Notes under the pieces: generated by a model
Told to the model about the DNA's origin: nothing
The model's input: only the letters and a program-made list of their open reading frames with translations
The model's database searches: none
In this document: positions 1-64,000 of the stretch, in pieces
Numbering within the stretch: position 1 is the stretch's first letter
Layout of the letters: each line of letters opens with the position of its first letter
Origin: a virus
DNA length: 64,000 nucleotides
Virus record (IMG/VR): IMGVR_UViG_3300049194_000052
Location: 9,093 to 73,092 of that record
Reading direction: 5' to 3' (one strand)
Made by a program: the position numbers and the translations under genes

Positions 1-1
1 G

Positions 2-2653
2 ATCCTGTCCGGCACCGCGAGCCTCACGGCAGATACGCCGCTGAGCTTGCCTCTCACGCTGGGCGCGGCTAACGCGGGGTCTGCGCTGACCCTTGCGGCG
101 CTCAAGGCAACAGGCGTAGTGGCCAGCATCGACTGCGGTGTTTTCGGTACGGCGTCGTGGGCCGATACGGACTGGGACGCACCTTTCCAGTCCTGGGTCA
201 GCGGACCGGTCATGTCGTCGTGGGCCTACCGCAAGCCAGTGGGCAGTGACGCGCACTTGGTTGCCTGGCTGGAAGTGCGCCTTTACACCAGCGGCGCGGT
301 CGAGGTGCTGCCCTGGATCGAGAACGGCTTCATCAACGTCGCCGGCCCGACCAACAAGTCCGCGACCTACACGTTCACGCTGGCCGGCACGCAGCGCTTC
401 ACGGGCGCGATCGACCTCAAGCACCACCAGCGCACGGTCCTGATCAACGGCACGCACCTGAGCTATTGGTCGGGTACCGATCCGCAGATCACACCGCTGC
501 ACGACACGGTGTACCTGCAGAAGACCGAGCTGGTGCCGACGTACAGCGCGACCCCGGCCTCTACGCTGCCCGACGACCGATACTCGATTGCAGGCTTTGC
601 CCCGCTGCAGCAGGGGGACTTTAAGTACGGCGCGGGGACGTCGGGCTACGGTGGCGTCGACGACATGGCCGACACCGGCTACGGCCGGCCCATCGGCCTC
701 ATGCCGGAGTGGGAAGTCCTGCACCTGACCTGCCGGACCAAGAACACCTACAACCTGGTCATCCGCAACGGCTACAGCGTCGGCCGGTATGGCATCCACT
801 ACCGCGACGAGACGACGAACCGGCCGCTTCGTTTCAGCGACTACCCGACGCTGACGATTCGTGATGGACAGGCGTTCAACCACGCCGGCTCCAGCACCAC
901 GAACAGCCGCACTCCGGTCATCAGTGGTGGCAACCCGCCGACCTGGGATACGGCGCACAGCCCTTCGGTCGGCCTGCTGGCCTACCTGCTCACGGGCCGC
1001 TGGTACCACATGGAGGAAGCGCAGTTCGCGGCCACCGCGAACTACCTGGGCGATGGCTCCGGCAACGAGCTGCGCGAGGGGAGCAAGGGCATCGTTAAGC
1101 CGTGCGTCGGCGCCTGGCAGATGCGGGATGCAGCGTGGATGTGGCGTGCACTTGTCCAGGCCATGGTCGTCACGCCGGACAGCGACACGGCGCTGAAAAC
1201 TGAGTTCAAGAACTCGATCCAGGCCAACATCGACCACTTCCACGGCCGGTATGTGGCTCAGGCCAACAACCCGTTCGGCATCATCGAGAACGGCTCGGGC
1301 TACCCGTACTACTGCAACGTCCCCATCTGGCAGCAGGACTTCGTCACGGCGTCGTTCGGCTACTCGCTGGCCCAGAACTTCGCGCTGGACGCTGGCTACA
1401 GCACGAAGCTGAATTCGTTCTTCCAGTGGACCGCCAAGAGCATCACGGGCCGCCTGGCCACGTTCGCCGAAAGCGGCTGGCCCTACGTCAACGCTGCCGT
1501 TTATCTCCTGAACATCAGCAGCACGGGTGCTCCCAACTGGGCGGCCGGCACCGGCCCATGGCATGCCGACTGGGCGACGGTCTACGCCAACCAGTCATTC
1601 GTCACCAGCAGCTTTGGCTACGACGTGAGCTGGTTCGGCACAACGGACGGCACGCTCCACGGCGAAATCATGCCGGGTGCCAACAGCCAGTGGGGCAATG
1701 CGATGACCGCACTTGCCTACGCGGTCCGGCACAACGTGGCAGGGGCAGCAACAGGCCTGGCCCGCATCCAAGCAGCGTCCAACTATTCGGCGCTCTCAAC
1801 CCAGTTCAACACCCTCCCGGTCTGGTCTGTCGCGCCGGCCTCCGTATCGACATCAATCCCCGTAGAAGGGACACCTGGCATGGGCAAATCTCTCCTCATC
1901 GACACCAGCGACGACAACGGCGCTGGCGGTGTGACCATCGGCGACACCGGCCTGGGTGTGTTGGGCGCAACGGTGCGAGCGAACACCGCCACCGGCACGC
2001 ACGGCCAAGGCCTTGGCTACAACGACTGGGACTCTTCGGCGGACGACGACAAGGAGTTCTGGTTCCAGCTCGAAACACCACCGAGCGCCGGCAAGCTGAC
2101 CATCTTCGACGACGGTTCGATCGCTTGGGACCCGCAAGGCGCTGTGGCGGGCAGCTACAACTTCACCTATCGGCTTCGCATCGACGGTGTCAGTCAAGGC
2201 GTCACCACAGCGACGATCCTGTACGGCGCCTCCGCGGCCACAGTGGCTGCAACCGGCATCGCAAGCTCGGAGGCTTTCGGCAGCGCCAACGTGTTGGCCA
2301 CAGGGCCGACAGGCATCCTGCCAGCTGGCATCCCGAGCGCTGAAGCCTTTGGCTCCGTGGTCGTTCAGACGACCCTGTCGAACACCGCCAACGTCCTTGC
2401 CGTGGGCATTGAGTCGATGGAGGCATTCGGCACCGCCAGCCTGTCGACCACCGGCGATGGCGCTTCATCGGACTCCGCGCTCACCGCGACCGAGCAACGC
2501 CTGATGTACGGCTGGGTCCGTGATCTGGCCATGATCAACGGATTGGTTGCTGGCGTCCCCGTCACCGTGCAACGGAACAAGCGCCGGGTTGGCAGCATCG
2601 AGCAGGACATCAGCGGCTCGGGCACATCCACTGTGACGGTGACCCGTGTTTGA
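2..2653 (+). CDS. Large putative virion-associated protein (5'-truncated): N-terminal aromatic-rich putative alpha/alpha-barrel carbohydrate-active-like domain, Ig-like region, three GIxSxEAFG repeats, conserved-looking C-terminal tail
   Basis: Frame is open from base 2 (ILSGTASLTAD...), so the TTG at 47 is not the true start. Lies directly upstream of the head genes. The fold assignment is recollection of similar Burkholderiales hypothetical proteins, not a search result. Confidence 0.6.
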   Translation: MLSGTASLTADTPLSLPLTLGAANAGSALTLAALKATGVVASIDCGVFGTASWADTDWDAPFQSWVSGPVMSSWAYRKPVGSDAHLVAWLEVRLYTSGAVEVLPWIENGFINVAGPTNKSATYTFTLAGTQRFTGAIDLKHHQRTVLINGTHLSYWSGTDPQITPLHDTVYLQKTELVPTYSATPASTLPDDRYSIAGFAPLQQGDFKYGAGTSGYGGVDDMADTGYGRPIGLMPEWEVLHLTCRTKNTYNLVIRNGYSVGRYGIHYRDETTNRPLRFSDYPTLTIRDGQAFNHAGSSTTNSRTPVISGGNPPTWDTAHSPSVGLLAYLLTGRWYHMEEAQFAATANYLGDGSGNELREGSKGIVKPCVGAWQMRDAAWMWRALVQAMVVTPDSDTALKTEFKNSIQANIDHFHGRYVAQANNPFGIIENGSGYPYYCNVPIWQQDFVTASFGYSLAQNFALDAGYSTKLNSFFQWTAKSITGRLATFAESGWPYVNAAVYLLNISSTGAPNWAAGTGPWHADWATVYANQSFVTSSFGYDVSWFGTTDGTLHGEIMPGANSQWGNAMTALAYAVRHNVAGAATGLARIQAASNYSALSTQFNTLPVWSVAPASVSTSIPVEGTPGMGKSLLIDTSDDNGAGGVTIGDTGLGVLGATVRANTATGTHGQGLGYNDWDSSADDDKEFWFQLETPPSAGKLTIFDDGSIAWDPQGAVAGSYNFTYRLRIDGVSQGVTTATILYGASAATVAATGIASSEAFGSANVLATGPTGILPAGIPSAEAFGSVVVQTTLSNTANVLAVGIESMEAFGTASLSTTGDGASSDSALTATEQRLMYGWVRDLAMINGLVAGVPVTVQRNKRRVGSIEQDISGSGTSTVTVTRV

Positions 2654-2834
2654 CCTCGTCGCTTTCGCGCTCCACGGCGCCTCATCTGGCCCGTCGGTCA
2701 TGGCCAAGGACGGTGTGACCCTCACGTCCGACACGACGGTTGGTCGCATCGTCACCGTGTTCGCCGATCCGCGCCAGCCGGTGGTGATCGCGGACGCGCT
2801 CCCGCCAACTCGCTTCTCTGAAGGCAATCTGTGA
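2646..2834 (+). CDS. Small hypothetical protein, probably structural
   Basis: Overlaps both neighbours by 8 and 4 nt (translational coupling). Confidence 0.5.
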   Translation: MFDLVAFALHGASSGPSVMAKDGVTLTSDTTVGRIVTVFADPRQPVVIADALPPTRFSEGNL

Positions 2835-3139
2835 CGACACGCACCCCCAAGCGCCTCAACGAGAAGTACGCCGCCGAGTCGTACCTGCTCACCGTGGACT
2901 ACTCGCCAGCACTACTTGGCACCGACCGCCTTGACGCTGTCGACGTCTCGATTGAGTGCATCGAAGGTGACGACAGCTTCTCTGAGCTGGTGCTGCCGGA
3001 CGAGTCCACTTTCAACCGCCTCACGGCGTCGCAGCGTGTTGCTGCGGGCCAGGCCGGTTGCACCTATCGAATCACCTTCAACGCCCAGACCCTCTACGGC
3101 GAGACCCACCTGGTCGTCGTGGATCTGCCCGTGATCTAA
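2831..3139 (+). CDS. Putative virion structural / fibre adaptor protein
   Basis: K..E...Y.vDy...L ... aG.aG..Y.i......G.. pattern typical of small beta-rich phage adaptor proteins; GTGA coupling. Confidence 0.55.
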   Translation: MTTRTPKRLNEKYAAESYLLTVDYSPALLGTDRLDAVDVSIECIEGDDSFSELVLPDESTFNRLTASQRVAAGQAGCTYRITFNAQTLYGETHLVVVDLPVI

Positions 3140-3150
3140 CCGAGGCCGAC

Positions 3151-4017
3151 ATGGACCCCACCTTGACCACCCCGCCGCAAATGCCCCTCCCGGAACCTCG
3201 CATGGTCATGCCCGACGAAATCTGGGCCGGTACCGAGCACAGCTTGATGCAGGCGGTATCCGCCATGCAGAACGTCATGGCGCTCGGCGCCACCTACTCG
3301 CAGGTCAAGCCTCGCGAGGAGGAGCGGCCGTACCTGCTCAGCACGCTTGGTTCAGTCGGCGTGATCCGCATCGCCGGCCCGCTGGTGAACAACGACTCCG
3401 CGTACAACCGCTACTACAACATCACGTCCTATGCCGACATCCGGCGGGCGGCAATCTTTGCCGCCCAGGACAGCTCGATCAAGGTGGTCCTGCTGGACAT
3501 CAACTCGGGCGGCGGCATGGTCAGTGGCATCAGTGACACCGCCAACCTGCTTGCCACGATCAACAAGGACCTCAAGCCGGTGGTCGCTTTCAGCGACGGC
3601 GGCATGCTCTCGGCGGCCTACTGGACTGGCGCAACGGCTCGCAAGATCTACGCTTCGAACACCGCGAACCTTGGCTCCGTCGGCGTCATCACGACGCACA
3701 TCGAGATGTCCAAGATGCTGGCAGACGCGGGTGTTGGCGTGACCGTCCTGCGGGCCGGCGAGTTCAAGGCCTTGGCCTCGAACGTCGAGCCCCTGTCTGA
3801 CCCCGCTCGCGCCCAGATCATGGCGCAGCTGGAGGGCACCTACAAAGTCTTCATCGAGCACGTGGCCGCCGCTCGCGGCATGTCGGTCGAAGCGGCCGAC
3901 AAGTCGATCGGCCAGGGCCGGGTCTTCCTTGGCCAAGCAGCCGTCGCCGCCGGTGCTGCAGACGCGATCACTTCTTTCGACGACCTGGTCGGAACTCTCC
4001 AAGCGTTGTTTCCTTGA
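3151..4017 (+). CDS. Prohead maturation protease, S49 (SppA/ClpP-like) family
   Basis: LDINSGGG, SAAYW and GSVGV motifs; RBS GAGG before ATG 3151 (shorter than the ORF-track start at 3058). Confidence 0.9.
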   Translation: MDPTLTTPPQMPLPEPRMVMPDEIWAGTEHSLMQAVSAMQNVMALGATYSQVKPREEERPYLLSTLGSVGVIRIAGPLVNNDSAYNRYYNITSYADIRRAAIFAAQDSSIKVVLLDINSGGGMVSGISDTANLLATINKDLKPVVAFSDGGMLSAAYWTGATARKIYASNTANLGSVGVITTHIEMSKMLADAGVGVTVLRAGEFKALASNVEPLSDPARAQIMAQLEGTYKVFIEHVAAARGMSVEAADKSIGQGRVFLGQAAVAAGAADAITSFDDLVGTLQALFP

Positions 4018-4042
4018 CAGCGTGAACTTCCTAAATCACAAT
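4014..4042 (+). promoter_or_regulatory. Sigma70-like promoter upstream of the scaffold/capsid genes
   Basis: TTGACA(4014-4019)-N17-CACAAT(4037-4042) in an AT-rich gap. Confidence 0.5.
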
Positions 4043-4069
4043 TCTGTCAATCCGTAAAGGGCTATAGAC

Positions 4070-4651
4070 ATGTCGAAAACCGCACTGACCCAAGCTGAGA
4101 TTGCCGCACTGGCCGCCTCCGCCGGTATCACGCCCCCTGCCGCCGCAGCCACGGGCACCGAAGTGACAAAAGAAGAAAAAGAGACGCAGGAGGCGGCTGA
4201 TGCCGCCGCTGCCGCAGCAGCCGCCACGGCCGCTGCGGAGGCCAGCGCAGCAGCCTCTGCCACCAAGCCCGCCGCAACGCCGTCGGCTCTCGAAGTTCTG
4301 GGCAGCCAGCTCGCCGCGAGCGCCCAGACCCTCGCTCAAACCCAGTTGGAACTGACGCAGGCGAATGCCCGTGCCGATGCACTGCAGAAGACCGTCGACG
4401 GCCTGTCCGCTGTCGTGTCGATGTCGGTCTCGACCATGCAGGTCGCGCTCGGCGCCAGCGCCCCCGACCTGAGCAAGTTGAGCGGCGACCAGCTGCTCGC
4501 CGAGCACGCCACCACCGCCGAGAAGTTCAAGTCGACCTTCAAGGTTGGCGGCGTCGCAGCCGTCTCGAAGGGCGGCGACGTCCAAGACAAGCCGGTCGTC
4601 GACGCGAACCACCTGGCTCGCGTCAACGCGACCCGTTTCAACACCAAGTAA
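4070..4651 (+). CDS. Putative scaffolding protein
   Basis: Ala-rich low-complexity N-terminus plus coiled coil; sits between the protease and the decoration/capsid genes. Confidence 0.6.
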   Translation: MSKTALTQAEIAALAASAGITPPAAAATGTEVTKEEKETQEAADAAAAAAAATAAAEASAAASATKPAATPSALEVLGSQLAASAQTLAQTQLELTQANARADALQKTVDGLSAVVSMSVSTMQVALGASAPDLSKLSGDQLLAEHATTAEKFKSTFKVGGVAAVSKGGDVQDKPVVDANHLARVNATRFNTK

Positions 4652-4660
4652 GGAGCCGCA

Positions 4661-5146
4661 ATGCCCAAGTTCATCATGACGGAGCTGGTTGACGCCCGCG
4701 ACAACGTCTTCACCTCCCGACTGGGCGCCGGCACCGGCGCTGCCAATCAGCTGACGGACAAGGAGGTCGGCAAGTTCGTCAAGCAGGTGGCCGAGAGCCG
4801 CTACGACCTGTGCGCCGTTGGCGACGAGATCCAGGGCGTGATCAGCTCGGTCGAGGCCGCCACCCAGGACAACTACACGATCGGCTCCGTGCGCAGCACC
4901 GGCCGCAAGTCCGTCACGTTCGATGGTCTGCAGGCAACCCCCGGCACCGGCGTGGTCGCGATCGGCGACTTCGTGGTCTGCGGCACCCCCGTGGCCAAGG
5001 ACACCGCCTTGGCATTCCCCGCGACGGCCAAGGTCTGCAAGGCCACCGCCGCACCCAATGCCCTCGTCTACCTGTGGAAGGTGGTCTCGCTGGGCAGCGC
5101 AGGCACCGGCGCCGTCGGCACCACCGGCCTGATCGAACGCGTCTGA
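4661..5146 (+). CDS. Head decoration (cement) protein
   Basis: 161 aa, Gly/Ala/Thr beta-rich, immediately upstream of the major capsid gene; strong AAGGAG RBS. Confidence 0.6.
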
Positions 5147-5176
5147 CCAACCCGAAACTCAAGGAGAACCTCAACC

Positions 5177-6340
5177 ATGTCCGCTTTTCTCGACGCTTCG
5201 GGTAACGTCCAACAGCTCCCCATCACGGTGGAGATGTACCGCGCCGCGGCCGACGCCAACATGACGCTGCCGCAGTTCATCAACGCGCAGCACCCCACCG
5301 ACCACGAGCGCTACGGCTCCGCCTTCAACCAGATCCTGGCCAGCGAAGGCATCTTCGTGCGCCCGAACCGCGAGCTTGGCATCCGCGCCACCACGATGGA
5401 CGAGATCCTGAATGGCAAGCGCGGCGTGCAGGCGGCGTCGGTGGTCAAGGACGCCGTCCCGACCAGCCGCATCCTGTTCCCGGCCGTCACGCTGCAGGCC
5501 GTGGAGGACAAGCTCGTCGCCAACTTGACCATGACCGCCAACGCGTTCGATGAGCTGGTGGGCTACGAAGAGTCCATCAACCAAGAGCGCTACGAGCAGC
5601 CGGTCATCAACTTCGACAAGCCGGAAGCCGGTCGCTCGCAAGGTATCGGTCAGCTGGCCCAGCCTGCGTCGATGATGACCATCACGGTCAGCGACAAGGC
5701 CTACCGCATCCCGACCTGGTCGCTGGGTATGGAGATCTCGGACCAGGCACTGAAGGCCTCGACCCTGGACTTCGTCGCCATGTCGCTGGCCCGCCAGGCT
5801 GCAATCGAACGCAATGAGCGTGCTCAGAACTATGTCCTCGCGCTGCTGAACGGCGACGTGGACAACGGCGAGGCTGCCCTGGCCCTGGACAACTCCACCA
5901 GCTTCGACGCCGCTGCCACTGGCGGTGTCATGACCCACGAAGCGTGGATGAAGTACCTGATGAAAAACGGCACGAAGCGCACCATCACGCACATCGTGAC
6001 CGACATCAACATGGCGCTCAAGGTCGAGAAGCGCACGGGCAAGCCGGTGATCACGCAGGACGACTCGAACACGTCCCGCATCGACACCCAGTTCGCGATC
6101 ATGAACCCGACGTGGGCCAAGAACCCCAAGGTGTTCCTGGTGGACCAGTCCAGCTGGCCGGCCAACACCATGATGGGTCTGGACAAGAACTGGGCGATCC
6201 GTCGCGTGCGCAACCTGAGCGCCGAGTACAACGCGATCGAAGCCTACGTGATGCGTCGTTCGACGGCCTTGCGCTTCGACTTCGGCGAGCACGTGAACCG
6301 CATGTACCCCGAAGCCTTCGCCGGCTACTTCCAGCTGTAA
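5177..6340 (+). CDS. Major capsid protein (HK97 fold)
   Basis: 387 aa, highly biased codons, AAGGAG RBS, canonical position, followed by a hairpin. Confidence 0.85.
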
Positions 6341-6346
6341 ACCAAA

Positions 6347-6370
6347 GGGGCGCCCAGCGCCCCGATTCTT
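6347..6370 (+). terminator. Stem-loop after the capsid gene
   Basis: GGGGCGC-CCA-GCGCCCC followed by GATTCTT (weak U-tract). Confidence 0.5.
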
Positions 6371-6380
6371 CGAGGACCCC

Positions 6381-6647
6381 ATGAGCGATACCAAGACCGA
6401 AAACAAGCCGGCCGAGCCCAAGGCAGCCCCAGCCGCCAAGGCGAGCACCGAAGGCAAGACGCCGTTCGAGGCAGCTGGCCTGGTGCGTGGCAAGAACTAC
6501 CGCTTCGTCGCCGTGCACGGTGACATTTGCCACTACGAGAACCGCACGCGCTTCGCGACGGACGACTCGGTGAAGCACGAGGCGGATGCCTGGGTCGAAA
6601 TCCAGTTCAACGCCGGCAAGCTGCGCCTGGAAGCGGACGAGGAGTAA
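6381..6647 (+). CDS. Hypothetical head-module protein
   Basis: GAGGA RBS; phage-like codon usage. Confidence 0.7.
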   Translation: MSDTKTENKPAEPKAAPAAKASTEGKTPFEAAGLVRGKNYRFVAVHGDICHYENRTRFATDDSVKHEADAWVEIQFNAGKLRLEADEE

Positions 6648-6653
6648 CCCCAG

Positions 6654-7145
6654 GTGGCCCTGAGTGAGTTCACGACTTTCGGGGATGTGCGGGCCTCGCT
6701 CGGTGTCACGAGTGACGAGCTTGACGACGCCACACTCTCCCTGCGTCTGTATGACTTCTCGCTCAGGGCTGACCTGGACTCCCTCAGCCTGGACCTGATC
6801 CCGACGTTCCGCAGCCTCGCCGAACTCACCGACCCCAGTGAGGACGAGATCCGCTTCCTGGAGATGGTCCAGCTGTTCGCCACCTACTCAGTGGCGCACC
6901 AGCTCATTTCGTCCTTGCCGATGTTCGCCTTCAAGGAGGTGAGCGACGGCAAGGCGAGCGATGTTCGATTCAGCCAAGACCCGTACAAGGCCACGATCGA
7001 GAAGGTCGAGGCGCTTTACGGCATGTACCGGACGCAGATCGTTGAGCGGCTCGCCGCCGTCAACGGCGTCCCGGTCACCACCGCGCCCGTTCGCGTTTAC
7101 CTGGCGGTCTCAAGCCCTGCGCGAGACCCCGTGACAGGCACCTGA
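6654..7145 (+). CDS. Putative head-tail adaptor
   Basis: Helical 163-aa protein in the usual position after the capsid gene. Confidence 0.55.
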   Translation: MALSEFTTFGDVRASLGVTSDELDDATLSLRLYDFSLRADLDSLSLDLIPTFRSLAELTDPSEDEIRFLEMVQLFATYSVAHQLISSLPMFAFKEVSDGKASDVRFSQDPYKATIEKVEALYGMYRTQIVERLAAVNGVPVTTAPVRVYLAVSSPARDPVTGT

Positions 7146-7978
7146 TGCGCGTCAAGACTGCCGCCCGGCGATTCGATCGCACCCACTGCAGAGACGCCTA
7201 CTCGGGCGTCCTGTGTTTCATGGGACAGCTTGGTCTGTACGACGACAGCCATAGGGACAGCGAGTCGACCGAGCGACGCACGTTGTCGACGGCCCCTGAA
7301 TCCGTCGTCCCTGCGCGTCGGGTTGTGCTGGCCGCAGGCGTCCGCTTCATCATCGGACACGGCTTCCCCGACACCTACCGTGGCGAGGTTGTGCGCATGG
7401 GCTACGTCGCGCACGAGGCCACGCACCTGGCGGAGGTCCGCACCTTGGGACAGGCTTGCAGGGGGGAGGGCGGCCTGCTGCTCTGGGGAGGCCGTGCTTG
7501 GGTCAAGAATTCAGCCGACGAACGTGCCAGCTCCAACTTGACGCAGCAGCAGAACCTGCACTTCGCCGTAGGCGAGCCGCTGGCGCCGCGCATGGTGATC
7601 GGCATGGGGAGCGACACCTTCATCGTCCGCGACGTCCGCGACGGCCCCGCTGGCACGCTCATCGCGTTCTCGGACCGGCTGCAGGCCGACTGCATCGAAC
7701 TTGGTCAGATCACCACGGGCACGTGGGACCCCATCAACGAGGTGCACGGCGCACCTCACGAAGTTCGCGTGCTGAAGGTGCGTTGGCAGTCCCTCTACGA
7801 CTACCGCAGCGCGACGGCAGACAAGCTGGCCGACGCGGATCTGCAGTTCGTGGTGGACAAGGTCGCCCACACCGCTCAGCCCGGCCAGGACATCACGCTG
7901 GCAGCCGGCGTGTGGCAGATCAAGGCTGTGGAGAGCCTGGGAGACGTCTGGCTTTGCAGCGCCTCGCGCCATGCTTGA
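7145..7978 (+). CDS. Putative head closure / neck protein
   Basis: Synteny; beta-rich; TGATG coupling. Confidence 0.5.
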   Translation: MRVKTAARRFDRTHCRDAYSGVLCFMGQLGLYDDSHRDSESTERRTLSTAPESVVPARRVVLAAGVRFIIGHGFPDTYRGEVVRMGYVAHEATHLAEVRTLGQACRGEGGLLLWGGRAWVKNSADERASSNLTQQQNLHFAVGEPLAPRMVIGMGSDTFIVRDVRDGPAGTLIAFSDRLQADCIELGQITTGTWDPINEVHGAPHEVRVLKVRWQSLYDYRSATADKLADADLQFVVDKVAHTAQPGQDITLAAGVWQIKAVESLGDVWLCSASRHA

Positions 7979-8486
7979 ATTCGACCTGAATTGGGACAAC
8001 CTCGACCAGGCCTTTGAAGCTCTCACGGTCGAGTGCGAGAAGGTGGTGCGTGGCATCACCGTCGAGGCATGGAATGCAGTGCTGAAGCAAACGCCGCAGT
8101 TCTACGGCCGGGCGGTGGCGAGCTGGACCTACACCATTGGCAGTCCGGTGTTCATCGACCGCTCAGGTGAGACGGAAGACACAGCAGAGTTCGGCAACAT
8201 GCCGATGTCCAAGGGGAACCCGACACCCATCGGCGTCGCCAACTCCATGAACTACGGCGCGAGCGATCGCTTCAGGCTTGGCGACACCGTCTGGTTTGCC
8301 AACGGCGTCGACCACGGTGAGGGACCCTATGCGGGCGGCCTGGAGAGTGGAAGTATCAAGCTGCGCGCTGGCAACCGCCCAGGCCAGATGGTGTCTCGTG
8401 CACTGGACCTGGTGCAGTCGCGCTACGGCCAGGACGTCAGCGTCTCCGCAGCACACCGATTGAAGGGGCTTCGCCTTGGATTCTGA
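7971..8486 (+). CDS. Putative tail completion protein (HK97 gp10-like)
   Basis: TPQFYGRAVASW resembles the TPVDTGRARxNW motif; synteny. Confidence 0.6.
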   Translation: MLEFDLNWDNLDQAFEALTVECEKVVRGITVEAWNAVLKQTPQFYGRAVASWTYTIGSPVFIDRSGETEDTAEFGNMPMSKGNPTPIGVANSMNYGASDRFRLGDTVWFANGVDHGEGPYAGGLESGSIKLRAGNRPGQMVSRALDLVQSRYGQDVSVSAAHRLKGLRLGF

Positions 8487-8889
8487 CTTCTATACCGACA
8501 TCAAGACGGCCCTGCTCAGCGCCGTCTACCCGGCACACGTCACTGAGTTCCCCAACGTGCCTGTCGTGATCGACAACGGGCCTTTCGATCGCAACAACGC
8601 GCCGGAGGTCTGGGCGGAGCTGGAGATCAAGTTCCATGACAGCGACCAGGTCGGCCCCTCAGCCAACCCGCGCACGCGGCAGCGCGGCTTCGTGTACCTC
8701 AGCGTCTACTCTCGCGAGGGAACCGGCAACAAGGTTGGTCTCCGGGTGCTCGGGTGGTTCGCTCAGCAGCTGGGCTACTACAGGTCAGCGCCAGTGCAGT
8801 GCAACGAGCCGAGTGCGGTGCCAGACCCGGCCGTCCGGGGCTGGCATATCGACAGCCTCAAGGTCCCATTCTTCGCAGACAGTCAGTAG
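8476..8889 (+). CDS. Putative tail terminator protein
   Basis: 137 aa directly before the tail tube; V.iDN..F...W..l.i.......G...R.RG pattern. Confidence 0.6.
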   Translation: MDSDFYTDIKTALLSAVYPAHVTEFPNVPVVIDNGPFDRNNAPEVWAELEIKFHDSDQVGPSANPRTRQRGFVYLSVYSREGTGNKVGLRVLGWFAQQLGYYRSAPVQCNEPSAVPDPAVRGWHIDSLKVPFFADSQ

Positions 8890-8956
8890 CACGCTTGGCG
8901 TGCCGCCCGTCTGCGGTCTACAATCCGATTGACAGATTTGCAAAAAAGGAATTGCC

Positions 8957-10210
8957 ATGGCTTTCACCGGTTCCAGCTCGAATCGCGCGCAGCTCGCTTA
9001 CAAGGTCGAAGGTGCCTATCCCGCCAACTTCGGGGTGACGCCGGCCGGCAACGGCGCTCTGCTGAACATGACCGGTGAGACGCTGGACTTCCAGATCAAG
9101 ACGCTGACGTCGAAGGCCATCCGCGCTGACCGTCTGCCGACCGACGTGGTTCAGGTGAGCGCCACCGCAGCCGGCGGCTTCAACGCCGAGCACGTGTACA
9201 AGGAGTACGACCCGTTCATCGAACAGGCGCTCCAGAGCGACTTCGTGAAGTTCGGTACGGCCGGCGTTACCGCGGCAGTTGCCAGCCTGACGGCTGCCGC
9301 GACGACGCTGACCGCAGGCGCGGCCCCGACTGGCAACGATGCGTGGACCACGCTGAAGAAGGGTCAGTGGTTCGTGATCCAGCCGGCCGCAGGCGCGACG
9401 CAAGCCATGAAGGACTACCTGGCCGGCCGCGCGTTCCGCGTTTCGCCGACCACGGGTCCGACGGCCACCGTCATCACCCTGGACACCGCGACGCCGTTTG
9501 ACACCACGAAGGGCACGAACCTGAATGGTGCTGCGCTGGCGTCCGGCTATGCCTGGAACGGTGCGTCCATGAAGACCTTCTCATTGGAGGTCCAGCACCA
9601 GGACATCAGCCAGTACCGCCAGTTCACCGGCATGGCCGTGTCGAAGATGGACCTGAAGTTGACCGTGGGCGAGATCGTCTCGCTTGCGTTCGAGTTCATG
9701 GGCAAGGCATCGACGCTGGCGCAGGCCTCCATCGTCGGGTCGCCTGCTGCATCGCAGGCTTTCACGCCGGCCAACGCAACGCGCGGCATCTTCGACGTGT
9801 TCGAGGCTGGCGTGTCCATGTCGACGACCAGCTACATCAAGAGCGGCGAGATCAGCTTCGACAACACGCTGCGTGGTCAGGAAGCCGTCTCGGTCTTCGG
9901 CATGGCCGGCATCGGCGTCGGCACGCACAACATCACCGGGAAGATGGAGGTGTACTTCGCCGACGCCGTGATGTACACGAAGTTCCTCAACAACACGGCC
10001 TCCTCGCTGAGCATCCCGATCCTCGACATCAACGGCAACGGCTACGTCTACTACTTCCCCCGGATCAAGTATTCGGCCGGCAAGGTCAACGCCGCGGGTC
10101 AAGACCAGGACACGATGCTCTCGATGGACTGGATGGCCCTTCCCGAAGTCGACCCCACGAGTCCGTGGGTCAACAAGTCTGCCGTCATCTTCCGAGTTGG
10201 CGCCGCCTGA
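8957..10210 (+). CDS. Major tail tube protein
   Basis: Siphovirus tube signature (N-terminal S.R.QLAY.vE...G.TP, C-terminal ITGKMEVYF); AAGGA RBS. Confidence 0.85.
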   Translation: MAFTGSSSNRAQLAYKVEGAYPANFGVTPAGNGALLNMTGETLDFQIKTLTSKAIRADRLPTDVVQVSATAAGGFNAEHVYKEYDPFIEQALQSDFVKFGTAGVTAAVASLTAAATTLTAGAAPTGNDAWTTLKKGQWFVIQPAAGATQAMKDYLAGRAFRVSPTTGPTATVITLDTATPFDTTKGTNLNGAALASGYAWNGASMKTFSLEVQHQDISQYRQFTGMAVSKMDLKLTVGEIVSLAFEFMGKASTLAQASIVGSPAASQAFTPANATRGIFDVFEAGVSMSTTSYIKSGEISFDNTLRGQEAVSVFGMAGIGVGTHNITGKMEVYFADAVMYTKFLNNTASSLSIPILDINGNGYVYYFPRIKYSAGKVNAAGQDQDTMLSMDWMALPEVDPTSPWVNKSAVIFRVGAA

Positions 10211-10218
10211 GTCTGAGC

Positions 10219-10236
10219 CCGCGGCGTTCGCCGCGG
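10219..10236 (+). other. Stem-loop after the tail tube gene
   Basis: CCGCGGC-GTTC-GCCGCGG; no U-tract. Confidence 0.4.
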
Positions 10237-10266
10237 AATGACGAAACATCAAAATAGGAAATACTC

Positions 10267-10674
10267 ATGTCCGAACTTCTCGACATCTTTGCTGAATTCG
10301 CCACCGACGAGAACCTGGAGAACAACGGCACCTGGTTCCCGCTGGGCGGCAAGGCCCGCGTGTTGGTCGCCCGCAGCGGCAACCGCGCCTACGCCAAGTC
10401 GCTGTCGGCAGAGGTCAACGAGCACCAAGCGACCCTCGACCTGGACAACGAGGCCGCCGACACCCTGAGCGAGCAGATCATGGCTCGTGTGATGTCAAAG
10501 ACGATCCTGCTGGGCTTCGAGAACTTCGCCTTCAAGGGCAAGGCCATCAGCTACAGCCATGAGAACGCCGAGAAGCTGCTGATGGTCAAGGACTTCCGTC
10601 GCCAGATCGTGAAGTTCTCGGAGACCGTCAGTGCCTACAAGGCGAATCTGGAGGCGGCGCAGGGGGAAGCCTAA
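10267..10674 (+). CDS. Tail assembly chaperone (gpG-like)
   Basis: Between tube and tape measure; ends CAG GGG GAA GCC TAA. Confidence 0.85.
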   Translation: MSELLDIFAEFATDENLENNGTWFPLGGKARVLVARSGNRAYAKSLSAEVNEHQATLDLDNEAADTLSEQIMARVMSKTILLGFENFAFKGKAISYSHENAEKLLMVKDFRRQIVKFSETVSAYKANLEAAQGEA

Positions 10675-11009
10675 GGGCCTTCCTGGGGTGGCAGCTGAAG
10701 TGGGGTGGCAAACAGTTTGAGGCCCTCTTCAAACTTGTTCAGGAGGACACCGGCACCCCCCACCCAGCTGCCCTGAGGCGCCCCACGCTCAGGAGGGACT
10801 GCCTCAGGTACTACGAGGCCTATCGCCTTCTGGGCAGTTCGCGCCACTGGAACCAGGTCGGCCCCCAACCGATCCCCGTCTCGGAAATCCTCACGCTGGT
10901 CGCCCACGGCCTTGGCATCGACGACCACGAAACCCGCCAGAAATACGTGCGCCTGATCCAGCGAATGGACAGCGTGGAGATGGAGTTCCGTAGCAGGAAG
11001 AGCACATGA
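10662..11009 (+). CDS. gpT-like extension reached by -1 frameshift at G GGG GAA (gpGT = 10267-11009); absent from the ORF track
   Basis: The -1 frame is open from the slip site to TGA 11007-11009 (GSLRAFLGWQLKWGG...PIPVSEI...LIQRMD...), has no ATG start of its own, and its stop overlaps the tape measure ATG. Confidence 0.85.
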   Translation, partial: GGSLRAFLGWQLKWGGKQFEALFKLVQEDTGTPHPAALRRPTLRRDCLRYYEAYRLLGSSRHWNQVGPQPIPVSEILTLVAHGLGIDDHETRQKYVRLIQRMDSVEMEFRSRKST

Positions 11010-14000
11010 CGAATCAAGCCACCGCGAACCTCAGCGTAGGCATCAAGACCGAGAAAGCTCGGCAAGACCTCCTGGAGCTGAAGCGGTGGCTGCAGACCGA
11101 GATGCGCTCGGTCGTCGTCAGCATCGATCCGGCGTCTATCGATCGCTCCATCGCTGGCTATTTGAAGCAGCGCACGTTCAAGATCAGCGTCAACACCAAG
11201 GCGCTGAGCCAGGAGATCCAGAACGACGTTGGCATCGCGCTTGATCGCGCGATGGCCAAGCGCCGTGATCTGGCCTGGAACCAGGACGCCCTTCGTGGCG
11301 GCCTGAAGGCTGCCCTGGAGGGCACGTTCGGGCAGCGGCGCCGGGTCAACTTCGACGCAGGCACGCTGCGCGGCGAGCTGTCCCAGACGATGGCCACGGC
11401 CTTCGCCGACAACCACAAGGTCAACATCGACGGCGTGCATCTGCGCGCACAGGTACAGGCCGCCCTTGGTGGCGCCAACCTGCCCGTCGGTGTGTCTGGT
11501 TCCGCCGGCCATCCGGCGGCTCTTGGCCCGGCTGTGGCCGTGGCAATCTCGCAGGCCCTCACGCCGGCTGTGGACGAGCTGGCCAAGGCCGCCTCGGTGA
11601 TCGGCGGTGCCGCACGCTCAGGCAACCGCGCCGCACAGGCGGGTGAGGCCCGTGGGCGAGTCGGCAAGAGCTTCACCGGCGACGACGGCCGGCGGTTCTC
11701 CTGGAGCGCGTCCGTCGATCCCCAGGAAGCGGTTCACGCGGTGGACGAAGGTCTGCGTGAGCAGATGCGGTCCAAGCTTGCGACCGAAAGCTCCCGTGAG
11801 ACCTTTCGCGCCCGCATGGCGGCCCGGCGTTCCGAGGACGCTGCGGCCAAGGCTGCCGGCGCATTCGGCCCCGACCGCAGCGTCTACGACGCCCAGATCG
11901 CGGCGGAGCGGGTGGAGAAGCAAAGGTTCCAGACGGAGCTTGAGAGGATGCTGGCCGACAGCTCGCGCGAGACGCTTCGCGCCCGCCGGTTCTCCTGGCA
12001 GGCCGACCAGAAGGCCCAGAAGGAGGCAATGGCCTTTGGCCCGGATCGCAGCACCCTTGACGCACAGCTGGCGTCCGAGCGAAAGGCTCAGGCGGATTTC
12101 CAGACGGGCATGGCGCGCATTCAGCGCGAAAGCTCCCGTGAGACCTTTCGCGCCCGGCGGATCGCCCGAGCGGCGGAGGAGAAGGCGCAGAAGGAGGCTA
12201 TGTCCTTCGGCCCCGACCGGGGCGTCTTCGAGCAGCAACTCGCTGCCGAGCGCACCAGTCGCGACCAGTTCAACAACAGCCTGAGCCGCATCCTGGAGGA
12301 AAGCTCCTCCAAGACCTTCGCCGCCCGGCGTTCTGCTCGCCGCTACGAGGATCAGCGTCGCCGGCAGGAAATGCAGGAGGTGCTGAACACCGCCCGCTTC
12401 GAGGCCAGCGCCAACTACACCGCCCGTGGGGCCAAGATCGCGGGTGCCAAGGCGCTGATGGACCGCTTTGGTGGGACTGACCAGGGTCGCCGGCAGGTCG
12501 AGTCGTTCATCAACAACGGCGCGCTGGTGCGGTCCATCGGTGACCTCGACAAACACCGCAAGGAGGTAGAAAAGGTCACTGCATCGCACGTCAAGCTCTC
12601 CGGCGTGATGAACGAGGCGCACTCGGCCGCCCGAGGCCTGGCCGGCTCGATGGGGCAGATGTGGCTGACCTGGGGCAGCACCGTGCCGCTGGTGGCCGGT
12701 GCCGCCATCGGCGGTGCGCTGATGTCGACCCTGAAGACGGGCAAGGACCTGGAGTACCAACTCACTTTCGTCAAAGGCCTGACGGGCGAGGCGATGGTAT
12801 CCATCAACGAGCTTGGTGGGTCGATCAAGGGCTCGCTGGCCACACCGCTTGAGGCGGCGTCGGGCCTGCGTGCACTGGCGCAGAACGGCTTGAACACGTC
12901 CGAGGCGCTGCGGGCGCTCCCGACCGTGCTTAACCTTGCTGCTGTTGGTGAGATGGCGGTGGGCGAGGCGGCGCTGGGCGCCACCGGCGTGATGGCCGCC
13001 TTCAACCTGGAGGTGTCCGATCTCGGTCGTGTCAGCGACGTGTTCGCTAAGGCGGCGGCGATCTCGAACACGAGCGTCGGCGGCATGGTCGAGGCCATGA
13101 AGCAGGCCTCGACCGTGGGCGACAGCTACGGCGTCACGCTTGAGGAGACCGCTGCTGCGCTGTCCGTCCTGGCGAAGCGGAACATCGAAGGTTCGGCGGC
13201 AGGTACTGCCTTCCGCAACATGATGACGGAGCTGGCGAGCCCGACGAAGAAGGCTCGCGAGACGATGAAGACCCTCGGTATCGAGGTCTTCGACGCGAAC
13301 AACCAGTTGAAGTCGATGCCGCAGATGCTGGAAGCGCTGCGGATGGGGCTCGCTGGCCTGAACCAAGAAGGTCGGCTCAACGCACTGAAGTCGATCTTCG
13401 ACGAGCGCGGCGCCAAGGCCGCCAACGCAATGTTGAGCGACTTCGCCCACTTCGGCGAGAACCTGGACACCCTGAAGAACAAGGCGCAGGGTTTCACTGA
13501 CAGCATCGCTGGCCAACTGCAGGAGACGCTGGAAGGGAAGCTGAAGGGCACCCTCAGCGACTTTCAGCGCGTGTCGACCTCGGTGTTCTTTGAGACCTCA
13601 GACGGCCTCAAGAACCTCGCCGACGGGTTGCGCAGCTTCGTCAACAGCGATGAGCTGAAAGCCGGCCTGAAGGCCATCGCGGACGGGTTCGTGAGCCTGA
13701 CGCGGTTCGTCATGGAGAACGGCCAGACCATCCTCTGGACAGTCGGCGGCTGGGCTGCGTTCCGCGCTGGCATGGTCCTTGTGCCCGCGGTGCTCAGCGC
13801 GGTCGGCACGGGCCTCAACGCCGTTGCTGGTGGCCTGGCCATCACACGCGTCGGCCTGCTCGGCGTCGCAGGCGCCCTGACCGGCGGCCTTGCACTGGTG
13901 ACCGCCCTTGCCGCGGAGTACCTGCTGTTGGGCCGCAGCACCAACGAGACGCGGGAAGCCCTTGAGCAGTACGACCGCGCGATGCAGCGGCAGGTTGACA

Positions 14001-16090
14001 ACTCCGCTGAGCACCTTCAAAAGCTGCGTGACGAGAATGACGTCCTGGCTGTCAAGGTCAGGTTGCTGAAGGAGGGCAGGTCCCTCAAGGACGCCACCGA
14101 GGAGGCGGAGAAGGGGCGCCGCCCGGAGGGGCAGGACAAGCACCTGGAGGGCATCGCCAAGCTGCGGGCGAACATTGCTGACCGAACCACCAAGATCACG
14201 CAGATCGACTCCCTGACCCGCAATGGCAGCGACCGCGGCCAGGCGGTGCTGAACGCCCGTCGGGACCGCTTGGAGGAAGAGAACAAGCTGGATCTGGAGG
14301 CCATCAGAAAGGCGGAGGACAACTTCGCCCGGGACAGCGCGAAGCTGCGCCGCGATGCCGCCGACGCTCGGGCTGCGCAGTCGGAGAAGGAGATCCAGGA
14401 AGAGCGCGTCCGCCTTGAAAAGCGCCTGCGCGAGTACAACGACTCGGCGCAGTTGGCCAACACCAGTGGCAAGGCCAAGGCGAAGGTGCCGCTGCTCGAA
14501 ACCGAGACGGCCGCCGCGCTCGACAACCAGGGGCTGAAGAAGAAGCTCGAAGAGCTTGAGCAGAACAAGAACCGCACGCTCTCCGGCTTCACCGCACCCG
14601 AGCGCAAGCATGACCCGTTCAACCAGCACGTCACCGACACGCTCAAGCGCATCCGGGAAGAGCAGGCTGAGCTGAAGGAGTCCACCAACCACTGGGCACA
14701 GTACAACAAGGCCAAGTACAGCACGGAGATGTACGGCCCGGCTGTGGCCGATGAGATCCAACGCCTCACCGCGGAATCCGACATCGCCCAGGTGCTGACG
14801 CAGCAGGTGAGCCAGAAGGCCAAGCTGCAGGCGCTGCGCAGCGAGGCCAATGGGGATGTCGAGAAGACCCGCCACCTGGATTCAGAGATCCAGGGCCTGG
14901 AGGCGTCCAACCGCCTGCTGACCATCAAGCTGGACCACCTGCGCGAGATCAGCGCACTGGAAGCCGCGAACAAGCGCGATCGGGACGCAGCAGCGTTCGT
15001 CAAGAACGTCACCGGGTTCCAATCGGAAGTCGACAAGCAGATCGAGACCACCACCCGCAGCTACGACGTCAAGGTGCAGCGGCCCGAAGAGGCAGCGGCC
15101 ACCAAGGCTTCCGCCGCGGTGCGTGAATCGGCTCGCTCGCGCGAGCTTGAGCTGCTCGGGCGTTTGGAGCTGCTTGAGCAGGGCCGCGTCCGCCTTGCAC
15201 GGGACCGTGATGAGATCGAGGGCCGCCTGGCGACTGTCACGAGCGCCGCGCAAACCGACCAACTGCTTGAGCAGCTCTCCCTCAACACGGCGCTGCTGGA
15301 GGCCCAGGGCGCCGGTGAGTCCGTGCTGCAGCGACAGTTGGATCAGCTGCGTGCAATCACCAGTGAGCGTGCCAAGCAGGCTGCGGACAATGCACGGACT
15401 CAGAATCTCCGTTCCCAGACTGCCGAGTACGGCATGGAGAAGTTCTGGGAGAACTACACCTCCAGTGCGCAGAACGCCGCCCAGCAGGTCGAGTCTGTGA
15501 TGAAGACGACCATGGACGGTCTTGGCGGTGTCGTGGCCAATTTCGCCACGACTGGCAAGGGGCATTTCAAAGATTTCGCCCGCGGCGTTCTGATCGAGGT
15601 GACCAAGATGATGGCCAGCCGCGCCATGCTGCAGTTCGCGGCCATGCTTGCTTCGATGTGGGGTGGCAGTGCGTCTGGGGGCACAGCCGTCAACGGCAGT
15701 GCCGGCTCTGGGTATGGCGGCAGCACTGCGGCGCCGACGACCTTCGCAGCGAACGGTCATGTCATGACCAGCGAGGGGCCTCTGCAGCTCAGGAAGTACG
15801 CGAACGGTGGCATCGCCCGCACGCCGCAGCTCGCGGTCTACGGCGAAGGTCGCCTGCCAGAGGCCTACGTCCCACTGCCGGATGGCCGGACCATCCCCGT
15901 GACCATGTCTGGCGACGGGGGCGGTGGCCAGACCCAGGTCAACATGACCGTGAACGTCTACAGCGACGGGAAATCGTCGTCTGAAAGTGACGTTTCTGGA
16001 GAAAAGGCAGCTGAACTTGGTAGGATGCTTGACCAGGCGGTGACCGCAGTCATCGTCCGCGAACGCCGGCCCGGCGGACTCCTCTACTGA
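11006..16090 (+). CDS. Tape measure protein
   Basis: 1694 aa, helical, TP901-like core (AALGATGVMAAF...DVFAKAA..SNTSV...EAMK), lambda-H-like C-terminus (YANGG...YGEG.LPEAYVPL). Confidence 0.95.
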   Translation: MTNQATANLSVGIKTEKARQDLLELKRWLQTEMRSVVVSIDPASIDRSIAGYLKQRTFKISVNTKALSQEIQNDVGIALDRAMAKRRDLAWNQDALRGGLKAALEGTFGQRRRVNFDAGTLRGELSQTMATAFADNHKVNIDGVHLRAQVQAALGGANLPVGVSGSAGHPAALGPAVAVAISQALTPAVDELAKAASVIGGAARSGNRAAQAGEARGRVGKSFTGDDGRRFSWSASVDPQEAVHAVDEGLREQMRSKLATESSRETFRARMAARRSEDAAAKAAGAFGPDRSVYDAQIAAERVEKQRFQTELERMLADSSRETLRARRFSWQADQKAQKEAMAFGPDRSTLDAQLASERKAQADFQTGMARIQRESSRETFRARRIARAAEEKAQKEAMSFGPDRGVFEQQLAAERTSRDQFNNSLSRILEESSSKTFAARRSARRYEDQRRRQEMQEVLNTARFEASANYTARGAKIAGAKALMDRFGGTDQGRRQVESFINNGALVRSIGDLDKHRKEVEKVTASHVKLSGVMNEAHSAARGLAGSMGQMWLTWGSTVPLVAGAAIGGALMSTLKTGKDLEYQLTFVKGLTGEAMVSINELGGSIKGSLATPLEAASGLRALAQNGLNTSEALRALPTVLNLAAVGEMAVGEAALGATGVMAAFNLEVSDLGRVSDVFAKAAAISNTSVGGMVEAMKQASTVGDSYGVTLEETAAALSVLAKRNIEGSAAGTAFRNMMTELASPTKKARETMKTLGIEVFDANNQLKSMPQMLEALRMGLAGLNQEGRLNALKSIFDERGAKAANAMLSDFAHFGENLDTLKNKAQGFTDSIAGQLQETLEGKLKGTLSDFQRVSTSVFFETSDGLKNLADGLRSFVNSDELKAGLKAIADGFVSLTRFVMENGQTILWTVGGWAAFRAGMVLVPAVLSAVGTGLNAVAGGLAITRVGLLGVAGALTGGLALVTALAAEYLLLGRSTNETREALEQYDRAMQRQVDNSAEHLQKLRDENDVLAVKVRLLKEGRSLKDATEEAEKGRRPEGQDKHLEGIAKLRANIADRTTKITQIDSLTRNGSDRGQAVLNARRDRLEEENKLDLEAIRKAEDNFARDSAKLRRDAADARAAQSEKEIQEERVRLEKRLREYNDSAQLANTSGKAKAKVPLLETETAAALDNQGLKKKLEELEQNKNRTLSGFTAPERKHDPFNQHVTDTLKRIREEQAELKESTNHWAQYNKAKYSTEMYGPAVADEIQRLTAESDIAQVLTQQVSQKAKLQALRSEANGDVEKTRHLDSEIQGLEASNRLLTIKLDHLREISALEAANKRDRDAAAFVKNVTGFQSEVDKQIETTTRSYDVKVQRPEEAAATKASAAVRESARSRELELLGRLELLEQGRVRLARDRDEIEGRLATVTSAAQTDQLLEQLSLNTALLEAQGAGESVLQRQLDQLRAITSERAKQAADNARTQNLRSQTAEYGMEKFWENYTSSAQNAAQQVESVMKTTMDGLGGVVANFATTGKGHFKDFARGVLIEVTKMMASRAMLQFAAMLASMWGGSASGGTAVNGSAGSGYGGSTAAPTTFAANGHVMTSEGPLQLRKYANGGIARTPQLAVYGEGRLPEAYVPLPDGRTIPVTMSGDGGGGQTQVNMTVNVYSDGKSSSESDVSGEKAAELGRMLDQAVTAVIVRERRPGGLLY
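11785..12330 (+). repeat. About 3.3 tandem 57-aa (171-bp) repeats in the tape measure N-terminus
   Basis: ESSRETFRAR...FGPDR units; identical 30-mer CGAAAGCTCCCGTGAGACCTTTCGCGCCCG at 11785 and 12127 (342 bp apart). Confidence 0.9.
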
Positions 16091-16092
16091 TC

Positions 16093-16437
16093 ATGCCCAC
16101 ACCAGTATTCAACGTCGCCGCCCCAGACGCAGGTGCAACCAAGTCGGTTGAGCCAAGGGTCCTGGCGATCAAGTTCGGCGACGGCTATTCGCAGGAAATG
16201 GCGGACGGCATCAACAACATCGTCGAGACCTGGAGCATCTCGTTCAGCAACCGCACGCGGACCGTGATCCAGGCAGTTGACGACATGTTTGAGTCGTTGG
16301 GCGGGCACTCGCCGTTCCAGTGGACGACCCCTGAAGGCAAGACCAAGAAGTTCAAGTGTCCAAAGTGGTCGCCCTCCTACAACCATGACACGGACTGCTC
16401 GTTGAGCGCGACGTTCGTGCAGCACTACGGCCCATGA
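16093..16437 (+). CDS. Distal tail protein, lambda gpM-like
   Basis: KFGDGYSQ...GINN...W.isF, GG..PFQWTTP motifs. Confidence 0.9.
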   Translation: MPTPVFNVAAPDAGATKSVEPRVLAIKFGDGYSQEMADGINNIVETWSISFSNRTRTVIQAVDDMFESLGGHSPFQWTTPEGKTKKFKCPKWSPSYNHDTDCSLSATFVQHYGP

Positions 16438-17174
16438 GCATCAACGAGCGCCTCCAAATGCTCAGCCCCGGCGCACTGCTGGAGCTGATCGAGCTTGACC
16501 TGTCGCCCATCACCAAGACGAACTCGCCAAGCGACCACTTCTACTTCCACGCCGGCACGAACAAGCTGAACGGCCCAGTGGTGTGGCAGGGCAAGACGTA
16601 TCAGCCGCATCCGGTGCAGGCAGAGGGCTTCGATACGTCGACCAAGGGCACGTTACCCCGCCCGAAGCTGTCGGTGGCCAACGTCAACGGGATCATGACG
16701 GCGGCGAACACGGAACTAGACGACCTCGTCGGCGCCATCGTGATTCGGAGGCGGACCTTCTCCGAGTACCTCGACGCGGTGAATTTCGCCGATGGCAACC
16801 CCACCGCGGACCCCAACCAACACCTGCCTGACGACACCTACTTCGTCGAGCGGAAAATCACCAGCAACAACGTCGTCGTCGAGTACGAGCTGGCGTCTGC
16901 AATGGACCTCGAAGGGGTCAAGCTGCCGGGCCGATCCATCGTTGCCAACTACTGCCCCTGGCGGTATCGGGTTTACGCCGGGGCCGGCTTCGACTACAGC
17001 GAGGTCAGTGACTGCACCTACACGGGGAACCTCTACTTCACAGCCCAGGACGTGGGGACGGGTGATCCGAGTAAAGACGTGTGCTCCAAGACCCTGACTG
17101 CCTGCAAAGCCCGGTTCGGCTCCGCGACCCTGCCGTTCGGCGGCTTCCCCGCGGCGAAGGCCTACAAGCTGTGA
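16434..17174 (+). CDS. Tail tip protein, lambda gpL-like
   Basis: YQPHPVQAEGF...PRPKL.VAN; Cys motifs C.W.YR...C.Y...C.K....C..RF; FGGFP. Confidence 0.93.
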   Translation: MSINERLQMLSPGALLELIELDLSPITKTNSPSDHFYFHAGTNKLNGPVVWQGKTYQPHPVQAEGFDTSTKGTLPRPKLSVANVNGIMTAANTELDDLVGAIVIRRRTFSEYLDAVNFADGNPTADPNQHLPDDTYFVERKITSNNVVVEYELASAMDLEGVKLPGRSIVANYCPWRYRVYAGAGFDYSEVSDCTYTGNLYFTAQDVGTGDPSKDVCSKTLTACKARFGSATLPFGGFPAAKAYKL

Positions 17175-17887
17175 ACGGGCTCGTCGAGGAGATGCTCGCC
17201 CACGCAGGTGTTGAGCAGCCTCGCGAAGCCTGCGGCCTTGTCGTCGCACGTGGCACGAAGTTTCGAATCGTGCGAGCACGGAACCTGGCGGCCGACCCGA
17301 TCAACACGTTCGACCTTGACCCTGACGCATGGCTGCAGGTGGGCCACGACGAGGAAGTGATTGGCATCTACCACTCGCACCCAAGTGGCAACCCCGAGCC
17401 GAGCCTGTGCGACCTGAGCGGGTGCGAGGCAACCCAGCTTCCATGGCACATCGTTGGCTGTGGCACAGGCGCTTACCGGCGTATCGATCCAAGTGGCTTC
17501 CGTGCGCCGTACCTCCGGCGGCCCTACGTCTACGGTGTCCACGACTGCTGGGCTCTCGTCCGTGACTGGTACAGGTGGGAGTGGAACCTTGACATCCCCG
17601 ACTTCCACCGGGAGCCGGACTTCTGGCTGAGGGGGCAGAACCTGTTCCTGGACCACCTTGAGCAGGCCGGCTTTGTGGTCCAGACGGAGGGCGACGTCCA
17701 GGCGGGCGACGGCTTCCTGGTGCAGATGAGCAGTCCGGTGCCGAACCACGCTGTTGTCTACCTCGGGGACGGAACGATTCTTCACCACGTCAGAGGGCGA
17801 CTGTCCACGCGCGATCCGTGGGGAGGCTACTGGGCAAAGCACGCTAGCCACCGAGTAAGACATAAATCTAAAATAGGAGCTTCATGA
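17171..17887 (+). CDS. Tail tip assembly protein, lambda gpK-like (JAB/MPN + NlpC/P60)
   Basis: EACG...YHSHP...S..D and DCW.LVRD...H...Y.G...ILHH; GTG start overlapping the gpL stop. Confidence 0.93.
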   Translation: MNGLVEEMLAHAGVEQPREACGLVVARGTKFRIVRARNLAADPINTFDLDPDAWLQVGHDEEVIGIYHSHPSGNPEPSLCDLSGCEATQLPWHIVGCGTGAYRRIDPSGFRAPYLRRPYVYGVHDCWALVRDWYRWEWNLDIPDFHREPDFWLRGQNLFLDHLEQAGFVVQTEGDVQAGDGFLVQMSSPVPNHAVVYLGDGTILHHVRGRLSTRDPWGGYWAKHASHRVRHKSKIGAS

Positions 17888-18816
17888 TAGAAGTTCGACT
17901 CCACGGCGCCCTGGCAAAGGAATTCGGTCAGTGCTGGCACCTCGACATACGGACGCCTGCAGAGGCGGTCCGCGCCATCGAGTGCGCGCGGCGCGGGTTT
18001 CGTGATGCCATCCTGAAGCTCGACCAGTTGGGGCACGTGTTCCGTGTCCGAACGAAGGACCATGATTACGGCAACGAGGACATTGGTGCCACGCTCGGCT
18101 CGGTAAACCGCATCGACATCATCCCAATCGTGCGTGGCGCCTCTGCGGGCGTGCGCTTCGTCGTCGGCGCCATCATGGTGGTCGTCGGCTTGGCCACGTC
18201 GTGGCTCGGCGGTGCCGGCGTGCCGGTGGCATCAGCCGGCTTCGGCTTGATGGTCGGTTCGGTCGTTGAATGGTTGACACCCAAACCCAAGAGACCCGAC
18301 CCTGGGGCAGACGGTCTTCAGAGCTGGACCTTCTCCGGCCCCACCAGCACTGCCGACCAAGGTGTGCCCGTTCCGATCATCTACGGTGAGGTGTTGACCG
18401 GGGCCGTTGGCGTCAGTGTCGGTATCAGCGTTTCGGAGTCCGTCAACGGCTACAACTCCGCCGGCGTGGCGATTGGCGGCAACCTCGACCTGATCGGAGA
18501 GTGGCAGGACGGTGGGCTCCACACGCACGTCTTCACGCTGAGCGCCACAGTCGTCGGCGGTCGGTATCCCCTCAACTACCACTGGTCGTTCACTGGGTTC
18601 CCCGGTGCCGTTGCTGCTCGGTGGACCCAGCAGGATGCCGTCGCGAAGTTGGAGCTGGATTACGACGTCAATCCGGGTGCTGGCGTGCTGGACACCGGAC
18701 TGATCCAGGTCAGTGTCGAGGTCCAGGTGAGCTACGACGTCCCCTTCATCCCCGACGGGCTTGAAACCCTCACGACAAGCGCCGCGGCGACTGTCTGGAA
18801 CCGGGCACACATATGA
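17884..18816 (+). CDS. Tail tip protein, lambda gpI-like, with about 120-aa C-terminal extension
   Basis: VRLHG.L...FG...TPAEAVRA, IDIIP...GA, QG.PVPIIYG motifs. Confidence 0.88.
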   Translation: MIEVRLHGALAKEFGQCWHLDIRTPAEAVRAIECARRGFRDAILKLDQLGHVFRVRTKDHDYGNEDIGATLGSVNRIDIIPIVRGASAGVRFVVGAIMVVVGLATSWLGGAGVPVASAGFGLMVGSVVEWLTPKPKRPDPGADGLQSWTFSGPTSTADQGVPVPIIYGEVLTGAVGVSVGISVSESVNGYNSAGVAIGGNLDLIGEWQDGGLHTHVFTLSATVVGGRYPLNYHWSFTGFPGAVAARWTQQDAVAKLELDYDVNPGAGVLDTGLIQVSVEVQVSYDVPFIPDGLETLTTSAAATVWNRAHI

Positions 18817-21800
18817 GCGACCACAGCGTGCAGCGAATCATCGGCGCGGGCGGTGATCCATCCGGCGGCGGCTCCGGTATCAGCGAGTCGCCCGACTCCC
18901 TGTCCAGTAACGCCTTCGTACAGTTCATCGACGTGATCGGCGAAGGTGAGATCAAGGGGCTGGTCAACGGCGAGTCTTCGATCTACCTCAACGGGGTGCC
19001 CATGCGGGACCTCAGCGGCACGCCGAACTACCAGGCATTCACCTGGTCGTCGACCAACGGGTCCGCAGGGCAAGCGCCACTCACGTCATTCCGAAACATT
19101 GAGGACGAGGTTGGCGTAGGTGTGCAACTGAAGGAGACCCTTGGCCCGGTGACCCGGTCCATCGTGGACGCCGACGCTGATGCGGTACGCGTGACGGTCT
19201 CGGTCAACGGGCTGACTTCCTCAACGAAGGAAGGCCGTATCAACGGTTCAACGGTCAGCTACCGGATCGACGCCCGGGTCTCCGGCGGCGCCTGGCATCA
19301 GGGTGAGGTGCTCTCGATCACGGGCAAGACCACCGCCAGGTACCAGCGGCAGCACATCGTCGAGCTTGCCGGGATCGGCCCAGGCCCGTTCGAGATCCGA
19401 GTCGTTCGCCTGACCCCTGACGCAACCACCACACTGACCGTCGACAGCTTGTTCTGGGACGCGTTCACCGTGATCAACAGGGAGCTGCTCAGCTACCCGA
19501 ACACAGCACTGGTTGGCCTGAAGCTCGACGCCAAGTATTTCGGCCAGGTACCCAGTCGGTCGTACCACGTGCGCGGCCTGATCATCCAGGTGCCGAAGAA
19601 CTACGACCCGGCCACGCGAACCTATGCAACGACAGGGCCAGGCACCACGAATGGCGCTTGGGATGGCACCTTCAAGCCGGCCTACAGCAACAACCCGGCC
19701 TGGTGCTTCTACGACATCTGCGTCAACAAGCGGTACGGCCTTGGTGAACGGATCAAGCCGGAGCAGGTCGACAAGTGGGCGCTCTATGAGATCGGGCGTT
19801 ACTGCGATGAGTTGGTGCCGAAGATGGTCACCGGCGGGGGCGGACCTGGCTTCAGCACGAGTGGGCGGGTGCTGTCTAACGTCCCGCTGACGACTAACGC
19901 GGCTGAGATGGAGCCGCGCTTCACGCTCAACTGCGTCATCAACACACGCGACGACGCGTTCAAGGTCCTCGCGATGCTGACGAGTGCCTTCCGAGGCATG
20001 GCGTACTGGTCGTCCAGCTCGGTCATCCTGACCCAGGATCGTCCGACCGACGTCTCGATGTCCTTCACCAACGCCAACGTCGAGAACGGCGTCTTCTCTT
20101 ACGAAGGCGCGTCACGGTCGCAGCGCAACACCGTGGTCCTCGTCTCGTGGAACGACCCGAGCGAGGACTTCAAGCAGAAGTACGAGTACGTCGAGGACCG
20201 CGAGGGCATCAAGCGGTACGGCGTCCGCACAACTGACGTCATCGCCTTCGGTTGCACGTCCCGGTCGCAGGCCCGCCGCCTGGGGCTTTGGCTGCTGTAC
20301 ACGCAGCGCCTTGAGTCGTCGATGGTGCATTTCAAGGCGGGCCTCGACGCCGCCCGGGTCATGCCCGGGGCCGTCGTCGAGATCCAGGATAGTCACAGAA
20401 CCGGCGCCAGGTGGGGTGGCCGACTGGCCGATGCAACGCTGACGTCCCTCACACTGGACGCGGCCGTCTACCTGGAGATTGGCACCTACGTCATCTCCGT
20501 GTTGATGCCTGAAGGCACGATCGCGACACGCCAGGTCGCGATCCCGGCAGCCGGCGACTACACCACCCTCACGTTCACGACGCCGCTGGACGCGCTGCCG
20601 GTTGATGCAGCGATCTGGACCCTTGCCTCGGCCGACGTCTCCAGCATGCTGGCGCGGGTGGTGATGGTCAAGCAAGAGGGCAGCAACGCCTTCACCCTCA
20701 GCTGTGTCGAGCACAACCCGTCGAAGTACGACGCGATCGAGACCGACGCAAACCTCACGCTGCCGAACTACACGTTCCTGAGCTACGACGGCGTCAAGGC
20801 CGTCCAGAACCTCAAGCTGGTGGAGTCGACGGTGCGCACCGAGCCTACGGCGTCCGTGATCTGCCAGATCGACGTGAGCTGGGATGCGTTGCGGTCCCCA
20901 GAGCTGCGTGGCTATGTCGTTGAGTACCGAAGTGAGGCGGGTGACATCGGCTCCCTGCCTGAATCGAGGTATCCGAACGCCACCCTGACAGGGCTTGGAG
21001 TAGACACATACACGGTCACGGTCTACGCAGTCAACTCACTTGGCCTGCGCAGCCCTGGCGTGACCGGCGAGGTTGAGGTCACCGGGGTGCCGACGGTGCC
21101 ACAGGATGATCGTGCGCCTCCTGCCCTGCTCGGCCTTGCAACGACGACGTCGTTCTCAGACGTGCTGGTCCACTGGGACTGGCCGAGCTTCGAAGAAGGC
21201 GGCGGCAACGGAGGCACTGAGGTCTACTTCGCCGACTACTCCGGCACGGGCGACCTGCCCACCTTCGCCGATGCAGCGCTGCTTAAGGTTGCGCCCTCTT
21301 CGGTCAACCAAGTTGTCGACGGCCTGGTGCCGAACCAACAGAGGCACTACTGGGCTCGCCACGTCACCCGATTCGGCACGCCGTGCGTCACGTTCACCGG
21401 CGGCGTCAATGGCGTTGTAGGGCTGACCGCCCCCTTCGGCGTCCTCAATGTCCGACAGACTGGCACCGCCTTCAAGGTGCAGGGCGGGGCGTCGACGCCC
21501 CTCGAAATCACCATCACCGCCCAAGGTCAGTTCCTGAGGGGAGCGCCCGCCTTCACGATCGATTCGGGCACCGCCACGCTGACCGGGACGGGCATCAGCC
21601 GAACCATCACAGCGGCCAGCATGACCACGGACACACTCGTGGTGCGGGTCTCATGGGACGGTGAGGAAGACCTTGTCACCCTCACCAAGCTGGTACTTCC
21701 TTCGGCGAATGTGGATGTACCGCTGGCCCCGAACGGCCTGGTCGCAAGGGGCGTCCTGAAGGCGATCCTGCTCTCCTGGAACCAGCCGACCTACGAGGGC

Positions 21801-24425
21801 CACAAGAAGTTCCAGGTCTATCGCTCGACGACCAACGACCGCACGACCGCGACCCTCGTGGCGACGCCGACGGCTGACGTGTATGTCGACAGCACCGCGA
21901 CTGCCGGCCTGGCGTACTACTACTGGGTGAGGGCGGTCAACGTCAACGACCAGACGGGACCCTTCAACGGCGCGGCCAACGAGGGGGTGTCGGCGGGCCT
22001 TGCACTTGTCGGGACTAGCGACTTGGGCAACGCAGTCGTCCTTGCGGGGAATCTGGCGCCCGGCAGCGTCACGGCCGACAAGTCCGCGCTGGAGATCGGC
22101 GGTGACAACCTGGTCGCCAACAACTCGTTTGAGGTGGACGTCGACAGTGACGGGCTGGCTGACGGTTGGGGGGTCTACAACAACGATGGCTCCGGTGTGC
22201 CGACCGCCGCGAGTCGAACCAGTGGCCGCATCAGCGGTTTTGCGCAGCGTGTGACCTGGACGGGCACCAATGCCAGCTCAAAGGGCGTCTTCGCCCCTGG
22301 CGTGCGAGGCGGCTGGCAGATCGGCAAGACCTACGTGGTGTCCTTCTATGCCCGCGGTGCGTCGGCACAACCGTTTGGCATGTCATTGCAGTGGAACGTC
22401 AGCCCCGCGACTACCGTTGCGCTGAAGAACCCGAACATCGCTACGACTTGGCAGCGCTACGCCTTCCGCATCATCTGGGGCGGTTCCGTCGAGAACAGTG
22501 GCAACCTCTTTCTCAGCATCCTCTACGGCAACGCATGGGCCAACGGCTGGGTCGAGTTCGACGACGTGCAGGTGGAGGAGGGTGACACCCTCTCTGGCTA
22601 CCAGGGCAAGCTGGCGCTGAACACCATCGTTGCCGGCGATGGTGCCGTTGCCAACTTTGCTATCACGAACCTGCTCCTTGCGCACGGCTCCGTCGGCACA
22701 CTGAACGTGATCGATGGCGCAATCGTCAATGCAAAGATCGCCAACCTCGACGCTGGAAAGATCACGACCGGCCAGCTTGTTGCCGCCCGCATTGACAGCA
22801 GGGGCCTGTCCATCAAGGACGAAAGCGGCAACGTGATCCTGGCGGCCGGCAGTCAACTTCCGCTGGCCTATAGCAATCCCGGCACGATCAACAACAACAT
22901 CACCGTCGTCGGTGGCCAGCTGCTGGGAATCGGCGCCGGTGCCGGCGTCCAGGTCGACAACTCCTTCGCTGCGATCGGCCAGAACCTGGTCCCCAACAGC
23001 GATCAGACCTCAGCGATCACCTGGGGGCAGGGCATCGTGTCAGGCGTGACGACAGGCACACCGCTGCAGTACGCCTCAAACATCTGGAGCACTACCTACA
23101 CGTTGCGCTCGGCGACGACCCGAAATCTGGCCTTCAACCAGACCGGTGTCGGACCTGGTGACAACAACGCTGCGGCTGCCGACTTCTACCCCATGGGTGG
23201 TTGGGGGTCGACCTACTGCGTCCCCGTGCAGGCGGGCCAGCGCTACTGCTTCAGCTACTACGCGCAGTCTCATCGCTGCTACGTCGGTGGTGGCATCTCC
23301 TGGTTCTCCGCCGACGGAACGCATGTGGGCACAAGCTACATGGCGACCCAAAGCACGTCCTATGGGTCCGCTGACGCTCTCGATGCCTACCTCCGCATGA
23401 GCATCATGGCGACGCCGCCGGCAGGTGCCGTCGGTGCTGTGCCATTCATGCGCAAGTGCAACACCTGGAGCGGGCAGAGCGACAGCTGGTTCTGGGGGGC
23501 GGCACCCCAGTTCGAAGCGGTGGCAGCAAACGCTCAGGGTCCGAGCCCGTACATGCCTGGCCCAGCGTCCAGCACTCGACAGCTTGGGTACTCCGGCGAC
23601 CTGAACGCGACCTACGGGGCCAGCTGGAATGGCACGATCACCGGCCAGCCCTCGGACGGCACGATCCTCAACAACCAGATCGGCATCAATTCGTCCGGCC
23701 AGTTCTACAACGTCTCGACGGGCCAATCAGGCATCCCCGTCAGCAACAGCCAGATCAGCATCTCCGGCAACGCGCTGTTCGGCATCGGCGCGGGCAACGG
23801 AACCGATGTCGTCAACGCGGCACTGGTTCCGTCGATCAATACCGCCGCTACGACTGCCAACTGGCCCAGCGTGACCGGCAGCGGCCGGCCGGCTGACAAC
23901 GCGACAGTCGGTGCCCCCACTGGCACGCAGGTCGGCGGCGCACCGGCCGAGTCGGTCATCAGGCAGGGTTTCCCGATCACGGCTGCCAACATCGACGTCT
24001 ACATGGGCAACGTCGCGGTGCGGACGCTGCACATCGCTGATCAGGCGATAACGATCCCGGTTTCGGTCTACACGGCCAGCAACCTCGCGCCCGACCTCAC
24101 CATCTCGCCGCCGGCTGAGCAGGTCATTCAGAGCGCCACCATCAGCTCTTCGGGCGCCCCAATCGTCGTGATGGCTGGCTTCCAGGGCTGGCAGAGCATG
24201 AACGTGACGACCCTTCCCAAGTTGTACCGGAATGGTGTCCAGATCGCCGACTTCGCCGTGCAGACCCCTAACGCCACCGGTGGAAGTCTTCGTATCCCAA
24301 TCAGCATGCCAACCTTCATTGATACCCCAGGCCCCGGCGTGTGGACCTACTCGCTCAGAAAACTGAGCAGCGAACCATTGAACTGTTCCCAGCGTTCGAT
24401 GGTGCTCCTGGAGACTAAGAAGTGA
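18813..24425 (+). CDS. Central tail fibre / tip attachment protein, lambda gpJ-like, with FN3 and putative carbohydrate-binding modules
   Basis: IGEGEI.GL, YPNTALVG, SNNPAWC.YD, EPRFT.N, YEGASR motifs; long mosaic C-terminus. Confidence 0.95.
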   Translation: MSDHSVQRIIGAGGDPSGGGSGISESPDSLSSNAFVQFIDVIGEGEIKGLVNGESSIYLNGVPMRDLSGTPNYQAFTWSSTNGSAGQAPLTSFRNIEDEVGVGVQLKETLGPVTRSIVDADADAVRVTVSVNGLTSSTKEGRINGSTVSYRIDARVSGGAWHQGEVLSITGKTTARYQRQHIVELAGIGPGPFEIRVVRLTPDATTTLTVDSLFWDAFTVINRELLSYPNTALVGLKLDAKYFGQVPSRSYHVRGLIIQVPKNYDPATRTYATTGPGTTNGAWDGTFKPAYSNNPAWCFYDICVNKRYGLGERIKPEQVDKWALYEIGRYCDELVPKMVTGGGGPGFSTSGRVLSNVPLTTNAAEMEPRFTLNCVINTRDDAFKVLAMLTSAFRGMAYWSSSSVILTQDRPTDVSMSFTNANVENGVFSYEGASRSQRNTVVLVSWNDPSEDFKQKYEYVEDREGIKRYGVRTTDVIAFGCTSRSQARRLGLWLLYTQRLESSMVHFKAGLDAARVMPGAVVEIQDSHRTGARWGGRLADATLTSLTLDAAVYLEIGTYVISVLMPEGTIATRQVAIPAAGDYTTLTFTTPLDALPVDAAIWTLASADVSSMLARVVMVKQEGSNAFTLSCVEHNPSKYDAIETDANLTLPNYTFLSYDGVKAVQNLKLVESTVRTEPTASVICQIDVSWDALRSPELRGYVVEYRSEAGDIGSLPESRYPNATLTGLGVDTYTVTVYAVNSLGLRSPGVTGEVEVTGVPTVPQDDRAPPALLGLATTTSFSDVLVHWDWPSFEEGGGNGGTEVYFADYSGTGDLPTFADAALLKVAPSSVNQVVDGLVPNQQRHYWARHVTRFGTPCVTFTGGVNGVVGLTAPFGVLNVRQTGTAFKVQGGASTPLEITITAQGQFLRGAPAFTIDSGTATLTGTGISRTITAASMTTDTLVVRVSWDGEEDLVTLTKLVLPSANVDVPLAPNGLVARGVLKAILLSWNQPTYEGHKKFQVYRSTTNDRTTATLVATPTADVYVDSTATAGLAYYYWVRAVNVNDQTGPFNGAANEGVSAGLALVGTSDLGNAVVLAGNLAPGSVTADKSALEIGGDNLVANNSFEVDVDSDGLADGWGVYNNDGSGVPTAASRTSGRISGFAQRVTWTGTNASSKGVFAPGVRGGWQIGKTYVVSFYARGASAQPFGMSLQWNVSPATTVALKNPNIATTWQRYAFRIIWGGSVENSGNLFLSILYGNAWANGWVEFDDVQVEEGDTLSGYQGKLALNTIVAGDGAVANFAITNLLLAHGSVGTLNVIDGAIVNAKIANLDAGKITTGQLVAARIDSRGLSIKDESGNVILAAGSQLPLAYSNPGTINNNITVVGGQLLGIGAGAGVQVDNSFAAIGQNLVPNSDQTSAITWGQGIVSGVTTGTPLQYASNIWSTTYTLRSATTRNLAFNQTGVGPGDNNAAAADFYPMGGWGSTYCVPVQAGQRYCFSYYAQSHRCYVGGGISWFSADGTHVGTSYMATQSTSYGSADALDAYLRMSIMATPPAGAVGAVPFMRKCNTWSGQSDSWFWGAAPQFEAVAANAQGPSPYMPGPASSTRQLGYSGDLNATYGASWNGTITGQPSDGTILNNQIGINSSGQFYNVSTGQSGIPVSNSQISISGNALFGIGAGNGTDVVNAALVPSINTAATTANWPSVTGSGRPADNATVGAPTGTQVGGAPAESVIRQGFPITAANIDVYMGNVAVRTLHIADQAITIPVSVYTASNLAPDLTISPPAEQVIQSATISSSGAPIVVMAGFQGWQSMNVTTLPKLYRNGVQIADFAVQTPNATGGSLRIPISMPTFIDTPGPGVWTYSLRKLSSEPLNCSQRSMVLLETKK

Positions 24426-25000
24426 GCCGCTTCGCCATTCACCAACTCGGCAAGCCGCAGATCCTGCGAGTCGTCTCCTGTCACCTCGACCAACTGCAGT
24501 GGCAGCTTGAATCAGGGCAGGTCGGCGTCGCGGTTGAGCCGGACGTGTCCGACGACACCCATTACGTCAATGCTGGGCAGGTCGTCGCGATGGCCGCACG
24601 GCCGACGCCTGACCACAGCTGGGATTGGGAGACGCTCAGTTGGATTGAACCGGCGCTTGAGCTGCTGCGTGCCAACCGCTGGGACGAGATCAAGGCGGCC
24701 CGCACCGCGGCCGACCTTCAGCCGTACCCCGTCGCCGACTTCGAGATCGACGCGGATGCGCAGAGCCGGCAGAACATCATGGGCGCCATCATGGCCATGC
24801 AGCTGACGGGCGAGAGCACACGACTCTGGCGCTGCGCTGACAACACCATGCGCGAGCTGAGCCTTGCGCAGTTGATCACCGCCGGCACCGGCATCGCCGC
24901 CCGGCTGCAACAACTCATCGAGATCTCCGACCAGCTGTGGCAACAGCTGCAGGCCGCAACCACTGCGGCAGGGATCGAAGCAGTCATCTGGACCACTTGA
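24422..25000 (+). CDS. Tail fibre assembly chaperone-like protein (DUF4376-like C-terminus)
   Basis: DADAQS..NI.GA...W..ADN......L motif; follows gpJ. Confidence 0.7.
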   Translation: MSRFAIHQLGKPQILRVVSCHLDQLQWQLESGQVGVAVEPDVSDDTHYVNAGQVVAMAARPTPDHSWDWETLSWIEPALELLRANRWDEIKAARTAADLQPYPVADFEIDADAQSRQNIMGAIMAMQLTGESTRLWRCADNTMRELSLAQLITAGTGIAARLQQLIEISDQLWQQLQAATTAAGIEAVIWTT

Positions 25001-25004
25001 GGGA

Positions 25005-25283
25005 ATGAGCATGGGCGTCATCAGATCCTGGATCACCAACGTGCTGGTCGCCGCCGACCAGTTGGTCAACGCAGTGCTCGGCGGAGACCCCGACGAGACG
25101 ATCAGCTCCCGGGCGGCAAAGGCGGCCAGGCGCGGCCACCGCTGGGGTTGCGTGCTCTGCCGGGCACTCGATGCCCTGCAGCGGGACCACTGCGAGCGTG
25201 TGATCGAGACGGACGAGGGACGCTTTCGGTTGCGGTGGCAGCAACTTGGAGGTAGCGAAAAGAGTGACAATATTGCAAAATAG
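25005..25283 (+). CDS. Conserved phage hypothetical protein (DQLxNxxLGGxPDETISSR; CxxC...HC)
   Basis: Recognisable motif often seen next to lysis genes; function unknown. Confidence 0.7.
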   Translation: MSMGVIRSWITNVLVAADQLVNAVLGGDPDETISSRAAKAARRGHRWGCVLCRALDALQRDHCERVIETDEGRFRLRWQQLGGSEKSDNIAK

Positions 25284-25307
25284 GACGTACTACACAGCGT
25301 CCTGCCA

Positions 25308-25592
25308 ATGAAGCACATCTCCGAAGCCGACTCCGCCGCTGCAGCCGCTAGCGCCAGCCTCAAGGCCACTGTGTTGGGGGGCGGAACGCTCGCCGCGGGT
25401 GGACTGACTTCCAACGACTTCGCCATTTTCGGGGGCTTCATCATCGCCCTCGCCGGCTTCATTCTCCAGTTCATCTACCAGCGCCGTCGTGATCGGCGAG
25501 AGCAGGCTGAGGCAGACGACAAGCACCGCCTGCACCTCGCGCAGCTGGCCGCCATCCAGGCGGAAGTCGAGGCCTCGCGTGACCGCGCCTGA
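25308..25592 (+). CDS. Holin (possible pinholin)
   Basis: Small hydrophobic protein with TM segment FAIFGGFIIALAGFILQFIY and basic C-terminus; precedes the lysozyme. Confidence 0.75.
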   Translation: MKHISEADSAAAAASASLKATVLGGGTLAAGGLTSNDFAIFGGFIIALAGFILQFIYQRRRDRREQAEADDKHRLHLAQLAAIQAEVEASRDRA

Positions 25593-26097
25593 CCAGACGG
25601 CCCTACAGCGGCTCCGCGCCCCTATAGCGACGCTGGTGCTCAGCGCTGCGGGCCTGTTCGCCGTCACGGCGCACGAAGGCTTCACTGACCGAGCGGTTAT
25701 CCCGGTCCCTGGTGATGTCCCTACCTATGGTCACGGCTCCACCCGGCGCCCTGATGGCACGCCGGTGCAGTTGGGTGACCGCATCACGCGGCCCGAGGCG
25801 GCCGACCTGATGAAGCGTGAGCTGCGCGGCTTCGAGGGCCGGCTCAAGGACTGCGTGACCGCACCCCTGACCCAGGGCGAGTACGACTCCCTCGTGAGCC
25901 TTGCCTACAACGTGGGCAGCGGCACGGTGTGCAAGTCGACCATGGTCCGCCTGCACAACGCCGGCCAGCATGCCCAGGCCTGCGCCCAGTTCGATCGCTG
26001 GACCTACTTCCAGGGCAAGGACTGCCGCATAGCGACCCACCGCTGCTCGGGCCTTGTCACGCGCCGGGCCGACGAGCGCAAGCGCTGCGAGAGCTGA
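25579..26097 (+). CDS. SAR endolysin, GH24 lysozyme
   Basis: N-terminal Ala/Leu/Gly helix then HEG...GDVPTYGHG; LTQGEYDSLVSLAYNVG; GL..RRA.E..C. GTG start overlaps the holin end. Confidence 0.9.
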   Translation: MTAPDQTALQRLRAPIATLVLSAAGLFAVTAHEGFTDRAVIPVPGDVPTYGHGSTRRPDGTPVQLGDRITRPEAADLMKRELRGFEGRLKDCVTAPLTQGEYDSLVSLAYNVGSGTVCKSTMVRLHNAGQHAQACAQFDRWTYFQGKDCRIATHRCSGLVTRRADERKRCES

Positions 26098-26118
26098 ATT
26101 CCCACCACCGAGAGAACC

Positions 26119-26412
26119 ATGAGCTACTCCTTCCGCCTCCAAGCCGCTGACAAGGACGCCCTGAAGCGTCAGGTCGTCGACAAGTTCAACGAGATCGTCG
26201 GCCAGCAGGCCGCTCACGTGCACGATCGCAATCAGGCCATCTCCGCCTCGCACGCCTTCATCGACGTGCTCCCGGACAACCCGGACCGTGACGTCGTCGT
26301 CTCGGTGTGTGGCTCCCTGTCCGGTAGCTGGGCGAACGCTGACCTCATCTCGGTGAGCGGCGTCAGCCTGAACATCAGCGCGAGCTTCGCTGACCGTGGA
26401 CCTGCTGTTTAA
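26119..26412 (+). CDS. Hypothetical protein inserted in the lysis cassette
   Basis: GAGAG RBS; phage-like codon usage. Confidence 0.7.
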   Translation: MSYSFRLQAADKDALKRQVVDKFNEIVGQQAAHVHDRNQAISASHAFIDVLPDNPDRDVVVSVCGSLSGSWANADLISVSGVSLNISASFADRGPAV

Positions 26413-26929
26413 GCCACTACTCGCGGCGGCCGTCGCTGCCTGCTGCGCACTGGGCGCGGTGGCCGCCTGGCAGTACAGCCAGGCGGTCACGGCCCGAAGC
26501 GAGCGCGACAAAGTCAAGGCTGTATTCGACGCCTACAAGCTGCAGGCTGTGACCGACGCTCTACAAGCCGCCGAGAAGGCGAGGGCGGAGGAGCGCCTGG
26601 TCCAGAAGCAACAACAGGAGGCACTCAATGCTGCCCATCTCAATCTCGTCCAGGCTCGGCGCGATGCTGATTCCTCTCGCTCTGCTCTCGGTCGGATGCA
26701 GCAGCGTGCCCAGGCAACAGCCGCCCTTGGTCATTGCAAAGCGGCAGATCCCGGCCCTACCCAAGATGGCCCGGCAGCCAGCAACCCCGCAGGACTGCTT
26801 GCCGACGTGCTCGGCCAACTTGGAGAAGAAGCTCGACGGTATGCTGAGATCGCCGACGCCGCCCGAATCTCCGGCCAGCTCTGCGAAGCCCACTACGACG
26901 CCCTGATCGTCAACGTGTCGTCGGAGTGA
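26396..26929 (+). CDS. Rz: Inner-membrane spanin (i-spanin)
   Basis: N-terminal TM followed by a coiled-coil periplasmic domain; downstream of the endolysin. Confidence 0.8.
   Translation: MDLLFKPLLAAAVAACCALGAVAAWQYSQAVTARSERDKVKAVFDAYKLQAVTDALQAAEKARAEERLVQKQQQEALNAAHLNLVQARRDADSSRSALGRMQQRAQATAALGHCKAADPGPTQDGPAASNPAGLLADVLGQLGEEARRYAEIADAARISGQLCEAHYDALIVNVSSE
26628..26906 (+). CDS. Rz1: Outer-membrane lipoprotein spanin fully embedded in Rz
   Basis: Signal peptide with lipobox-like LLSVGC, Pro-rich, +1 frame inside Rz. Confidence 0.8.
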   Translation: MLPISISSRLGAMLIPLALLSVGCSSVPRQQPPLVIAKRQIPALPKMARQPATPQDCLPTCSANLEKKLDGMLRSPTPPESPASSAKPTTTP

Positions 26930-28025
26930 GGCTGTCGGGCAGGCGGGTTGCCGCCTCGACGGCGTTGCTGACGTAGTAGGTGTCGCGCAGCAAGGCGATG
27001 TCCTTGGTGCCGACAGCGTGGCTCAGCTCGAACACGTCCAGGAACTTGGCCAGCCTCGTGCAGGCCTCGTGCTTTGTATCGTGGAAGTTCAGGTCGGCCA
27101 CGCCCGACAGCCGGCGCACGCGGCGCCAGAGAGCGTCCCGGTCGGTGTCGTTCATCCCCATGATGTAGGGCGGCTTGCTGAAGCCGACCACCGGCTGCTG
27201 TCCGCTGGGCATGGTGGCCAGCAGCCTGGTCAGCAGCATCGCGGCCCGTGGCGTCAGCGGCACCACCCGGCTGGAGTCGACCTGGCCCGATCGTGACCCC
27301 TTCCGGCCGCCCACCTCCGTGGCACTGACCTTGACAACGCGGTTGACCTTGTCGAAGTCCGCCGGCCGCAGGCGCAGGATCTCGCCCGAGCGCATGCCTG
27401 TTTCCAAGGCGAAGAAGAAGCCGGCCACGACCCGCTGGGTACGCGTCGCCAGCTCGACCTCGTCGTTGTAGCCGCCAGCGATCGAGATGGCCTGCATCTC
27501 GTCCCAGGTCAAAAGCGGCCGGTTCCGCGACGGCGACGGCGGCGGCCTCGTCGCGCCATGGCAGGGGTTCATGGCGATCCACTTCAGGGACTTGACACCA
27601 TAGGTGAACGCCGCCGCCCAGAGGTTCATCTCGCGGTTGACGGTCGACCCGCTGACGGGGCGGTGACCACCGCCACGGGCTACCTGGTCACGACCCCGTT
27701 CCGCCATCCACTGGTTCATCCGGTGGGGGGTCAGGGTCTGCAGCTTCTCCTTGCCAATCGGCGAACTGGCCCACTTCAACAGCCGCAGGCTGTTCCAGCG
27801 GCCCGAGTCCATCTTCGAGGCGACGAAGTCCAGGTAGGTGAGGAGCAGGTCCTCGACCGTCTTGCCCATCGTCGTCACGTCCACCCCTGCCTGTTTCTTG
27901 CCTTCAATCTCGGCGGCCCAGGCCTGGGCCTCTGCCAGGGTGTCGCAGGTCTTCGTCTTCTTGCCCCCTCCGGGGAGGCGGACGATTGCTCGGGTTGAAT
28001 TGCCGCGGGTCTCGAATGACGCCAT
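26910..28025 (-). CDS. int: Tyrosine integrase (Rci/phage-integrase-like)
   Basis: ETGMRSGEI, FHDTKHEACTRL, C-terminal LRDTYY; start MASFETRG with GGAG RBS. Confidence 0.92.
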   Translation of the reverse strand: MASFETRGNSTRAIVRLPGGGKKTKTCDTLAEAQAWAAEIEGKKQAGVDVTTMGKTVEDLLLTYLDFVASKMDSGRWNSLRLLKWASSPIGKEKLQTLTPHRMNQWMAERGRDQVARGGGHRPVSGSTVNREMNLWAAAFTYGVKSLKWIAMNPCHGATRPPPSPSRNRPLLTWDEMQAISIAGGYNDEVELATRTQRVVAGFFFALETGMRSGEILRLRPADFDKVNRVVKVSATEVGGRKGSRSGQVDSSRVVPLTPRAAMLLTRLLATMPSGQQPVVGFSKPPYIMGMNDTDRDALWRRVRRLSGVADLNFHDTKHEACTRLAKFLDVFELSHAVGTKDIALLRDTYYVSNAVEAATRLPDSLTPTTR

Positions 28026-28114
28026 GTGAGGACTCCTGTGAAAGCGGCTTGGGGACAGTTCACCAGACCGTTGGGGACAGCACATGGGGACAGTTGCCTG
28101 TCCCCAGAGCACGG

Positions 28115-28123
28115 ATTATGACA
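28115..28123 (-). promoter_or_regulatory. Extended -10 element, candidate int promoter
   Basis: Minus strand reads TG-T-CATAAT about 90 nt upstream of the int ATG. Confidence 0.45.
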
Positions 28124-28189
28124 GAAAAAGTAAGAAAGGAACCTCTACACGTCCCCACGCGACTCGCATCACAGCCCTCAGCGGACGTG

Positions 28190-28223
28190 AAAAAGCCCCG
28201 TAAATCAATGACTTACGAGGCTT
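28190..28223 (-). terminator. Intrinsic terminator between the attP core and int
   Basis: AAGCCTCGTAA-GTCATTGAT-TTACGGGGCTT followed by TTT. Confidence 0.75.
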
Positions 28224-28248
28224 CTGCGACTGGTTCAGCTTTTCCTAG

Positions 28249-28265
28249 TGGTGCCCGGGGCCGGA
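28249..28265 (-). mobile_element. attP common core matching a tRNA-Leu 3' end
   Basis: Minus strand TCCGGCCCCGGGCACCA (T-arm 3' strand, acceptor stem, CCA), lying between int and xis and flanked by arm repeats. Confidence 0.85.
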
Positions 28266-28390
28266 CCTGAAAGCTAGGATTGGCGCGGTTTTCCGAGGGT
28301 TTGGGGACAGCCGGGGACACGAAGCCCTTCTCGAACTGAAGTCTACCCCGGCCAAAAGGAAAACGCCGATCCTGGTGGATCGGCGTTGGG

Positions 28391-28708
28391 TCAGTCGGTC
28401 TTCCGGGGACGGCCCCCACGTTTCGAGGCACCGTTGGCGTGGGCGTCGATCCACGCCGTTATCTCCCGACGCTTCCACCGCGGGTGACCGCGGCCGACCT
28501 TCTTCGTCAGGCGGTAGGCCTTGGGAAAGCCGACCGAGGTGGCGTAGTCGCGGAGGAAGACCTCGGGCGTGACGCGGAGCATCGCGGCGACGTCGACGCT
28601 GTCCAGGAGGGAGTCCGGGTCCAGGCGGATGGCCAGCTCACGGGCCAGGTCGGCGACGTTGAAGCCGGCCACCAGGGTCGACAGGTCAGGCGGCGTCTGG
28701 CTGTCCAT
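28391..28708 (-). CDS. Excisionase / AlpA-like winged-HTH protein
   Basis: LLDSVDVAAMLRV...GFPKAYRL....PRW.R.EI.AWI; C-terminal KRGGRPRK; adjacent to attP. Confidence 0.8.
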   Translation of the reverse strand: MDSQTPPDLSTLVAGFNVADLARELAIRLDPDSLLDSVDVAAMLRVTPEVFLRDYATSVGFPKAYRLTKKVGRGHPRWKRREITAWIDAHANGASKRGGRPRKTD

Positions 28709-29534
28709 GGAGCTTCTCCTCGACGAACGCGCGGTACTGCTTGAAGCCGGTGAAGTTGCGGGCGCCGTCGTCGCGGGCCCAGGGCAGGGCCTGCGCCTGG
28801 TGCTCGGTCGGGCTGGCGTGGATCGGCTCGCTGGCCACCAGCTTGTCGTGGCGGTCGATCTCCTTCACGGGGTCGGCGTTGCCGTCGAAGGGCTCGTAGC
28901 TGACCCGGGCGGAACGGGCGGTCGAGAGCTTGAGCAGCGTCTCGATGTCCAGCGTGGCCCGCTCGTCGTCGCTGAGGTAGATCATGTGCCACTCACCGGG
29001 TGCCAGGATGTCCACCTGATCAAACTCGACCGCCTGCAGCATCGTCGACAGGATGTCGCTGGCCAGAGCCTGCATTTCGGGCTGGGCGTCCGGGTGGCAG
29101 CGCAAGTCGAAGAAGTTCTGCCACTCGGTCGACGACACGACCACGTTGATGAACTGCCAGGGCTCCAGGAGTCGGTTGGCAACCTGCTTGTGCAGGCCCA
29201 GCTTCATGGCGCCCCAGGCGAAGACGCAGGCGGCGCGGCCGGCCCACTTCCAGACCGCCTTGGCCAGGCGCAGGCGCCAGCCGGTCAGCTCGGCACCGGC
29301 CTGCATGCCGGGACGGTTCGAGCCCCAGTGCAGCGGGCCGGCCGGATCGTTCCAGACCTGGGCAAGCACCTTGCGGACGGGGATGGCACGGCTACTGCCG
29401 GCGTTGCGGCTGAAGACGCGGTGGGTCATCAGCTCGGCGTGGATCGCACGCCAGTAGCGCAGGCGGAAGGACCAGAGCGTGACGCCAACCTGGCGGTTGT
29501 GAGATGCACGCAGCAGCTCGACGGTGTGAGACAT
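28686..29534 (-). CDS. thyX: Flavin-dependent thymidylate synthase, phage type
   Basis: ELMTHRVFSRNAGSSRAIP, HKQ.ANRLLEP, LRCHPDAQPE, SxAR.ARVSY, HASPTEH. Confidence 0.9.
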   Translation of the reverse strand: MSHTVELLRASHNRQVGVTLWSFRLRYWRAIHAELMTHRVFSRNAGSSRAIPVRKVLAQVWNDPAGPLHWGSNRPGMQAGAELTGWRLRLAKAVWKWAGRAACVFAWGAMKLGLHKQVANRLLEPWQFINVVVSSTEWQNFFDLRCHPDAQPEMQALASDILSTMLQAVEFDQVDILAPGEWHMIYLSDDERATLDIETLLKLSTARSARVSYEPFDGNADPVKEIDRHDKLVASEPIHASPTEHQAQALPWARDDGARNFTGFKQYRAFVEEKLHGQPDAA

Positions 29535-29779
29535 CAGTCAGTTCCTTTCGAGACACGCTCGGCGAAGTTGTGCAGCCGGGCGTTGAAGTAGCGGCGCAGC
29601 ACGTAGCTGCGGATGACGGAGGTGACGGTGAAGATCAGCGTGATCTCGACGTTGGTCTTCACGTCAGGCTTCACCCCGTAGTGCGGGAGCACGACGATCG
29701 AGACCACCAGGGAGATGACGAAGCCGATGGCGGTGTTGCCGACGGCTTCGATCAGGGAGGACATGCGGCTCTGCATCAC
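29534..29779 (-). CDS. Small two-TM membrane protein (QSR..SLIEA..N..IG...RSY..RR.F family, DUF7220-like)
   Basis: Motif recognition; coupled to thyX. Confidence 0.7.
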   Translation of the reverse strand: MMQSRMSSLIEAVGNTAIGFVISLVVSIVVLPHYGVKPDVKTNVEITLIFTVTSVIRSYVLRRYFNARLHNFAERVSKGTD

Positions 29780-30003
29780 GCCCTCCGGTCATGGAAGACA
29801 CCGCCGTCCAGCCAAACGTCCCTGAGGTTGTCGTAGACGCTGACAGGAGAGGAGCAGCAGGTCGAGACCAGGTTGGGCTCAACCTCGCTGGCGAGGAGCT
29901 GGCCGTCGAACGTCTCGCTGCGGTAGGTCTCGAACGGGATCACCTTGACCCCACAGACGCCGCAGCCGTTGTCGCAGACCAGCGAAAAGCGGTCAGACAT
30001 CAC
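29776..30003 (-). CDS. Hypothetical Cys-rich protein
   Basis: Coupled to both neighbours. Confidence 0.6.
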   Translation of the reverse strand: MMSDRFSLVCDNGCGVCGVKVIPFETYRSETFDGQLLASEVEPNLVSTCCSSPVSVYDNLRDVWLDGGVFHDRRA

Positions 30004-30556
30004 CTACCTCCGGGAAGAAGATCAGATCGACGCCGCACTCCTTGAACATGGCCTCGGCGACCTCCAGTTCGGCGCCCCAGCGCTCCCTGAAGGCAGCGTC
30101 CGGGGTAGGACAGGCCACTCGCACGATGCCGGCTTGGACGATCAGCTTTGCGCACGAGGCGCAGGGCATGAAAGTCACGACCATCTGACAGCCGGCCAGG
30201 GCGGTGCCTACGCGGGCCGCCTGGGCGATCGCGTTGGCTTCGGCATGGGCGGCCCACAGTAGGCGCATGGCGCGGTCCTGCGTGCGCTCGTCGACGTCAG
30301 CGGCGCTGCCGCGAGGAGCGCCGTTCCAGCCGCTGGCACGGATCTCGAAGTCCGGGCCGAGCACCAGGGCGCCAACCTTGGTGCCGGCGTACTTGCTCAT
30401 GTTGGCAACGGCCTGGGCGATCGGCAGGAAGCGGACAAGCTTCGCAGCCAGACGCTCCCGCGTGCGCTCCTCATTGAGGCGGCGAGCCACCTCAGCACCA
30501 GGCAGCTCGCCCCAGCCCGGCCGGCTGCGGAGATTCCCAATATTTAGTTGTGTCAT
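29993..30556 (-). CDS. dCMP deaminase
   Basis: KVGA, GWNG.P.G, HAEANAI, PCASC zinc motifs. Confidence 0.93.
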   Translation of the reverse strand: MTQLNIGNLRSRPGWGELPGAEVARRLNEERTRERLAAKLVRFLPIAQAVANMSKYAGTKVGALVLGPDFEIRASGWNGAPRGSAADVDERTQDRAMRLLWAAHAEANAIAQAARVGTALAGCQMVVTFMPCASCAKLIVQAGIVRVACPTPDAAFRERWGAELEVAEAMFKECGVDLIFFPEVGDV

Positions 30557-31410
30557 TCTTGGTCCGCCTTCTCAGGTTCGGGCGGCAGCTCATCCAGCAG
30601 CTGCTCGATGTACTCGCGGGTCTCCTTCGCCAACTTGCCGTAGCCCGGGTCTTCCTTCACCCACATCAGGCGCTCATAGAGCTTCGGGCCGGCCTTCTTG
30701 ACCTCCTTGTTGAAGTCGGGCGGCAGGTCCTTGGGAGAGGCCTTCTGGCGACCACCAGCCTCAGCCTTCGCCAGGGCATCTTTCAGGATGCCGTAGGCCT
30801 TGTCGCCGTGCTTGCGCACCGTCGAGATTGCGAAGCCCGCGGCAACCTTGTCCGTGCGGACCATGTCTCGGATCGCCTTGGGCATCGAGTGCAGGAACAG
30901 CAGATCGTCGATGTAGGTGTCGGTGATGTTCAGGCGCTTCGAGATCTCGGCCGTCTCAACGCCGTAGGCGATCTGACGCTTGATCAGCGTGCCCAGCTCG
31001 TAAGGCGTGACGGCCAGGCCAGAGGCGGAGGTGCCCAGCGCGAAGGTCAGGTCCTCCATGGAGGTGCCACGCGGCTTGGTGACCACTGGCAGTGCAGCGA
31101 TCTCATGACCTTCAGCGCGCAGCTCGCCGACCGCGATGTAGCGGTTCTCGCCATCGGTGATCGCCACGCGGTCCACGCCGTCGACGTTGATCACGTAACC
31201 GGCCAGGGGCTTGTCGCGCTCGTAGCCGTTGGCCAGGATCAAGGCCTTCAGGTTGTCGATGTGGGCGCGGCGGGCCGGGCGGTCTTCACGGATGTTGAAG
31301 CCTGGCGGCACGAAGAGCGCTTCGTAGGGGACGTTCCACAGGTCGCCGGAGCTGATGCCCTTGGTGGCCGACTTCAGATTGCCGGGGACGAATTCGATGG
31401 GTTGACTCAT
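30553..31410 (-). CDS. ParB/Srx-domain protein with HTH
   Basis: FNIR, DGENRYIA (GxxRxxA), then HTH-like TPYELG..IKR....G....EISKRL.IT. Confidence 0.85.
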   Translation of the reverse strand: MSQPIEFVPGNLKSATKGISSGDLWNVPYEALFVPPGFNIREDRPARRAHIDNLKALILANGYERDKPLAGYVINVDGVDRVAITDGENRYIAVGELRAEGHEIAALPVVTKPRGTSMEDLTFALGTSASGLAVTPYELGTLIKRQIAYGVETAEISKRLNITDTYIDDLLFLHSMPKAIRDMVRTDKVAAGFAISTVRKHGDKAYGILKDALAKAEAGGRQKASPKDLPPDFNKEVKKAGPKLYERLMWVKEDPGYGKLAKETREYIEQLLDELPPEPEKADQE

Positions 31411-31613
31411 TGCGTTTGCTCCTTGGCGAGTTGTTCGGCGTGCTGCCGGGCGTAGACGTTGCCGTCGTGGACGGCTCCAGTTTTGGGGTCGTAATAGACG
31501 CGGAACCGGTCAGTCAGCTTGGTCATGTCCAGCATGCCGTCGGTGTCGAGTCCCTCCGGCAGGAAGCAGGACTTGCCGCTACCGGAGACATCTTGTCGGT
31601 GTACAAAGTTCAT
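31407..31613 (-). CDS. Hypothetical protein
   Basis: Coupled ORF. Confidence 0.6.
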   Translation of the reverse strand: MNFVHRQDVSGSGKSCFLPEGLDTDGMLDMTKLTDRFRVYYDPKTGAVHDGNVYARQHAEQLAKEQTQ

Positions 31614-31616
31614 GTG

Positions 31617-31862
31617 CTACCTGCAGTAGTTGAGGGAAATGTGCTCCATGCCGGGCGTGTTGGCGATACGCTCGTTCGACGCGTAGCACTCACGCATGAG
31701 CTTCCGGTCCGCCTCCCTGTTGCGGTCGAAGTTGGCGATGAGCAGGACGATGCAGAGCACCGCAGCGGCGCAGTTGATGACGGTCTGGATGATCTTCAAA
31801 CGCTTGATCACCTCGGCCACCAGCTCGGTCGGGTAACCGCCAGGGACTTTCATTTGCGACAT
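31617..31862 (-). CDS. Hypothetical single-TM protein
   Basis: GGAGAG RBS before MSQMK; hydrophobic segment. Confidence 0.6.
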   Translation of the reverse strand: MSQMKVPGGYPTELVAEVIKRLKIIQTVINCAAAVLCIVLLIANFDRNREADRKLMRECYASNERIANTPGMEHISLNYCR

Positions 31863-31863
31863 C

Positions 31864-32193
31864 TCACTCTCCGTACAGGTGTGGGTGGATAGGGCGGTCA
31901 ATGGTGCCGCCCGTGAAGACAGCAGAGGTGTCGATGTCGACGACCTTGAAGCCCACGACGGCTGTGCTCAACGGCTGCTCCATGAACTCGGCCGGCCCAA
32001 CGCCTTCGATGAAGTGTGGGTAGGGCCTGGCGGCCAGCTGTGAGGCCACGTAGCGGTACATGTCCGCCGGGCCGTCGACGTGAAACATGCCTGAGGAGAA
32101 CTCCGCGAGGGCTTCGTTCGTGAGCAGGTGGTCAGGGATGTGGATCTCCAGCTCGGTCTCGCTGGTCACCAACACCCTTGTGATCTTTGACAT
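31864..32193 (-). CDS. Hypothetical protein
   Basis: AGGAG RBS. Confidence 0.7.
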   Translation of the reverse strand: MSKITRVLVTSETELEIHIPDHLLTNEALAEFSSGMFHVDGPADMYRYVASQLAARPYPHFIEGVGPAEFMEQPLSTAVVGFKVVDIDTSAVFTGGTIDRPIHPHLYGE

Positions 32194-32195
32194 GG

Positions 32196-34346
32196 TCAGG
32201 CTCCTAGTGCAATGACGTGGTCGGCAACGGCCTCGGAGAGGTCGTCGTGGGAAGCGAGCAGGACTTGATCGAAGCCCACGCCCGCGAGGAACCCCAGCAC
32301 GTTGCCGGTCCGCTCCTGGTCGCAGCCGTGAGCCGGCTCGTCCAGGGTCATGAACGACGCGTGGGGGATGAAGGTCTTGGTCAGGGCGACGCGGATCGCT
32401 AAGGCAAGCACGTCGAGGGTCGAGCCGGAGAGCGACGAGATCTTCTGGCCGTTGACCTTGAACCCGTCCTTGTCCTTGGACACCACACTCTGCTCGCCGC
32501 GCATCTGCGAGAAGAAGGTCGAGACCGCGGCCAGGACGGTGTTCCAGAGGTGATCCGTGATCAGCGGCTTGAGGCCCTTCAACTTCTTGACCAGGCCGTT
32601 GTTGAAGATCAGCGTCTGCAGGTCCTTGTCGACCTCGACGACGCGAGCCTCAGCGGCGGTGACCCGGCCCTTCGCCTCCCGCATGGCGTTGCGCAGGCTG
32701 TTGAGCTGGACGCGGATCGAGTCCACCAGCGCACGCTTCTCACGCAACACCGCGGCGTTGGAGCTGTAGGCCGCATAGGCCTGGTCGTAGGCCTGTTGCA
32801 GCGGCATCAGGTCCACCTTCACCAGGCTCGCCAGCGCGGCGTTGGCCTTTGTGATGCGGTCGTCGATGTCTGCGATCTGGGCACGGTGCGACGACGCGCG
32901 ACCCTCAGCCTGGGCGCCTGCTCGCTGCTTCGCCTCCAGCGCCTGCAGCGCATCAGCCTCCACGGTGGCCGGCGTCGACAGCACCACAGCGCCCTTCCAA
33001 CTGACTTTGGCCGGGACGAAGTTGGTGTCCAGCTCGACGTTGTCGCCGAACTTGCGGCGAATGTCGTCGTCGCGGGTGCGGCCGGTGCGTTGCAGATCGA
33101 CGAGGGTCTGCAGATCCTTTGACAGCTCCAGGCACTGCGCGTCGACCCCACCCAGCTTGGTCCTCAGCTCGACCAGCTTCTTGTCGACACCCACGTTGTG
33201 CGCCTCGACGTGGGCGACGTGCTCGGCGCTGTCGGACTGATGTCCACAGGTATGGCACTTCCCGCCAGCCTTCATCTTGGACCGAGCGAGGGCACTGATC
33301 TCGGCGTTCAGCTCGACCGACTGTGCTTTGAGGGCATCACGCTTCGCCGACGTCTGGTCGACCTCAGCGATCAAGCTGTCGGCGTCGCCCTCCCAGAACA
33401 CCTCGGGGTACACCAGCCTGGTGAACGCGGTGTAGGTGGCAAAGTGGCTGGCGTGGTCCTTCTCGCGAGCGGCAGACGCACGTCGCGCCGCCAGCTCCTC
33501 GGGCTCGACCTGGTTGGCCTCGACGTCCTTCAGGGCCGCGGCCAGGCGCTGGGTCTCGGTCAGGTGCCGAGTGTGCAGGTCGGCCAGCACCTGTTGCTGC
33601 TGGTCGTGCTGCGTGTTGCCATTGCGGGCAGCGTCCAGTGCGTCCAGGGCGCGCATCATGGCGGGGTGCAGGTCACCGCTCTCCGTCGTCTCCAGCCGCA
33701 AGACCTCCGCTGCCGCCGCAGCCTCGCAGCTGACCATGCCGGCGAGAGCTGCCTCGGCGTCGTCGGGCACTGCAGCCTTGGCGGCCTCCAGGTCAGCTTT
33801 CGCCTGGTCAAGCTTGACCAGCATCGGCTGCTCAGCCCCCAGCAGCAACTTGGCGTTGGCAGCCTCAAGGATGCGGTCGATCATGTCGAAGTCGGCAAGC
33901 TTTGACATCAGGCCGCTGACAGCAGCGGGGCCGTCGTCGAGGGCACCGCGCAGTCCATTCTGGCTGGCCATCATCAGCACCGAGCTGGTCTTGACGTCGG
34001 CACCCAGCAGGTTGGCAGCGAAGGCGGAGACCTCTTTCTGCCCGGTCACCTTGCCACCCTCGTAGTTGCACTCTGCGCCGGCCTTCGAGCGGGTGAACTG
34101 GTAGAGGGCGCCGTCGATGCGCAGGATGACGTCGGCCCACAGTTCCTTCTCAGGCCGGCCCCAGGTCACGACGTCGGACAGGCTGTCACGCAGGCCGGCA
34201 GCGCCGTACAGCGCATACAGGATGATTTCGATGACAGTGGTCTTTCCCTGTTCGTTGGGGCCGCGCAGCACGTTCAGGCCGGCCTTCAGGTCGAGGGTCA
34301 GGTCCAGGTGCTTGCGGAAGCTCTTGGCTTTCAGTGAGATGAGCAT
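32196..34346 (-). CDS. sbcC: SbcC/Rad50/gp46-like SMC ATPase
   Basis: Walker A GPNEQGKTT, coiled coils, zinc hook CHTC, signature LSGS, Walker B LDEP, H-loop. Confidence 0.93.
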   Translation of the reverse strand: MLISLKAKSFRKHLDLTLDLKAGLNVLRGPNEQGKTTVIEIILYALYGAAGLRDSLSDVVTWGRPEKELWADVILRIDGALYQFTRSKAGAECNYEGGKVTGQKEVSAFAANLLGADVKTSSVLMMASQNGLRGALDDGPAAVSGLMSKLADFDMIDRILEAANAKLLLGAEQPMLVKLDQAKADLEAAKAAVPDDAEAALAGMVSCEAAAAAEVLRLETTESGDLHPAMMRALDALDAARNGNTQHDQQQQVLADLHTRHLTETQRLAAALKDVEANQVEPEELAARRASAAREKDHASHFATYTAFTRLVYPEVFWEGDADSLIAEVDQTSAKRDALKAQSVELNAEISALARSKMKAGGKCHTCGHQSDSAEHVAHVEAHNVGVDKKLVELRTKLGGVDAQCLELSKDLQTLVDLQRTGRTRDDDIRRKFGDNVELDTNFVPAKVSWKGAVVLSTPATVEADALQALEAKQRAGAQAEGRASSHRAQIADIDDRITKANAALASLVKVDLMPLQQAYDQAYAAYSSNAAVLREKRALVDSIRVQLNSLRNAMREAKGRVTAAEARVVEVDKDLQTLIFNNGLVKKLKGLKPLITDHLWNTVLAAVSTFFSQMRGEQSVVSKDKDGFKVNGQKISSLSGSTLDVLALAIRVALTKTFIPHASFMTLDEPAHGCDQERTGNVLGFLAGVGFDQVLLASHDDLSEAVADHVIALGA

Positions 34347-35390
34347 TCAGGCTCCTTCTGTGATGAGGTTCTCGACGACGGCGTATTCCTCGTCGGTGAG
34401 GTTTTTCTTGATGAAGTCGGTGACGTCGAACTTCTTGACGGCATCGAAGTTGACTGGCAGAGATGCCGTTTCTGCAATTCCGTCAATCTGGACCGAGTTG
34501 GTGATGACGAAGGCTTCGCTCTTCACGCGGAACTTCGCGATGGCGTTGATCACCTCGCTGGCCTCGCTGCTCTTCGCCTCGCCGGTGACGCGCACAAAGC
34601 CGATCTGGTCGTCCAGCTCGCGCCAATCGACCTCGGCGAAGGGCGCAACGGCATCGCGGATGGTCCAGGTGGCCATCTTTTCCAGCCCGGCAGGCGTCAG
34701 GACGTGGGCGAACTTCTCGTCGTTGTTCAAGCAGTCCGACACGCTGGTGGGCCACTGGTTGCCCAGCACCACTACGCTGCCGCCGAGTGCGGTGCGTGCC
34801 TGGTGCTCGTGGGCGAAGACCAGCGTGGTGCCGACGTCCTTGAAGCTCTGTGCCACCTCACGGCTGACGTTGAGGCTGTGATCGGACTCGACCGCGAACT
34901 CATTGTGGAAGTTGGCATGGAGCAGCAGGTACTTTGGCGCCACCTTCAGGGCCTGCTCCAACCGCATGTTGAAGAGGTCCTGGTTCGGGCAATGGGCGAT
35001 GGCCCAGACGTTGGGCTCAATCTCGCCGATGCCGTTGATGCCCAGCACACGGCAACTCGTGGGGTAGGCCTTCTGCAGTACCTCGCAGAGCATCTCGAAA
35101 CTGCTGACCTTGCCGCCGCGGGGGCTGTGGTCGTGGTTGCCGGCGATCAGCGTCAAGGTGCCCTGGGCGGCCAGGTGCTGCTCCAGGATCTGGAAGGTCA
35201 CGACCCAGTCCGCGGCCGGGACCTCGAAGTCGTCAAACAGATCGCCCAGGATCGCCAAGTGGCTTTCGCCGCTCACCTCCAGGACGTCACGCAGCGACTG
35301 GAAAAGGTAAGCCCGCAAGGTCTCGCGACTAGCGGGCGTTGTGCCACCGGCGCGATGGTGGCCGATGTGGATGTCGTTCAGGATAAGCAT
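34347..35390 (-). CDS. sbcD: SbcD/Mre11/gp47-like metallophosphoesterase nuclease
   Basis: DIH, GDLFD, GNHD, H, HEH motifs; adjacent to the SMC ATPase. Confidence 0.9.
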   Translation of the reverse strand: MLILNDIHIGHHRAGGTTPASRETLRAYLFQSLRDVLEVSGESHLAILGDLFDDFEVPAADWVVTFQILEQHLAAQGTLTLIAGNHDHSPRGGKVSSFEMLCEVLQKAYPTSCRVLGINGIGEIEPNVWAIAHCPNQDLFNMRLEQALKVAPKYLLLHANFHNEFAVESDHSLNVSREVAQSFKDVGTTLVFAHEHQARTALGGSVVVLGNQWPTSVSDCLNNDEKFAHVLTPAGLEKMATWTIRDAVAPFAEVDWRELDDQIGFVRVTGEAKSSEASEVINAIAKFRVKSEAFVITNSVQIDGIAETASLPVNFDAVKKFDVTDFIKKNLTDEEYAVVENLITEGA

Positions 35391-35406
35391 TCAGCACCTC
35401 CAGTGC

Positions 35407-35432
35407 AAAGAAAGAACCCCCGCAGGGGTTCT
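35407..35432 (-). terminator. Intrinsic terminator between ligase and sbcD
   Basis: AGAACCCC-TGCG-GGGGTTCT then TTCTTT. Confidence 0.75.
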
Positions 35433-35458
35433 CTTAATTGAATTGTGTCACTTTTGGA

Positions 35459-36343
35459 TCAAGTGTCAATCTCGGCGCGCAGCCCCAGGAAAACCGGGAA
35501 GCGCGGGGCCTGTTGGGCGCCGATCTCGAAGTGCTTGAACTTCACCAGGGTGCCGACCAGCTTCTCGCGCTGGCCCCACAACTCCTGGCGCTGCTGCACG
35601 GTGAAGCCAGTGCCGATGTTGAACTCGATGCCGGCCTTGGTGGTGCAGATCAAGGCGCCCATGCGACCCTTGCCAACCTTGTTCTCGGCGTGGCTGCTGC
35701 GCTTGGTGTGGCCCAGTTCGTCGGTCGTGGCCTCGTTGCCGTTGTGCATCTCCTCGACCATGCCGATGATGGTGGCCTCGTCGTCGACGAAGTTCTTCAC
35801 CTTCAGCAGCGTGCCCTCCTTGGGCGTCGAGCGGCCGAACTTGTAGACGCTCTTCGGGCCGCGACGCTTGCGCAGCATGCCACCCTCGTAGCCCTGTTCG
35901 AGGAAGATCGCTTCGAGGTCGCGAAGCTGCTCCAGAGAGCAGACCTCGAACTGAGGCAGCACGACGACGCCGGGGCCTTCCACCAACTTGGCACGCCGGG
36001 CTTCGTACTCATGGCCAGGCTGAGCGATGTGATCGAACGCGTAGAACCGGACGTCCGGCTCACCCGCTGTCTTCATCACCGCAGAGTAGGTCTTGTTGTA
36101 GCAGTCCTTGTCGGTCGGTTCGCCGCAGATCAGCTCGCCGTCGAAGTATTCCAGGCTGCCGAAGCGCTGCTGGACGGACGCATTCGGGATCGGGATCAGC
36201 TTGCGGGACAGCACAACGCCGTCGCGCACGATCGCGCGAATGCCGTCGAGCTTCGGGCTGAAGAGCCAGCCGTCGTCAGACGTCCAATCGATCAGGTCGA
36301 AGTTGGCCTCTTTAGCCAGGAGGGGTGCGAAGGGTTTGGACAT
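35459..36343 (-). CDS. ATP-dependent DNA ligase (minimal NTase + OB)
   Basis: SPKLDGIR, FDGEL, FYAFD, GYEGGMLR, LLKVK, GTGF, PRFP. Confidence 0.95.
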   Translation of the reverse strand: MSKPFAPLLAKEANFDLIDWTSDDGWLFSPKLDGIRAIVRDGVVLSRKLIPIPNASVQQRFGSLEYFDGELICGEPTDKDCYNKTYSAVMKTAGEPDVRFYAFDHIAQPGHEYEARRAKLVEGPGVVVLPQFEVCSLEQLRDLEAIFLEQGYEGGMLRKRRGPKSVYKFGRSTPKEGTLLKVKNFVDDEATIIGMVEEMHNGNEATTDELGHTKRSSHAENKVGKGRMGALICTTKAGIEFNIGTGFTVQQRQELWGQREKLVGTLVKFKHFEIGAQQAPRFPVFLGLRAEIDT

Positions 36344-36344
36344 G

Positions 36345-36794
36345 TCAGCTGTGGAAGTAGTTGTCGAGGAGGGCAGCGGCGGTCGGGAACGATCGGCCTG
36401 CCGGGAACGGAAATGAAGCCGGCGGCTCGTCGCTATTGAACAGGTCGCCCGGCATGAGGCAGGTCCAGTCGTCGTACTTGGACCGGTAGATCACGACGAC
36501 CGTGCGGAAGCCGGCCCAGTGGAACTTCAGCAGGGCGCCGTACTGGCTCACCTTGCTGCGCGGAAGCCGGTAGGCCTGTGAGGTCTCCTTGACCTCCAGG
36601 TGGAGCGGCGTACCGGCGTAGGCCACCAGGAAGTCGGCCGGCTGGGCAGCCAGGGCGCCGCGGGCGGCTCGGGCGTCGGGGTAGCGGTGGTACGCGAAGT
36701 TGGTCAGCTGTGACGATCGGGCCTCAAGCCAGTTGACGACCTGCTTCTCAGCCCATTTCCCGAGGTCGCCCCTCGGGTCCTTCTTGTGAAACAT
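36345..36794 (-). CDS. Holliday-junction resolvase-like PD-(D/E)xK nuclease
   Basis: GKWAE...PADF.....LEVKET...SQ pattern; AGGAG RBS before MFHKK. Confidence 0.7.
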   Translation of the reverse strand: MFHKKDPRGDLGKWAEKQVVNWLEARSSQLTNFAYHRYPDARAARGALAAQPADFLVAYAGTPLHLEVKETSQAYRLPRSKVSQYGALLKFHWAGFRTVVVIYRSKYDDWTCLMPGDLFNSDEPPASFPFPAGRSFPTAAALLDNYFHS

Positions 36795-37140
36795 CGGTGT
36801 TCTCCAGGAGTCTGGACAACATCGCAGCCACGAACGTGTAGACCACGACGTCGCCCCATTCACGCATCGCGCTGTTCACGCAGATGCACACGAGACGGAC
36901 ATTGCCGTTGTGGTAGCCCTCGTCGTTGTCGATGCGGTCGAGACTGGGGGCGAACGGTGGCGTGGAGCCTCGGACCAGGTCCCAGGAGAAGCGCGTGCCA
37001 GTCAGTTGACACCGACCGTTTGCTTCCCGGAAGAGAAGCCTGACGTCTGTCAACGTCAAGCTGTGCTCGATCCCTCTACGCTTTGCGTTGCGCTTGGTCT
37101 CTGTGTGTAGGTGCCGGATTGGCTCTCGGCCTCTGCGCAT
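36748..37140 (-). CDS. Free-standing HNH-type endonuclease
   Basis: C..TG..F...SLDRIDNDEGY..GNVRLVC..VN; GGGGAG RBS. Confidence 0.85.
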   Translation of the reverse strand: MRRGREPIRHLHTETKRNAKRRGIEHSLTLTDVRLLFREANGRCQLTGTRFSWDLVRGSTPPFAPSLDRIDNDEGYHNGNVRLVCICVNSAMREWGDVVVYTFVAAMLSRLLENTDVSQEGPEGRPREMG

Positions 37141-37194
37141 CGACTCCCCTGGTACTGCTCAGGGGATTCTAGAGGTTCACAACGGCGAATAGTG

Positions 37195-37605
37195 TCAATC
37201 CAGCTTGTGCGTGCCTTCGGTGCCGGCTGCCATGCGGCGCTTCGTGCGGCGTTGCAGGATCTCCTGGGCGGATTCGAGGTGAGCCAGGGCCTCAGCGTTC
37301 TCTGCGCAGGCGAAGGGGCCGGCCTGGAAACAGCGCAGGCGGTCTGCCAGGACTGCGAGCAGCGCTTCGTGCGTCACGCCGTTGACACCGGCTTCAGCGA
37401 TCGGACCATTCTGGAAGAGGATCGTGACGCCTGGCACGATGTCGTCGCACTCCGGCGTCGAGGGGTTGGTGCTGTCGTCAAAGCCGGTGATGTCGTAGCG
37501 GTGGTGAGCACCACCCGAGCCAGGGTCGTCGCTGACGCGGATCTTCAACTTGTCGTTGGCCGGGTTGACGATGTGGTCGGTGAGAAATCGCATGATGTGT
37601 CCCAT
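37195..37605 (-). CDS. tad1: Tad1-family anti-defence signal sponge (start may be 37593)
   Basis: G.GGAHH.Y...FQ.GP....NGV..E.LL.VL.DRL..FQ.GPF...EN..A...LE.A...L..R...R....EGT matches the Tad1 pattern along its whole length. Confidence 0.85.
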   Translation of the reverse strand: MGHIMRFLTDHIVNPANDKLKIRVSDDPGSGGAHHRYDITGFDDSTNPSTPECDDIVPGVTILFQNGPIAEAGVNGVTHEALLAVLADRLRCFQAGPFACAENAEALAHLESAQEILQRRTKRRMAAGTEGTHKLD

Positions 37606-37640
37606 TGAGTGCCGCGCTTCGTGGGCAGCGCGGCAGGCCC

Positions 37641-40600
37641 TTACGCTGCCAGCTTCTCGTCGAAGCTGTCGTTGACCGCCTTGGCGATGTTGTCGGCGAT
37701 GTACCAGTCACCGCACTCGATCTGCTGCGCGAAGTCGGGGCCGACCGAGATCGACGCCAGGATCGGCACGCGCATCGTGGAGTACGGCTGGACCATGCAC
37801 TCGTGCTTCTCGCGGATGAAGGCGAGGGCGTCGTCGCGGTGGACGCTGCTCACGATTTCGTCGTGGATCGGTGCGAAGAAGCGGACGCGGTAGCGGAAGA
37901 AGATGCCGCGCTTCCACATCCGGGCCATGGCCAGCTTGGTCATCTCTCCGGCCGAGCCCTGGATCTCCATGTTCCAGGCCTGACGCGCAGCGCGGTCGGC
38001 CTCACCGTACTCCTCGCTCATCAGGGCGTGCCGCAGGTGCCGGCGTGCGCCCATCATGGTCGTGGCGTAGCCCAGCTCCTTGGCCTTGTCAGCTGCCCGC
38101 TCGGCGGCCTTGTCGACCTCCGGGAACATCTTGGCGCGGGCGTCAAGGAACAGCTGAGCGTCCTCCAGGCGCATGATCAGCGTCTCGGACAGCTTGGCTG
38201 CCCGGCCGCCGAACTGCGCTGCGAAGTTCACGTTCTTGGAGTCCTTGCGCAGGTCGTCCGCCTTCTTGCCGATGGGCTGGGCCTTGCCGATGCCCCGCAG
38301 CTTCAGGAACAGGCGGTACTCGAACTCCTCGGTCGTCAGGCCCAGCGCCAGGTCGCCGCCGTGCTCCTTGGTCAGGGCGTCGACTTCGTCGTTGCCCCAC
38401 TTCAGGCGCATGGCGCCGGCCGCCGTGATGCTGTGGATGTCCTTGAGGTTCTCGCCGATGTAGCAGGCGAGCATGTTGGGGTCCTGCGACCGCTCGGCAG
38501 CCAGGCGCAGCTCCTGGCCGGTGAAGTCGATCGAGCAGACGACAGAGTCCTTGTCGTGCGGCTTGAAGCAGCCACGGAACTTGACGCCTTCACCCTTCTT
38601 CGGCAGCTGCTGAAGGTTGGGGTTCGACATCGAGTAGCGGCGCGTGACCGCGGCGCATTGGTTGGCCGACGAATGGATGCGGCCGTCCTTCCAGTGCTTG
38701 ATGCCCCAGTAGTTCTTGTAGAACAGGCTGCGACGGGTCATCACCTTCTTGATCGTGCCGATGGCCAGCAGGGCAGCCTTGGCCTTTTCGTCGATGTACT
38801 CCTGGTCGAAGGCCAGGGCGTACTCGATCGACGTGTCGTCGGTCTTGGCCTTGGCCCGCAGCAGTTCCATCTCCTCGTCGGTCATGACAACCGACTTGCC
38901 GGCACGCTTCTGCTTGAACTTCTTGACCGCGTCGGCCAGCTCGGGCTTGTTCTTGCGCTCGGTCGGCGTGACGTCGTTGATGATCTGGACGGGGATGCCA
39001 ATGAACTCGTACAGCAGCCGCTTCATCTGCTTCGGGCTGGCCAGGTCCAGCTTGGGCTCGCCGCTGAAGTTCGCCGCCACCAGGGCGTTGAAGCTGCTCA
39101 GGTCGTTCGCTGCGATGTGGACGGCCAGCAGCCGCACCACGGAGGCGTAGTCGTCCTCGCCGGCCGCCTCGGAGGTGTCGGCGGCCTCGTCCAGCAGCTT
39201 GGCGATCTTGCTGGGCGTGCGGACCTGCGTCTTGAACTCGGCGCCGGTGAGCAGGAGGTGGGCCTCCTTGATCGTCGGGCCGGTGATCTCTTCGAACACC
39301 GGGCAACGCGTGCCGTCGAAGCCGATCTCCATCAGGTAATCACGGAGCGTGGCCCAGGCCTTGTCGTAGGCGACGTCGTCCTCCTTCTCCATCTCGCGCA
39401 TGTCTTCGTGCGAGAACTCCACGCCCTGGACGAAGCCAAGGGCGGTGAGATAGGCGGGGAACGTCTCGACCTCGTGGAAAGTGTCGATCGTGTCCTCGAT
39501 CTCCATGATGACCTGGAAGTGGTTCGCCAGGCCGACCGTGCAGATGGTGTCGTCACAGCCGTAGCCGACCACCTGGTTGGCGGTCAGCTGGTTCATCTTG
39601 TACTGGACCTTGACCATCTCGTCGCCGTCGACGAACTTGGTGATCTCAGGGCCAATGGTCGTGATCTCCACGCCATCGACGAACACCGGGTCGCCTTCAT
39701 CGTTGCAAACGGGGATCTGCTCGTACTCGCCGGTACCCACCTCGATCTTGTCCGTCCACTCGCTCTTGACGCGGCCGACGCCATTCCACGAGGACTTCTT
39801 CATCGTCGCTGTCGTGGTGGCCTCGTAGGTCTGCTGGTCGTAGCCAAGGACTTCCTTGCTCAGCTCCTTCAGCTTGGCCGTGCGGTTCTCGTCCGCGTAG
39901 CTGGAGGCGATCTTGGTGTCACGGACGTTGGGCAGGAAGCCGTGCCACTCCGGGTCATCAGCCCAGTCAGCGCCCCACTCGTTGTAGAGCACAGGCAGCT
40001 CGAAGGCGTTGTTGTGGACCCAGTTGATCTTGTCCTTCGGGATCAGCGCCACCAGGTCGCGGACCTGCTCACGGGTCAGGTTCGTGACACCCTCCTCCTC
40101 GACGTGCTCGTGCGTGAGGTAGTAGGTGAACTGGCAGTTGTCGCCGAAGGTGATCGACATGCCAGTCAACTCGGAGCCGAACACGTCGACGCCGTCTTCC
40201 TTGCCCTGCAGCCGCAACCACTCATCGCTTTCCTCGGGCGTCGAGGTCTCGATGTCGAGGGCAAACTCGGGTGTCTTGGACAGCTGACGCTTGAAGAACT
40301 CCAGAGCCTCGTCGTAGTTCTCGGCCGAGACCAGTTTGTTGACCCCGGCGTAGCGGCGCAGGACCTGCTCCTCACACTGCTCCCGCGGCTTCACGAAGCC
40401 CACCCGCCAGTTGAGCGGGCGCTTCATCGTGTTGACGCGCTCGGTGCGCAGGCGGCCCAGCTCGTAGCTGATGTAGACGTTCGAGGCGTCATCGACGATG
40501 AGCTGCAGCTCCTTCATCTCGTTGACGTCGCCGTCGCGGGCCAGGGCCTTCAGATCCTTCTTTCGGATCAGACCCTCCATCAGCTCAAGGCCTTCCTCGC

Positions 40601-41258
40601 CGAACGTCAGGAGGAGCTTCTCGGCCTTCTTCTCGCCGAAGTTCTTGGCGCCGGGGATCTTGTCCGTGTTGTCCCCGACCAGGGCGATGTAGGTGGGGAT
40701 CAGGCGGTGTGCGAAAGGACCGAATGGGTTCTCGTCACGGGCACCGGCGCGGTAGTGGTGGACGTCGCCGCCCACACACTGCGCCAGGTCCTTGTCGCCG
40801 GAGACGATCCAGACCTCGCCCTTCAGGTGCTTGGCGAGGTAGCCGATGACGTCATCAGCCTCGACAGCGTCCTGCCAGCACATCTGGGCACCCAGGCCCA
40901 GCAGCATCTCAATCAGCTGGTCCTTGCACAGGTTGAACTGCTCGTACTGGCCGGGCAGCTTGTCGCGGCCGGCCTTGTACGTGCTCAGCAGCGCTTGGCG
41001 GCCCTGCTTGGAGTTCATGCCCTCTTTGACGATGATCATCTGCCGCGGCGTGATCCGCAGGTCAGCCATCACCTCGACGATGTGGTTGATGCAGTTGTCG
41101 TAGCCGTAGCCGGCCGAGTTGATGATGATCGGGTTGCCCTTGCCGTTGACCATGGGCACGCCGGCTTCATCGATCGCCTGCTTGCCGTGCTCTTTGTCGA
41201 CGCCGGCCATGAGGCAGGTCCAGACGATGCTGGACAGGTCCAAAAGTGCGCGTTTCAT
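37641..41258 (-). CDS. polA: Family A DNA polymerase with fused 5'-3' exonuclease and 3'-5' exonuclease
   Basis: EADDVI, SGDKD, GDNTD.IPG (flap nuclease); LDIET, HNN.FE, Y...D (proofreading); NPNLQQLP, DFTGQELR, KNVNF, QGSAG, HDE (polymerase). Confidence 0.96.
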   Translation of the reverse strand: MKRALLDLSSIVWTCLMAGVDKEHGKQAIDEAGVPMVNGKGNPIIINSAGYGYDNCINHIVEVMADLRITPRQMIIVKEGMNSKQGRQALLSTYKAGRDKLPGQYEQFNLCKDQLIEMLLGLGAQMCWQDAVEADDVIGYLAKHLKGEVWIVSGDKDLAQCVGGDVHHYRAGARDENPFGPFAHRLIPTYIALVGDNTDKIPGAKNFGEKKAEKLLLTFGEEGLELMEGLIRKKDLKALARDGDVNEMKELQLIVDDASNVYISYELGRLRTERVNTMKRPLNWRVGFVKPREQCEEQVLRRYAGVNKLVSAENYDEALEFFKRQLSKTPEFALDIETSTPEESDEWLRLQGKEDGVDVFGSELTGMSITFGDNCQFTYYLTHEHVEEEGVTNLTREQVRDLVALIPKDKINWVHNNAFELPVLYNEWGADWADDPEWHGFLPNVRDTKIASSYADENRTAKLKELSKEVLGYDQQTYEATTTATMKKSSWNGVGRVKSEWTDKIEVGTGEYEQIPVCNDEGDPVFVDGVEITTIGPEITKFVDGDEMVKVQYKMNQLTANQVVGYGCDDTICTVGLANHFQVIMEIEDTIDTFHEVETFPAYLTALGFVQGVEFSHEDMREMEKEDDVAYDKAWATLRDYLMEIGFDGTRCPVFEEITGPTIKEAHLLLTGAEFKTQVRTPSKIAKLLDEAADTSEAAGEDDYASVVRLLAVHIAANDLSSFNALVAANFSGEPKLDLASPKQMKRLLYEFIGIPVQIINDVTPTERKNKPELADAVKKFKQKRAGKSVVMTDEEMELLRAKAKTDDTSIEYALAFDQEYIDEKAKAALLAIGTIKKVMTRRSLFYKNYWGIKHWKDGRIHSSANQCAAVTRRYSMSNPNLQQLPKKGEGVKFRGCFKPHDKDSVVCSIDFTGQELRLAAERSQDPNMLACYIGENLKDIHSITAAGAMRLKWGNDEVDALTKEHGGDLALGLTTEEFEYRLFLKLRGIGKAQPIGKKADDLRKDSKNVNFAAQFGGRAAKLSETLIMRLEDAQLFLDARAKMFPEVDKAAERAADKAKELGYATTMMGARRHLRHALMSEEYGEADRAARQAWNMEIQGSAGEMTKLAMARMWKRGIFFRYRVRFFAPIHDEIVSSVHRDDALAFIREKHECMVQPYSTMRVPILASISVGPDFAQQIECGDWYIADNIAKAVNDSFDEKLAA

Positions 41259-41263
41259 GTGAG

Positions 41264-41563
41264 TCAGTCCCGGTTGTGATGGTGAAGACGCTTGCGCTTC
41301 TCTTCAGCGCTCGCGCAGTGCACGCAGAGCAGGTTTCGGATGGCTACGCGGAGACGCTGCTCGCCGATCTCCAGGCCGCATTCGTCGCAGTCGGTGACCG
41401 CGTAGACGCCGTTGGCGTCGGGTCGCTGGTCGACCTTGCACTTGCCTCGGATCGCATCGACGAGGCCTGCGGTGGCCTTCATCTCGTTGCTGGATGCCCG
41501 GTCAAGGACGTCCGGCAGGCGTTCTGTGTCGTCGTCGAACGACCTTTCATCGATTTCTGTCAT
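41264..41563 (-). CDS. TraR/DksA C4 zinc-finger protein
   Basis: DVLDRA (DxxDxA) plus CDEC...CVHC and C-terminal E. Confidence 0.85.
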   Translation of the reverse strand: MTEIDERSFDDDTERLPDVLDRASSNEMKATAGLVDAIRGKCKVDQRPDANGVYAVTDCDECGLEIGEQRLRVAIRNLLCVHCASAEEKRKRLHHHNRD

Positions 41564-42027
41564 TGCTGGGCGTGCTCGGTCTGGAGGTTGTCGTTGATCG
41601 TGAAATGCTTGGGAGCCTTGTCCTTGTGCCGATCGAGGATCAGCGCGGCTCGCCTGTTGAGGTCGTTCATGTCGACCTGGCCAGAAGGTGGTCGGTCGTC
41701 GACGAAGTTCCCCTGGTACATCGAGTCCCGCATCACCATCAGGCCGGCGATGGCCTTGTCGATGTGGTGCTCACCGGAGTCGGGGTCGACGTCGATCCCC
41801 TCCCACCAGTCGGTGAGGTGGCGGGCCACGACCGCATCGAAGTACACCGAGGCTCGCACGCCGGAAGCTCGGTAGTTGTGGCGCCCGTACTTCGCGGCGC
41901 CTTCCAGCATCGCCAAGGCGACGCCGGTCAGGACCCGCCACGGCAGCACCGAGAAGGGGAGCTTCTTGATGCCGATGGCGTCCTTGGGGTTGGTGGGTTT
42001 CGACGAACCCTGGGATGTGTCTGACAT
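41560..42027 (-). CDS. dATP/dGTP diphosphohydrolase-like protein (DUF5664 family)
   Basis: NPKD..G..K.P...LP......A..M..GA.KYG..N.R...Y.DA..RH...W.G.D.DPDSG..H motif. Confidence 0.85.
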   Translation of the reverse strand: MSDTSQGSSKPTNPKDAIGIKKLPFSVLPWRVLTGVALAMLEGAAKYGRHNYRASGVRASVYFDAVVARHLTDWWEGIDVDPDSGEHHIDKAIAGLMVMRDSMYQGNFVDDRPPSGQVDMNDLNRRAALILDRHKDKAPKHFTINDNLQTEHAQQ

Positions 42028-43020
42028 CTATCGGACCTGTTGTTGAAGTTGAAGGAGGCGGAACGCCGCCTGGCGCTCCCGAATTTCTTCGGCGGTGAAC
42101 TTCTCGCGATGGGCGTCAAGCGTCTGCAGCTCGACGACCTTCGCCATAACCTCCTGCTGCTTGGCCGGCGTGTAAGTGCTGGCCGCCCAGGCTGAGGGCG
42201 TGCGGAAGTGCGTGCGGAACTCGGCCGGTGTCATCAGGTGACCCACGAGCGTCTGCAGCTGGCGCCAGGGCATGGCGCCGCGGCAACGCTCGACCAGGTC
42301 GAAGGCATCGCACCAGACGTCCTTGTGTGCGGCGAGCCGGTCAAGGTGGTGGATGTCGAACTGACTTGTGACCAGACCGGACATGCCGGCAATGAACGCT
42401 GTCGTGACCAGCACCCTCGCCTGGGGCGCCAGGTCGGGCATCGTGGCCAGCACGGCGCGGTAGACGGCGCCCAGGCGGGCCGGCGTGCGCCGGTAGTGGC
42501 CGACTGGCCGACGAAGGATCATGTCGGCGGTCGGGCACCGGTGCTCGGCCCGGCGGATGATGCCGTCGAACTCGACACGGTGTGGCTGCACCAGAAGGCC
42601 AATCTCGGGCACCCGGAGGATGTCGCCCTGGCCACAGCACACCAGCATGCTCGATGCCTGGGCGTGCTGGTAGGCGATGTGCACGAGCGGGGCAAACGGG
42701 TGCAGGAGGCGCAAGGCGGCCGTGTTGACCTCTGGGTAGACGCGGCCAAGCAGACGAGCCATGGCGGCGTTGTTGCCGACGGCTCGCATGCCGACCGTGA
42801 GACTGTCCATGAGAGGGACGTCGGCTTGATAGAGCGCCGGGCCGATACCGGACAGGTCGACGTCGCCGATGTGGCCCTCGAAGGCCAGGGGCACGTACCC
42901 GATAGGCGCCTCGTCGCCGAACAGCACCCGCACTGTGCTGGCGCCGGTGCGCTCATGCATCTGCTCGCGCAGCGCAATGCTGGCGCGGTGCAGGATGTCG
43001 TGTATGACGTGGGTTCGCAT
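42028..43020 (-). CDS. Hypothetical protein (330 aa)
   Basis: AGGA RBS; fills the operon gap; no family recognised. Confidence 0.7.
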   Translation of the reverse strand: MRTHVIHDILHRASIALREQMHERTGASTVRVLFGDEAPIGYVPLAFEGHIGDVDLSGIGPALYQADVPLMDSLTVGMRAVGNNAAMARLLGRVYPEVNTAALRLLHPFAPLVHIAYQHAQASSMLVCCGQGDILRVPEIGLLVQPHRVEFDGIIRRAEHRCPTADMILRRPVGHYRRTPARLGAVYRAVLATMPDLAPQARVLVTTAFIAGMSGLVTSQFDIHHLDRLAAHKDVWCDAFDLVERCRGAMPWRQLQTLVGHLMTPAEFRTHFRTPSAWAASTYTPAKQQEVMAKVVELQTLDAHREKFTAEEIRERQAAFRLLQLQQQVR

Positions 43021-43036
43021 TTCCTGTGAACGAGAG

Positions 43037-43056
43037 AACGACCCCGAAGGGTCGTT
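43037..43056 (-). terminator. Stem-loop with cUUCGg tetraloop after the exonuclease gene
   Basis: AACGACCC-TTCG-GGGTCGTT then CTCTCGTT. Confidence 0.6.
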
Positions 43057-43063
43057 TGGTTGG

Positions 43064-43744
43064 TCAGGCTGGAACCCGTGTTTCGAGGGCCTCGCGGAGG
43101 TCTGGGTCCAGCTCGGTGGCGTTGTCGAGGAGCCAGCGGACGTAGCTCTTTGGGAGGTCCCGCAGCTTCTCGCCCTTGTGCTTGCCGAAGGCCATCTTGT
43201 TGTCCAGGCTGAGCGGCTTGCGGCACAGTTCCAGGACGCCAGAGAGGCCGCAGCTGTTCAGGTTGGCGACCATGCGGATGAAGCTCAGGCAGACGCGCAC
43301 GTCGCCCATCGCGCGGTGGGCCGTGCCGGCGTCCAGCCTGAAGTGGTAGCGCAGGGTTTGGAGTTTGTGGTTCTCCAAGTCCGGGTACAGGTTCTTGGCC
43401 AGCTTCAGGGTGCACGCGCTGCGGAACTCGTCAGCCAGGTTCTCGGCACCCATGACGCGGATGTCGAACTGCACGTTGTGGCCGCCGTAGATCGGACGGG
43501 GGCGCAGGAACGGATTGCCGTACAGCTCGAAGAACTCGGCAAGCGTCGGGGCGTCGCACACCATGTCGTCCGAGATGTGGTGGATGCCCTGAGCGGAGGG
43601 CGAGATCGGCCGCTGCGGGTCGATCAAGCTCTCGGCTTCCCAGATCACCTCCAGGTTCTCGTTGACGACCACGATGGCCAGATCGCAGACGCCGCCCTTG
43701 AAGTCGGCGGTTTCGGTGTCGAAGAGGATCAGTTCGTTGGTCAT
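43064..43744 (-). CDS. DEDDh 3'-5' exonuclease (ExoX/DnaQ-like)
   Basis: FDTET, GHNVQFD, HRAMGD; C-terminal FGKHKG...LP..Y..WL domain. Confidence 0.92.
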   Translation of the reverse strand: MTNELILFDTETADFKGGVCDLAIVVVNENLEVIWEAESLIDPQRPISPSAQGIHHISDDMVCDAPTLAEFFELYGNPFLRPRPIYGGHNVQFDIRVMGAENLADEFRSACTLKLAKNLYPDLENHKLQTLRYHFRLDAGTAHRAMGDVRVCLSFIRMVANLNSCGLSGVLELCRKPLSLDNKMAFGKHKGEKLRDLPKSYVRWLLDNATELDPDLREALETRVPA

Positions 43745-43779
43745 GGAAGTAGGGCCTCGGTTGCCCGAGGCCCTTCGGC

Positions 43780-44577
43780 TTACTTCGTGGTGGAGAAGGT
43801 GATGACGCCGAACTTGTTGTTGCCCAGCACCTTCTTGTCGCCAGTGAGGGTGATCAGATTGCCGTCCGCGATGCCCTTCAGCTTGCGCATCTTGGTTTCG
43901 AGGTTGTAGGCGCCCCATTTGCCGACGGACTGCGGGGACACGCTGATCTGGTGGATGACCTGCTCGTCCACCGGCACGTCGCCCTTCTCCTCGGACCACA
44001 CCAGGTTGGCGTACATCTCAACGTACTGCTTGGAGGTTGCCTTCTCGTAGTCGAGGCCCTTCAGGTGCTTGACGTAGTCGGCAACCGTGCCTTCGCCACC
44101 CTTGAGGTTGACGCCGTCGTAGGACGTGCGGATCAGCTTGTCGGCCTCGCTGTTGTTCTGCTCGCCGGTGGTGACCAGCCACACGTAGTTCCACGAGTGC
44201 AGCTCGATGTGGATGACCTTGCCCAGGTCCTTCGTCTTGTCGATCGAGAAGCCGTCCAGGCCGACCGTGATGCGGGGGAAGACGCCAAAGCCCATCGATT
44301 CCAGCTGGTCGCCGGAGATGACGTCCTTCAGGCCTTCGATGACCGTATTGACCTTGTTCAGCGGCGAGCCCAGGGCACGGCTGGCAGCGGCCTGGACGGC
44401 GCGGGTGGCGCTGGTGACCACTTCAGGGGCGGCAGCTTCGACCGCGGGAGCGGAGACCTCGTCTTCGACGACGGCGGTATCACCGCCTTCATCCTGGCTC
44501 TCGAAATTGGCGGCCGGGGCAGCGGTGGCGTCGGCCTTGGGGGTGTTCGCGATGTCGGTGTTCTTGCGCAGTGCCAT
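43780..44577 (-). CDS. Hypothetical replication-module protein, possibly ssDNA-binding
   Basis: AAGGA RBS, own promoter, highly biased codons; SSB role inferred from position only. Confidence 0.5.
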   Translation of the reverse strand: MALRKNTDIANTPKADATAAPAANFESQDEGGDTAVVEDEVSAPAVEAAAPEVVTSATRAVQAAASRALGSPLNKVNTVIEGLKDVISGDQLESMGFGVFPRITVGLDGFSIDKTKDLGKVIHIELHSWNYVWLVTTGEQNNSEADKLIRTSYDGVNLKGGEGTVADYVKHLKGLDYEKATSKQYVEMYANLVWSEEKGDVPVDEQVIHQISVSPQSVGKWGAYNLETKMRKLKGIADGNLITLTGDKKVLGNNKFGVITFSTTK

Positions 44578-44644
44578 GTTCGTTTCCTTTGTCAGTTCCA
44601 AGTCGTTCCCCGCCAAGGGTGAAGAAGAGAGCGGGCGGGAGTGC

Positions 44645-44672
44645 ACTCTATCCTTTTTTAGAAAAGTGTCAA
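44645..44672 (-). promoter_or_regulatory. Sigma70-like promoter coincident with a 21-bp motif copy
   Basis: TTGACA-N16-TAGAGT. Confidence 0.6.
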
Positions 44673-47605
44673 TTTTGGAAAGGCCCGACGCGCTCTTTCC
44701 GCAGCCCGGACAGGCTGAAACGGAAGACGCGCTCGGCACTTCCCTCTGGTCGTATCGCGCTGTCGGCGCAGATCACATCCAGGGTTGGGCTGTAGTTGCC
44801 CAGGGCATGCAGGTAGGACTCCAGGGTGTCGAAAAGCGGCGTCTCGCGGACCTGCGCGCAGTACCTGCGGTACTGGTCGTAGGAGCGCTCGATACGGATC
44901 TCGATCCAGCCCTCACCCTCCATGTAGTCCTTGCCCAGCTGCATCTCGTGGGGCTGGTCCTTCTCGCGGGACAGCAGCGACAGGCGATTGAGCACCTTGC
45001 TGATCTCGGCCATGCTGTGGATGGCCATCAGCGGCGCTGTGTCGGAGTCGTCACGAGCGTTGATCAGCGCTTCGATGCGCTCGTCGAACGTGTCGCCGAA
45101 CTTCGTGGCCAGCACGCGCTTAAGCACGGTCAAGCCGTGGATCACGATGGCCCGATTGAAGATCATGCGGGGCGCCATGCGCGCCTCGTCCGCGGTGTCC
45201 TCGGGCTGCCGGGCCATGATGCCCTCGCGGATCGCGTTGAACTCCTCACGCATCCTGGCCAGGTCGATGCCGAAGCCGGCCTCAACGATGGCCCGGCCGA
45301 GTGCGCTGATGGGCACCGGGTCACTCTGCAGCCTGTTGAACGCCTTCTCGCGCTCGACCGTGTGGGACGCTTTGGCGAAGGCGACCTGCACGGACCGCTC
45401 GATGATGGCGGTCTCCATCTCCAGGCTCTCGGCCATGAAGCAGATCGGCGCCGTGCACTTGGACTTGATGATCGCCATCGTGTTCTCGGCACCCTTGTTG
45501 ATGGTGCCGCGCTCGCCGATGTCCGAGCCCACATAGCTGGCCTTGAAGACGTCCTTGATCTTCTCCAGCTTGCCGCGGTGCATGCGCAGCTCGCGCGGCT
45601 TGTACTCGTCCATCAGGAACGGTGCCGACGTGGAGCTTGAGGCGTGGGCGTCGATGGCGTAGTTGGTGGCGCTCAGCGCGGACTTGACCGAGCGCCGCTC
45701 GGGCATGAACCAGTGCAGGTGGGCCAGCATCAGCACCGTCTGCGTCTTGCCCGAGCCGGCCTGGCCAAACGCCTGCAGCAGTGGGAACTGCTGGAAGAGG
45801 TGCAGGTACAAGCTGCGGTAATGCGCGGCGACGAACCATCCGAGCATGTCGGCCACGATCAACGGCTTGTTGAAGACCATGAGGTCATCGATCGCCGACT
45901 CCATGGACTCTTCAAGATGCGGTGCGAAGTGGATGTCGATGTCGTAGCTGGAGGTCACGGCGCCGGCCCGGTACTTCAGCTCGAAGTAGTCGGGGTGGCC
46001 TTTCTCCAGCGTGCTGATGTATGTGTCCTTGGTCAGGTAGACCAGAACGGGGGAGGGCTTGCCACTGACCTCCGGGTTGTTGACCACGAAGAACCCCTCG
46101 CGGGGGTAGGCGTAGACCTTGGCGCCTCGCTGTGCTTTTTCCGACATGATGTCCAGGAGTGAAGAGGCGTCGGCATCTGTGCCTTGGAATGACACCTGGT
46201 GGTTGGCGAAGAACTTGCGCAGGGCAGCGCAGGAGGTGAAGGCGTCGGCGGCCAGCATGTAGCGGCCCTTCTTGCGGCCCCCCACGTACATGTCGAACTC
46301 GTAGCCCTGGAACTCGTGCTTGTCCAGGTTGTAGAAGGCCTCGACGCGCCGCAGCGTGGCCCGGCAGAGGGGTTCAGACTCCTCCCCAGTCTTGCGGAAC
46401 ATGCCCTCGCTGTTCATGAACAGGCCGCGGCGCAGGCGCTTGTGACTGTCCAGGTGGGTGACGACGGCCGTGGGCTCGACGGTGTCGCCGTCTTCCACGT
46501 CGCCTTCGGCCTGGGCCGGCGGCACCCGCGTGTCAACGTCGCCGCTGTCCTCAGTCTCGATCTGACCCAAGTCGGTTGCCGGCGTGCCCTCGGGCAGCAG
46601 GCGGACCATCGGACCCACCTCGAAGTCGTAGAGGTTGTTCTCCGACATGTACTCCCACATGCGGGTCAACTCTTCGCGGCGCTTCGCTTCGGTGTTGTAC
46701 CGACGGCTGTCGCTGACGTGGTGCTGGATCAGACCGCGGCAGCGTTCGAGGAACTCTGCCAGGGGCATCGACGTCGTCGCGGCGAAGATGCTGAGCTGCA
46801 TCGCGATGGCCTGGAAGCCAGTGCCTTCGCGGAGGTCCTCGCCGCTCATCACGCGCTCGACGGTAGGCGGCACCTTGCCGGCCTTGCGCCAAGGGTCCAG
46901 CACTGCGTTGGCCTTGTCCTGGCGCTTCTTCTTGCCGCGCATCAGGTCCACGACCTTGGACTTGCTGCGGTCGAAGAGCATGGCGAAGCGGCCATTGACC
47001 ATCGGCGGTGTCTGGAAGACTGCCGGCTGGGGCTCCTTGACCAGCTGCTCGTACAGCTCGGCGTCGATCGTCAGGGCCTGCTCGACCGACAGCTCGACCT
47101 TGTAAGTGCCGCTGTCGCGGCGCACGTTCGGCGTGCGCCACTGGCGTCCGCGCTTGCCGGTATAGACGCGCAGGTCAAGTGTGTCGACGATGAGGGCCTG
47201 GGCCATCTCCCGGTACACGTAGGCCAGGTAGGCGGTGCCCGTTGGGGGCACCTTCGGCATGAAGCACTCGGCCGGGATCTCGATGTGGAAGCCCTTGCCG
47301 CCGGTGGCGAACATGCGGGCCTGACTGATGTCGAAGTCAAGCTCTGCATGCAGCTTGCCCAGAAACTCGCGGAACTGGTTGCAGACCAGGTCTAGGTCGC
47401 CATCGGCGTCGAAGTCGGCGTAGAAAGGGCCGCGGTAGCGGACCTTGGTCCAGTCGTTGTCGTCGGGAACGGAGGAGAGGTCCAGGACGGTGATGAAGGC
47501 AGGCCCCTTGGCCTGTACTGCTGCACGGTCGGATGCCAGGGCCATCTGCCACTGGCTCTCCTTCCCTTCCGCCTGGAAGAAGAAGTAGAAGTTTGGAGTG
47601 CTCAT
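44669..47605 (-). CDS. AEP primase fused to a C-terminal P-loop helicase
   Basis: YADFD, TGGKGFH, RQWRTPN (AEP motifs); Walker A GQAGSGKT, Walker B FLMDE. Confidence 0.85.
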   Translation of the reverse strand: MSTPNFYFFFQAEGKESQWQMALASDRAAVQAKGPAFITVLDLSSVPDDNDWTKVRYRGPFYADFDADGDLDLVCNQFREFLGKLHAELDFDISQARMFATGGKGFHIEIPAECFMPKVPPTGTAYLAYVYREMAQALIVDTLDLRVYTGKRGRQWRTPNVRRDSGTYKVELSVEQALTIDAELYEQLVKEPQPAVFQTPPMVNGRFAMLFDRSKSKVVDLMRGKKKRQDKANAVLDPWRKAGKVPPTVERVMSGEDLREGTGFQAIAMQLSIFAATTSMPLAEFLERCRGLIQHHVSDSRRYNTEAKRREELTRMWEYMSENNLYDFEVGPMVRLLPEGTPATDLGQIETEDSGDVDTRVPPAQAEGDVEDGDTVEPTAVVTHLDSHKRLRRGLFMNSEGMFRKTGEESEPLCRATLRRVEAFYNLDKHEFQGYEFDMYVGGRKKGRYMLAADAFTSCAALRKFFANHQVSFQGTDADASSLLDIMSEKAQRGAKVYAYPREGFFVVNNPEVSGKPSPVLVYLTKDTYISTLEKGHPDYFELKYRAGAVTSSYDIDIHFAPHLEESMESAIDDLMVFNKPLIVADMLGWFVAAHYRSLYLHLFQQFPLLQAFGQAGSGKTQTVLMLAHLHWFMPERRSVKSALSATNYAIDAHASSSTSAPFLMDEYKPRELRMHRGKLEKIKDVFKASYVGSDIGERGTINKGAENTMAIIKSKCTAPICFMAESLEMETAIIERSVQVAFAKASHTVEREKAFNRLQSDPVPISALGRAIVEAGFGIDLARMREEFNAIREGIMARQPEDTADEARMAPRMIFNRAIVIHGLTVLKRVLATKFGDTFDERIEALINARDDSDTAPLMAIHSMAEISKVLNRLSLLSREKDQPHEMQLGKDYMEGEGWIEIRIERSYDQYRRYCAQVRETPLFDTLESYLHALGNYSPTLDVICADSAIRPEGSAERVFRFSLSGLRKERVGPFQN

Positions 47606-47608
47606 CGC

Positions 47609-48106
47609 TCAGGCCTGTGCTGCGGCCTCAGCGCCGAACTCCTCCATCCATTGGGTGCGTGACTCGCAATAGATCACCTGCCGCTCCCTCAGGTGGTACC
47701 GACTCTTGGTCCGCAGCACGACGTCGAACCCCAGGTGGCCACCCGTTCCTGCCTGGTCAGCGTCGGCGCACCAGCGAACGCGCAGGTAGAGCGGCATGAA
47801 CATGAAGATGGGGTAGTCCAGCACCTGAGCCGGCGCATAGCCGACGGTGAAGCGGCGGCCGGTCGAACGGCTCAGCACTTCCATGCTGGCGCCGGCCTCG
47901 TGGTCGCACTGGAAATCCAGCACCTCAAGGGTGTCGAGCACCTTGCACTCCCGCTTCACCATCTCGTAGACGACGAAGAGACGCCCGCGGAAGCAGGCCT
48001 CGGAGCGGGCATGGCGGAGGCTCTCGTACAACTCACGCTGCTTCGTCGGCAACTGGGCGACGAGGGTGTCTTGAAGTTCTTCTTTGGAGAGGAAAGGCTT
48101 GGACAT
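47609..48106 (-). CDS. Hypothetical protein
   Basis: Operon context. Confidence 0.7.
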   Translation of the reverse strand: MSKPFLSKEELQDTLVAQLPTKQRELYESLRHARSEACFRGRLFVVYEMVKRECKVLDTLEVLDFQCDHEAGASMEVLSRSTGRRFTVGYAPAQVLDYPIFMFMPLYLRVRWCADADQAGTGGHLGFDVVLRTKSRYHLRERQVIYCESRTQWMEEFGAEAAAQA

Positions 48107-48132
48107 CGTGAGCTTTCAGTAGACGTGCGATT

Positions 48133-49617
48133 CTATAGAGCGTCGCAATTTATGGAAATGTCATTTCCGATCCCAAGTAACTCGGTCTTGAGGTCTGAAG
48201 CATTTCGGATGACGGTGTTGACCAGGGTGTCGTTCTCGATCAGCTTCTTGAACCCCTGCAATTGAAGGGTGCGCTGAGCGATCAGCAGGATGACGCCGAC
48301 CCGCTTCTTCTGGCCGGGCCGCAGGAGGCGGCGGATGGCCTGGTGGAAGTCCCGGGGCTGCTGGCAGGGCTCGATGAACATGCACCAGTTGCAGACGTGC
48401 TGAAAGCCGTCCAGCCCCTTGCTGCCACTGATGAACTGCACCACGATGACCCGGCACGTGGGGTCTTCGATGAAGCGCTGCTTGTTGCGCTCCTTCTGCG
48501 CGGCGCTGATCTCACTGTTGTAGCCGACGGCGCCGTAGTCGCCCAGGGCGATGACCAGGTTCCGCACAGTCATCTTGTAGTCGGCAAAGATCACGAGCTT
48601 GCCGGTGCCCATCTCCTGCAGCTTCTGGTCGACCATCACGGCGGCCTCGCTGAACAGGTCGGGATTGCCGGCGAAGTGGTTCCAGTTCACGACGATCTGG
48701 CCGAGTGCGTGGCGCAGCCGATTGGCCGTGCTGGCGTCGATCTTGCCGCCGTCGGGCAGCTTCAGCATTTCGTCGTTGACCAGGCGGCGGTACAGCTTCT
48801 CGTGGTCGGGGTGCAGCTCGTAGTTCAGGGGCATGTACAGCGGCTTGTCCGCATCGGGGTACATGTCGCTGTAGAGGATGCGCTTCGAATTGATCAGCAT
48901 CGCCGCTTCAAGCTGGTCAAGGTTCTGCCACTTGATGGGCATGTCGTAGAAGTCGCGTTCGAGGACGTGGGTGTTCTCGAAGTGCTTCTTGGACCGGTAG
49001 GTGCCAGGTGCGGAGAACTTCAGCAGGCCGTACCCGTCGCCCGGCTTGTTGATCGGCGTGCCGCTGAGTGGCATGACCGTGTGGCCGAGCGAGAACTCGT
49101 AGCAGGCCTCGTGATTGGCACTGTCGATGTTGGCCACCATCGTGGCCTCGTCGATGATCACCACGCGGAGGTCGTTGCCGTACTCGTTGTAGAAGCGCTC
49201 GTAGTCCCGCTTAAATACCTGAATTCCAACTATGACAAAAGTAGAGCGCAGCGATAGCTTTGAGCGCTGCTTGGGAGTGCCGTGGTAGGGAGTGACCGAC
49301 GGTGCCGGCTTGATCGAGCGCAGCCATACAGCCCACTGGACGATCAGGTTAGGCGGCACGATGACGACGACACGGGCGTTCTCCGTGATCACCCTGTACA
49401 GCGCGCACACGGTGCTCATGAACGTCTTCCCGGTGGCCATGTCCATCCAGCCGCCCGAGTTGCGCAGCGGGGCCAGATCGTTGATCGCGTCCACCTGGAG
49501 CGGGGCAGCTTCGAACGGGAAGGTGTAGTGCCTAAGCACCAGACCGAGTGGTGTCAGGCTGGTGGGCGCCTCGGCGCCTGAAGCGGTAGTCGGTGTGTCA
49601 GTTAGCGCGAGTTGCAT
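48133..49617 (-). CDS. SF2 (SNF2-like) helicase
   Basis: MATGKT, IIDEAT, LSGTP, GLDG.Q, QAIRRLLRPGQ. Confidence 0.88.
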   Translation of the reverse strand: MQLALTDTPTTASGAEAPTSLTPLGLVLRHYTFPFEAAPLQVDAINDLAPLRNSGGWMDMATGKTFMSTVCALYRVITENARVVVIVPPNLIVQWAVWLRSIKPAPSVTPYHGTPKQRSKLSLRSTFVIVGIQVFKRDYERFYNEYGNDLRVVIIDEATMVANIDSANHEACYEFSLGHTVMPLSGTPINKPGDGYGLLKFSAPGTYRSKKHFENTHVLERDFYDMPIKWQNLDQLEAAMLINSKRILYSDMYPDADKPLYMPLNYELHPDHEKLYRRLVNDEMLKLPDGGKIDASTANRLRHALGQIVVNWNHFAGNPDLFSEAAVMVDQKLQEMGTGKLVIFADYKMTVRNLVIALGDYGAVGYNSEISAAQKERNKQRFIEDPTCRVIVVQFISGSKGLDGFQHVCNWCMFIEPCQQPRDFHQAIRRLLRPGQKKRVGVILLIAQRTLQLQGFKKLIENDTLVNTVIRNASDLKTELLGIGNDISINCDAL

Positions 49618-50083
49618 GCCGGGCTCGGAAATCGGCCAGCACCAGCACGTTGCCCGCGCTGATGACAGGGGGGAACTGCTGGGTCAGGCGGTCAGAAGCG
49701 GCCTCAGCTCGGCGGGTGACCATGTCGACCCAGGCCTTGCCACCAGCCACGGCGAACGTGTGAAAGTCCGCATGCTCCTGCTCAAGCCACCACTCCAGGA
49801 AGCCCGCTGGGTGCAGGTTCAGGGCATGGTGCAGCATGTAGTCGCCGGAGACATCGTGGATGACACTCGACATCAGGCCGTCGGTGGGACTGTACCGGCG
49901 CCACCAGTCCCGCCCCGAGCCGGGCAGGTGGTCAAGGCGTGGGTTGGAGAGCCAGAAGAGGTTCCAAAACGCGTTGCAGTCCTCCTCGCCGAGCGAAGCG
50001 AGCGTTGCAACTTCACACGCATGGCCGCCCAGATCGAGCATATATGCGCTGATGGGGTGGTCTGAGTAGCTGAGGCTGTCCAT
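49598..50083 (-). CDS. Hypothetical protein (Trp/His-rich)
   Basis: Likely start MDSLSY; the upstream extension runs through an atypical AT-rich gap. Confidence 0.6.
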   Translation of the reverse strand: MDSLSYSDHPISAYMLDLGGHACEVATLASLGEEDCNAFWNLFWLSNPRLDHLPGSGRDWWRRYSPTDGLMSSVIHDVSGDYMLHHALNLHPAGFLEWWLEQEHADFHTFAVAGGKAWVDMVTRRAEAASDRLTQQFPPVISAGNVLVLADFRARHATRAN

Positions 50084-50255
50084 TCTTGTCAATTCTTCCC
50101 AAATTCTGACCACTAATGTAGCGGCGGCACCTGGGCACTGAAGCGTTAGAAATACCGTAACGATTGCAATCCCTAGGGCATATTTACCAAGCGGTTGGTG
50201 CAACGTGTAACCGGGTCTCTCGTGGTTCAGGGCTCATGAGTTGCATCCTAGGGGT

Positions 50256-50282
50256 GTGGTGGCTCAAATCATGAGCCACCAC
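50256..50282. repeat. Perfect 11-bp inverted repeat
   Basis: GTGGTGGCTCA-AATCA-TGAGCCACCAC. Confidence 0.85.
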
Positions 50283-50304
50283 TGTTCGGATGTACAGCCG
50301 TTTG

Positions 50305-50889
50305 TCAGGAGGACAGGTGGTCCGCGCCGCCCTTGTCGGCACGCGCCTCGGCCGCAGCGTCGGTGTAGGCGTCGGGGAAGCGCTGCCGCAGCTTGGCGAT
50401 GTTCTGGGCGCGGACTTGGTCGCCAGTGGTGCCCAGCAGCTCGGCCATGCGATCGATGAGTTCAGCCTGGACCTCAGCCATGTCGGACACGTCGGATGCC
50501 TCAGGCAGCTGATTGCCGTTGAGGTGCTCGATCGTGCCGATGACGGGGATAGCGGCGGTCGCAAAGAGCATCAGCGCGTAGTCGCCAAGCGACTTCAGGT
50601 TGTTGAGTTCGTCGACCTTGTCGATGTCAAGCTTGCGAAGGACGTTGCCGGCGCCACGCGAGCGCAGCATCACCGGGATGTACCAGCAGAAGTCGCCCAG
50701 CTCTTCGATCATGTGCTGGCGCATCTCCTCGCTCATCGGCTTGGCGTAGATCTCGATGCGCTTGACCTCGCTCACGAACTCACCGATCTCGGTGATGAAG
50801 CCCAGGGCGGCGTGGCGCAGCTCATCGGCCGGCGTCGGCATCGGCTTGGCGGTGCGGAGGGCGAGGGGGAAGTAGTCGGCGAAGTTCAT
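50305..50889 (-). CDS. mazG: MazG-like NTP pyrophosphohydrolase
   Basis: HAALG..TEIGE...EVK...EELGD..WY and NIAKL..RFP motifs. Confidence 0.88.
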   Translation of the reverse strand: MNFADYFPLALRTAKPMPTPADELRHAALGFITEIGEFVSEVKRIEIYAKPMSEEMRQHMIEELGDFCWYIPVMLRSRGAGNVLRKLDIDKVDELNNLKSLGDYALMLFATAAIPVIGTIEHLNGNQLPEASDVSDMAEVQAELIDRMAELLGTTGDQVRAQNIAKLRQRFPDAYTDAAAEARADKGGADHLSS

Positions 50890-50914
50890 ATGACGTGTTC
50901 GGTGAGAGGGCGTT

Positions 50915-50936
50915 GAAAGGCCCGCCGTAGCGGGCC
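50915..50936 (-). terminator. Stem-loop (cUACGg) with short U-tract
   Basis: GGCCCGC-TACG-GCGGGCC-TTTC. Confidence 0.55.
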
Positions 50937-50947
50937 GGGGAGGGCGA

Positions 50948-51244
50948 TCAGGCCGCGGGGGCTGCCGGCGTCTTGGGCGCCCGCTTCTGGACCGGCTTGG
51001 CCAGCAGCACGAGCAGCTGGTCGGCGTTAGCGGCGAGGAACTTGGGCAGCTCGACCAGGTCGAGAGCCTTGAAGCCAAGGTCTTCCTCGCCGTTGAACGC
51101 ACCCACGTTCAGCGTGCCGTCGTCAATGGCCTTCTGGACCGCGGCAATGCGCGGGCCGGCCAGGTTGTGGGCGACAGCTGCTTCCTTCGTCAGGAACTCG
51201 GTGCCGTCGGCAGCTTGAAACTTCTGAATGGTCTTGATTTCCAT
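50948..51244 (-). CDS. Hypothetical protein
   Basis: F.A.DG..F.T.E.A..H N-terminal motif common in phage proteins; biased codons. Confidence 0.75.
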   Translation of the reverse strand: MEIKTIQKFQAADGTEFLTKEAAVAHNLAGPRIAAVQKAIDDGTLNVGAFNGEEDLGFKALDLVELPKFLAANADQLLVLLAKPVQKRAPKTPAAPAA

Positions 51245-51288
51245 GGTGCTCTTTGGTGGGTGAAGTGACTCGCGGGGGCCGCGGGTGC

Positions 51289-51316
51289 AGAGTATCCCAC
51301 TTTGCATATGTGTCAC
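51289..51316 (-). promoter_or_regulatory. Sigma70-like promoter coincident with a 21-bp motif copy
   Basis: GTGACA-N16-TACTCT. Confidence 0.5.
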
Positions 51317-51350
51317 TCAAGGACTATTTGCAAAGCGGGGCGGTGCTCGG

Positions 51351-51755
51351 TCAGGACGCGTACTCGCGGACGGCATCGGCCGAAACGGTGCCTTCCACAA
51401 GCAGCGCAACAAGGGTCTCGCTCAGGACTTCGGGGCTCTCGTTCGGGAACACCTCGATGTGGCAGACGTCGGTGAGGATCAGGTAGATCGTGTTGGCGCC
51501 TAGCGATGTGACAACACCCCGCGCCCAGGCGAAACGACGCTGGACAGCCTTCATTTCCTGATCGTCGTCAAAGGTGAACAGCGCATCACCGTGGATGAAG
51601 CCGCCGTTGCCCCGGACCAGCATGCGGCCGATGTCGCGCACGTCGTCATCGTCCTTCCCATGCAGATCTCGGATGAAGCCGTGCAGGCAGCTGGTGACGA
51701 ACATGGAGAGGTCCTTGACGCCTTCCAGCTTGAGGCGGATGGTCAGTTCACCCAT
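51351..51755 (-). CDS. Hypothetical protein
   Basis: AAGGA RBS. Confidence 0.7.
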   Translation of the reverse strand: MGELTIRLKLEGVKDLSMFVTSCLHGFIRDLHGKDDDDVRDIGRMLVRGNGGFIHGDALFTFDDDQEMKAVQRRFAWARGVVTSLGANTIYLILTDVCHIEVFPNESPEVLSETLVALLVEGTVSADAVREYAS

Positions 51756-51779
51756 GGTGGTTCCTTCCTTCAGGTAGTG

Positions 51780-53027
51780 TCACAGTGAGGCCGCCTGAAG
51801 GTCCGCCACGGCGCCGTCGTAGAACTCCTCGCGCAGCGCCTGCATTGCCCAGTCGCTGCCGACGTAGCCCCAGCACGCGTCCTGGTAGGACTGCACCCAC
51901 TCTGGCTCGTCAGCTGAGCTGATGTTGGTGAAGGTCTCAATGACGCAGCCGTAGACGTCGCCGCCGAGCCAGGCGTTGTATTCGTCGAGCGCCTGTTGAG
52001 CCAGCTCGCGGGCGGCCTGGCGCCGGCCCCAGGCCCGTTGCACATCGGTCGGATTGAGCGGGCCGGCAAGCTGTTCGGCACGCTTGAACACGGTGTCCCA
52101 GTTGTCGGAGAAGTCGACCGAGACCAGTTCGTGATGCTCGTCGTCCTTCCACACGAGCTGCAGCAGCTGGTAGTCCTTGCCTGTGCCACGCAGCTGAGCG
52201 GGCGGCTTGCGAATCAGGAAGCTGGCGTAGACCCAGTCACGCCGGTCGATCTCGTCGCGGGCGACGTCGTCGGGCAGCCACACGCCAGCGCCGCTGCTGG
52301 TGTCCCAGCGGCATTGCATGCCACCGCCACTGATCGACCAGTGCAGGCCGCTGTGGTCGTAGACGTCGAGGACGACGGCGTCCTTGTCACCGATGTCGCC
52401 GCGGTCGCGGGCTGCAATCCACAGGTCGTGCTGAACCTTCTCGACGTCAAAGTGAAAGAGGGCCGCAGCGTTGCTCGCCTGGTGGCTGCTGAAGTCGTGC
52501 TCGGTGAGGTAGCTGTTCGCGTCGCACAGCGCGTAGTAGGGGCGGGTCTCGGTGAAGATGTCGGTCGTGACCAACTCGTCACGCAGGGCGTTGATGTACT
52601 CGCCAGCGGCGTTGCATTCGTCCTCGCTCACAGGCGGCGGGTAGCCCAGCTCGTCGATCACGGCCGACCAGAAGTCGCTGTCCTGCCTCTCCAGATACGC
52701 AACCCATGCGGCGTTGACGTCGTCGGCGACCTTCTCGTAGTCGGGATCACCGTGGCGGTCGAGGCCGAGTGCCTCGAACATGTCGACCTCACTGTGGTTG
52801 CGAGTCTGGTACTTCCCCCGGCCAACGACGCGGCCATAGCCATCGCTGTTGTCGAGGGGGTTCTCGCAGTCGTCGTCGTGGACCAGGTAGGCCACGACCA
52901 CCTGGAAGCCGGACTGGTGGATGAGCGGGTCCATTCCATCAACAGGCTTGAACTGGAGTTCGATTTCTGTGCCGTTGTCGTCGTCGAGGGTCAGGGTGTG
53001 ACCGGTCCGCGAGAGGAGGCTGTACAT
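51780..53027 (-). CDS. Conserved acidic phage/MGE hypothetical protein (YDHSG...CRWD.S...G; EYNAWL.GDVYG; CWGY.G)
   Basis: Motif family often seen in early regions; AAGGA RBS. Confidence 0.8.
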   Translation of the reverse strand: MYSLLSRTGHTLTLDDDNGTEIELQFKPVDGMDPLIHQSGFQVVVAYLVHDDDCENPLDNSDGYGRVVGRGKYQTRNHSEVDMFEALGLDRHGDPDYEKVADDVNAAWVAYLERQDSDFWSAVIDELGYPPPVSEDECNAAGEYINALRDELVTTDIFTETRPYYALCDANSYLTEHDFSSHQASNAAALFHFDVEKVQHDLWIAARDRGDIGDKDAVVLDVYDHSGLHWSISGGGMQCRWDTSSGAGVWLPDDVARDEIDRRDWVYASFLIRKPPAQLRGTGKDYQLLQLVWKDDEHHELVSVDFSDNWDTVFKRAEQLAGPLNPTDVQRAWGRRQAARELAQQALDEYNAWLGGDVYGCVIETFTNISSADEPEWVQSYQDACWGYVGSDWAMQALREEFYDGAVADLQAASL

Positions 53028-53042
53028 GGTTGTTCCTTGGGA

Positions 53043-53063
53043 GCCCCGGCGTTGAGCCGGGGC
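53043..53063. other. Stem-loop upstream of the 415-aa gene
   Basis: GCCCCGGC-GTTGA-GCCGGGGC. Confidence 0.6.
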
Positions 53064-53070
53064 AGGGTTA

Positions 53071-53217
53071 TCAAATGCGGAAGAACTCCTGCTCCTCGAA
53101 GTCTTCGAGGCGGCGGGTCGCAGCAGTCCGTTTGGCCTTGATTGCCAGACGGTCGAAGCGCGGCTTGAGGTGGGCCGGACTGCGTTCGGAGAAAGACTGA
53201 TGGTGGTGAGTTTTCAT
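53071..53217 (-). CDS. Small hypothetical protein
   Basis: AGGA RBS before MKTHHH. Confidence 0.45.
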   Translation of the reverse strand: MKTHHHQSFSERSPAHLKPRFDRLAIKAKRTAATRRLEDFEEQEFFRI

Positions 53218-53254
53218 GTGAGGGTCCTGCAAAGCTGCCAAGGTGAAGGTGATT

Positions 53255-53280
53255 CCCTTGCTGGGCAGCAGCAGCAAGGG
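53255..53280. other. Stem-loop
   Basis: CCCTTGCTG-N8-CAGCAAGGG. Confidence 0.55.
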
Positions 53281-53360
53281 CCTATGGGATGTGTTTCACG
53301 CCAACGTTCCTCTGGTTGTCTCCAAGTTCGACCGCTTGTCTATGCAAGCTTCGTCGGACC

Positions 53361-53789
53361 TCAGGGACTGGCGTTGTGAGCGGTCTCGTCCTCGTGGATG
53401 AGTTGGGCGAAGCGGAAGCGAGAGCCCCACAGCTCCGAGTAGCAGACGTCGCAGTCCGTGCGGCTGAACTCCATCTCGCCGTCATCACGGGGCTGCGTGT
53501 CGCAGCTGCCGCACGCCGGGCACAGCAATGCTTCGCGGTCGTCATCGGTCTCCTCGCGGAACTCGAAGCAAATCTCGTCGCCGATGTGGTCGCATTCAAG
53601 GCACTCGCGTTGCGGGTCGCCGCCGAAGTCGGGCACGAGACCTGGCAGCTTGGCCAGGCCTCGGTTGATCTCATGCATCAGGCGTGTCGCGCCGCGCTCG
53701 GTGTAGCTGTGATCGAGATGGCTGTAGTCGCCATTGACGGCGACCGGCATGCAGTCGCTACAGAGCCAAAGATCTCTGATGATCTTCAT
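53361..53789 (-). CDS. Hypothetical zinc-binding protein (four CxxC pairs)
   Basis: CSDC, CLEC, CPAC, CDVC; GGAG RBS. Confidence 0.75.
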   Translation of the reverse strand: MKIIRDLWLCSDCMPVAVNGDYSHLDHSYTERGATRLMHEINRGLAKLPGLVPDFGGDPQRECLECDHIGDEICFEFREETDDDREALLCPACGSCDTQPRDDGEMEFSRTDCDVCYSELWGSRFRFAQLIHEDETAHNASP

Positions 53790-54021
53790 AGTTGATCTCC
53801 AACGAGACAGGATTGGGGAAGGCATTCAGGGCCTCGCGGCCCAGGTCGGTAAGGACATAGAAGCCCTCGTCCTTGGCGATCAGCTGCTTGTTGAAGCAGG
53901 CCTGGAACGAGGGCCACGTTGGAATGCCGACCGGATGGGTGATGTCGACGCCGTGGACCTCGCATCGCTCGAAGTGCTTCAGCGTCTCGAACTGGTTGGC
54001 GTTGATCCACAGCAGGCGCAT
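53758..54021 (-). CDS. Hypothetical protein
   Basis: Coupled ORF. Confidence 0.6.
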   Translation of the reverse strand: MRLLWINANQFETLKHFERCEVHGVDITHPVGIPTWPSFQACFNKQLIAKDEGFYVLTDLGREALNAFPNPVSLEINYEDHQRSLAL

Positions 54022-54022
54022 G

Positions 54023-54295
54023 TCAGCCCCCGTTGCCGTGGCCGTTGCCGTTCCGGTCGGCCGCCGTCATGCTGATGTCGACCCAGTCCTTGATGCAGGC
54101 AACGAACTTGAAGTCGCTCGGGGCTTGCGCGGAATAGGTCGACAGGTGGCCCTCCTGGAAGGCCTGGTCCTGTGCGATGTCGATGGCGTGGTGGCACTCG
54201 TCGGCTTCGACGTATGCGATGTAGATCTCCTGGCCGTAGGGCACGGACACACACAGGTACTCGGGGTACAGCAGGATCACGGTGAAGTGGCTCAT
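54023..54295 (-). CDS. Hypothetical protein (FTVILLYP family)
   Basis: GAGGAGG RBS. Confidence 0.7.
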   Translation of the reverse strand: MSHFTVILLYPEYLCVSVPYGQEIYIAYVEADECHHAIDIAQDQAFQEGHLSTYSAQAPSDFKFVACIKDWVDISMTAADRNGNGHGNGG

Positions 54296-54435
54296 GCCAT
54301 TTCCTCCTCAAGCTGGAGCCCGAAGTCCTCAGGCTCTGGGTGGTTGGGGTCGCGTGGGTCGGGGTGGCACATCCGGGCTCGCCAGAAGGCCTCTTCCGCC
54401 AACTCGGTTGGATCGGGGAACTCGTCCTCGTCCAT
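54292..54435 (-). CDS. Very acidic 47-aa protein
   Basis: ATG 6 nt after the ardA stop; ATGA coupling to the next gene. Confidence 0.5.
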   Translation of the reverse strand: MDEDEFPDPTELAEEAFWRARMCHPDPRDPNHPEPEDFGLQLEEEMA

Positions 54436-54440
54436 GGCGA

Positions 54441-54974
54441 TCAGCAGTCGGTACGGAAGATCCAGACGCCTTCGCCGTCGACACGGATGGCGGTCATCCA
54501 CTGCTCGGCATCACGCAGCCAGGCCTCGTAGTCGAAATACTGTTTGACCTCGTCGGGCACGTCGTTCAGGTAGCCGGTGTCGTCGAGGTATTCGTAGGCC
54601 CAGTCGGTGGCGCTGTCGAAGGTGCCCATATAGGCCTCCTCCGCTTCCTCAAGGGTGCCGTCCTGGTTGACGTTGTCGAGGTACAGCTCCAGCACCTGGC
54701 GCTGCGTCTCGCTCAGCTCGACCCACTTCTCCCAGACCTCTTTGTTCAGGTGGCTCTCGCTGATGAAGGCGTCCGGGATGCCCTCCCAGTCCTGGAACAT
54801 CGGCTCGATCTCGCCGTACAGCTCGATCTCCTTGGCGTGCAGCTCGTTGACTGCCTCCCAGAAGCCGTCGATGTCGTCGTAGTCCTCCAGGTCCAGCCAG
54901 GCGCCGTGCAGGCTGCCTTCGTTGTAGGCCCGGTACGTGCCAACGTAGATGCGGGGTTCGGTGTCATATTTCAT
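54441..54974 (-). CDS. ardA: ArdA antirestriction protein (DNA mimic)
   Basis: RIYVGTY..YN.G.L.G.W.DL..Y...F...QD.EG.P...Y.G.F.S..DWA.E..P....YFDYE...RD; very acidic. Confidence 0.93.
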   Translation of the reverse strand: MKYDTEPRIYVGTYRAYNEGSLHGAWLDLEDYDDIDGFWEAVNELHAKEIELYGEIEPMFQDWEGIPDAFISESHLNKEVWEKWVELSETQRQVLELYLDNVNQDGTLEEAEEAYMGTFDSATDWAYEYLDDTGYLNDVPDEVKQYFDYEAWLRDAEQWMTAIRVDGEGVWIFRTDC

Positions 54975-54999
54975 GTGAACATCCTTAGTTCAAGAAATG

Positions 55000-55245
55000 T
55001 CAAACAACGGCCCGGCTGTGCAGGCGAGCCTTGATTTCTTCGGTGACGGCTGCGTCTCGGACCTCTGCGAGGGGCACTCGGTCCATGACGCGCATCGAGA
55101 CAGCCAGGTAGGTCTCCATGACCGCCCACGCATCGCGCAGGTCGCGGCGCTTGGAGCTGGCCAGCTGGCGGCGGAGGGCATAGGCGGCCTTGACCACCTT
55201 CTCCTTCGCAATGGTGTTGGCGAAGGTCGCCTGATCGTCTGACAT
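55000..55245 (-). CDS. Hypothetical protein
   Basis: AAGGAG RBS. Confidence 0.7.
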   Translation of the reverse strand: MSDDQATFANTIAKEKVVKAAYALRRQLASSKRRDLRDAWAVMETYLAVSMRVMDRVPLAEVRDAAVTEEIKARLHSRAVV

Positions 55246-55266
55246 ACTTCTCTCCTTCAGTAAATG

Positions 55267-55599
55267 TCAAAGCGACACGGGTTTGAACCGCATCGTGGCC
55301 AGCGGGTGCTTCGCCAGCACGTCCTGCACCGCCCGCCACATGCCCGGCAGATTGCTGATCCGGTTCTCGCTGTAGTCGTAGCTGCACATCACGTAGCGAC
55401 GCAGGTCCGGCTCCAACTCGAAGTCCTCGTGCTTGAAGCAGTACGTGATGTCGCGGTCGTAGTCCCGCATCAGCAGAAAGCGCGAGTCCTCCAACTCAAC
55501 GGTCCAGACGGCAACGCGCTGGCCGTTGACGGTGTAGGGTCGGCCGGTGTTCCAGGTGGCCTCAAGGCGGGCACGGGGCTCAAAGGCGACGTAGCTCAT
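55267..55599 (-). CDS. Hypothetical protein (WNTGRxYxxxGQR family)
   Basis: AAGGA RBS; ATGA coupling. Confidence 0.7.
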   Translation of the reverse strand: MSYVAFEPRARLEATWNTGRPYTVNGQRVAVWTVELEDSRFLLMRDYDRDITYCFKHEDFELEPDLRRYVMCSYDYSENRISNLPGMWRAVQDVLAKHPLATMRFKPVSL

Positions 55600-55859
55600 G
55601 GCAGATCCTTGGCGGTGAAGGGAACGGTCTTCCGCAGGCAGATGTAGACCACCTGACCCTCGGAGTCGATGGCGTCGCAGGTGCCGTTGTCGCGGACATC
55701 TACCTGCTGATCTTTGAAGGCCCAAACTGGGTCGTCGTCTGGGCCGGCACAGCGAATGCCGTTCGGGTGGAAGCGCCACGAGTCCTCGTCGATCTCGTAG
55801 CCGTTGATGATGACGATGGGTGCGCGGTGCAGCACCTTCTCAAGTGAAACGCGTGCCAT
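55596..55859 (-). CDS. Hypothetical protein
   Basis: GAGGA RBS. Confidence 0.7.
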   Translation of the reverse strand: MARVSLEKVLHRAPIVIINGYEIDEDSWRFHPNGIRCAGPDDDPVWAFKDQQVDVRDNGTCDAIDSEGQVVYICLRKTVPFTAKDLP

Positions 55860-55862
55860 GGC

Positions 55863-56156
55863 TCAGTCCTCAGGGTTGGGCAGGCGGGTCAGGATCACCA
55901 TGTCCACGACCTCGCGGGTGCTGGGGATCACGCCCAGCATGTGGGTCTGCGTGACCAGACGGTTCAGCTTGCAGCGGCTGATGTCCACAGCGATCTGCTG
56001 CATGAACCGCTGCAGGCGGCCGACGGGGGCTTCGAGGAACAGGCGCTCGCCAGGCTGCATGCGAGTGATCTGCCAGGGGCGGGAGCCGACACGTGGCCCT
56101 GTCGGGCCAGTAGAGCCCGGTGGACGTCCGCGCCGCTTCTTGGGCGTTTCGTCCAC
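55863..56156 (-). CDS. Hypothetical protein with N-terminal AT-hook
   Basis: KKRRGRPP; GAGGA RBS. Confidence 0.65.
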   Translation of the reverse strand: MDETPKKRRGRPPGSTGPTGPRVGSRPWQITRMQPGERLFLEAPVGRLQRFMQQIAVDISRCKLNRLVTQTHMLGVIPSTREVVDMVILTRLPNPED

Positions 56157-56159
56157 GGC

Positions 56160-56471
56160 TCAGTCCTCGAACTCTTCAGGGACCACGATTCCGCAGGTCC
56201 GCAGCAGCTCGATGGCCTGCTCCGGCAGCGAGAAGACGCCGTCGTAGTCGCGCAGGGTGCGCTTGCCGTCGACCATCTCGTACCACAGGCCGATCTCTTC
56301 GGTCCTCTCCAGGGCTGGGATGTCCCAATCGATGAAGCCACGACCGGCCTCACCTTCAACTTCGTGGAGGTCCATCGTGGACTCATGCTTGCCCTGGTCA
56401 CTGACGCCCCAGCTGCCTTCGAGAACCAGCTCAGTGGTGAAGGTCTTGCTCGCAATGGGTTTGTTGCTCAT
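56160..56471 (-). CDS. Acidic hypothetical protein (DWDIP...IGLW...DYDGVFSLP)
   Basis: AAAGGA RBS before MSNK. Confidence 0.75.
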   Translation of the reverse strand: MSNKPIASKTFTTELVLEGSWGVSDQGKHESTMDLHEVEGEAGRGFIDWDIPALERTEEIGLWYEMVDGKRTLRDYDGVFSLPEQAIELLRTCGIVVPEEFED

Positions 56472-56502
56472 TGATGTTCCTTTCAAGCGGAAAGTGTCAA
56501 AG

Positions 56503-56733
56503 TTAGTTGACGAGGAGGACGTCGCCGTCGCGGCTCTTCCAGGTGTCGCAGACCCCACACGCCTTGGGTTCGAACTCGTGCTTCACGCAGCGGGCTCGGT
56601 GGTGGCGTGGAAGCGAGTTCACGAGGTGCAGGCCGGCCTGGCGGAAGTGCACGCAGCTGTCGCAACGTGGCACGTTGTCGTCGTAGTTCACCGCCAACTT
56701 GATGGAGCGGTTGCGTCGGTTGCGGCCGTTCAC
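56503..56733 (-). CDS. Small Cys-rich protein (CxxCxH...C...CD)
   Basis: GTGA coupling to the upstream stop. Confidence 0.55.
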   Translation of the reverse strand: MNGRNRRNRSIKLAVNYDDNVPRCDSCVHFRQAGLHLVNSLPRHHRARCVKHEFEPKACGVCDTWKSRDGDVLLVN

Positions 56734-57059
56734 TGGGGCTCCCGCGGCAGCTGCCCGTACTGCTCCATCAGCTTGCGACACATGACGATGGTGGCGAACG
56801 CCTCCATCAGCTTGGGCGGTTTGTCTCGATCTCCGAATGTGCGCACCACCATCTGCAGAACCGAGTCGGCTTCGTCGGCGAATTCGCGGAATTGCACGGT
56901 GTGCTGGTGCAGCACCGCGATGACCGCATCAGCGATCACGTCGATGTTGCGCGAGTCAAAGATGTCAAGCTGCACACTCTGGGTCGGAGAGACCCAGTGC
57001 ACGGCGAGACAGTCCTGGATGGCCTGGCCGATGTTGTCGCGAAGGTTGTCGTGGTTCAT
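56730..57059 (-). CDS. Hypothetical protein
   Basis: Operon context. Confidence 0.65.
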   Translation of the reverse strand: MNHDNLRDNIGQAIQDCLAVHWVSPTQSVQLDIFDSRNIDVIADAVIAVLHQHTVQFREFADEADSVLQMVVRTFGDRDKPPKLMEAFATIVMCRKLMEQYGQLPREPQ

Positions 57060-57065
57060 GTGTGC

Positions 57066-57698
57066 TCAGGGTTGGATGCGGAACTGGCGGTCTTCGCGCT
57101 GGCGGAGGTAGCTCGCGACGTTGGCCACGCGCACCACCTTGTCGCTGTTGCAGATCCAGTTGTCGAAGTAGCCGTTGTCGCGGTACGAGTCCATGAGGTC
57201 CGACTCGTACTCGGGCATCAGACCCTTCCACTCGGACCAGGCGGCAACCAGGCAGCTGACCTGGTTGTGGTCCCACTCGTCGAGGCACTTCCAGCTGTCG
57301 ACGTTGGGGCTGTAGAAGCTGATGAAGCCGCTGCGCGAGGTGAACATCTCGGCGGCCTTAGCGTCCAGCACCTGGATCGGCACCTCGTGGAAGATTCGCT
57401 CGATGTCGGCCGGCTCGACGAACGCGAAGATGCGATCGGTCTCGAAGTTGTACTCGCGGGGTGACTTGAGTTCGACGAAGTGGCCCTTCAGTCCATGCAG
57501 ATCCAGCCAGGCCTCGGTGTACGCCTTGGCGTACTCCTCGTGGACCCTGACCCAGTTGACCTCGAAGTAGGCGCGGTTGTGCAGCTCGACATTCACGTGG
57601 CAGCCGCTGCTGTCGGACAGCATCTGATCGAAGGCGTCGTCCAGCAGCTGGTCGTGCCAGGTGTTGTAGAAGCCGTCGAAGGGGATGGTGGTGATCAT
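57066..57698 (-). CDS. Conserved phage hypothetical protein (FxGFY...SPREYNFxTDRI...SRSGFISFY)
   Basis: Recognisable widespread early-gene family; function unknown. Confidence 0.8.
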   Translation of the reverse strand: MITTIPFDGFYNTWHDQLLDDAFDQMLSDSSGCHVNVELHNRAYFEVNWVRVHEEYAKAYTEAWLDLHGLKGHFVELKSPREYNFETDRIFAFVEPADIERIFHEVPIQVLDAKAAEMFTSRSGFISFYSPNVDSWKCLDEWDHNQVSCLVAAWSEWKGLMPEYESDLMDSYRDNGYFDNWICNSDKVVRVANVASYLRQREDRQFRIQP

Positions 57699-57706
57699 GA
57701 GTGCCC

Positions 57707-57976
57707 CTAGATGACGTAGTTAGCTGGCGGCGGCTCGTCGAGCAGCTCGCCACTGAACCAGCCGATTTCCTTGAGGTAGTCGGTGGCGATTTCTTCGGCG
57801 GTGTCGTCGTCGAGGCGCACGGCGGGCAGGTAGGAGTGGACGGCGACGAACATGGGCTCGAAGCCACAGTCCCAACCCACGAGGCGAGCCTTCAGCGGGA
57901 TGACCTCACCGGTGTGCACGGCGAGGGCGTCGTCAACGGAGTGGCCGACATAGGCCAAGGCTTGATGGCGGTTCAT
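57707..57976 (-). CDS. Hypothetical protein
   Basis: AAGGA RBS. Confidence 0.7.
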   Translation of the reverse strand: MNRHQALAYVGHSVDDALAVHTGEVIPLKARLVGWDCGFEPMFVAVHSYLPAVRLDDDTAEEIATDYLKEIGWFSGELLDEPPPANYVI

Positions 57977-57997
57977 ATTGCCTTCCTTCGCAAAGTG

Positions 57998-58312
57998 TCA
58001 ATCATTGGGATGGAACCATTCACGTTCGTCTTCGTCATCGTCGTCGTCGACGTGGCCCATCTGGTGGCGACCGTAGAAGGCGTCGCATCGAGACTTCACA
58101 TCCATGGCAATGCCCTGCCAGGCTTCGCCACTGACCAGGCCGTTGCCGAGCTTCTCGACCGGCGTAGCGATGACCCTGGCGCTGTACTCCTGGATGGCTT
58201 CCATGATGAAAGCCTGGCACAGGCCGCCGTAGGGGCTGTATCGCATGAGATCGGCAACGAGGGCCTCGTTGTCGGTGATGCGCTTCATGCGCTCGATGTC
58301 GTACTTGTTCAT
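57998..58312 (-). CDS. Hypothetical protein (..S.YG.L.QAF..EA...Y...V family) with acidic tail
   Basis: TGACATG coupling. Confidence 0.7.
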   Translation of the reverse strand: MNKYDIERMKRITDNEALVADLMRYSPYGGLCQAFIMEAIQEYSARVIATPVEKLGNGLVSGEAWQGIAMDVKSRCDAFYGRHQMGHVDDDDDEDEREWFHPND

Positions 58313-58313
58313 G

Positions 58314-58565
58314 TCAGTACCTGTACCCGCGGTTCTCGCGAAGGATCTGCGCGTTGATCATGTGTTCGCCGGAGCGCTGATCCGAAACTCGGGCGCACAC
58401 CTGCTCGATGTATTCGACGCTCGGGTTGCCTGGGGCTTCGATCAGATCCTGTGCGATCTCCAGGCGGTCACCCGCCGAAAGCATCGCGTCGCTCTTGAAG
58501 ACGGTCTCGCAGATGCGGACGTAGCGCTCCATCGCGGAGAAGGTCATGTTGGACCAGGTTGTCAT
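58314..58565 (-). CDS. Hypothetical protein
   Basis: GGAG RBS. Confidence 0.65.
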   Translation of the reverse strand: MTTWSNMTFSAMERYVRICETVFKSDAMLSAGDRLEIAQDLIEAPGNPSVEYIEQVCARVSDQRSGEHMINAQILRENRGYRY

Positions 58566-58566
58566 G

Positions 58567-58728
58567 TCAGGCTCCAGTGAGTTGGTGAGTTTGGGACTCC
58601 GCCTTCAGGCGCTCGATTTGCTGCTGCATGGCCAGGACCAGTGCGTCCAGGCGGGATATCTCATCCAGTGCGGCACGCTGCAGGCACAGGCTTGGGGACT
58701 GCAGGATGAGGGCTTCACGGATTTGCAT
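58567..58728 (-). CDS. 53-aa coiled-coil protein not in the ORF track (MQIREALILQSPSL...)
   Basis: AGGAG RBS, fills the gap exactly, TGACATG coupling downstream. Confidence 0.6.
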   Translation of the reverse strand: MQIREALILQSPSLCLQRAALDEISRLDALVLAMQQQIERLKAESQTHQLTGA

Positions 58729-58936
58729 GGTGGGGCTCCTGTGAAACGCCTGCTGCGATCCCCTGCTCGATGAGGTCCTGCCAACCGACCGACCAGGTGC
58801 GGCCTGTCTTCATGTCCTTGACAGCCGGGGTATGGCCGTTGATCAAGCTCATCTCGAACTCGGTGCCATCGGGGCCGGTTGCTGTGCCAACGAGGCTGCG
58901 CAGCAACATCGCGTCCTTCTCATACATCTTTGACAT
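58715..58936 (-). CDS. Hypothetical protein
   Basis: AAGGAGG RBS region; start MSKMYE. Confidence 0.7.
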   Translation of the reverse strand: MSKMYEKDAMLLRSLVGTATGPDGTEFEMSLINGHTPAVKDMKTGRTWSVGWQDLIEQGIAAGVSQEPHHANP

Positions 58937-58937
58937 G

Positions 58938-59297
58938 TCATGCCTCCTTGTGCCAGACCGTGACCCGGAACTCACTTGCCCAGGGCTCGTAGTCGTGATC
59001 AGCCATGGCCCGCTGGTCCTCTGCCCAATCGAAGCCGCCCTGCAGCGCGATGGACTCGACGTTGGGGAAGCGGCGCTGGATCTCGGCGATGTCCCGGTTG
59101 GTGGTTGCCTCAGTGGCCTTCCACTCCCAGCAACCGCTCTCAGTCAGGTACTCGTTGCCGTCTGAGGCGATGAACTCGGTCATGCGCTGACGCAGCACAC
59201 CAGGGCCACAGCTCCGTTCCGCTTCGTCACGGGCAAAGTCGAGAGCGGAGTCGACGTCGTCGACGAGGGACTCAAACGAGTCGTGAATCATTCCCAT
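58938..59297 (-). CDS. Acidic hypothetical protein
   Basis: AAGGA RBS. Confidence 0.7.
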   Translation of the reverse strand: MGMIHDSFESLVDDVDSALDFARDEAERSCGPGVLRQRMTEFIASDGNEYLTESGCWEWKATEATTNRDIAEIQRRFPNVESIALQGGFDWAEDQRAMADHDYEPWASEFRVTVWHKEA

Positions 59298-59338
59298 GAT
59301 GCTTTCCTTTTGAAAGTGTCATTCCTGGCACAAAGCGA

Positions 59339-59364
59339 GAGCCCAAGGTGGTCGCCTTGGGCTC
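59339..59364. other. 10-bp stem-loop in the leader downstream of the early promoter
   Basis: GAGCCCAAGG-TGGTCG-CCTTGGGCTC. Confidence 0.7.
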
Positions 59365-59375
59365 AGGTGCGGCGC

Positions 59376-59403
59376 AGTATGCCGCAAATTGAATAAGTGT
59401 CAA
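59376..59403 (-). promoter_or_regulatory. Sigma70-like early promoter coincident with a 21-bp motif copy
   Basis: TTGACA-N16-CATACT directly after a terminator. Confidence 0.6.
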
Positions 59404-59427
59404 ACGTGCTCAGCGCACGGATGGCTG

Positions 59428-59463
59428 AAATAAAAAGAACCCCGGCAGCGTTGACCGCCGGGG
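59428..59463 (-). terminator. Intrinsic terminator
   Basis: CCCCGGC-N10-GCCGGGG then TTCTTTTTATTT. Confidence 0.8.
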
Positions 59464-59479
59464 CTGAAGTGCGACGCTG

Positions 59480-59710
59480 TCACGGTCGCACAGGGAGGTC
59501 CTTGAAAACTGGTGTGTGAGCACGCTCGATGACGTCGAGCACGCCCTCATCGAATGCTGAGTCAACGGCGCCCATGGCGCGGTTGGCATCGAACTCCGAG
59601 ATGAGGCCGCTCAGCCCCCGGTCTCGGATCATTTCCTCGGCCCACGCTTTCCCGCGCAGCCGATGCTTTTCACGACGCCCATGAAGCATCGTGGTAATCC
59701 ACTTGATCAT
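59480..59710 (-). CDS. Hypothetical protein
   Basis: GGGAGG RBS. Confidence 0.65.
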   Translation of the reverse strand: MIKWITTMLHGRREKHRLRGKAWAEEMIRDRGLSGLISEFDANRAMGAVDSAFDEGVLDVIERAHTPVFKDLPVRP

Positions 59711-59725
59711 GATTTCCTCCCTACC

Positions 59726-59769
59726 AAAAGGTTAGCCCGCCATCCCAAGGACTTGGGGGCGGGCTAACC
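59726..59769 (-). terminator. Long stem-loop with U-tract
   Basis: 12-bp GGTTAGCCCGCC/GGCGGGCTAACC stem plus inner CCCAA/TTGGG, then TTTT. Confidence 0.7.
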
Positions 59770-59796
59770 CTAGGAGTGTGGTGAGTTACAGGGGTG

Positions 59797-60069
59797 TCAG
59801 CCGGGCTTCTCTGCCCACTCAGCGTGTCGCTGGCGTGGGCCCTGAGCATCAAGCGCTCGAAGGACGTCCGACGCTGTGTCACTTGCCACCCGCAGGTCTT
59901 GCGACTGCATCAGGTTGGTGATCTTTGCCCGCAGCTCATGTAGCGGGCCGTGAGGCTCACGAGACGCAGTGCCAGCGTCAAGGACGTACTCGCCGCCCAC
60001 GTTGGCGACCAGTACATGGCAGCACGACTCGTAGTCGAGGTAGTTGACCTTGTCGATATCACTGTTCAT
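59797..60069 (-). CDS. Hypothetical protein
   Basis: GGGAG RBS before MNSDID. Confidence 0.6.
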   Translation of the reverse strand: MNSDIDKVNYLDYESCCHVLVANVGGEYVLDAGTASREPHGPLHELRAKITNLMQSQDLRVASDTASDVLRALDAQGPRQRHAEWAEKPG

Positions 60070-60082
60070 TTGGGTCTCCCGT

Positions 60083-61177
60083 TCATGGTTTCTTCTCCGG
60101 CCTGCGACCACGAGCGATCTCGAAGCCGAAGCGAACCTGCTCCAGCGCGTCGCGACCATAGCGGAAGCCAGCGGCCTCGAACTCGGCCCAGGCCTGGTCG
60201 AAGGTCTCGTCGAGGACCTGGCGGATGGCGGCTCGGATCGGCTTGGCCAGCGGCACGTCGAAGTCGTCGGCAAACTGGCCGAAATCCCAGGCTTCGTTGA
60301 GGAGTGCCCAGCCTTCATGGTTGAAGCGCAGTTCCAAAGAAGCGAAGTCGACGCTCTCGATCTTGGGCTTGGCGGTGCCATAGCGATTGCCGAACAGCAT
60401 GAGATCGAGCAGGCCCCGCTCACGATCCTCTGCCGCAGTGGCGACGCGCAGCTCCAGGTCGGAGAAGTCAGCAGTAACCATGCGGTCGCTGGGCTCGACA
60501 GGGCCCGGGTAGTCGCACGGGTGGCCTGGGTAGGTCTGCTTTTCAGGCTTGTACGTGACGCGACGACCGGTCGTCGGTGGCGGAGTGATCAGGGCCTTCG
60601 CCAAGGCGTACAGCACATGCGCCTCACGAGGTGCTCCATCACGGTTGGGCCACACGGCGACCACACCAGGTCCGTCGTCAGGTGAAGAGACGACCAGGCG
60701 TTCGTCCTGGTTACCCTTGACCACACCCCAGCCTGGGGGTAGGGCACTGGGCAGGCCGTTGACGACGAACGTCGCCGCGTCGCAGAACGCCCGCATCTGA
60801 CTCTCCGTCTCAGGGTCTACAGGGCCACCCACCTCCTTGAGTGCGTCGACGGGGTGCACAGGCTCGACGTGGCGGCGCTCGTCGCCGGCCGGCTCGGACT
60901 TGTAGAACACTTGGATGCGGGAAGGGTCCACGTGCTCGCCGTCGACCAGGAAGCCAGTTCCGAACAGGTACATGTCGCGCTCTGCCTTCTCGCGCTCGGG
61001 GCCTGCCGCTTTCGCCGACGCGGCCAGCATGCGCTGCGCCGCCGCGGCCAGCATGCGCCGCGCTGCCTCGAACCCGGCCCGCGCCGCGTTGTGCGGGTTG
61101 GCGGGGTAGCCGTACTCCATGAGCACGGCTTCGATCTCGGCCATCGCTTCTGAGGGCTTGGGCAATGTCGCTGTCAT
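60083..61177 (-). CDS. Mosaic hypothetical protein
   Basis: GGAGG RBS before MTATLP; ATGA coupling. Confidence 0.7.
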   Translation of the reverse strand: MTATLPKPSEAMAEIEAVLMEYGYPANPHNAARAGFEAARRMLAAAAQRMLAASAKAAGPEREKAERDMYLFGTGFLVDGEHVDPSRIQVFYKSEPAGDERRHVEPVHPVDALKEVGGPVDPETESQMRAFCDAATFVVNGLPSALPPGWGVVKGNQDERLVVSSPDDGPGVVAVWPNRDGAPREAHVLYALAKALITPPPTTGRRVTYKPEKQTYPGHPCDYPGPVEPSDRMVTADFSDLELRVATAAEDRERGLLDLMLFGNRYGTAKPKIESVDFASLELRFNHEGWALLNEAWDFGQFADDFDVPLAKPIRAAIRQVLDETFDQAWAEFEAAGFRYGRDALEQVRFGFEIARGRRPEKKP

Positions 61178-62034
61178 GGTGTGACCTCCGGTGCTGCAGC
61201 CAGCATCGCTTCCCATATGCCAGGCGCTGCGTGCGCCCAGTGGGACTCGTTGATGGGCGCCATGTCGTTGTACCACTCAGAATTGACGTGGCCGCCGGCC
61301 TTCGCCATGGCTGGCGTTGCCTTGAGCGGGGCCAGCTTGAATCCCTCGGGCACTGCCGTGGTGTAGACGCCGGTGGCAAGCAGCTTACGGGCGAAAGCCC
61401 TGATGGCGGTGTCGTCGGATTCGGGCAGTGCCAGCCAGATCTCGTGGATTTCAGCGTTGCTCAGCGCTCGGCCCACGACGCGGCGCATCAGGGTCTCGAC
61501 CAGGTCGTCAGGCAGGCCCAGGCGCCTGAAGCTCTTGCGGATCAGCTCGCAGTCCTCGCTGGCGGCGATGCCCTCGGTGAAGCTGCGCAGCGTGGCAGTC
61601 AGCGCGGACTCATCCTGCGACGAGGGCGTCCAGTCGGCAGGCCGCTCGCGGGTCCAGATGCCCAGCTCGACGAGGATGTCCTCGGCGTCCATCTGTGGGT
61701 CCTGCGACCCGTCGACGCCGATCAGTTCGAGCGTTTGGCGCAGTGCGTCGATCTCGGTGCGCTGGTCTTCAATGCGCCCCTGCAGCCCCGCGATGACGCC
61801 CGTCGTCGCGGCCAGCTTCTGCTTCAGCTCATCAATCTCTATGCGCTGCGCAGCGAGAGCCCAGGCCTCGCCCGGCTCGACTTTCATATGGCAGAGCTGA
61901 CCCAGGGTCGCACGGGCTTCGTACAAGGCGTTGACCTGCATGTGCTCTTGGACGTGCGGAGGCATGGTAGGGTCGTTGTGATCCTTCAGAGCCCTGATGC
62001 AGCCCTCCAGTGTTTCAATGACGCGTTCAAGCAT
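61174..62034 (-). CDS. Mosaic hypothetical protein (C-terminal VPEG.KLAP...T.AM...W.AML.AAP module)
   Basis: Module typical of lambdoid accessory early genes. Confidence 0.7.
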   Translation of the reverse strand: MLERVIETLEGCIRALKDHNDPTMPPHVQEHMQVNALYEARATLGQLCHMKVEPGEAWALAAQRIEIDELKQKLAATTGVIAGLQGRIEDQRTEIDALRQTLELIGVDGSQDPQMDAEDILVELGIWTRERPADWTPSSQDESALTATLRSFTEGIAASEDCELIRKSFRRLGLPDDLVETLMRRVVGRALSNAEIHEIWLALPESDDTAIRAFARKLLATGVYTTAVPEGFKLAPLKATPAMAKAGGHVNSEWYNDMAPINESHWAHAAPGIWEAMLAAAPEVTP

Positions 62035-62035
62035 G

Positions 62036-62422
62036 TCAGGCCTCGATCTCGATGTTCAGGAACTCGTAGAACACACCATAGAGGTGATCCTTGATCCGGT
62101 TCCGGTCACGGCCAGCGACCTTCAGCACGACGCCGTGCTGCAGGCTCGGCTTGACCGTGATCTGGTGCTTGGTCCAGCCGTCGTAGGTGCCGTGCTCGTT
62201 CATGTGGTGGAAGGCGGTGTGAAAGACCAGCGATTCTCCGGTGGAGACGGCCAGGTCGATCTGCGTGCCGCTGTCGAGGCCAGAACCGGACGGACCGTGC
62301 TCCTTCACGATGGCATCAATGGCTTCGCGGTGCTTGCCGAGCCAGAAGTTGTCGCCGTCCTTCACGCAGTTCATGCTGGCCTGGATCAGGCAGGCCAGGC
62401 GGGTGTAGATGGGGAGCTTCAC
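62036..62422 (-). CDS. Conserved hypothetical protein (PSGSGxD...FHHMxExGxYDGWT...GRDRN family)
   Basis: Recognisable widespread phage/MGE family; function unknown. Confidence 0.8.
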   Translation of the reverse strand: MKLPIYTRLACLIQASMNCVKDGDNFWLGKHREAIDAIVKEHGPSGSGLDSGTQIDLAVSTGESLVFHTAFHHMNEHGTYDGWTKHQITVKPSLQHGVVLKVAGRDRNRIKDHLYGVFYEFLNIEIEA

Positions 62423-63399
62423 GTCTTCTCCTTCGGGGCGATAGCGGCAATCACGAGGCGCACGGTGTCGCGGTCGTACTGGCGACCGTCATCCTTCCAG
62501 CGATCCTTCCGGCCGGGCTGGCAGATCTGGTCGATACTCTGATCGGTCAGGCCCTGAAGCACGCGCAGCTTCTCGGCCTCCTCGCGGCGCTCCCTCGTCG
62601 TCATGACGAGGGCGTCCACGAAGTGGCGTTTGTTGCAGAACGGTGGGCCGATGTTGTCTGCCCACTTCTTCATGTAGTAGTCGAGGTTTTCTTCACCCTT
62701 CTTATTGGCAGCCTCAACTCCGTCCCGCAGCGCCCGGATGTCATTGGCAGCGGCTGCGACCTGCTGATGCAGGGTGCGAACGTAGTTGGCAGCCGCGGTG
62801 ATGGCTAGCTCCATCGGAGGGATGGTCTGATCGAACAGACCAGTCTCAACCAGAGCGCTGGTCAGGTTGGTCATGGCCTGCTGGACGGCCAGGGTGCACT
62901 CGCCGGGCATGCGCTGGGCGATGGTCTTGGCATGCTCGGTCAGCGCCTGGTTCAGCTCGTCCTGGCTGTAGGTGCGGGCCTTGGGCTTGGGCTCCGGCTC
63001 GATCCAGACGCCGCTCTTGAAGTCCCAACCGAGTAGGTAGACGGCCTCCTGCTCGGCAGCGCTCATGCGCCGGCCAGGGCAGTGCGTGGGCAACGACCCT
63101 TCAGCGCCGCCGCAAACCTTGCAATGGGCAAGTCCGTCGTCGCGGTCGTAGAGATCGTGCTCTTCGCTGGGCTGCGCTTCCAGCGCAGCCAGCTGGCCGA
63201 CGCGGTCGACAAGGTGTGGCAGCTCAAAGCTGCCCGTCATGCTCATGTGCACGGCGCTGGCGATGCTGCGGCAGGTGTTCTCCCAACGATCCTTGCGGAC
63301 GATCTTGCCGTCGCCGCGGAACTCATAGTCCTCGGGCTTGGCATCGGGCCGCTTGAACTCTTCGGCCCGGAGGTCGAACTCAGTGACAGGTCGGCTCAT
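62419..63399 (-). CDS. Mosaic hypothetical protein (DGKIVRKDRWE module + CxxC...EG.L.T.CPG module + coiled coil)
   Basis: AGGAG RBS. Confidence 0.75.
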   Translation of the reverse strand: MSRPVTEFDLRAEEFKRPDAKPEDYEFRGDGKIVRKDRWENTCRSIASAVHMSMTGSFELPHLVDRVGQLAALEAQPSEEHDLYDRDDGLAHCKVCGGAEGSLPTHCPGRRMSAAEQEAVYLLGWDFKSGVWIEPEPKPKARTYSQDELNQALTEHAKTIAQRMPGECTLAVQQAMTNLTSALVETGLFDQTIPPMELAITAAANYVRTLHQQVAAAANDIRALRDGVEAANKKGEENLDYYMKKWADNIGPPFCNKRHFVDALVMTTRERREEAEKLRVLQGLTDQSIDQICQPGRKDRWKDDGRQYDRDTVRLVIAAIAPKEKT

Positions 63400-63725
63400 G
63401 CCTGGCTCCTCGCCGTTTCAAGGCGTTTGTTGAAGGTCTCGGGGCCAAGGCGCACCGCGATCTGCATGACGTCGATGCGGGCCTGCTGCTTGGCCAGGTC
63501 GAGCGACAGCCCGCTGTTGGCCACAGGCACACCCTTGTAGGTGCACAGCACGCGGCAGATACGGCCGCCGCTCACCGTGTCGCTGACCACCCACTCGCCT
63601 TCAGGCGATTCACGGTGCAGGGCAAGCGCATGCTCGACGCCGCTAACGTTGATACCGAGCGGGTGGTACTCGGTTTGCTCAGTGGTGCCGTCCTTGTGTT
63701 GGAGGGCGAAGGTGGGGAGCGTCAT
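63396..63725 (-). CDS. Hypothetical protein
   Basis: ATGA coupling on both sides. Confidence 0.7.
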   Translation of the reverse strand: MTLPTFALQHKDGTTEQTEYHPLGINVSGVEHALALHRESPEGEWVVSDTVSGGRICRVLCTYKGVPVANSGLSLDLAKQQARIDVMQIAVRLGPETFNKRLETARSQA

Positions 63726-63928
63726 GACCCGCCCCCTGTCGCCGCAAGCTGGGCGTCAGCGGCTTGCTCTTCCTCCGCCACGCGCTCGGCGTAGTCGGCG
63801 AAGTCGTCCATCATGTCGTGGTCGATCAGCCAGCCTTCGAGCAGCAGTACCTGGGTGCTCGCGTCCCAGCTCTGCTCGCTGCAGAGTTGGTGCCACAGGT
63901 CGAGGCCGGTGGGTGGATCGCCCGCCAT
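63722..63928 (-). CDS. Very acidic 68-aa protein
   Basis: GAGGAG RBS; 15 D/E against 1 R. Confidence 0.7.
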   Translation of the reverse strand: MAGDPPTGLDLWHQLCSEQSWDASTQVLLLEGWLIDHDMMDDFADYAERVAEEEQAADAQLAATGGGS

Positions 63929-63929
63929 G

Positions 63930-64000
63930 TCAGGTCTCCTCGACGTAGTGAGGAGCCAGCTTGTAGCCAGCCTTCTGTGCCCAGCCGAAGGTCTTGTATT
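63930..64000 (-). CDS. 3' end of a gene entering from outside the window
   Basis: ...YKTFGWAQKAGYKLAPHYVEET-stop. Confidence 0.6.
   Translation of the reverse strand, partial: YKTFGWAQKAGYKLAPHYVEET

Follow-up and report, generated by a model that had tools for sequence, protein, structure and literature searches.

Promoter-early stem-loop (PeSL) cassettes are stereotyped regulatory repeats located between the small, fast-turning-over early genes of T4-type phages. KorB of plasmid RK2, a member of the ParB family, acts as a repressor at numerous promoters scattered over a mobile element, and its OB sites are palindromic. The stoperator consensus of mycobacteriophage L5, GGTGGMTGTCAAG, contains TTGACA on the other strand. 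The operator/stoperator sites of Cluster A phages (L5 gp71, TipsytheTRex) are asymmetric and orientation-locked, occur in more than 20 copies, and are found in promoters and short intergenic spaces of both arms (PMC9283540). The start-associated sequences (SAS) of Cluster K mycobacteriophages contain the Shine-Dalgarno (SD) sequence, lie 3-7 bp before ATG-enriched starts in one orientation, can include the upstream stop codon, and precede differing genes in related phages; they are suspected of acting in translation initiation (Pope et al. 2011, PMC3203893).

The phage studied here (G000) is an uncultured soil phage with a genome of 87,171 bp and a transcript of 64% GC; the runs containing its DNA were DNA-type soil and rhizosphere metagenomes, with none recorded as RNA. 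The window is a stretch of 64,000 nucleotides of this genome, in which the first-pass annotation had described 20 copies of an asymmetric, transcription-oriented 21-bp site. All 20 coordinates carried the sequences reported for them on the strands given, while only eight matched the strict form of the consensus. The strict consensus matched nine times in the window against none in 100 shuffles; the ninth match, at 4164-4184 (+), was not among the earlier 20 and lies within a Lys/Glu-rich coding stretch of the ORF map. A matrix built from the 20 copies gave leave-one-out scores of 12.8-29.8 bits, and matches of at least 12 bits numbered 24, compared with 1.25 on average in Markov-1 simulated sequence. 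Across the whole genome, the strict consensus occurred 11 times and its reversed control did not occur. The most over-represented 8-mers of the genome were TGACATTT (8 copies against 0.88 expected) and GATTGACA (9 copies against 1.25 expected). The genome total was about 28 copies. The motif was indeed asymmetric and dispersed over both arms, in promoters and short gene junctions, and its co-orientation with transcription held for 16/16 TGACAYTT words, taking the minus-strand ORF as the likelier gene at one word.

A TGA stop followed by an AT-rich spacer and an SD sequence does not account for the junction copies, as TGACA is in excess. It made up 12/28, 10/23 and 6/20 of the TGANN words 20-30 nt before starts in the three motif-bearing genomes (G000, G001 and G002), whereas the genome-wide probability of CA after TGA is 0.05-0.06 (binomial p = 2e-6, 1e-5 and 7e-3, at a conservative rate of 0.09).

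The 21-bp site is real but composite, and comprises about eight promoter copies, about nine junction-module copies and three incidental copies (4029, 35430 and 30535). Two or more classes were merged in the alignment that presented it as a single site; in the promoter copies the position-20 G occupies -14, ahead of the -10 hexamer, and in the others it belongs to the SD. The idea of one site with one reader is unsupported, because about eight copies are ordinary sigma70 promoter elements, of which four were called by a consensus scan and several are conserved as promoters in relatives. The features are listed in Table 1.

Table 1. Copies of the TGACA motif and associated features (window positions unless stated; d, distance from TGACA to the start codon in nt)
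Feature	Position	Strand	Remarks
Promoter TTGACA-17-CACAAT	4014..4050	+	Consensus scan 10/12
Promoter TTGGCG-18-TACAAT, then junction module copy 8930	8895..8959	+	Consensus scan
Junction module, TGACG variant	10239..10269	+	ATG 28 nt from T
Junction module, AGACA variant	17858..17886	+	Inside last codons of upstream gene; ATGA overlap
Late-arm variant TGACAnnnTTGCAAAATAGGA	25265..25285	+	No ATG nearby
Late-arm variant adjoining integrase gene and attP	28119..28139	+	No start codon after
Doubtful copy	30535..30555	-	TGA is ParB stop, ATGA overlap; remainder in first codons of next ORF
ParB/KorB-like protein	30553..31410	-	GxxRxxA motif, weak HTH_ParB match
Single promoter with two copies	35430..35469	-	Scan 10/12, TG present
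TTGACA box 21 nt upstream of TAGAAT -10	37166..37198	-	Copy 37177
Sigma70-type promoter TTGACA-16-TAGAGT	44645..44672	-	Consensus scan; holds copy 44651
Promoter TTTCCA-17-TAGAAT	48130..48163	-	Scan; TGACA box (copy 48143) abuts -35 upstream
Promoter-like GTGACA-16-TACTCT	51289..51316	-	Copy 51295; under scan threshold
Junction module	51753..51782	-	TGA is stop of 415-aa gene; ATG 27 nt on
Junction module before ArdA anti-restriction gene	54972..55002	-	TGA is upstream stop
Junction module, d = 24	55243..55269	-	TGA is upstream stop
Junction module, d = 28	56469..56499	-	Upstream stop is TAA 6 nt before, in frame with TGA
Junction module GATTGACACTTTGCGAAGGAAGGCAATATG, d = 24	57974..58000	-	TGA is upstream stop
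Junction module in 5' UTR	59295..59321	-	About 48 nt after predicted start of 59382 promoter
Sigma70-type promoter TTGACA-16-CATACT	59376..59403	-	Scan 10/12; holds copy 59382
Extra copies outside the window	2139, 3843, 5467, 75635, 79930, 82975, 83970, 84384 (genome)		

The promoter-class copies belong to sigma70-type promoters with either a TTGACA -35 or a TGnCACAAT extended -10. The consensus scan called promoters at 59376-59403, 44645-44672, 35442-35469 and 48130-48158 (-) and at 4014-4042 and 8895-8924 (+), and those at 44651, 35448, 48143 and 8895 have promoter counterparts at the orthologous positions of G001, G002 or G006. In these copies TGACA serves as the -35 hexamer (as TTGACA) or, at a single site, supplies the TGn and the CA of an extended -10; positions 7-8, both A/T, belong to the AT-rich upstream half of the spacer, and the -10 hexamer begins at position 22, preceded by the position-20 G (-14). 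The TGA of TTGACA in the 44645..44672 promoter is the stop codon of the primase gene, and its orthologues read TTGACG-16-TATAGT in G001 and TTGACA-17-GACACT in G002. Where one promoter holds two copies, 35448 is the -35 TTGACA and 35430 the extended -10 (TGaCACAAT), with a GC hairpin directly after it; the two-TGACA layout is kept in G001 and G002, and the extended -10 with its hairpin in G006. The G002 orthologue of the 48130..48163 promoter retains TGACATTTTTG and a TACAAT -10. Copy 37177 resembles copy 48143 (CTCTAgAAT); its TGACA is too far from the -10 to serve as a -35. Copy 51295 has a downstream CTCTgCAC pattern in common with 44651, and judging from its sequence it may be a promoter-like site. 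Copy 4029 (-) is the antisense image of the 4014..4050 promoter, inside an inverted repeat TTGACAG...CTGTCAA. The 59376..59403 promoter lies directly downstream of a strong terminator hairpin (59438-59465); a promoter-like sequence at G002 41739, TGACATTTTCGTAAAGTGCGCATACACTGCGCC, is similar to it in sequence. At copy 8930 the order is TGACA, an A-rich stretch, AGGA and ATG at 8957, and the -10, TGAC(A/G), AGGA and ATG are all retained in G001, G002 and G006. The predicted transcription start falls on this TGACA, so the module would form the entire 5' UTR of a 417-aa tail gene.

The junction module is a stereotyped unit of TGACA and a ribosome site before about a dozen genes. It consists of (GAT)TGACAYTT, 4-8 nt, AAGGA(A/G)G, 4-7 nt and ATG, with about nine copies in the window and at least six outside. 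The distance from TGACA to the start codon is 24-28 nt, the range at which TGACA peaks in G000, G001 and G002. The junction modules have no usable -10 at workable spacing. When TTGACA is taken as the -35 in the d = 24 copies of G000, the sole -10-like hexamer is CAnCAT after a 15-nt spacer; it overlaps the ATG, and by simple arithmetic transcription would therefore start within the ORF. The motif TGA doubles as the stop codon of the preceding gene in 12/24 confident cases; among those whose upstream frame extends as far as the motif, the fraction is 12/17. Modules also occur within 5' UTRs downstream of promoters (59301, G001 57578, G002 14547), and the one at 59295..59321 has no upstream gene. 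The module at 10239..10269 is not retained at orthologous junctions. The translation initiation regions of module genes were less folded than those of other genes (-7.8 versus -13.0 kcal/mol, p = 2.5e-7), and ATG starts were found in 33/36 module genes versus 179/233. Neither hairpin covariation nor a conserved stem-loop was found in the module RNA.

The closest described parallel of the junction module is the SAS of Cluster K. Both are asymmetric, SD-containing elements in one orientation that precede the start codons of only some genes, by a few bases, with an excess of ATG and with different genes in related phages, and both can include the upstream stop. They differ in sequence (GGGATAGGAGCCC in SAS, TGACAYTT-N-AAGGA in the module) and in that the conserved box of the module lies 7-12 nt upstream of the SD, whereas SAS are conserved around it. 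The module also has copies in the structural arm, is without an ESAS-type inverted repeat, and belongs to a phage whose host is most likely a Gram-negative proteobacterium.

The motif recurs in two temperate relatives, G001 and G002, at different genes, and was not found in the early arm of the related G006 or in Pseudomonas phage Lana. This clade-specific occurrence is easier to reconcile with a reader encoded by the phage than with the ribosome alone. An integrase is present in G000 and G001, and G002 is a provirus; all three motif genomes are therefore temperate. G006, a complete relative, has no integrase, ParB or early-arm copies, a temperate-versus-lytic contrast of n=1 genome. Beyond TGACA, the early-arm (TGACA-YTTT) and late-arm (TGACA-nAAT...AAAAnAGGA) copies differ. 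In the late-arm variant at 25265..25285 the TAG is the stop codon of gene 25005-25283, and this copy is either promoter-like or an orphan module. That at 28119..28139 is near-identical to G001 38188, which lies ahead of the start of a 156-aa gene.

A stoperator-like network, in which one putative phage protein would bind (GAT)TGACAYTT DNA at promoters and junctions, overlapping the -35 or the transcription start at promoters, and would silence both arms of the lysogen in an orientation-dependent manner like L5 gp71, is rather unlikely. Its layout agrees with the published definition of stoperators (PMC9283540), as the sites are asymmetric, co-oriented, present in about 28 copies over promoters and short intergenic spaces of both arms, in a temperate phage of the same arm layout, and a core of 8-11 bp (roughly 16 bits) is common to promoter and junction copies. 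Against such a network, the core is short and degenerate against the 13-bp L5 site, the SD/ATG distance is fixed, which a roadblock does not need, and the arm-specific variants differ. The absence of an obvious CI noted at first pass was borne out, with no gp71-like repressor found in the phage and no L5-type or CI/Cro-type HTH among 82 small proteins, and in the probable early control region another repeat, TGGGGCCAA, occurs three times, with no TGACA box. The candidate reader would be an unrecognised repressor or the orphan ParB/KorB-like protein, the sole DNA-binding candidate common to the three motif-bearing genomes and absent from G006. This protein weakly matched the HTH of KorB in the PDB (E = 0.3); however, ParB-family sites are normally palindromic, as OB sites are, and G011 has a 41%-identical ParB homologue and no motif. 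It is improbable that all copies are compact promoter and RBS units, in which TGACAYT(T), or TGnCAnAAT in the late arm, would be a -10 or extended -10 type element read by the host RNA polymerase, perhaps with a phage sigma-like factor or appropriator, and transcripts would begin on the ATG or immediately 5' of the SD. In its favour, a promoter conserved in four genomes has TGACACAAT, TGACATATT and TGACATAAT as its extended -10, many late-arm copies read TGnCAnAAT or nAAnnT with GGGA at positions 12-21 (for example G001 6576, TACAATGGGA, and G002 50379, TAAATTGGGA), the near-invariant A3 and T7 would match A-11 and T-7 in a hexamer GACAYT, and the 14-kb early region yielded no canonical promoter. 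TGACACCCCC is reportedly a junction word in another phage, read as a compact promoter-type unit. However, no RNA polymerase or sigma-like gene was recognised with Pfam or PHROGs, only 5/11 G000 early copies have T at extended -10 position -7, no -35 lies upstream of the modules, leaders would be 11 nt long at most if transcription started at the SD, and early genes such as ardA need expression before any phage factor exists.

That the modules are mainly recombination linkers, stop-RBS-start junctions for early accessory gene swaps with ordinary translation signals and no dedicated reader, is quite improbable. Like PeSLs, module copies resemble each other more within than between genomes (53% versus 45% identity, p = 0.0002); they differ from PeSLs in having neither a usable -10 nor a conserved stem-loop. 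The early genes adjoining them have no homologues in G001, G002 or G006, module positions vary between relatives whereas promoters are conserved, the d = 24 form occurs in G000 only within IMG/VR, and the G000 repeat extends into the upstream last codon (GAT-TGA or TGATTGA, stops in two frames). Against this, neither of the two segments replaced in a strain of about 98.5% identity (57062-57106 and 60526-60822) has its ends at TGACA modules, conserved late-gene junctions carry copies as well, and genomes whose proteins share only 55-65% identity retain the same TGACAYTT core, which implies selection on the sequence itself.

The best reading, a tentative one, is a start-associated translation-initiation module that was conflated with promoters. 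This translation model gives no reason for the invariant ACA/CA after TGA or for the conservation of TGACAYTT (GATTGACAYTT in G000), which extends to copies where TGA is no stop (8930, 59301 and genome 84384), and the same extended core is found in promoter and module copies. The copy at genome 84384 is a full module with AAGGAAGGC, yet no start codon follows for about 50 nt; this and the clade-specific motif also speak against the model. The fixed 24-28 nt to the ATG, the ATG enrichment and the unstructured leaders favour an element acting at the level of translation no less than a roadblock to transcription, and we infer that the ribosome or an RNA-level factor reads the module. The modules look like repeated linkers homogenised within each genome. 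Under the translation-initiation reading, the module would act in cis on polycistronic mRNA as a start-associated sequence: its TGA would terminate the upstream reading frame, the G-poor, U/A-rich stretch would keep the ribosome binding site single-stranded in the GC-rich transcript, and the strong SD and ATG would allow independent, efficient (re)initiation for selected genes, among them ardA, small early genes and the tail gene.

Two kinds of dispersed, oriented junction motif have been described in actinobacteriophages: stoperators, of known mechanism, and start-associated sequences (SAS), of unknown mechanism. Among phages of Gram-negative hosts such motifs have, to our knowledge, scarcely been reported. 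The first-pass annotation of this phage had proposed about 20 copies of one asymmetric 21-bp stoperator-like site, named here by their left coordinates, and all 20 were found in place. The strict consensus held only in part: it gave nine matches against none in shuffled sequences, but just 8 of the 20 copies conform to it. A matrix built from the 20 copies recovered every one of them in leave-one-out scoring with at least 12.8 bits, and its matches of at least 12 bits numbered 24 in the window, compared with 1.25 in simulations. The genome's most over-represented 8-mers were TGACATTT and GATTGACA. Chance stop-codon context, which the annotation had itself raised against the motif, does not overturn it: TGACA made up 12 of the 28 TGANN words located 20-30 nt before start codons, whereas CA follows TGA in just 5% of cases genome-wide. 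Should TGACA-type junction words prove present in unrelated soil phages too (CTGACAAC, TGACACCCCC), the TGACA core could stem from a general feature, such as stop-codon context or a −35-like word, instead of a phage-specific reader. The proposed orientation with transcription was confirmed, as 16 of 16 TGACAYTT words lay in the sense direction once one mistaken ORF call had been corrected, with the same arm pattern in the related genomes G001 and G002. What did not stand was the unity of the site. The safest statement is that the alignment merged parts of sigma70 promoters with a separate, real and clade-specific junction element.

The sigma70 scan called four of the 20 copies as promoters, identified in the table, and about three more were weaker; the set as a whole did not show −35 and −10 hexamers with the spacing (16-18 bp) and the bases (A at −11, T at −7) that define such promoters. 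Copy 35430 supplies the extended −10 of the promoter at copy 35448, and copy 4029 is the plus-strand promoter at 4014 read on the opposite strand. Within the promoter copies, position 20 of the original alignment is the G at −14. Promoters are retained at the orthologous junctions of the relatives; at the 44651 site, for example, G001 has TTGACG-16-TATAGT. Immediately after the conserved promoter of copy 35448 (TTGACA-16-TGaCACAAT) comes a GC hairpin whose tail is T-rich (GAACCCCTGCGGGGGTTCTTTCTTT), a layout also present in G002 and in a further relative, G006. The hairpin could serve as a 5′ stabiliser or attenuator, or be a short RNA.

Features of the phage and its relatives (base-level positions in window coordinates unless otherwise stated; L045, phage genome stretch beyond the window; L047, another locus examined; L040-L044, loci of G006)
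Feature	Coordinates	Strand	Remarks
TTGACA-16-CATACT	59376-59403		consensus scan; copy 59382, sigma70 call
TTGACA-16-TAGAGT	44645-44672		consensus scan; copy 44651, sigma70 call
TTGACA-16-(TG)CACAAT	35442-35469		consensus scan; copy 35448, sigma70 call
TTTCCA-17-TAGAAT	48130-48158		consensus scan; copy 48143, sigma70 call
TTGACA-17-CACAAT	4014-4042	+	consensus scan
TTGGCG-18-TACAAT	8895-8924	+	consensus scan
Promoter with hairpin	35400-35469	-	
Junction module copies	8930, 10239, 17858, 51762, 54982, 55249, 56479, 57980, 59301		
TGAcATG junctions (examples)	54021, 58312, 58565, 62034, 63928		
CCACCAAGGAACCACCATG leaders (examples)	10412, 18096, 20833, 24933, 29098		G006 (L040-L044)
Rightward genes	~1 to 35.5 kb		terminase, portal, capsid, tail, 1694-aa and 1870-aa proteins, lysis
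Leftward genes	~85 down to 35.6 kb		~60 small early genes including ArdA
Leftward, after early genes			SNF2 helicase, primase, PolA, TraR-like zinc finger, ligase, SbcCD-like, ParB-like, ThyX
Tyrosine integrase			adjoins attP
attP tRNA-like 3′ end	28245-28267; L047:7578-7600		23-mer TTCAGGTCCGGCCCCGGGCACCA
105-aa protein	28391-28708	-	adjoins attP
99-aa DksA/TraR protein	41264-41563	-	directly upstream of PolA
Dam-type methyltransferase	L045:4111-4611; genome 77111-77611	-	early arm
192-aa protein	L045:11386-11964; genome 84386-84964	-	first early-arm gene; outside window
AT-rich non-coding region	L045:11890-12700; genome 84890-85700		~700 bp; outside window
Strain replacements	57062-57106, 60526-60822		441 and 424 unrelated letters
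Strain diverged block	57407-57595		equal length

The junction module is defined as TGACA(Y)TT, 4-8 nt, AAGGA, 4-7 nt and ATG, with TGACA located 24-28 nt from the A of the start codon. Nine copies lie in the window and at least six more outside it; the assignment of copy 30535, which falls within the opening codons of an ORF that follows an ATGA overlap, is doubtful. Upstream of the modules we observed ordinary GC-rich coding DNA with no −35, and none of the nine copies had a suitable −10 at workable spacing. Taking TTGACA itself as the −35 places the sole −10-like hexamer over the ATG (spacer 15-19 nt) and the transcript start inside the gene, so the modules do not serve the neighbouring gene as promoters. 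A sigma54 reading was likewise set aside, since by our own reading of the sequences the GG/GC spacing is three bases short, and a search for a phage RNA polymerase gene found none. The two arms carry different forms, TGACA-YTT(T) in the early arm and TGACA-nAAT-nGn-AAAAnAGGAA in the late arm. Several late-arm copies read as an extended −10, such as the conserved post-terminase site in the three genomes (TGGCAAAAT, GGTACAATGGGA, TGGTAAATTGGGA). A −10-type promoter reading of the modules is a less likely alternative. At copy 8930, a conserved TACAAT or CACAAT precedes TGAC(A/G) by 5-6 nt in four genomes; the transcript is accordingly expected to begin on the box, making the module the whole 5′ UTR of the tail gene. 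Promoters and junctions have aTTGACAYTT (roughly 16 bits) as a common core; outside it, the sequence varies by class and arm.

At the level of the mRNA, the upstream stop codon was the TGA of the motif itself in half of the confident cases (12/24), lay 5′ of it in seven, often as TGATTGACA, and 3′ of it in five. The initiation regions of module genes were much less structured than those of other genes (−7.8 vs −13.0 kcal/mol, p = 2.5e-7), and ATG was the start codon of 33 of the 36 module genes vs 179 of 233 others. A hairpin sequestering the Shine-Dalgarno (SD) sequence was tried and rejected: native halves averaged −1.72 kcal/mol vs −1.68 for chimeras (p = 0.44), the mean being only −1.7. 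Pairing of the pyrimidine tract with the SD is possible in some copies (CUUUC/GAAAG or CUUCC/GGAAG), about one third of the modules had no predicted structure, no covariation supported an SD hairpin, and Rfam gave no match in the window at gathering score. The favoured short coupling junction is TGAcATG (stop, one C, start), occurring eight times in this genome and four times in G006.

The distribution of the motif was compared across related genomes. The pattern TGACA-N12-RGGA occurred 11 and 10 times in G001 (81.6 kb, with an integrase) and G002 (a provirus), respectively, vs no copies of a reversed control, and with the same arm polarity. Promoter copies kept their position across relatives, while module copies stand before different genes (in G001, ParB and PolA among them), and modules were more alike within one genome than between genomes. 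Across IMG/VR, the exact pattern of this phage with 24 nt from TGACA to ATG had just one, unrelated, match, and the motif is absent from Pseudomonas phage Lana. The complete 89.6-kb genome G006, with 55% primase identity, retains the tail-gene and portal-gene copies and the extended −10 promoter and has only three TGACAYTT words. Its early genes use another stereotyped leader, CCACCAAGGAACCACCATG, before about 14 of them; tyrosine integrase, ParB and ThyX are all absent.

A co-occurring strain, approximately 98.5% identical, was present in metagenome runs X4 and X8. Among 40 listed of its 312 variants, none fell in the motif core, a comparison without power given an expectation of 0.2. The strain carries two replacements by unrelated sequence and a diverged block of equal length. 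The modules may also, less probably, be recombination linkers, as in the cassettes of phage T4 (PeSL), in which an early promoter and a stem-loop flank swapped ORFs. Unlike these, the modules have neither a −10 nor a site-specific hairpin (p = 0.44), and the ends of the two strain replacements do not fall at modules.

The record comprises 87,171 bp (window, bases 9093-73092) at 64% GC with a 127-bp terminal repeat, and near-identical DNA is present in many soil and rhizosphere metagenomes, all DNA-type runs with none on record as RNA. The gene maps derive from GC3-based ORF calls and contain errors, such as a false plus-strand ORF over the gene of the 192-aa protein. A proteobacterial host is plausible since the closest cultured relatives, although distant (28-35% major capsid protein identity), are Vibrio SHOU24-like phages and Pseudomonas phage Lana. 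Alignment of the major capsid protein found no prophage in the genome contigs database. The attP 23-mer had one exact match there, a tRNA fragment in an Oligoflexia MAG, where ARAGORN also found no intact tRNA; this match therefore gives no host assignment. The 105-aa neighbour of attP, with a homologue in G001 only, resembles by eye an AlpA/Xis-type winged helix and bears an AT-hook-like KRGGRPRK at its C-terminus. A DksA/TraR C4 zinc finger (PF01258, E = 1.6e-5) marks the 99-aa protein, which is kept in all four related genomes and may modulate host RNA polymerase. The early arm also encodes a phage Dam-type N6-adenine methyltransferase (PF05869, E = 3.7e-10).

The first early-arm gene encodes a 192-aa protein whose N-terminus (MPQLKARISDELHQKLVRFCELS...) looks, by eye, like a ribbon-helix-helix (RHH) fold, followed by an AT-hook-like RPKRGRKPGRG and a coiled-coil tail; Pfam did not recognise it. 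Just upstream are three TGGGGCCAA repeats, two direct and one inverted, which differ from the TGACA motif. The AT-rich region here contains two exact copies of GCCTGTGGATAACT (DnaA-box-like TGTGGATAA) and is probably an early control region and/or a replication origin.

Start-associated sequences of Cluster K mycobacteriophages are asymmetric repeats that include the SD and lie 3-8 bp before a strongly preferred ATG; their consensus is GGGATAGGAGCCC, they are confined to the non-structural arm, and their function is unknown (PMC3203893). The modules similarly carry AAGGA 4-7 nt before the ATG, with ATG starts preferred, but they differ in sequence and seven to eight copies lie in the structural arm. 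We favour a comparable start-associated role, in which the built-in stop, the unstructured U/A-rich leader and the strong SD with its ATG would act on the mRNA. The model leaves three points unexplained: why TGACAYTT is invariant, why promoters share the core and why the element is confined to one clade. A stoperator-like DNA site, which a phage protein would read, is therefore still a serious competitor. An L5-type (Cluster A) array comprises more than 20 asymmetric copies, oriented with transcription, in promoters and short intergenic spaces; the well conserved ~13-bp site is alike at promoters and junctions, and the bound monomeric repressor, with an HTH and a second domain, halts elongation in one orientation only (PMC9283540). 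The present set resembles such an array in its asymmetry, its orientation and its copy number (~28 in the 87-kb genome, from site lists), and the promoter scan and junction positions placed copies both in promoters and in short intergenic junctions.

Unlike the L5 system, no cognate gp71-like repressor was recognised. Among 82 small proteins, Pfam, which may miss a novel repressor, found no L5-type, CI, Cro or Xre HTH; the sole HTH matches were the small terminase and a weak HTH_ParB. Of the DNA-binding candidates, only the ParB/KorB-like protein is common to the three motif-bearing genomes (3/3) and missing from G006, but G011, a provirus with a 41%-identical ParB homologue, has neither the motif nor any other over-represented junction word. 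We consider it unlikely that this phage, probably of Gram-negative soil bacteria, employs genome-wide, orientation-dependent silencing of the stoperator kind through a non-canonical reader, most plausibly an orphan ParB/KorB-like CTPase or else an AT-hook/RHH protein, with a site within stop-RBS-start junctions such that one sequence would set both transcription silencing and translation restart.

As a practical lesson, TTGACA-centred alignments easily fuse promoters with unrelated junction elements. The clade presents a clean case: its TGACAYTT box stands apart from the SD at a constant distance, occurs in three temperate genomes and has been lost from the early arm of an integrase-less relative. 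If a phage protein or a modified ribosome reads the box, it would reveal how a phage can tag some of its genes for joint regulation; if the box is merely an optimised stop/restart linker, it would provide a useful rule for annotating starts and operons in GC-rich phages.
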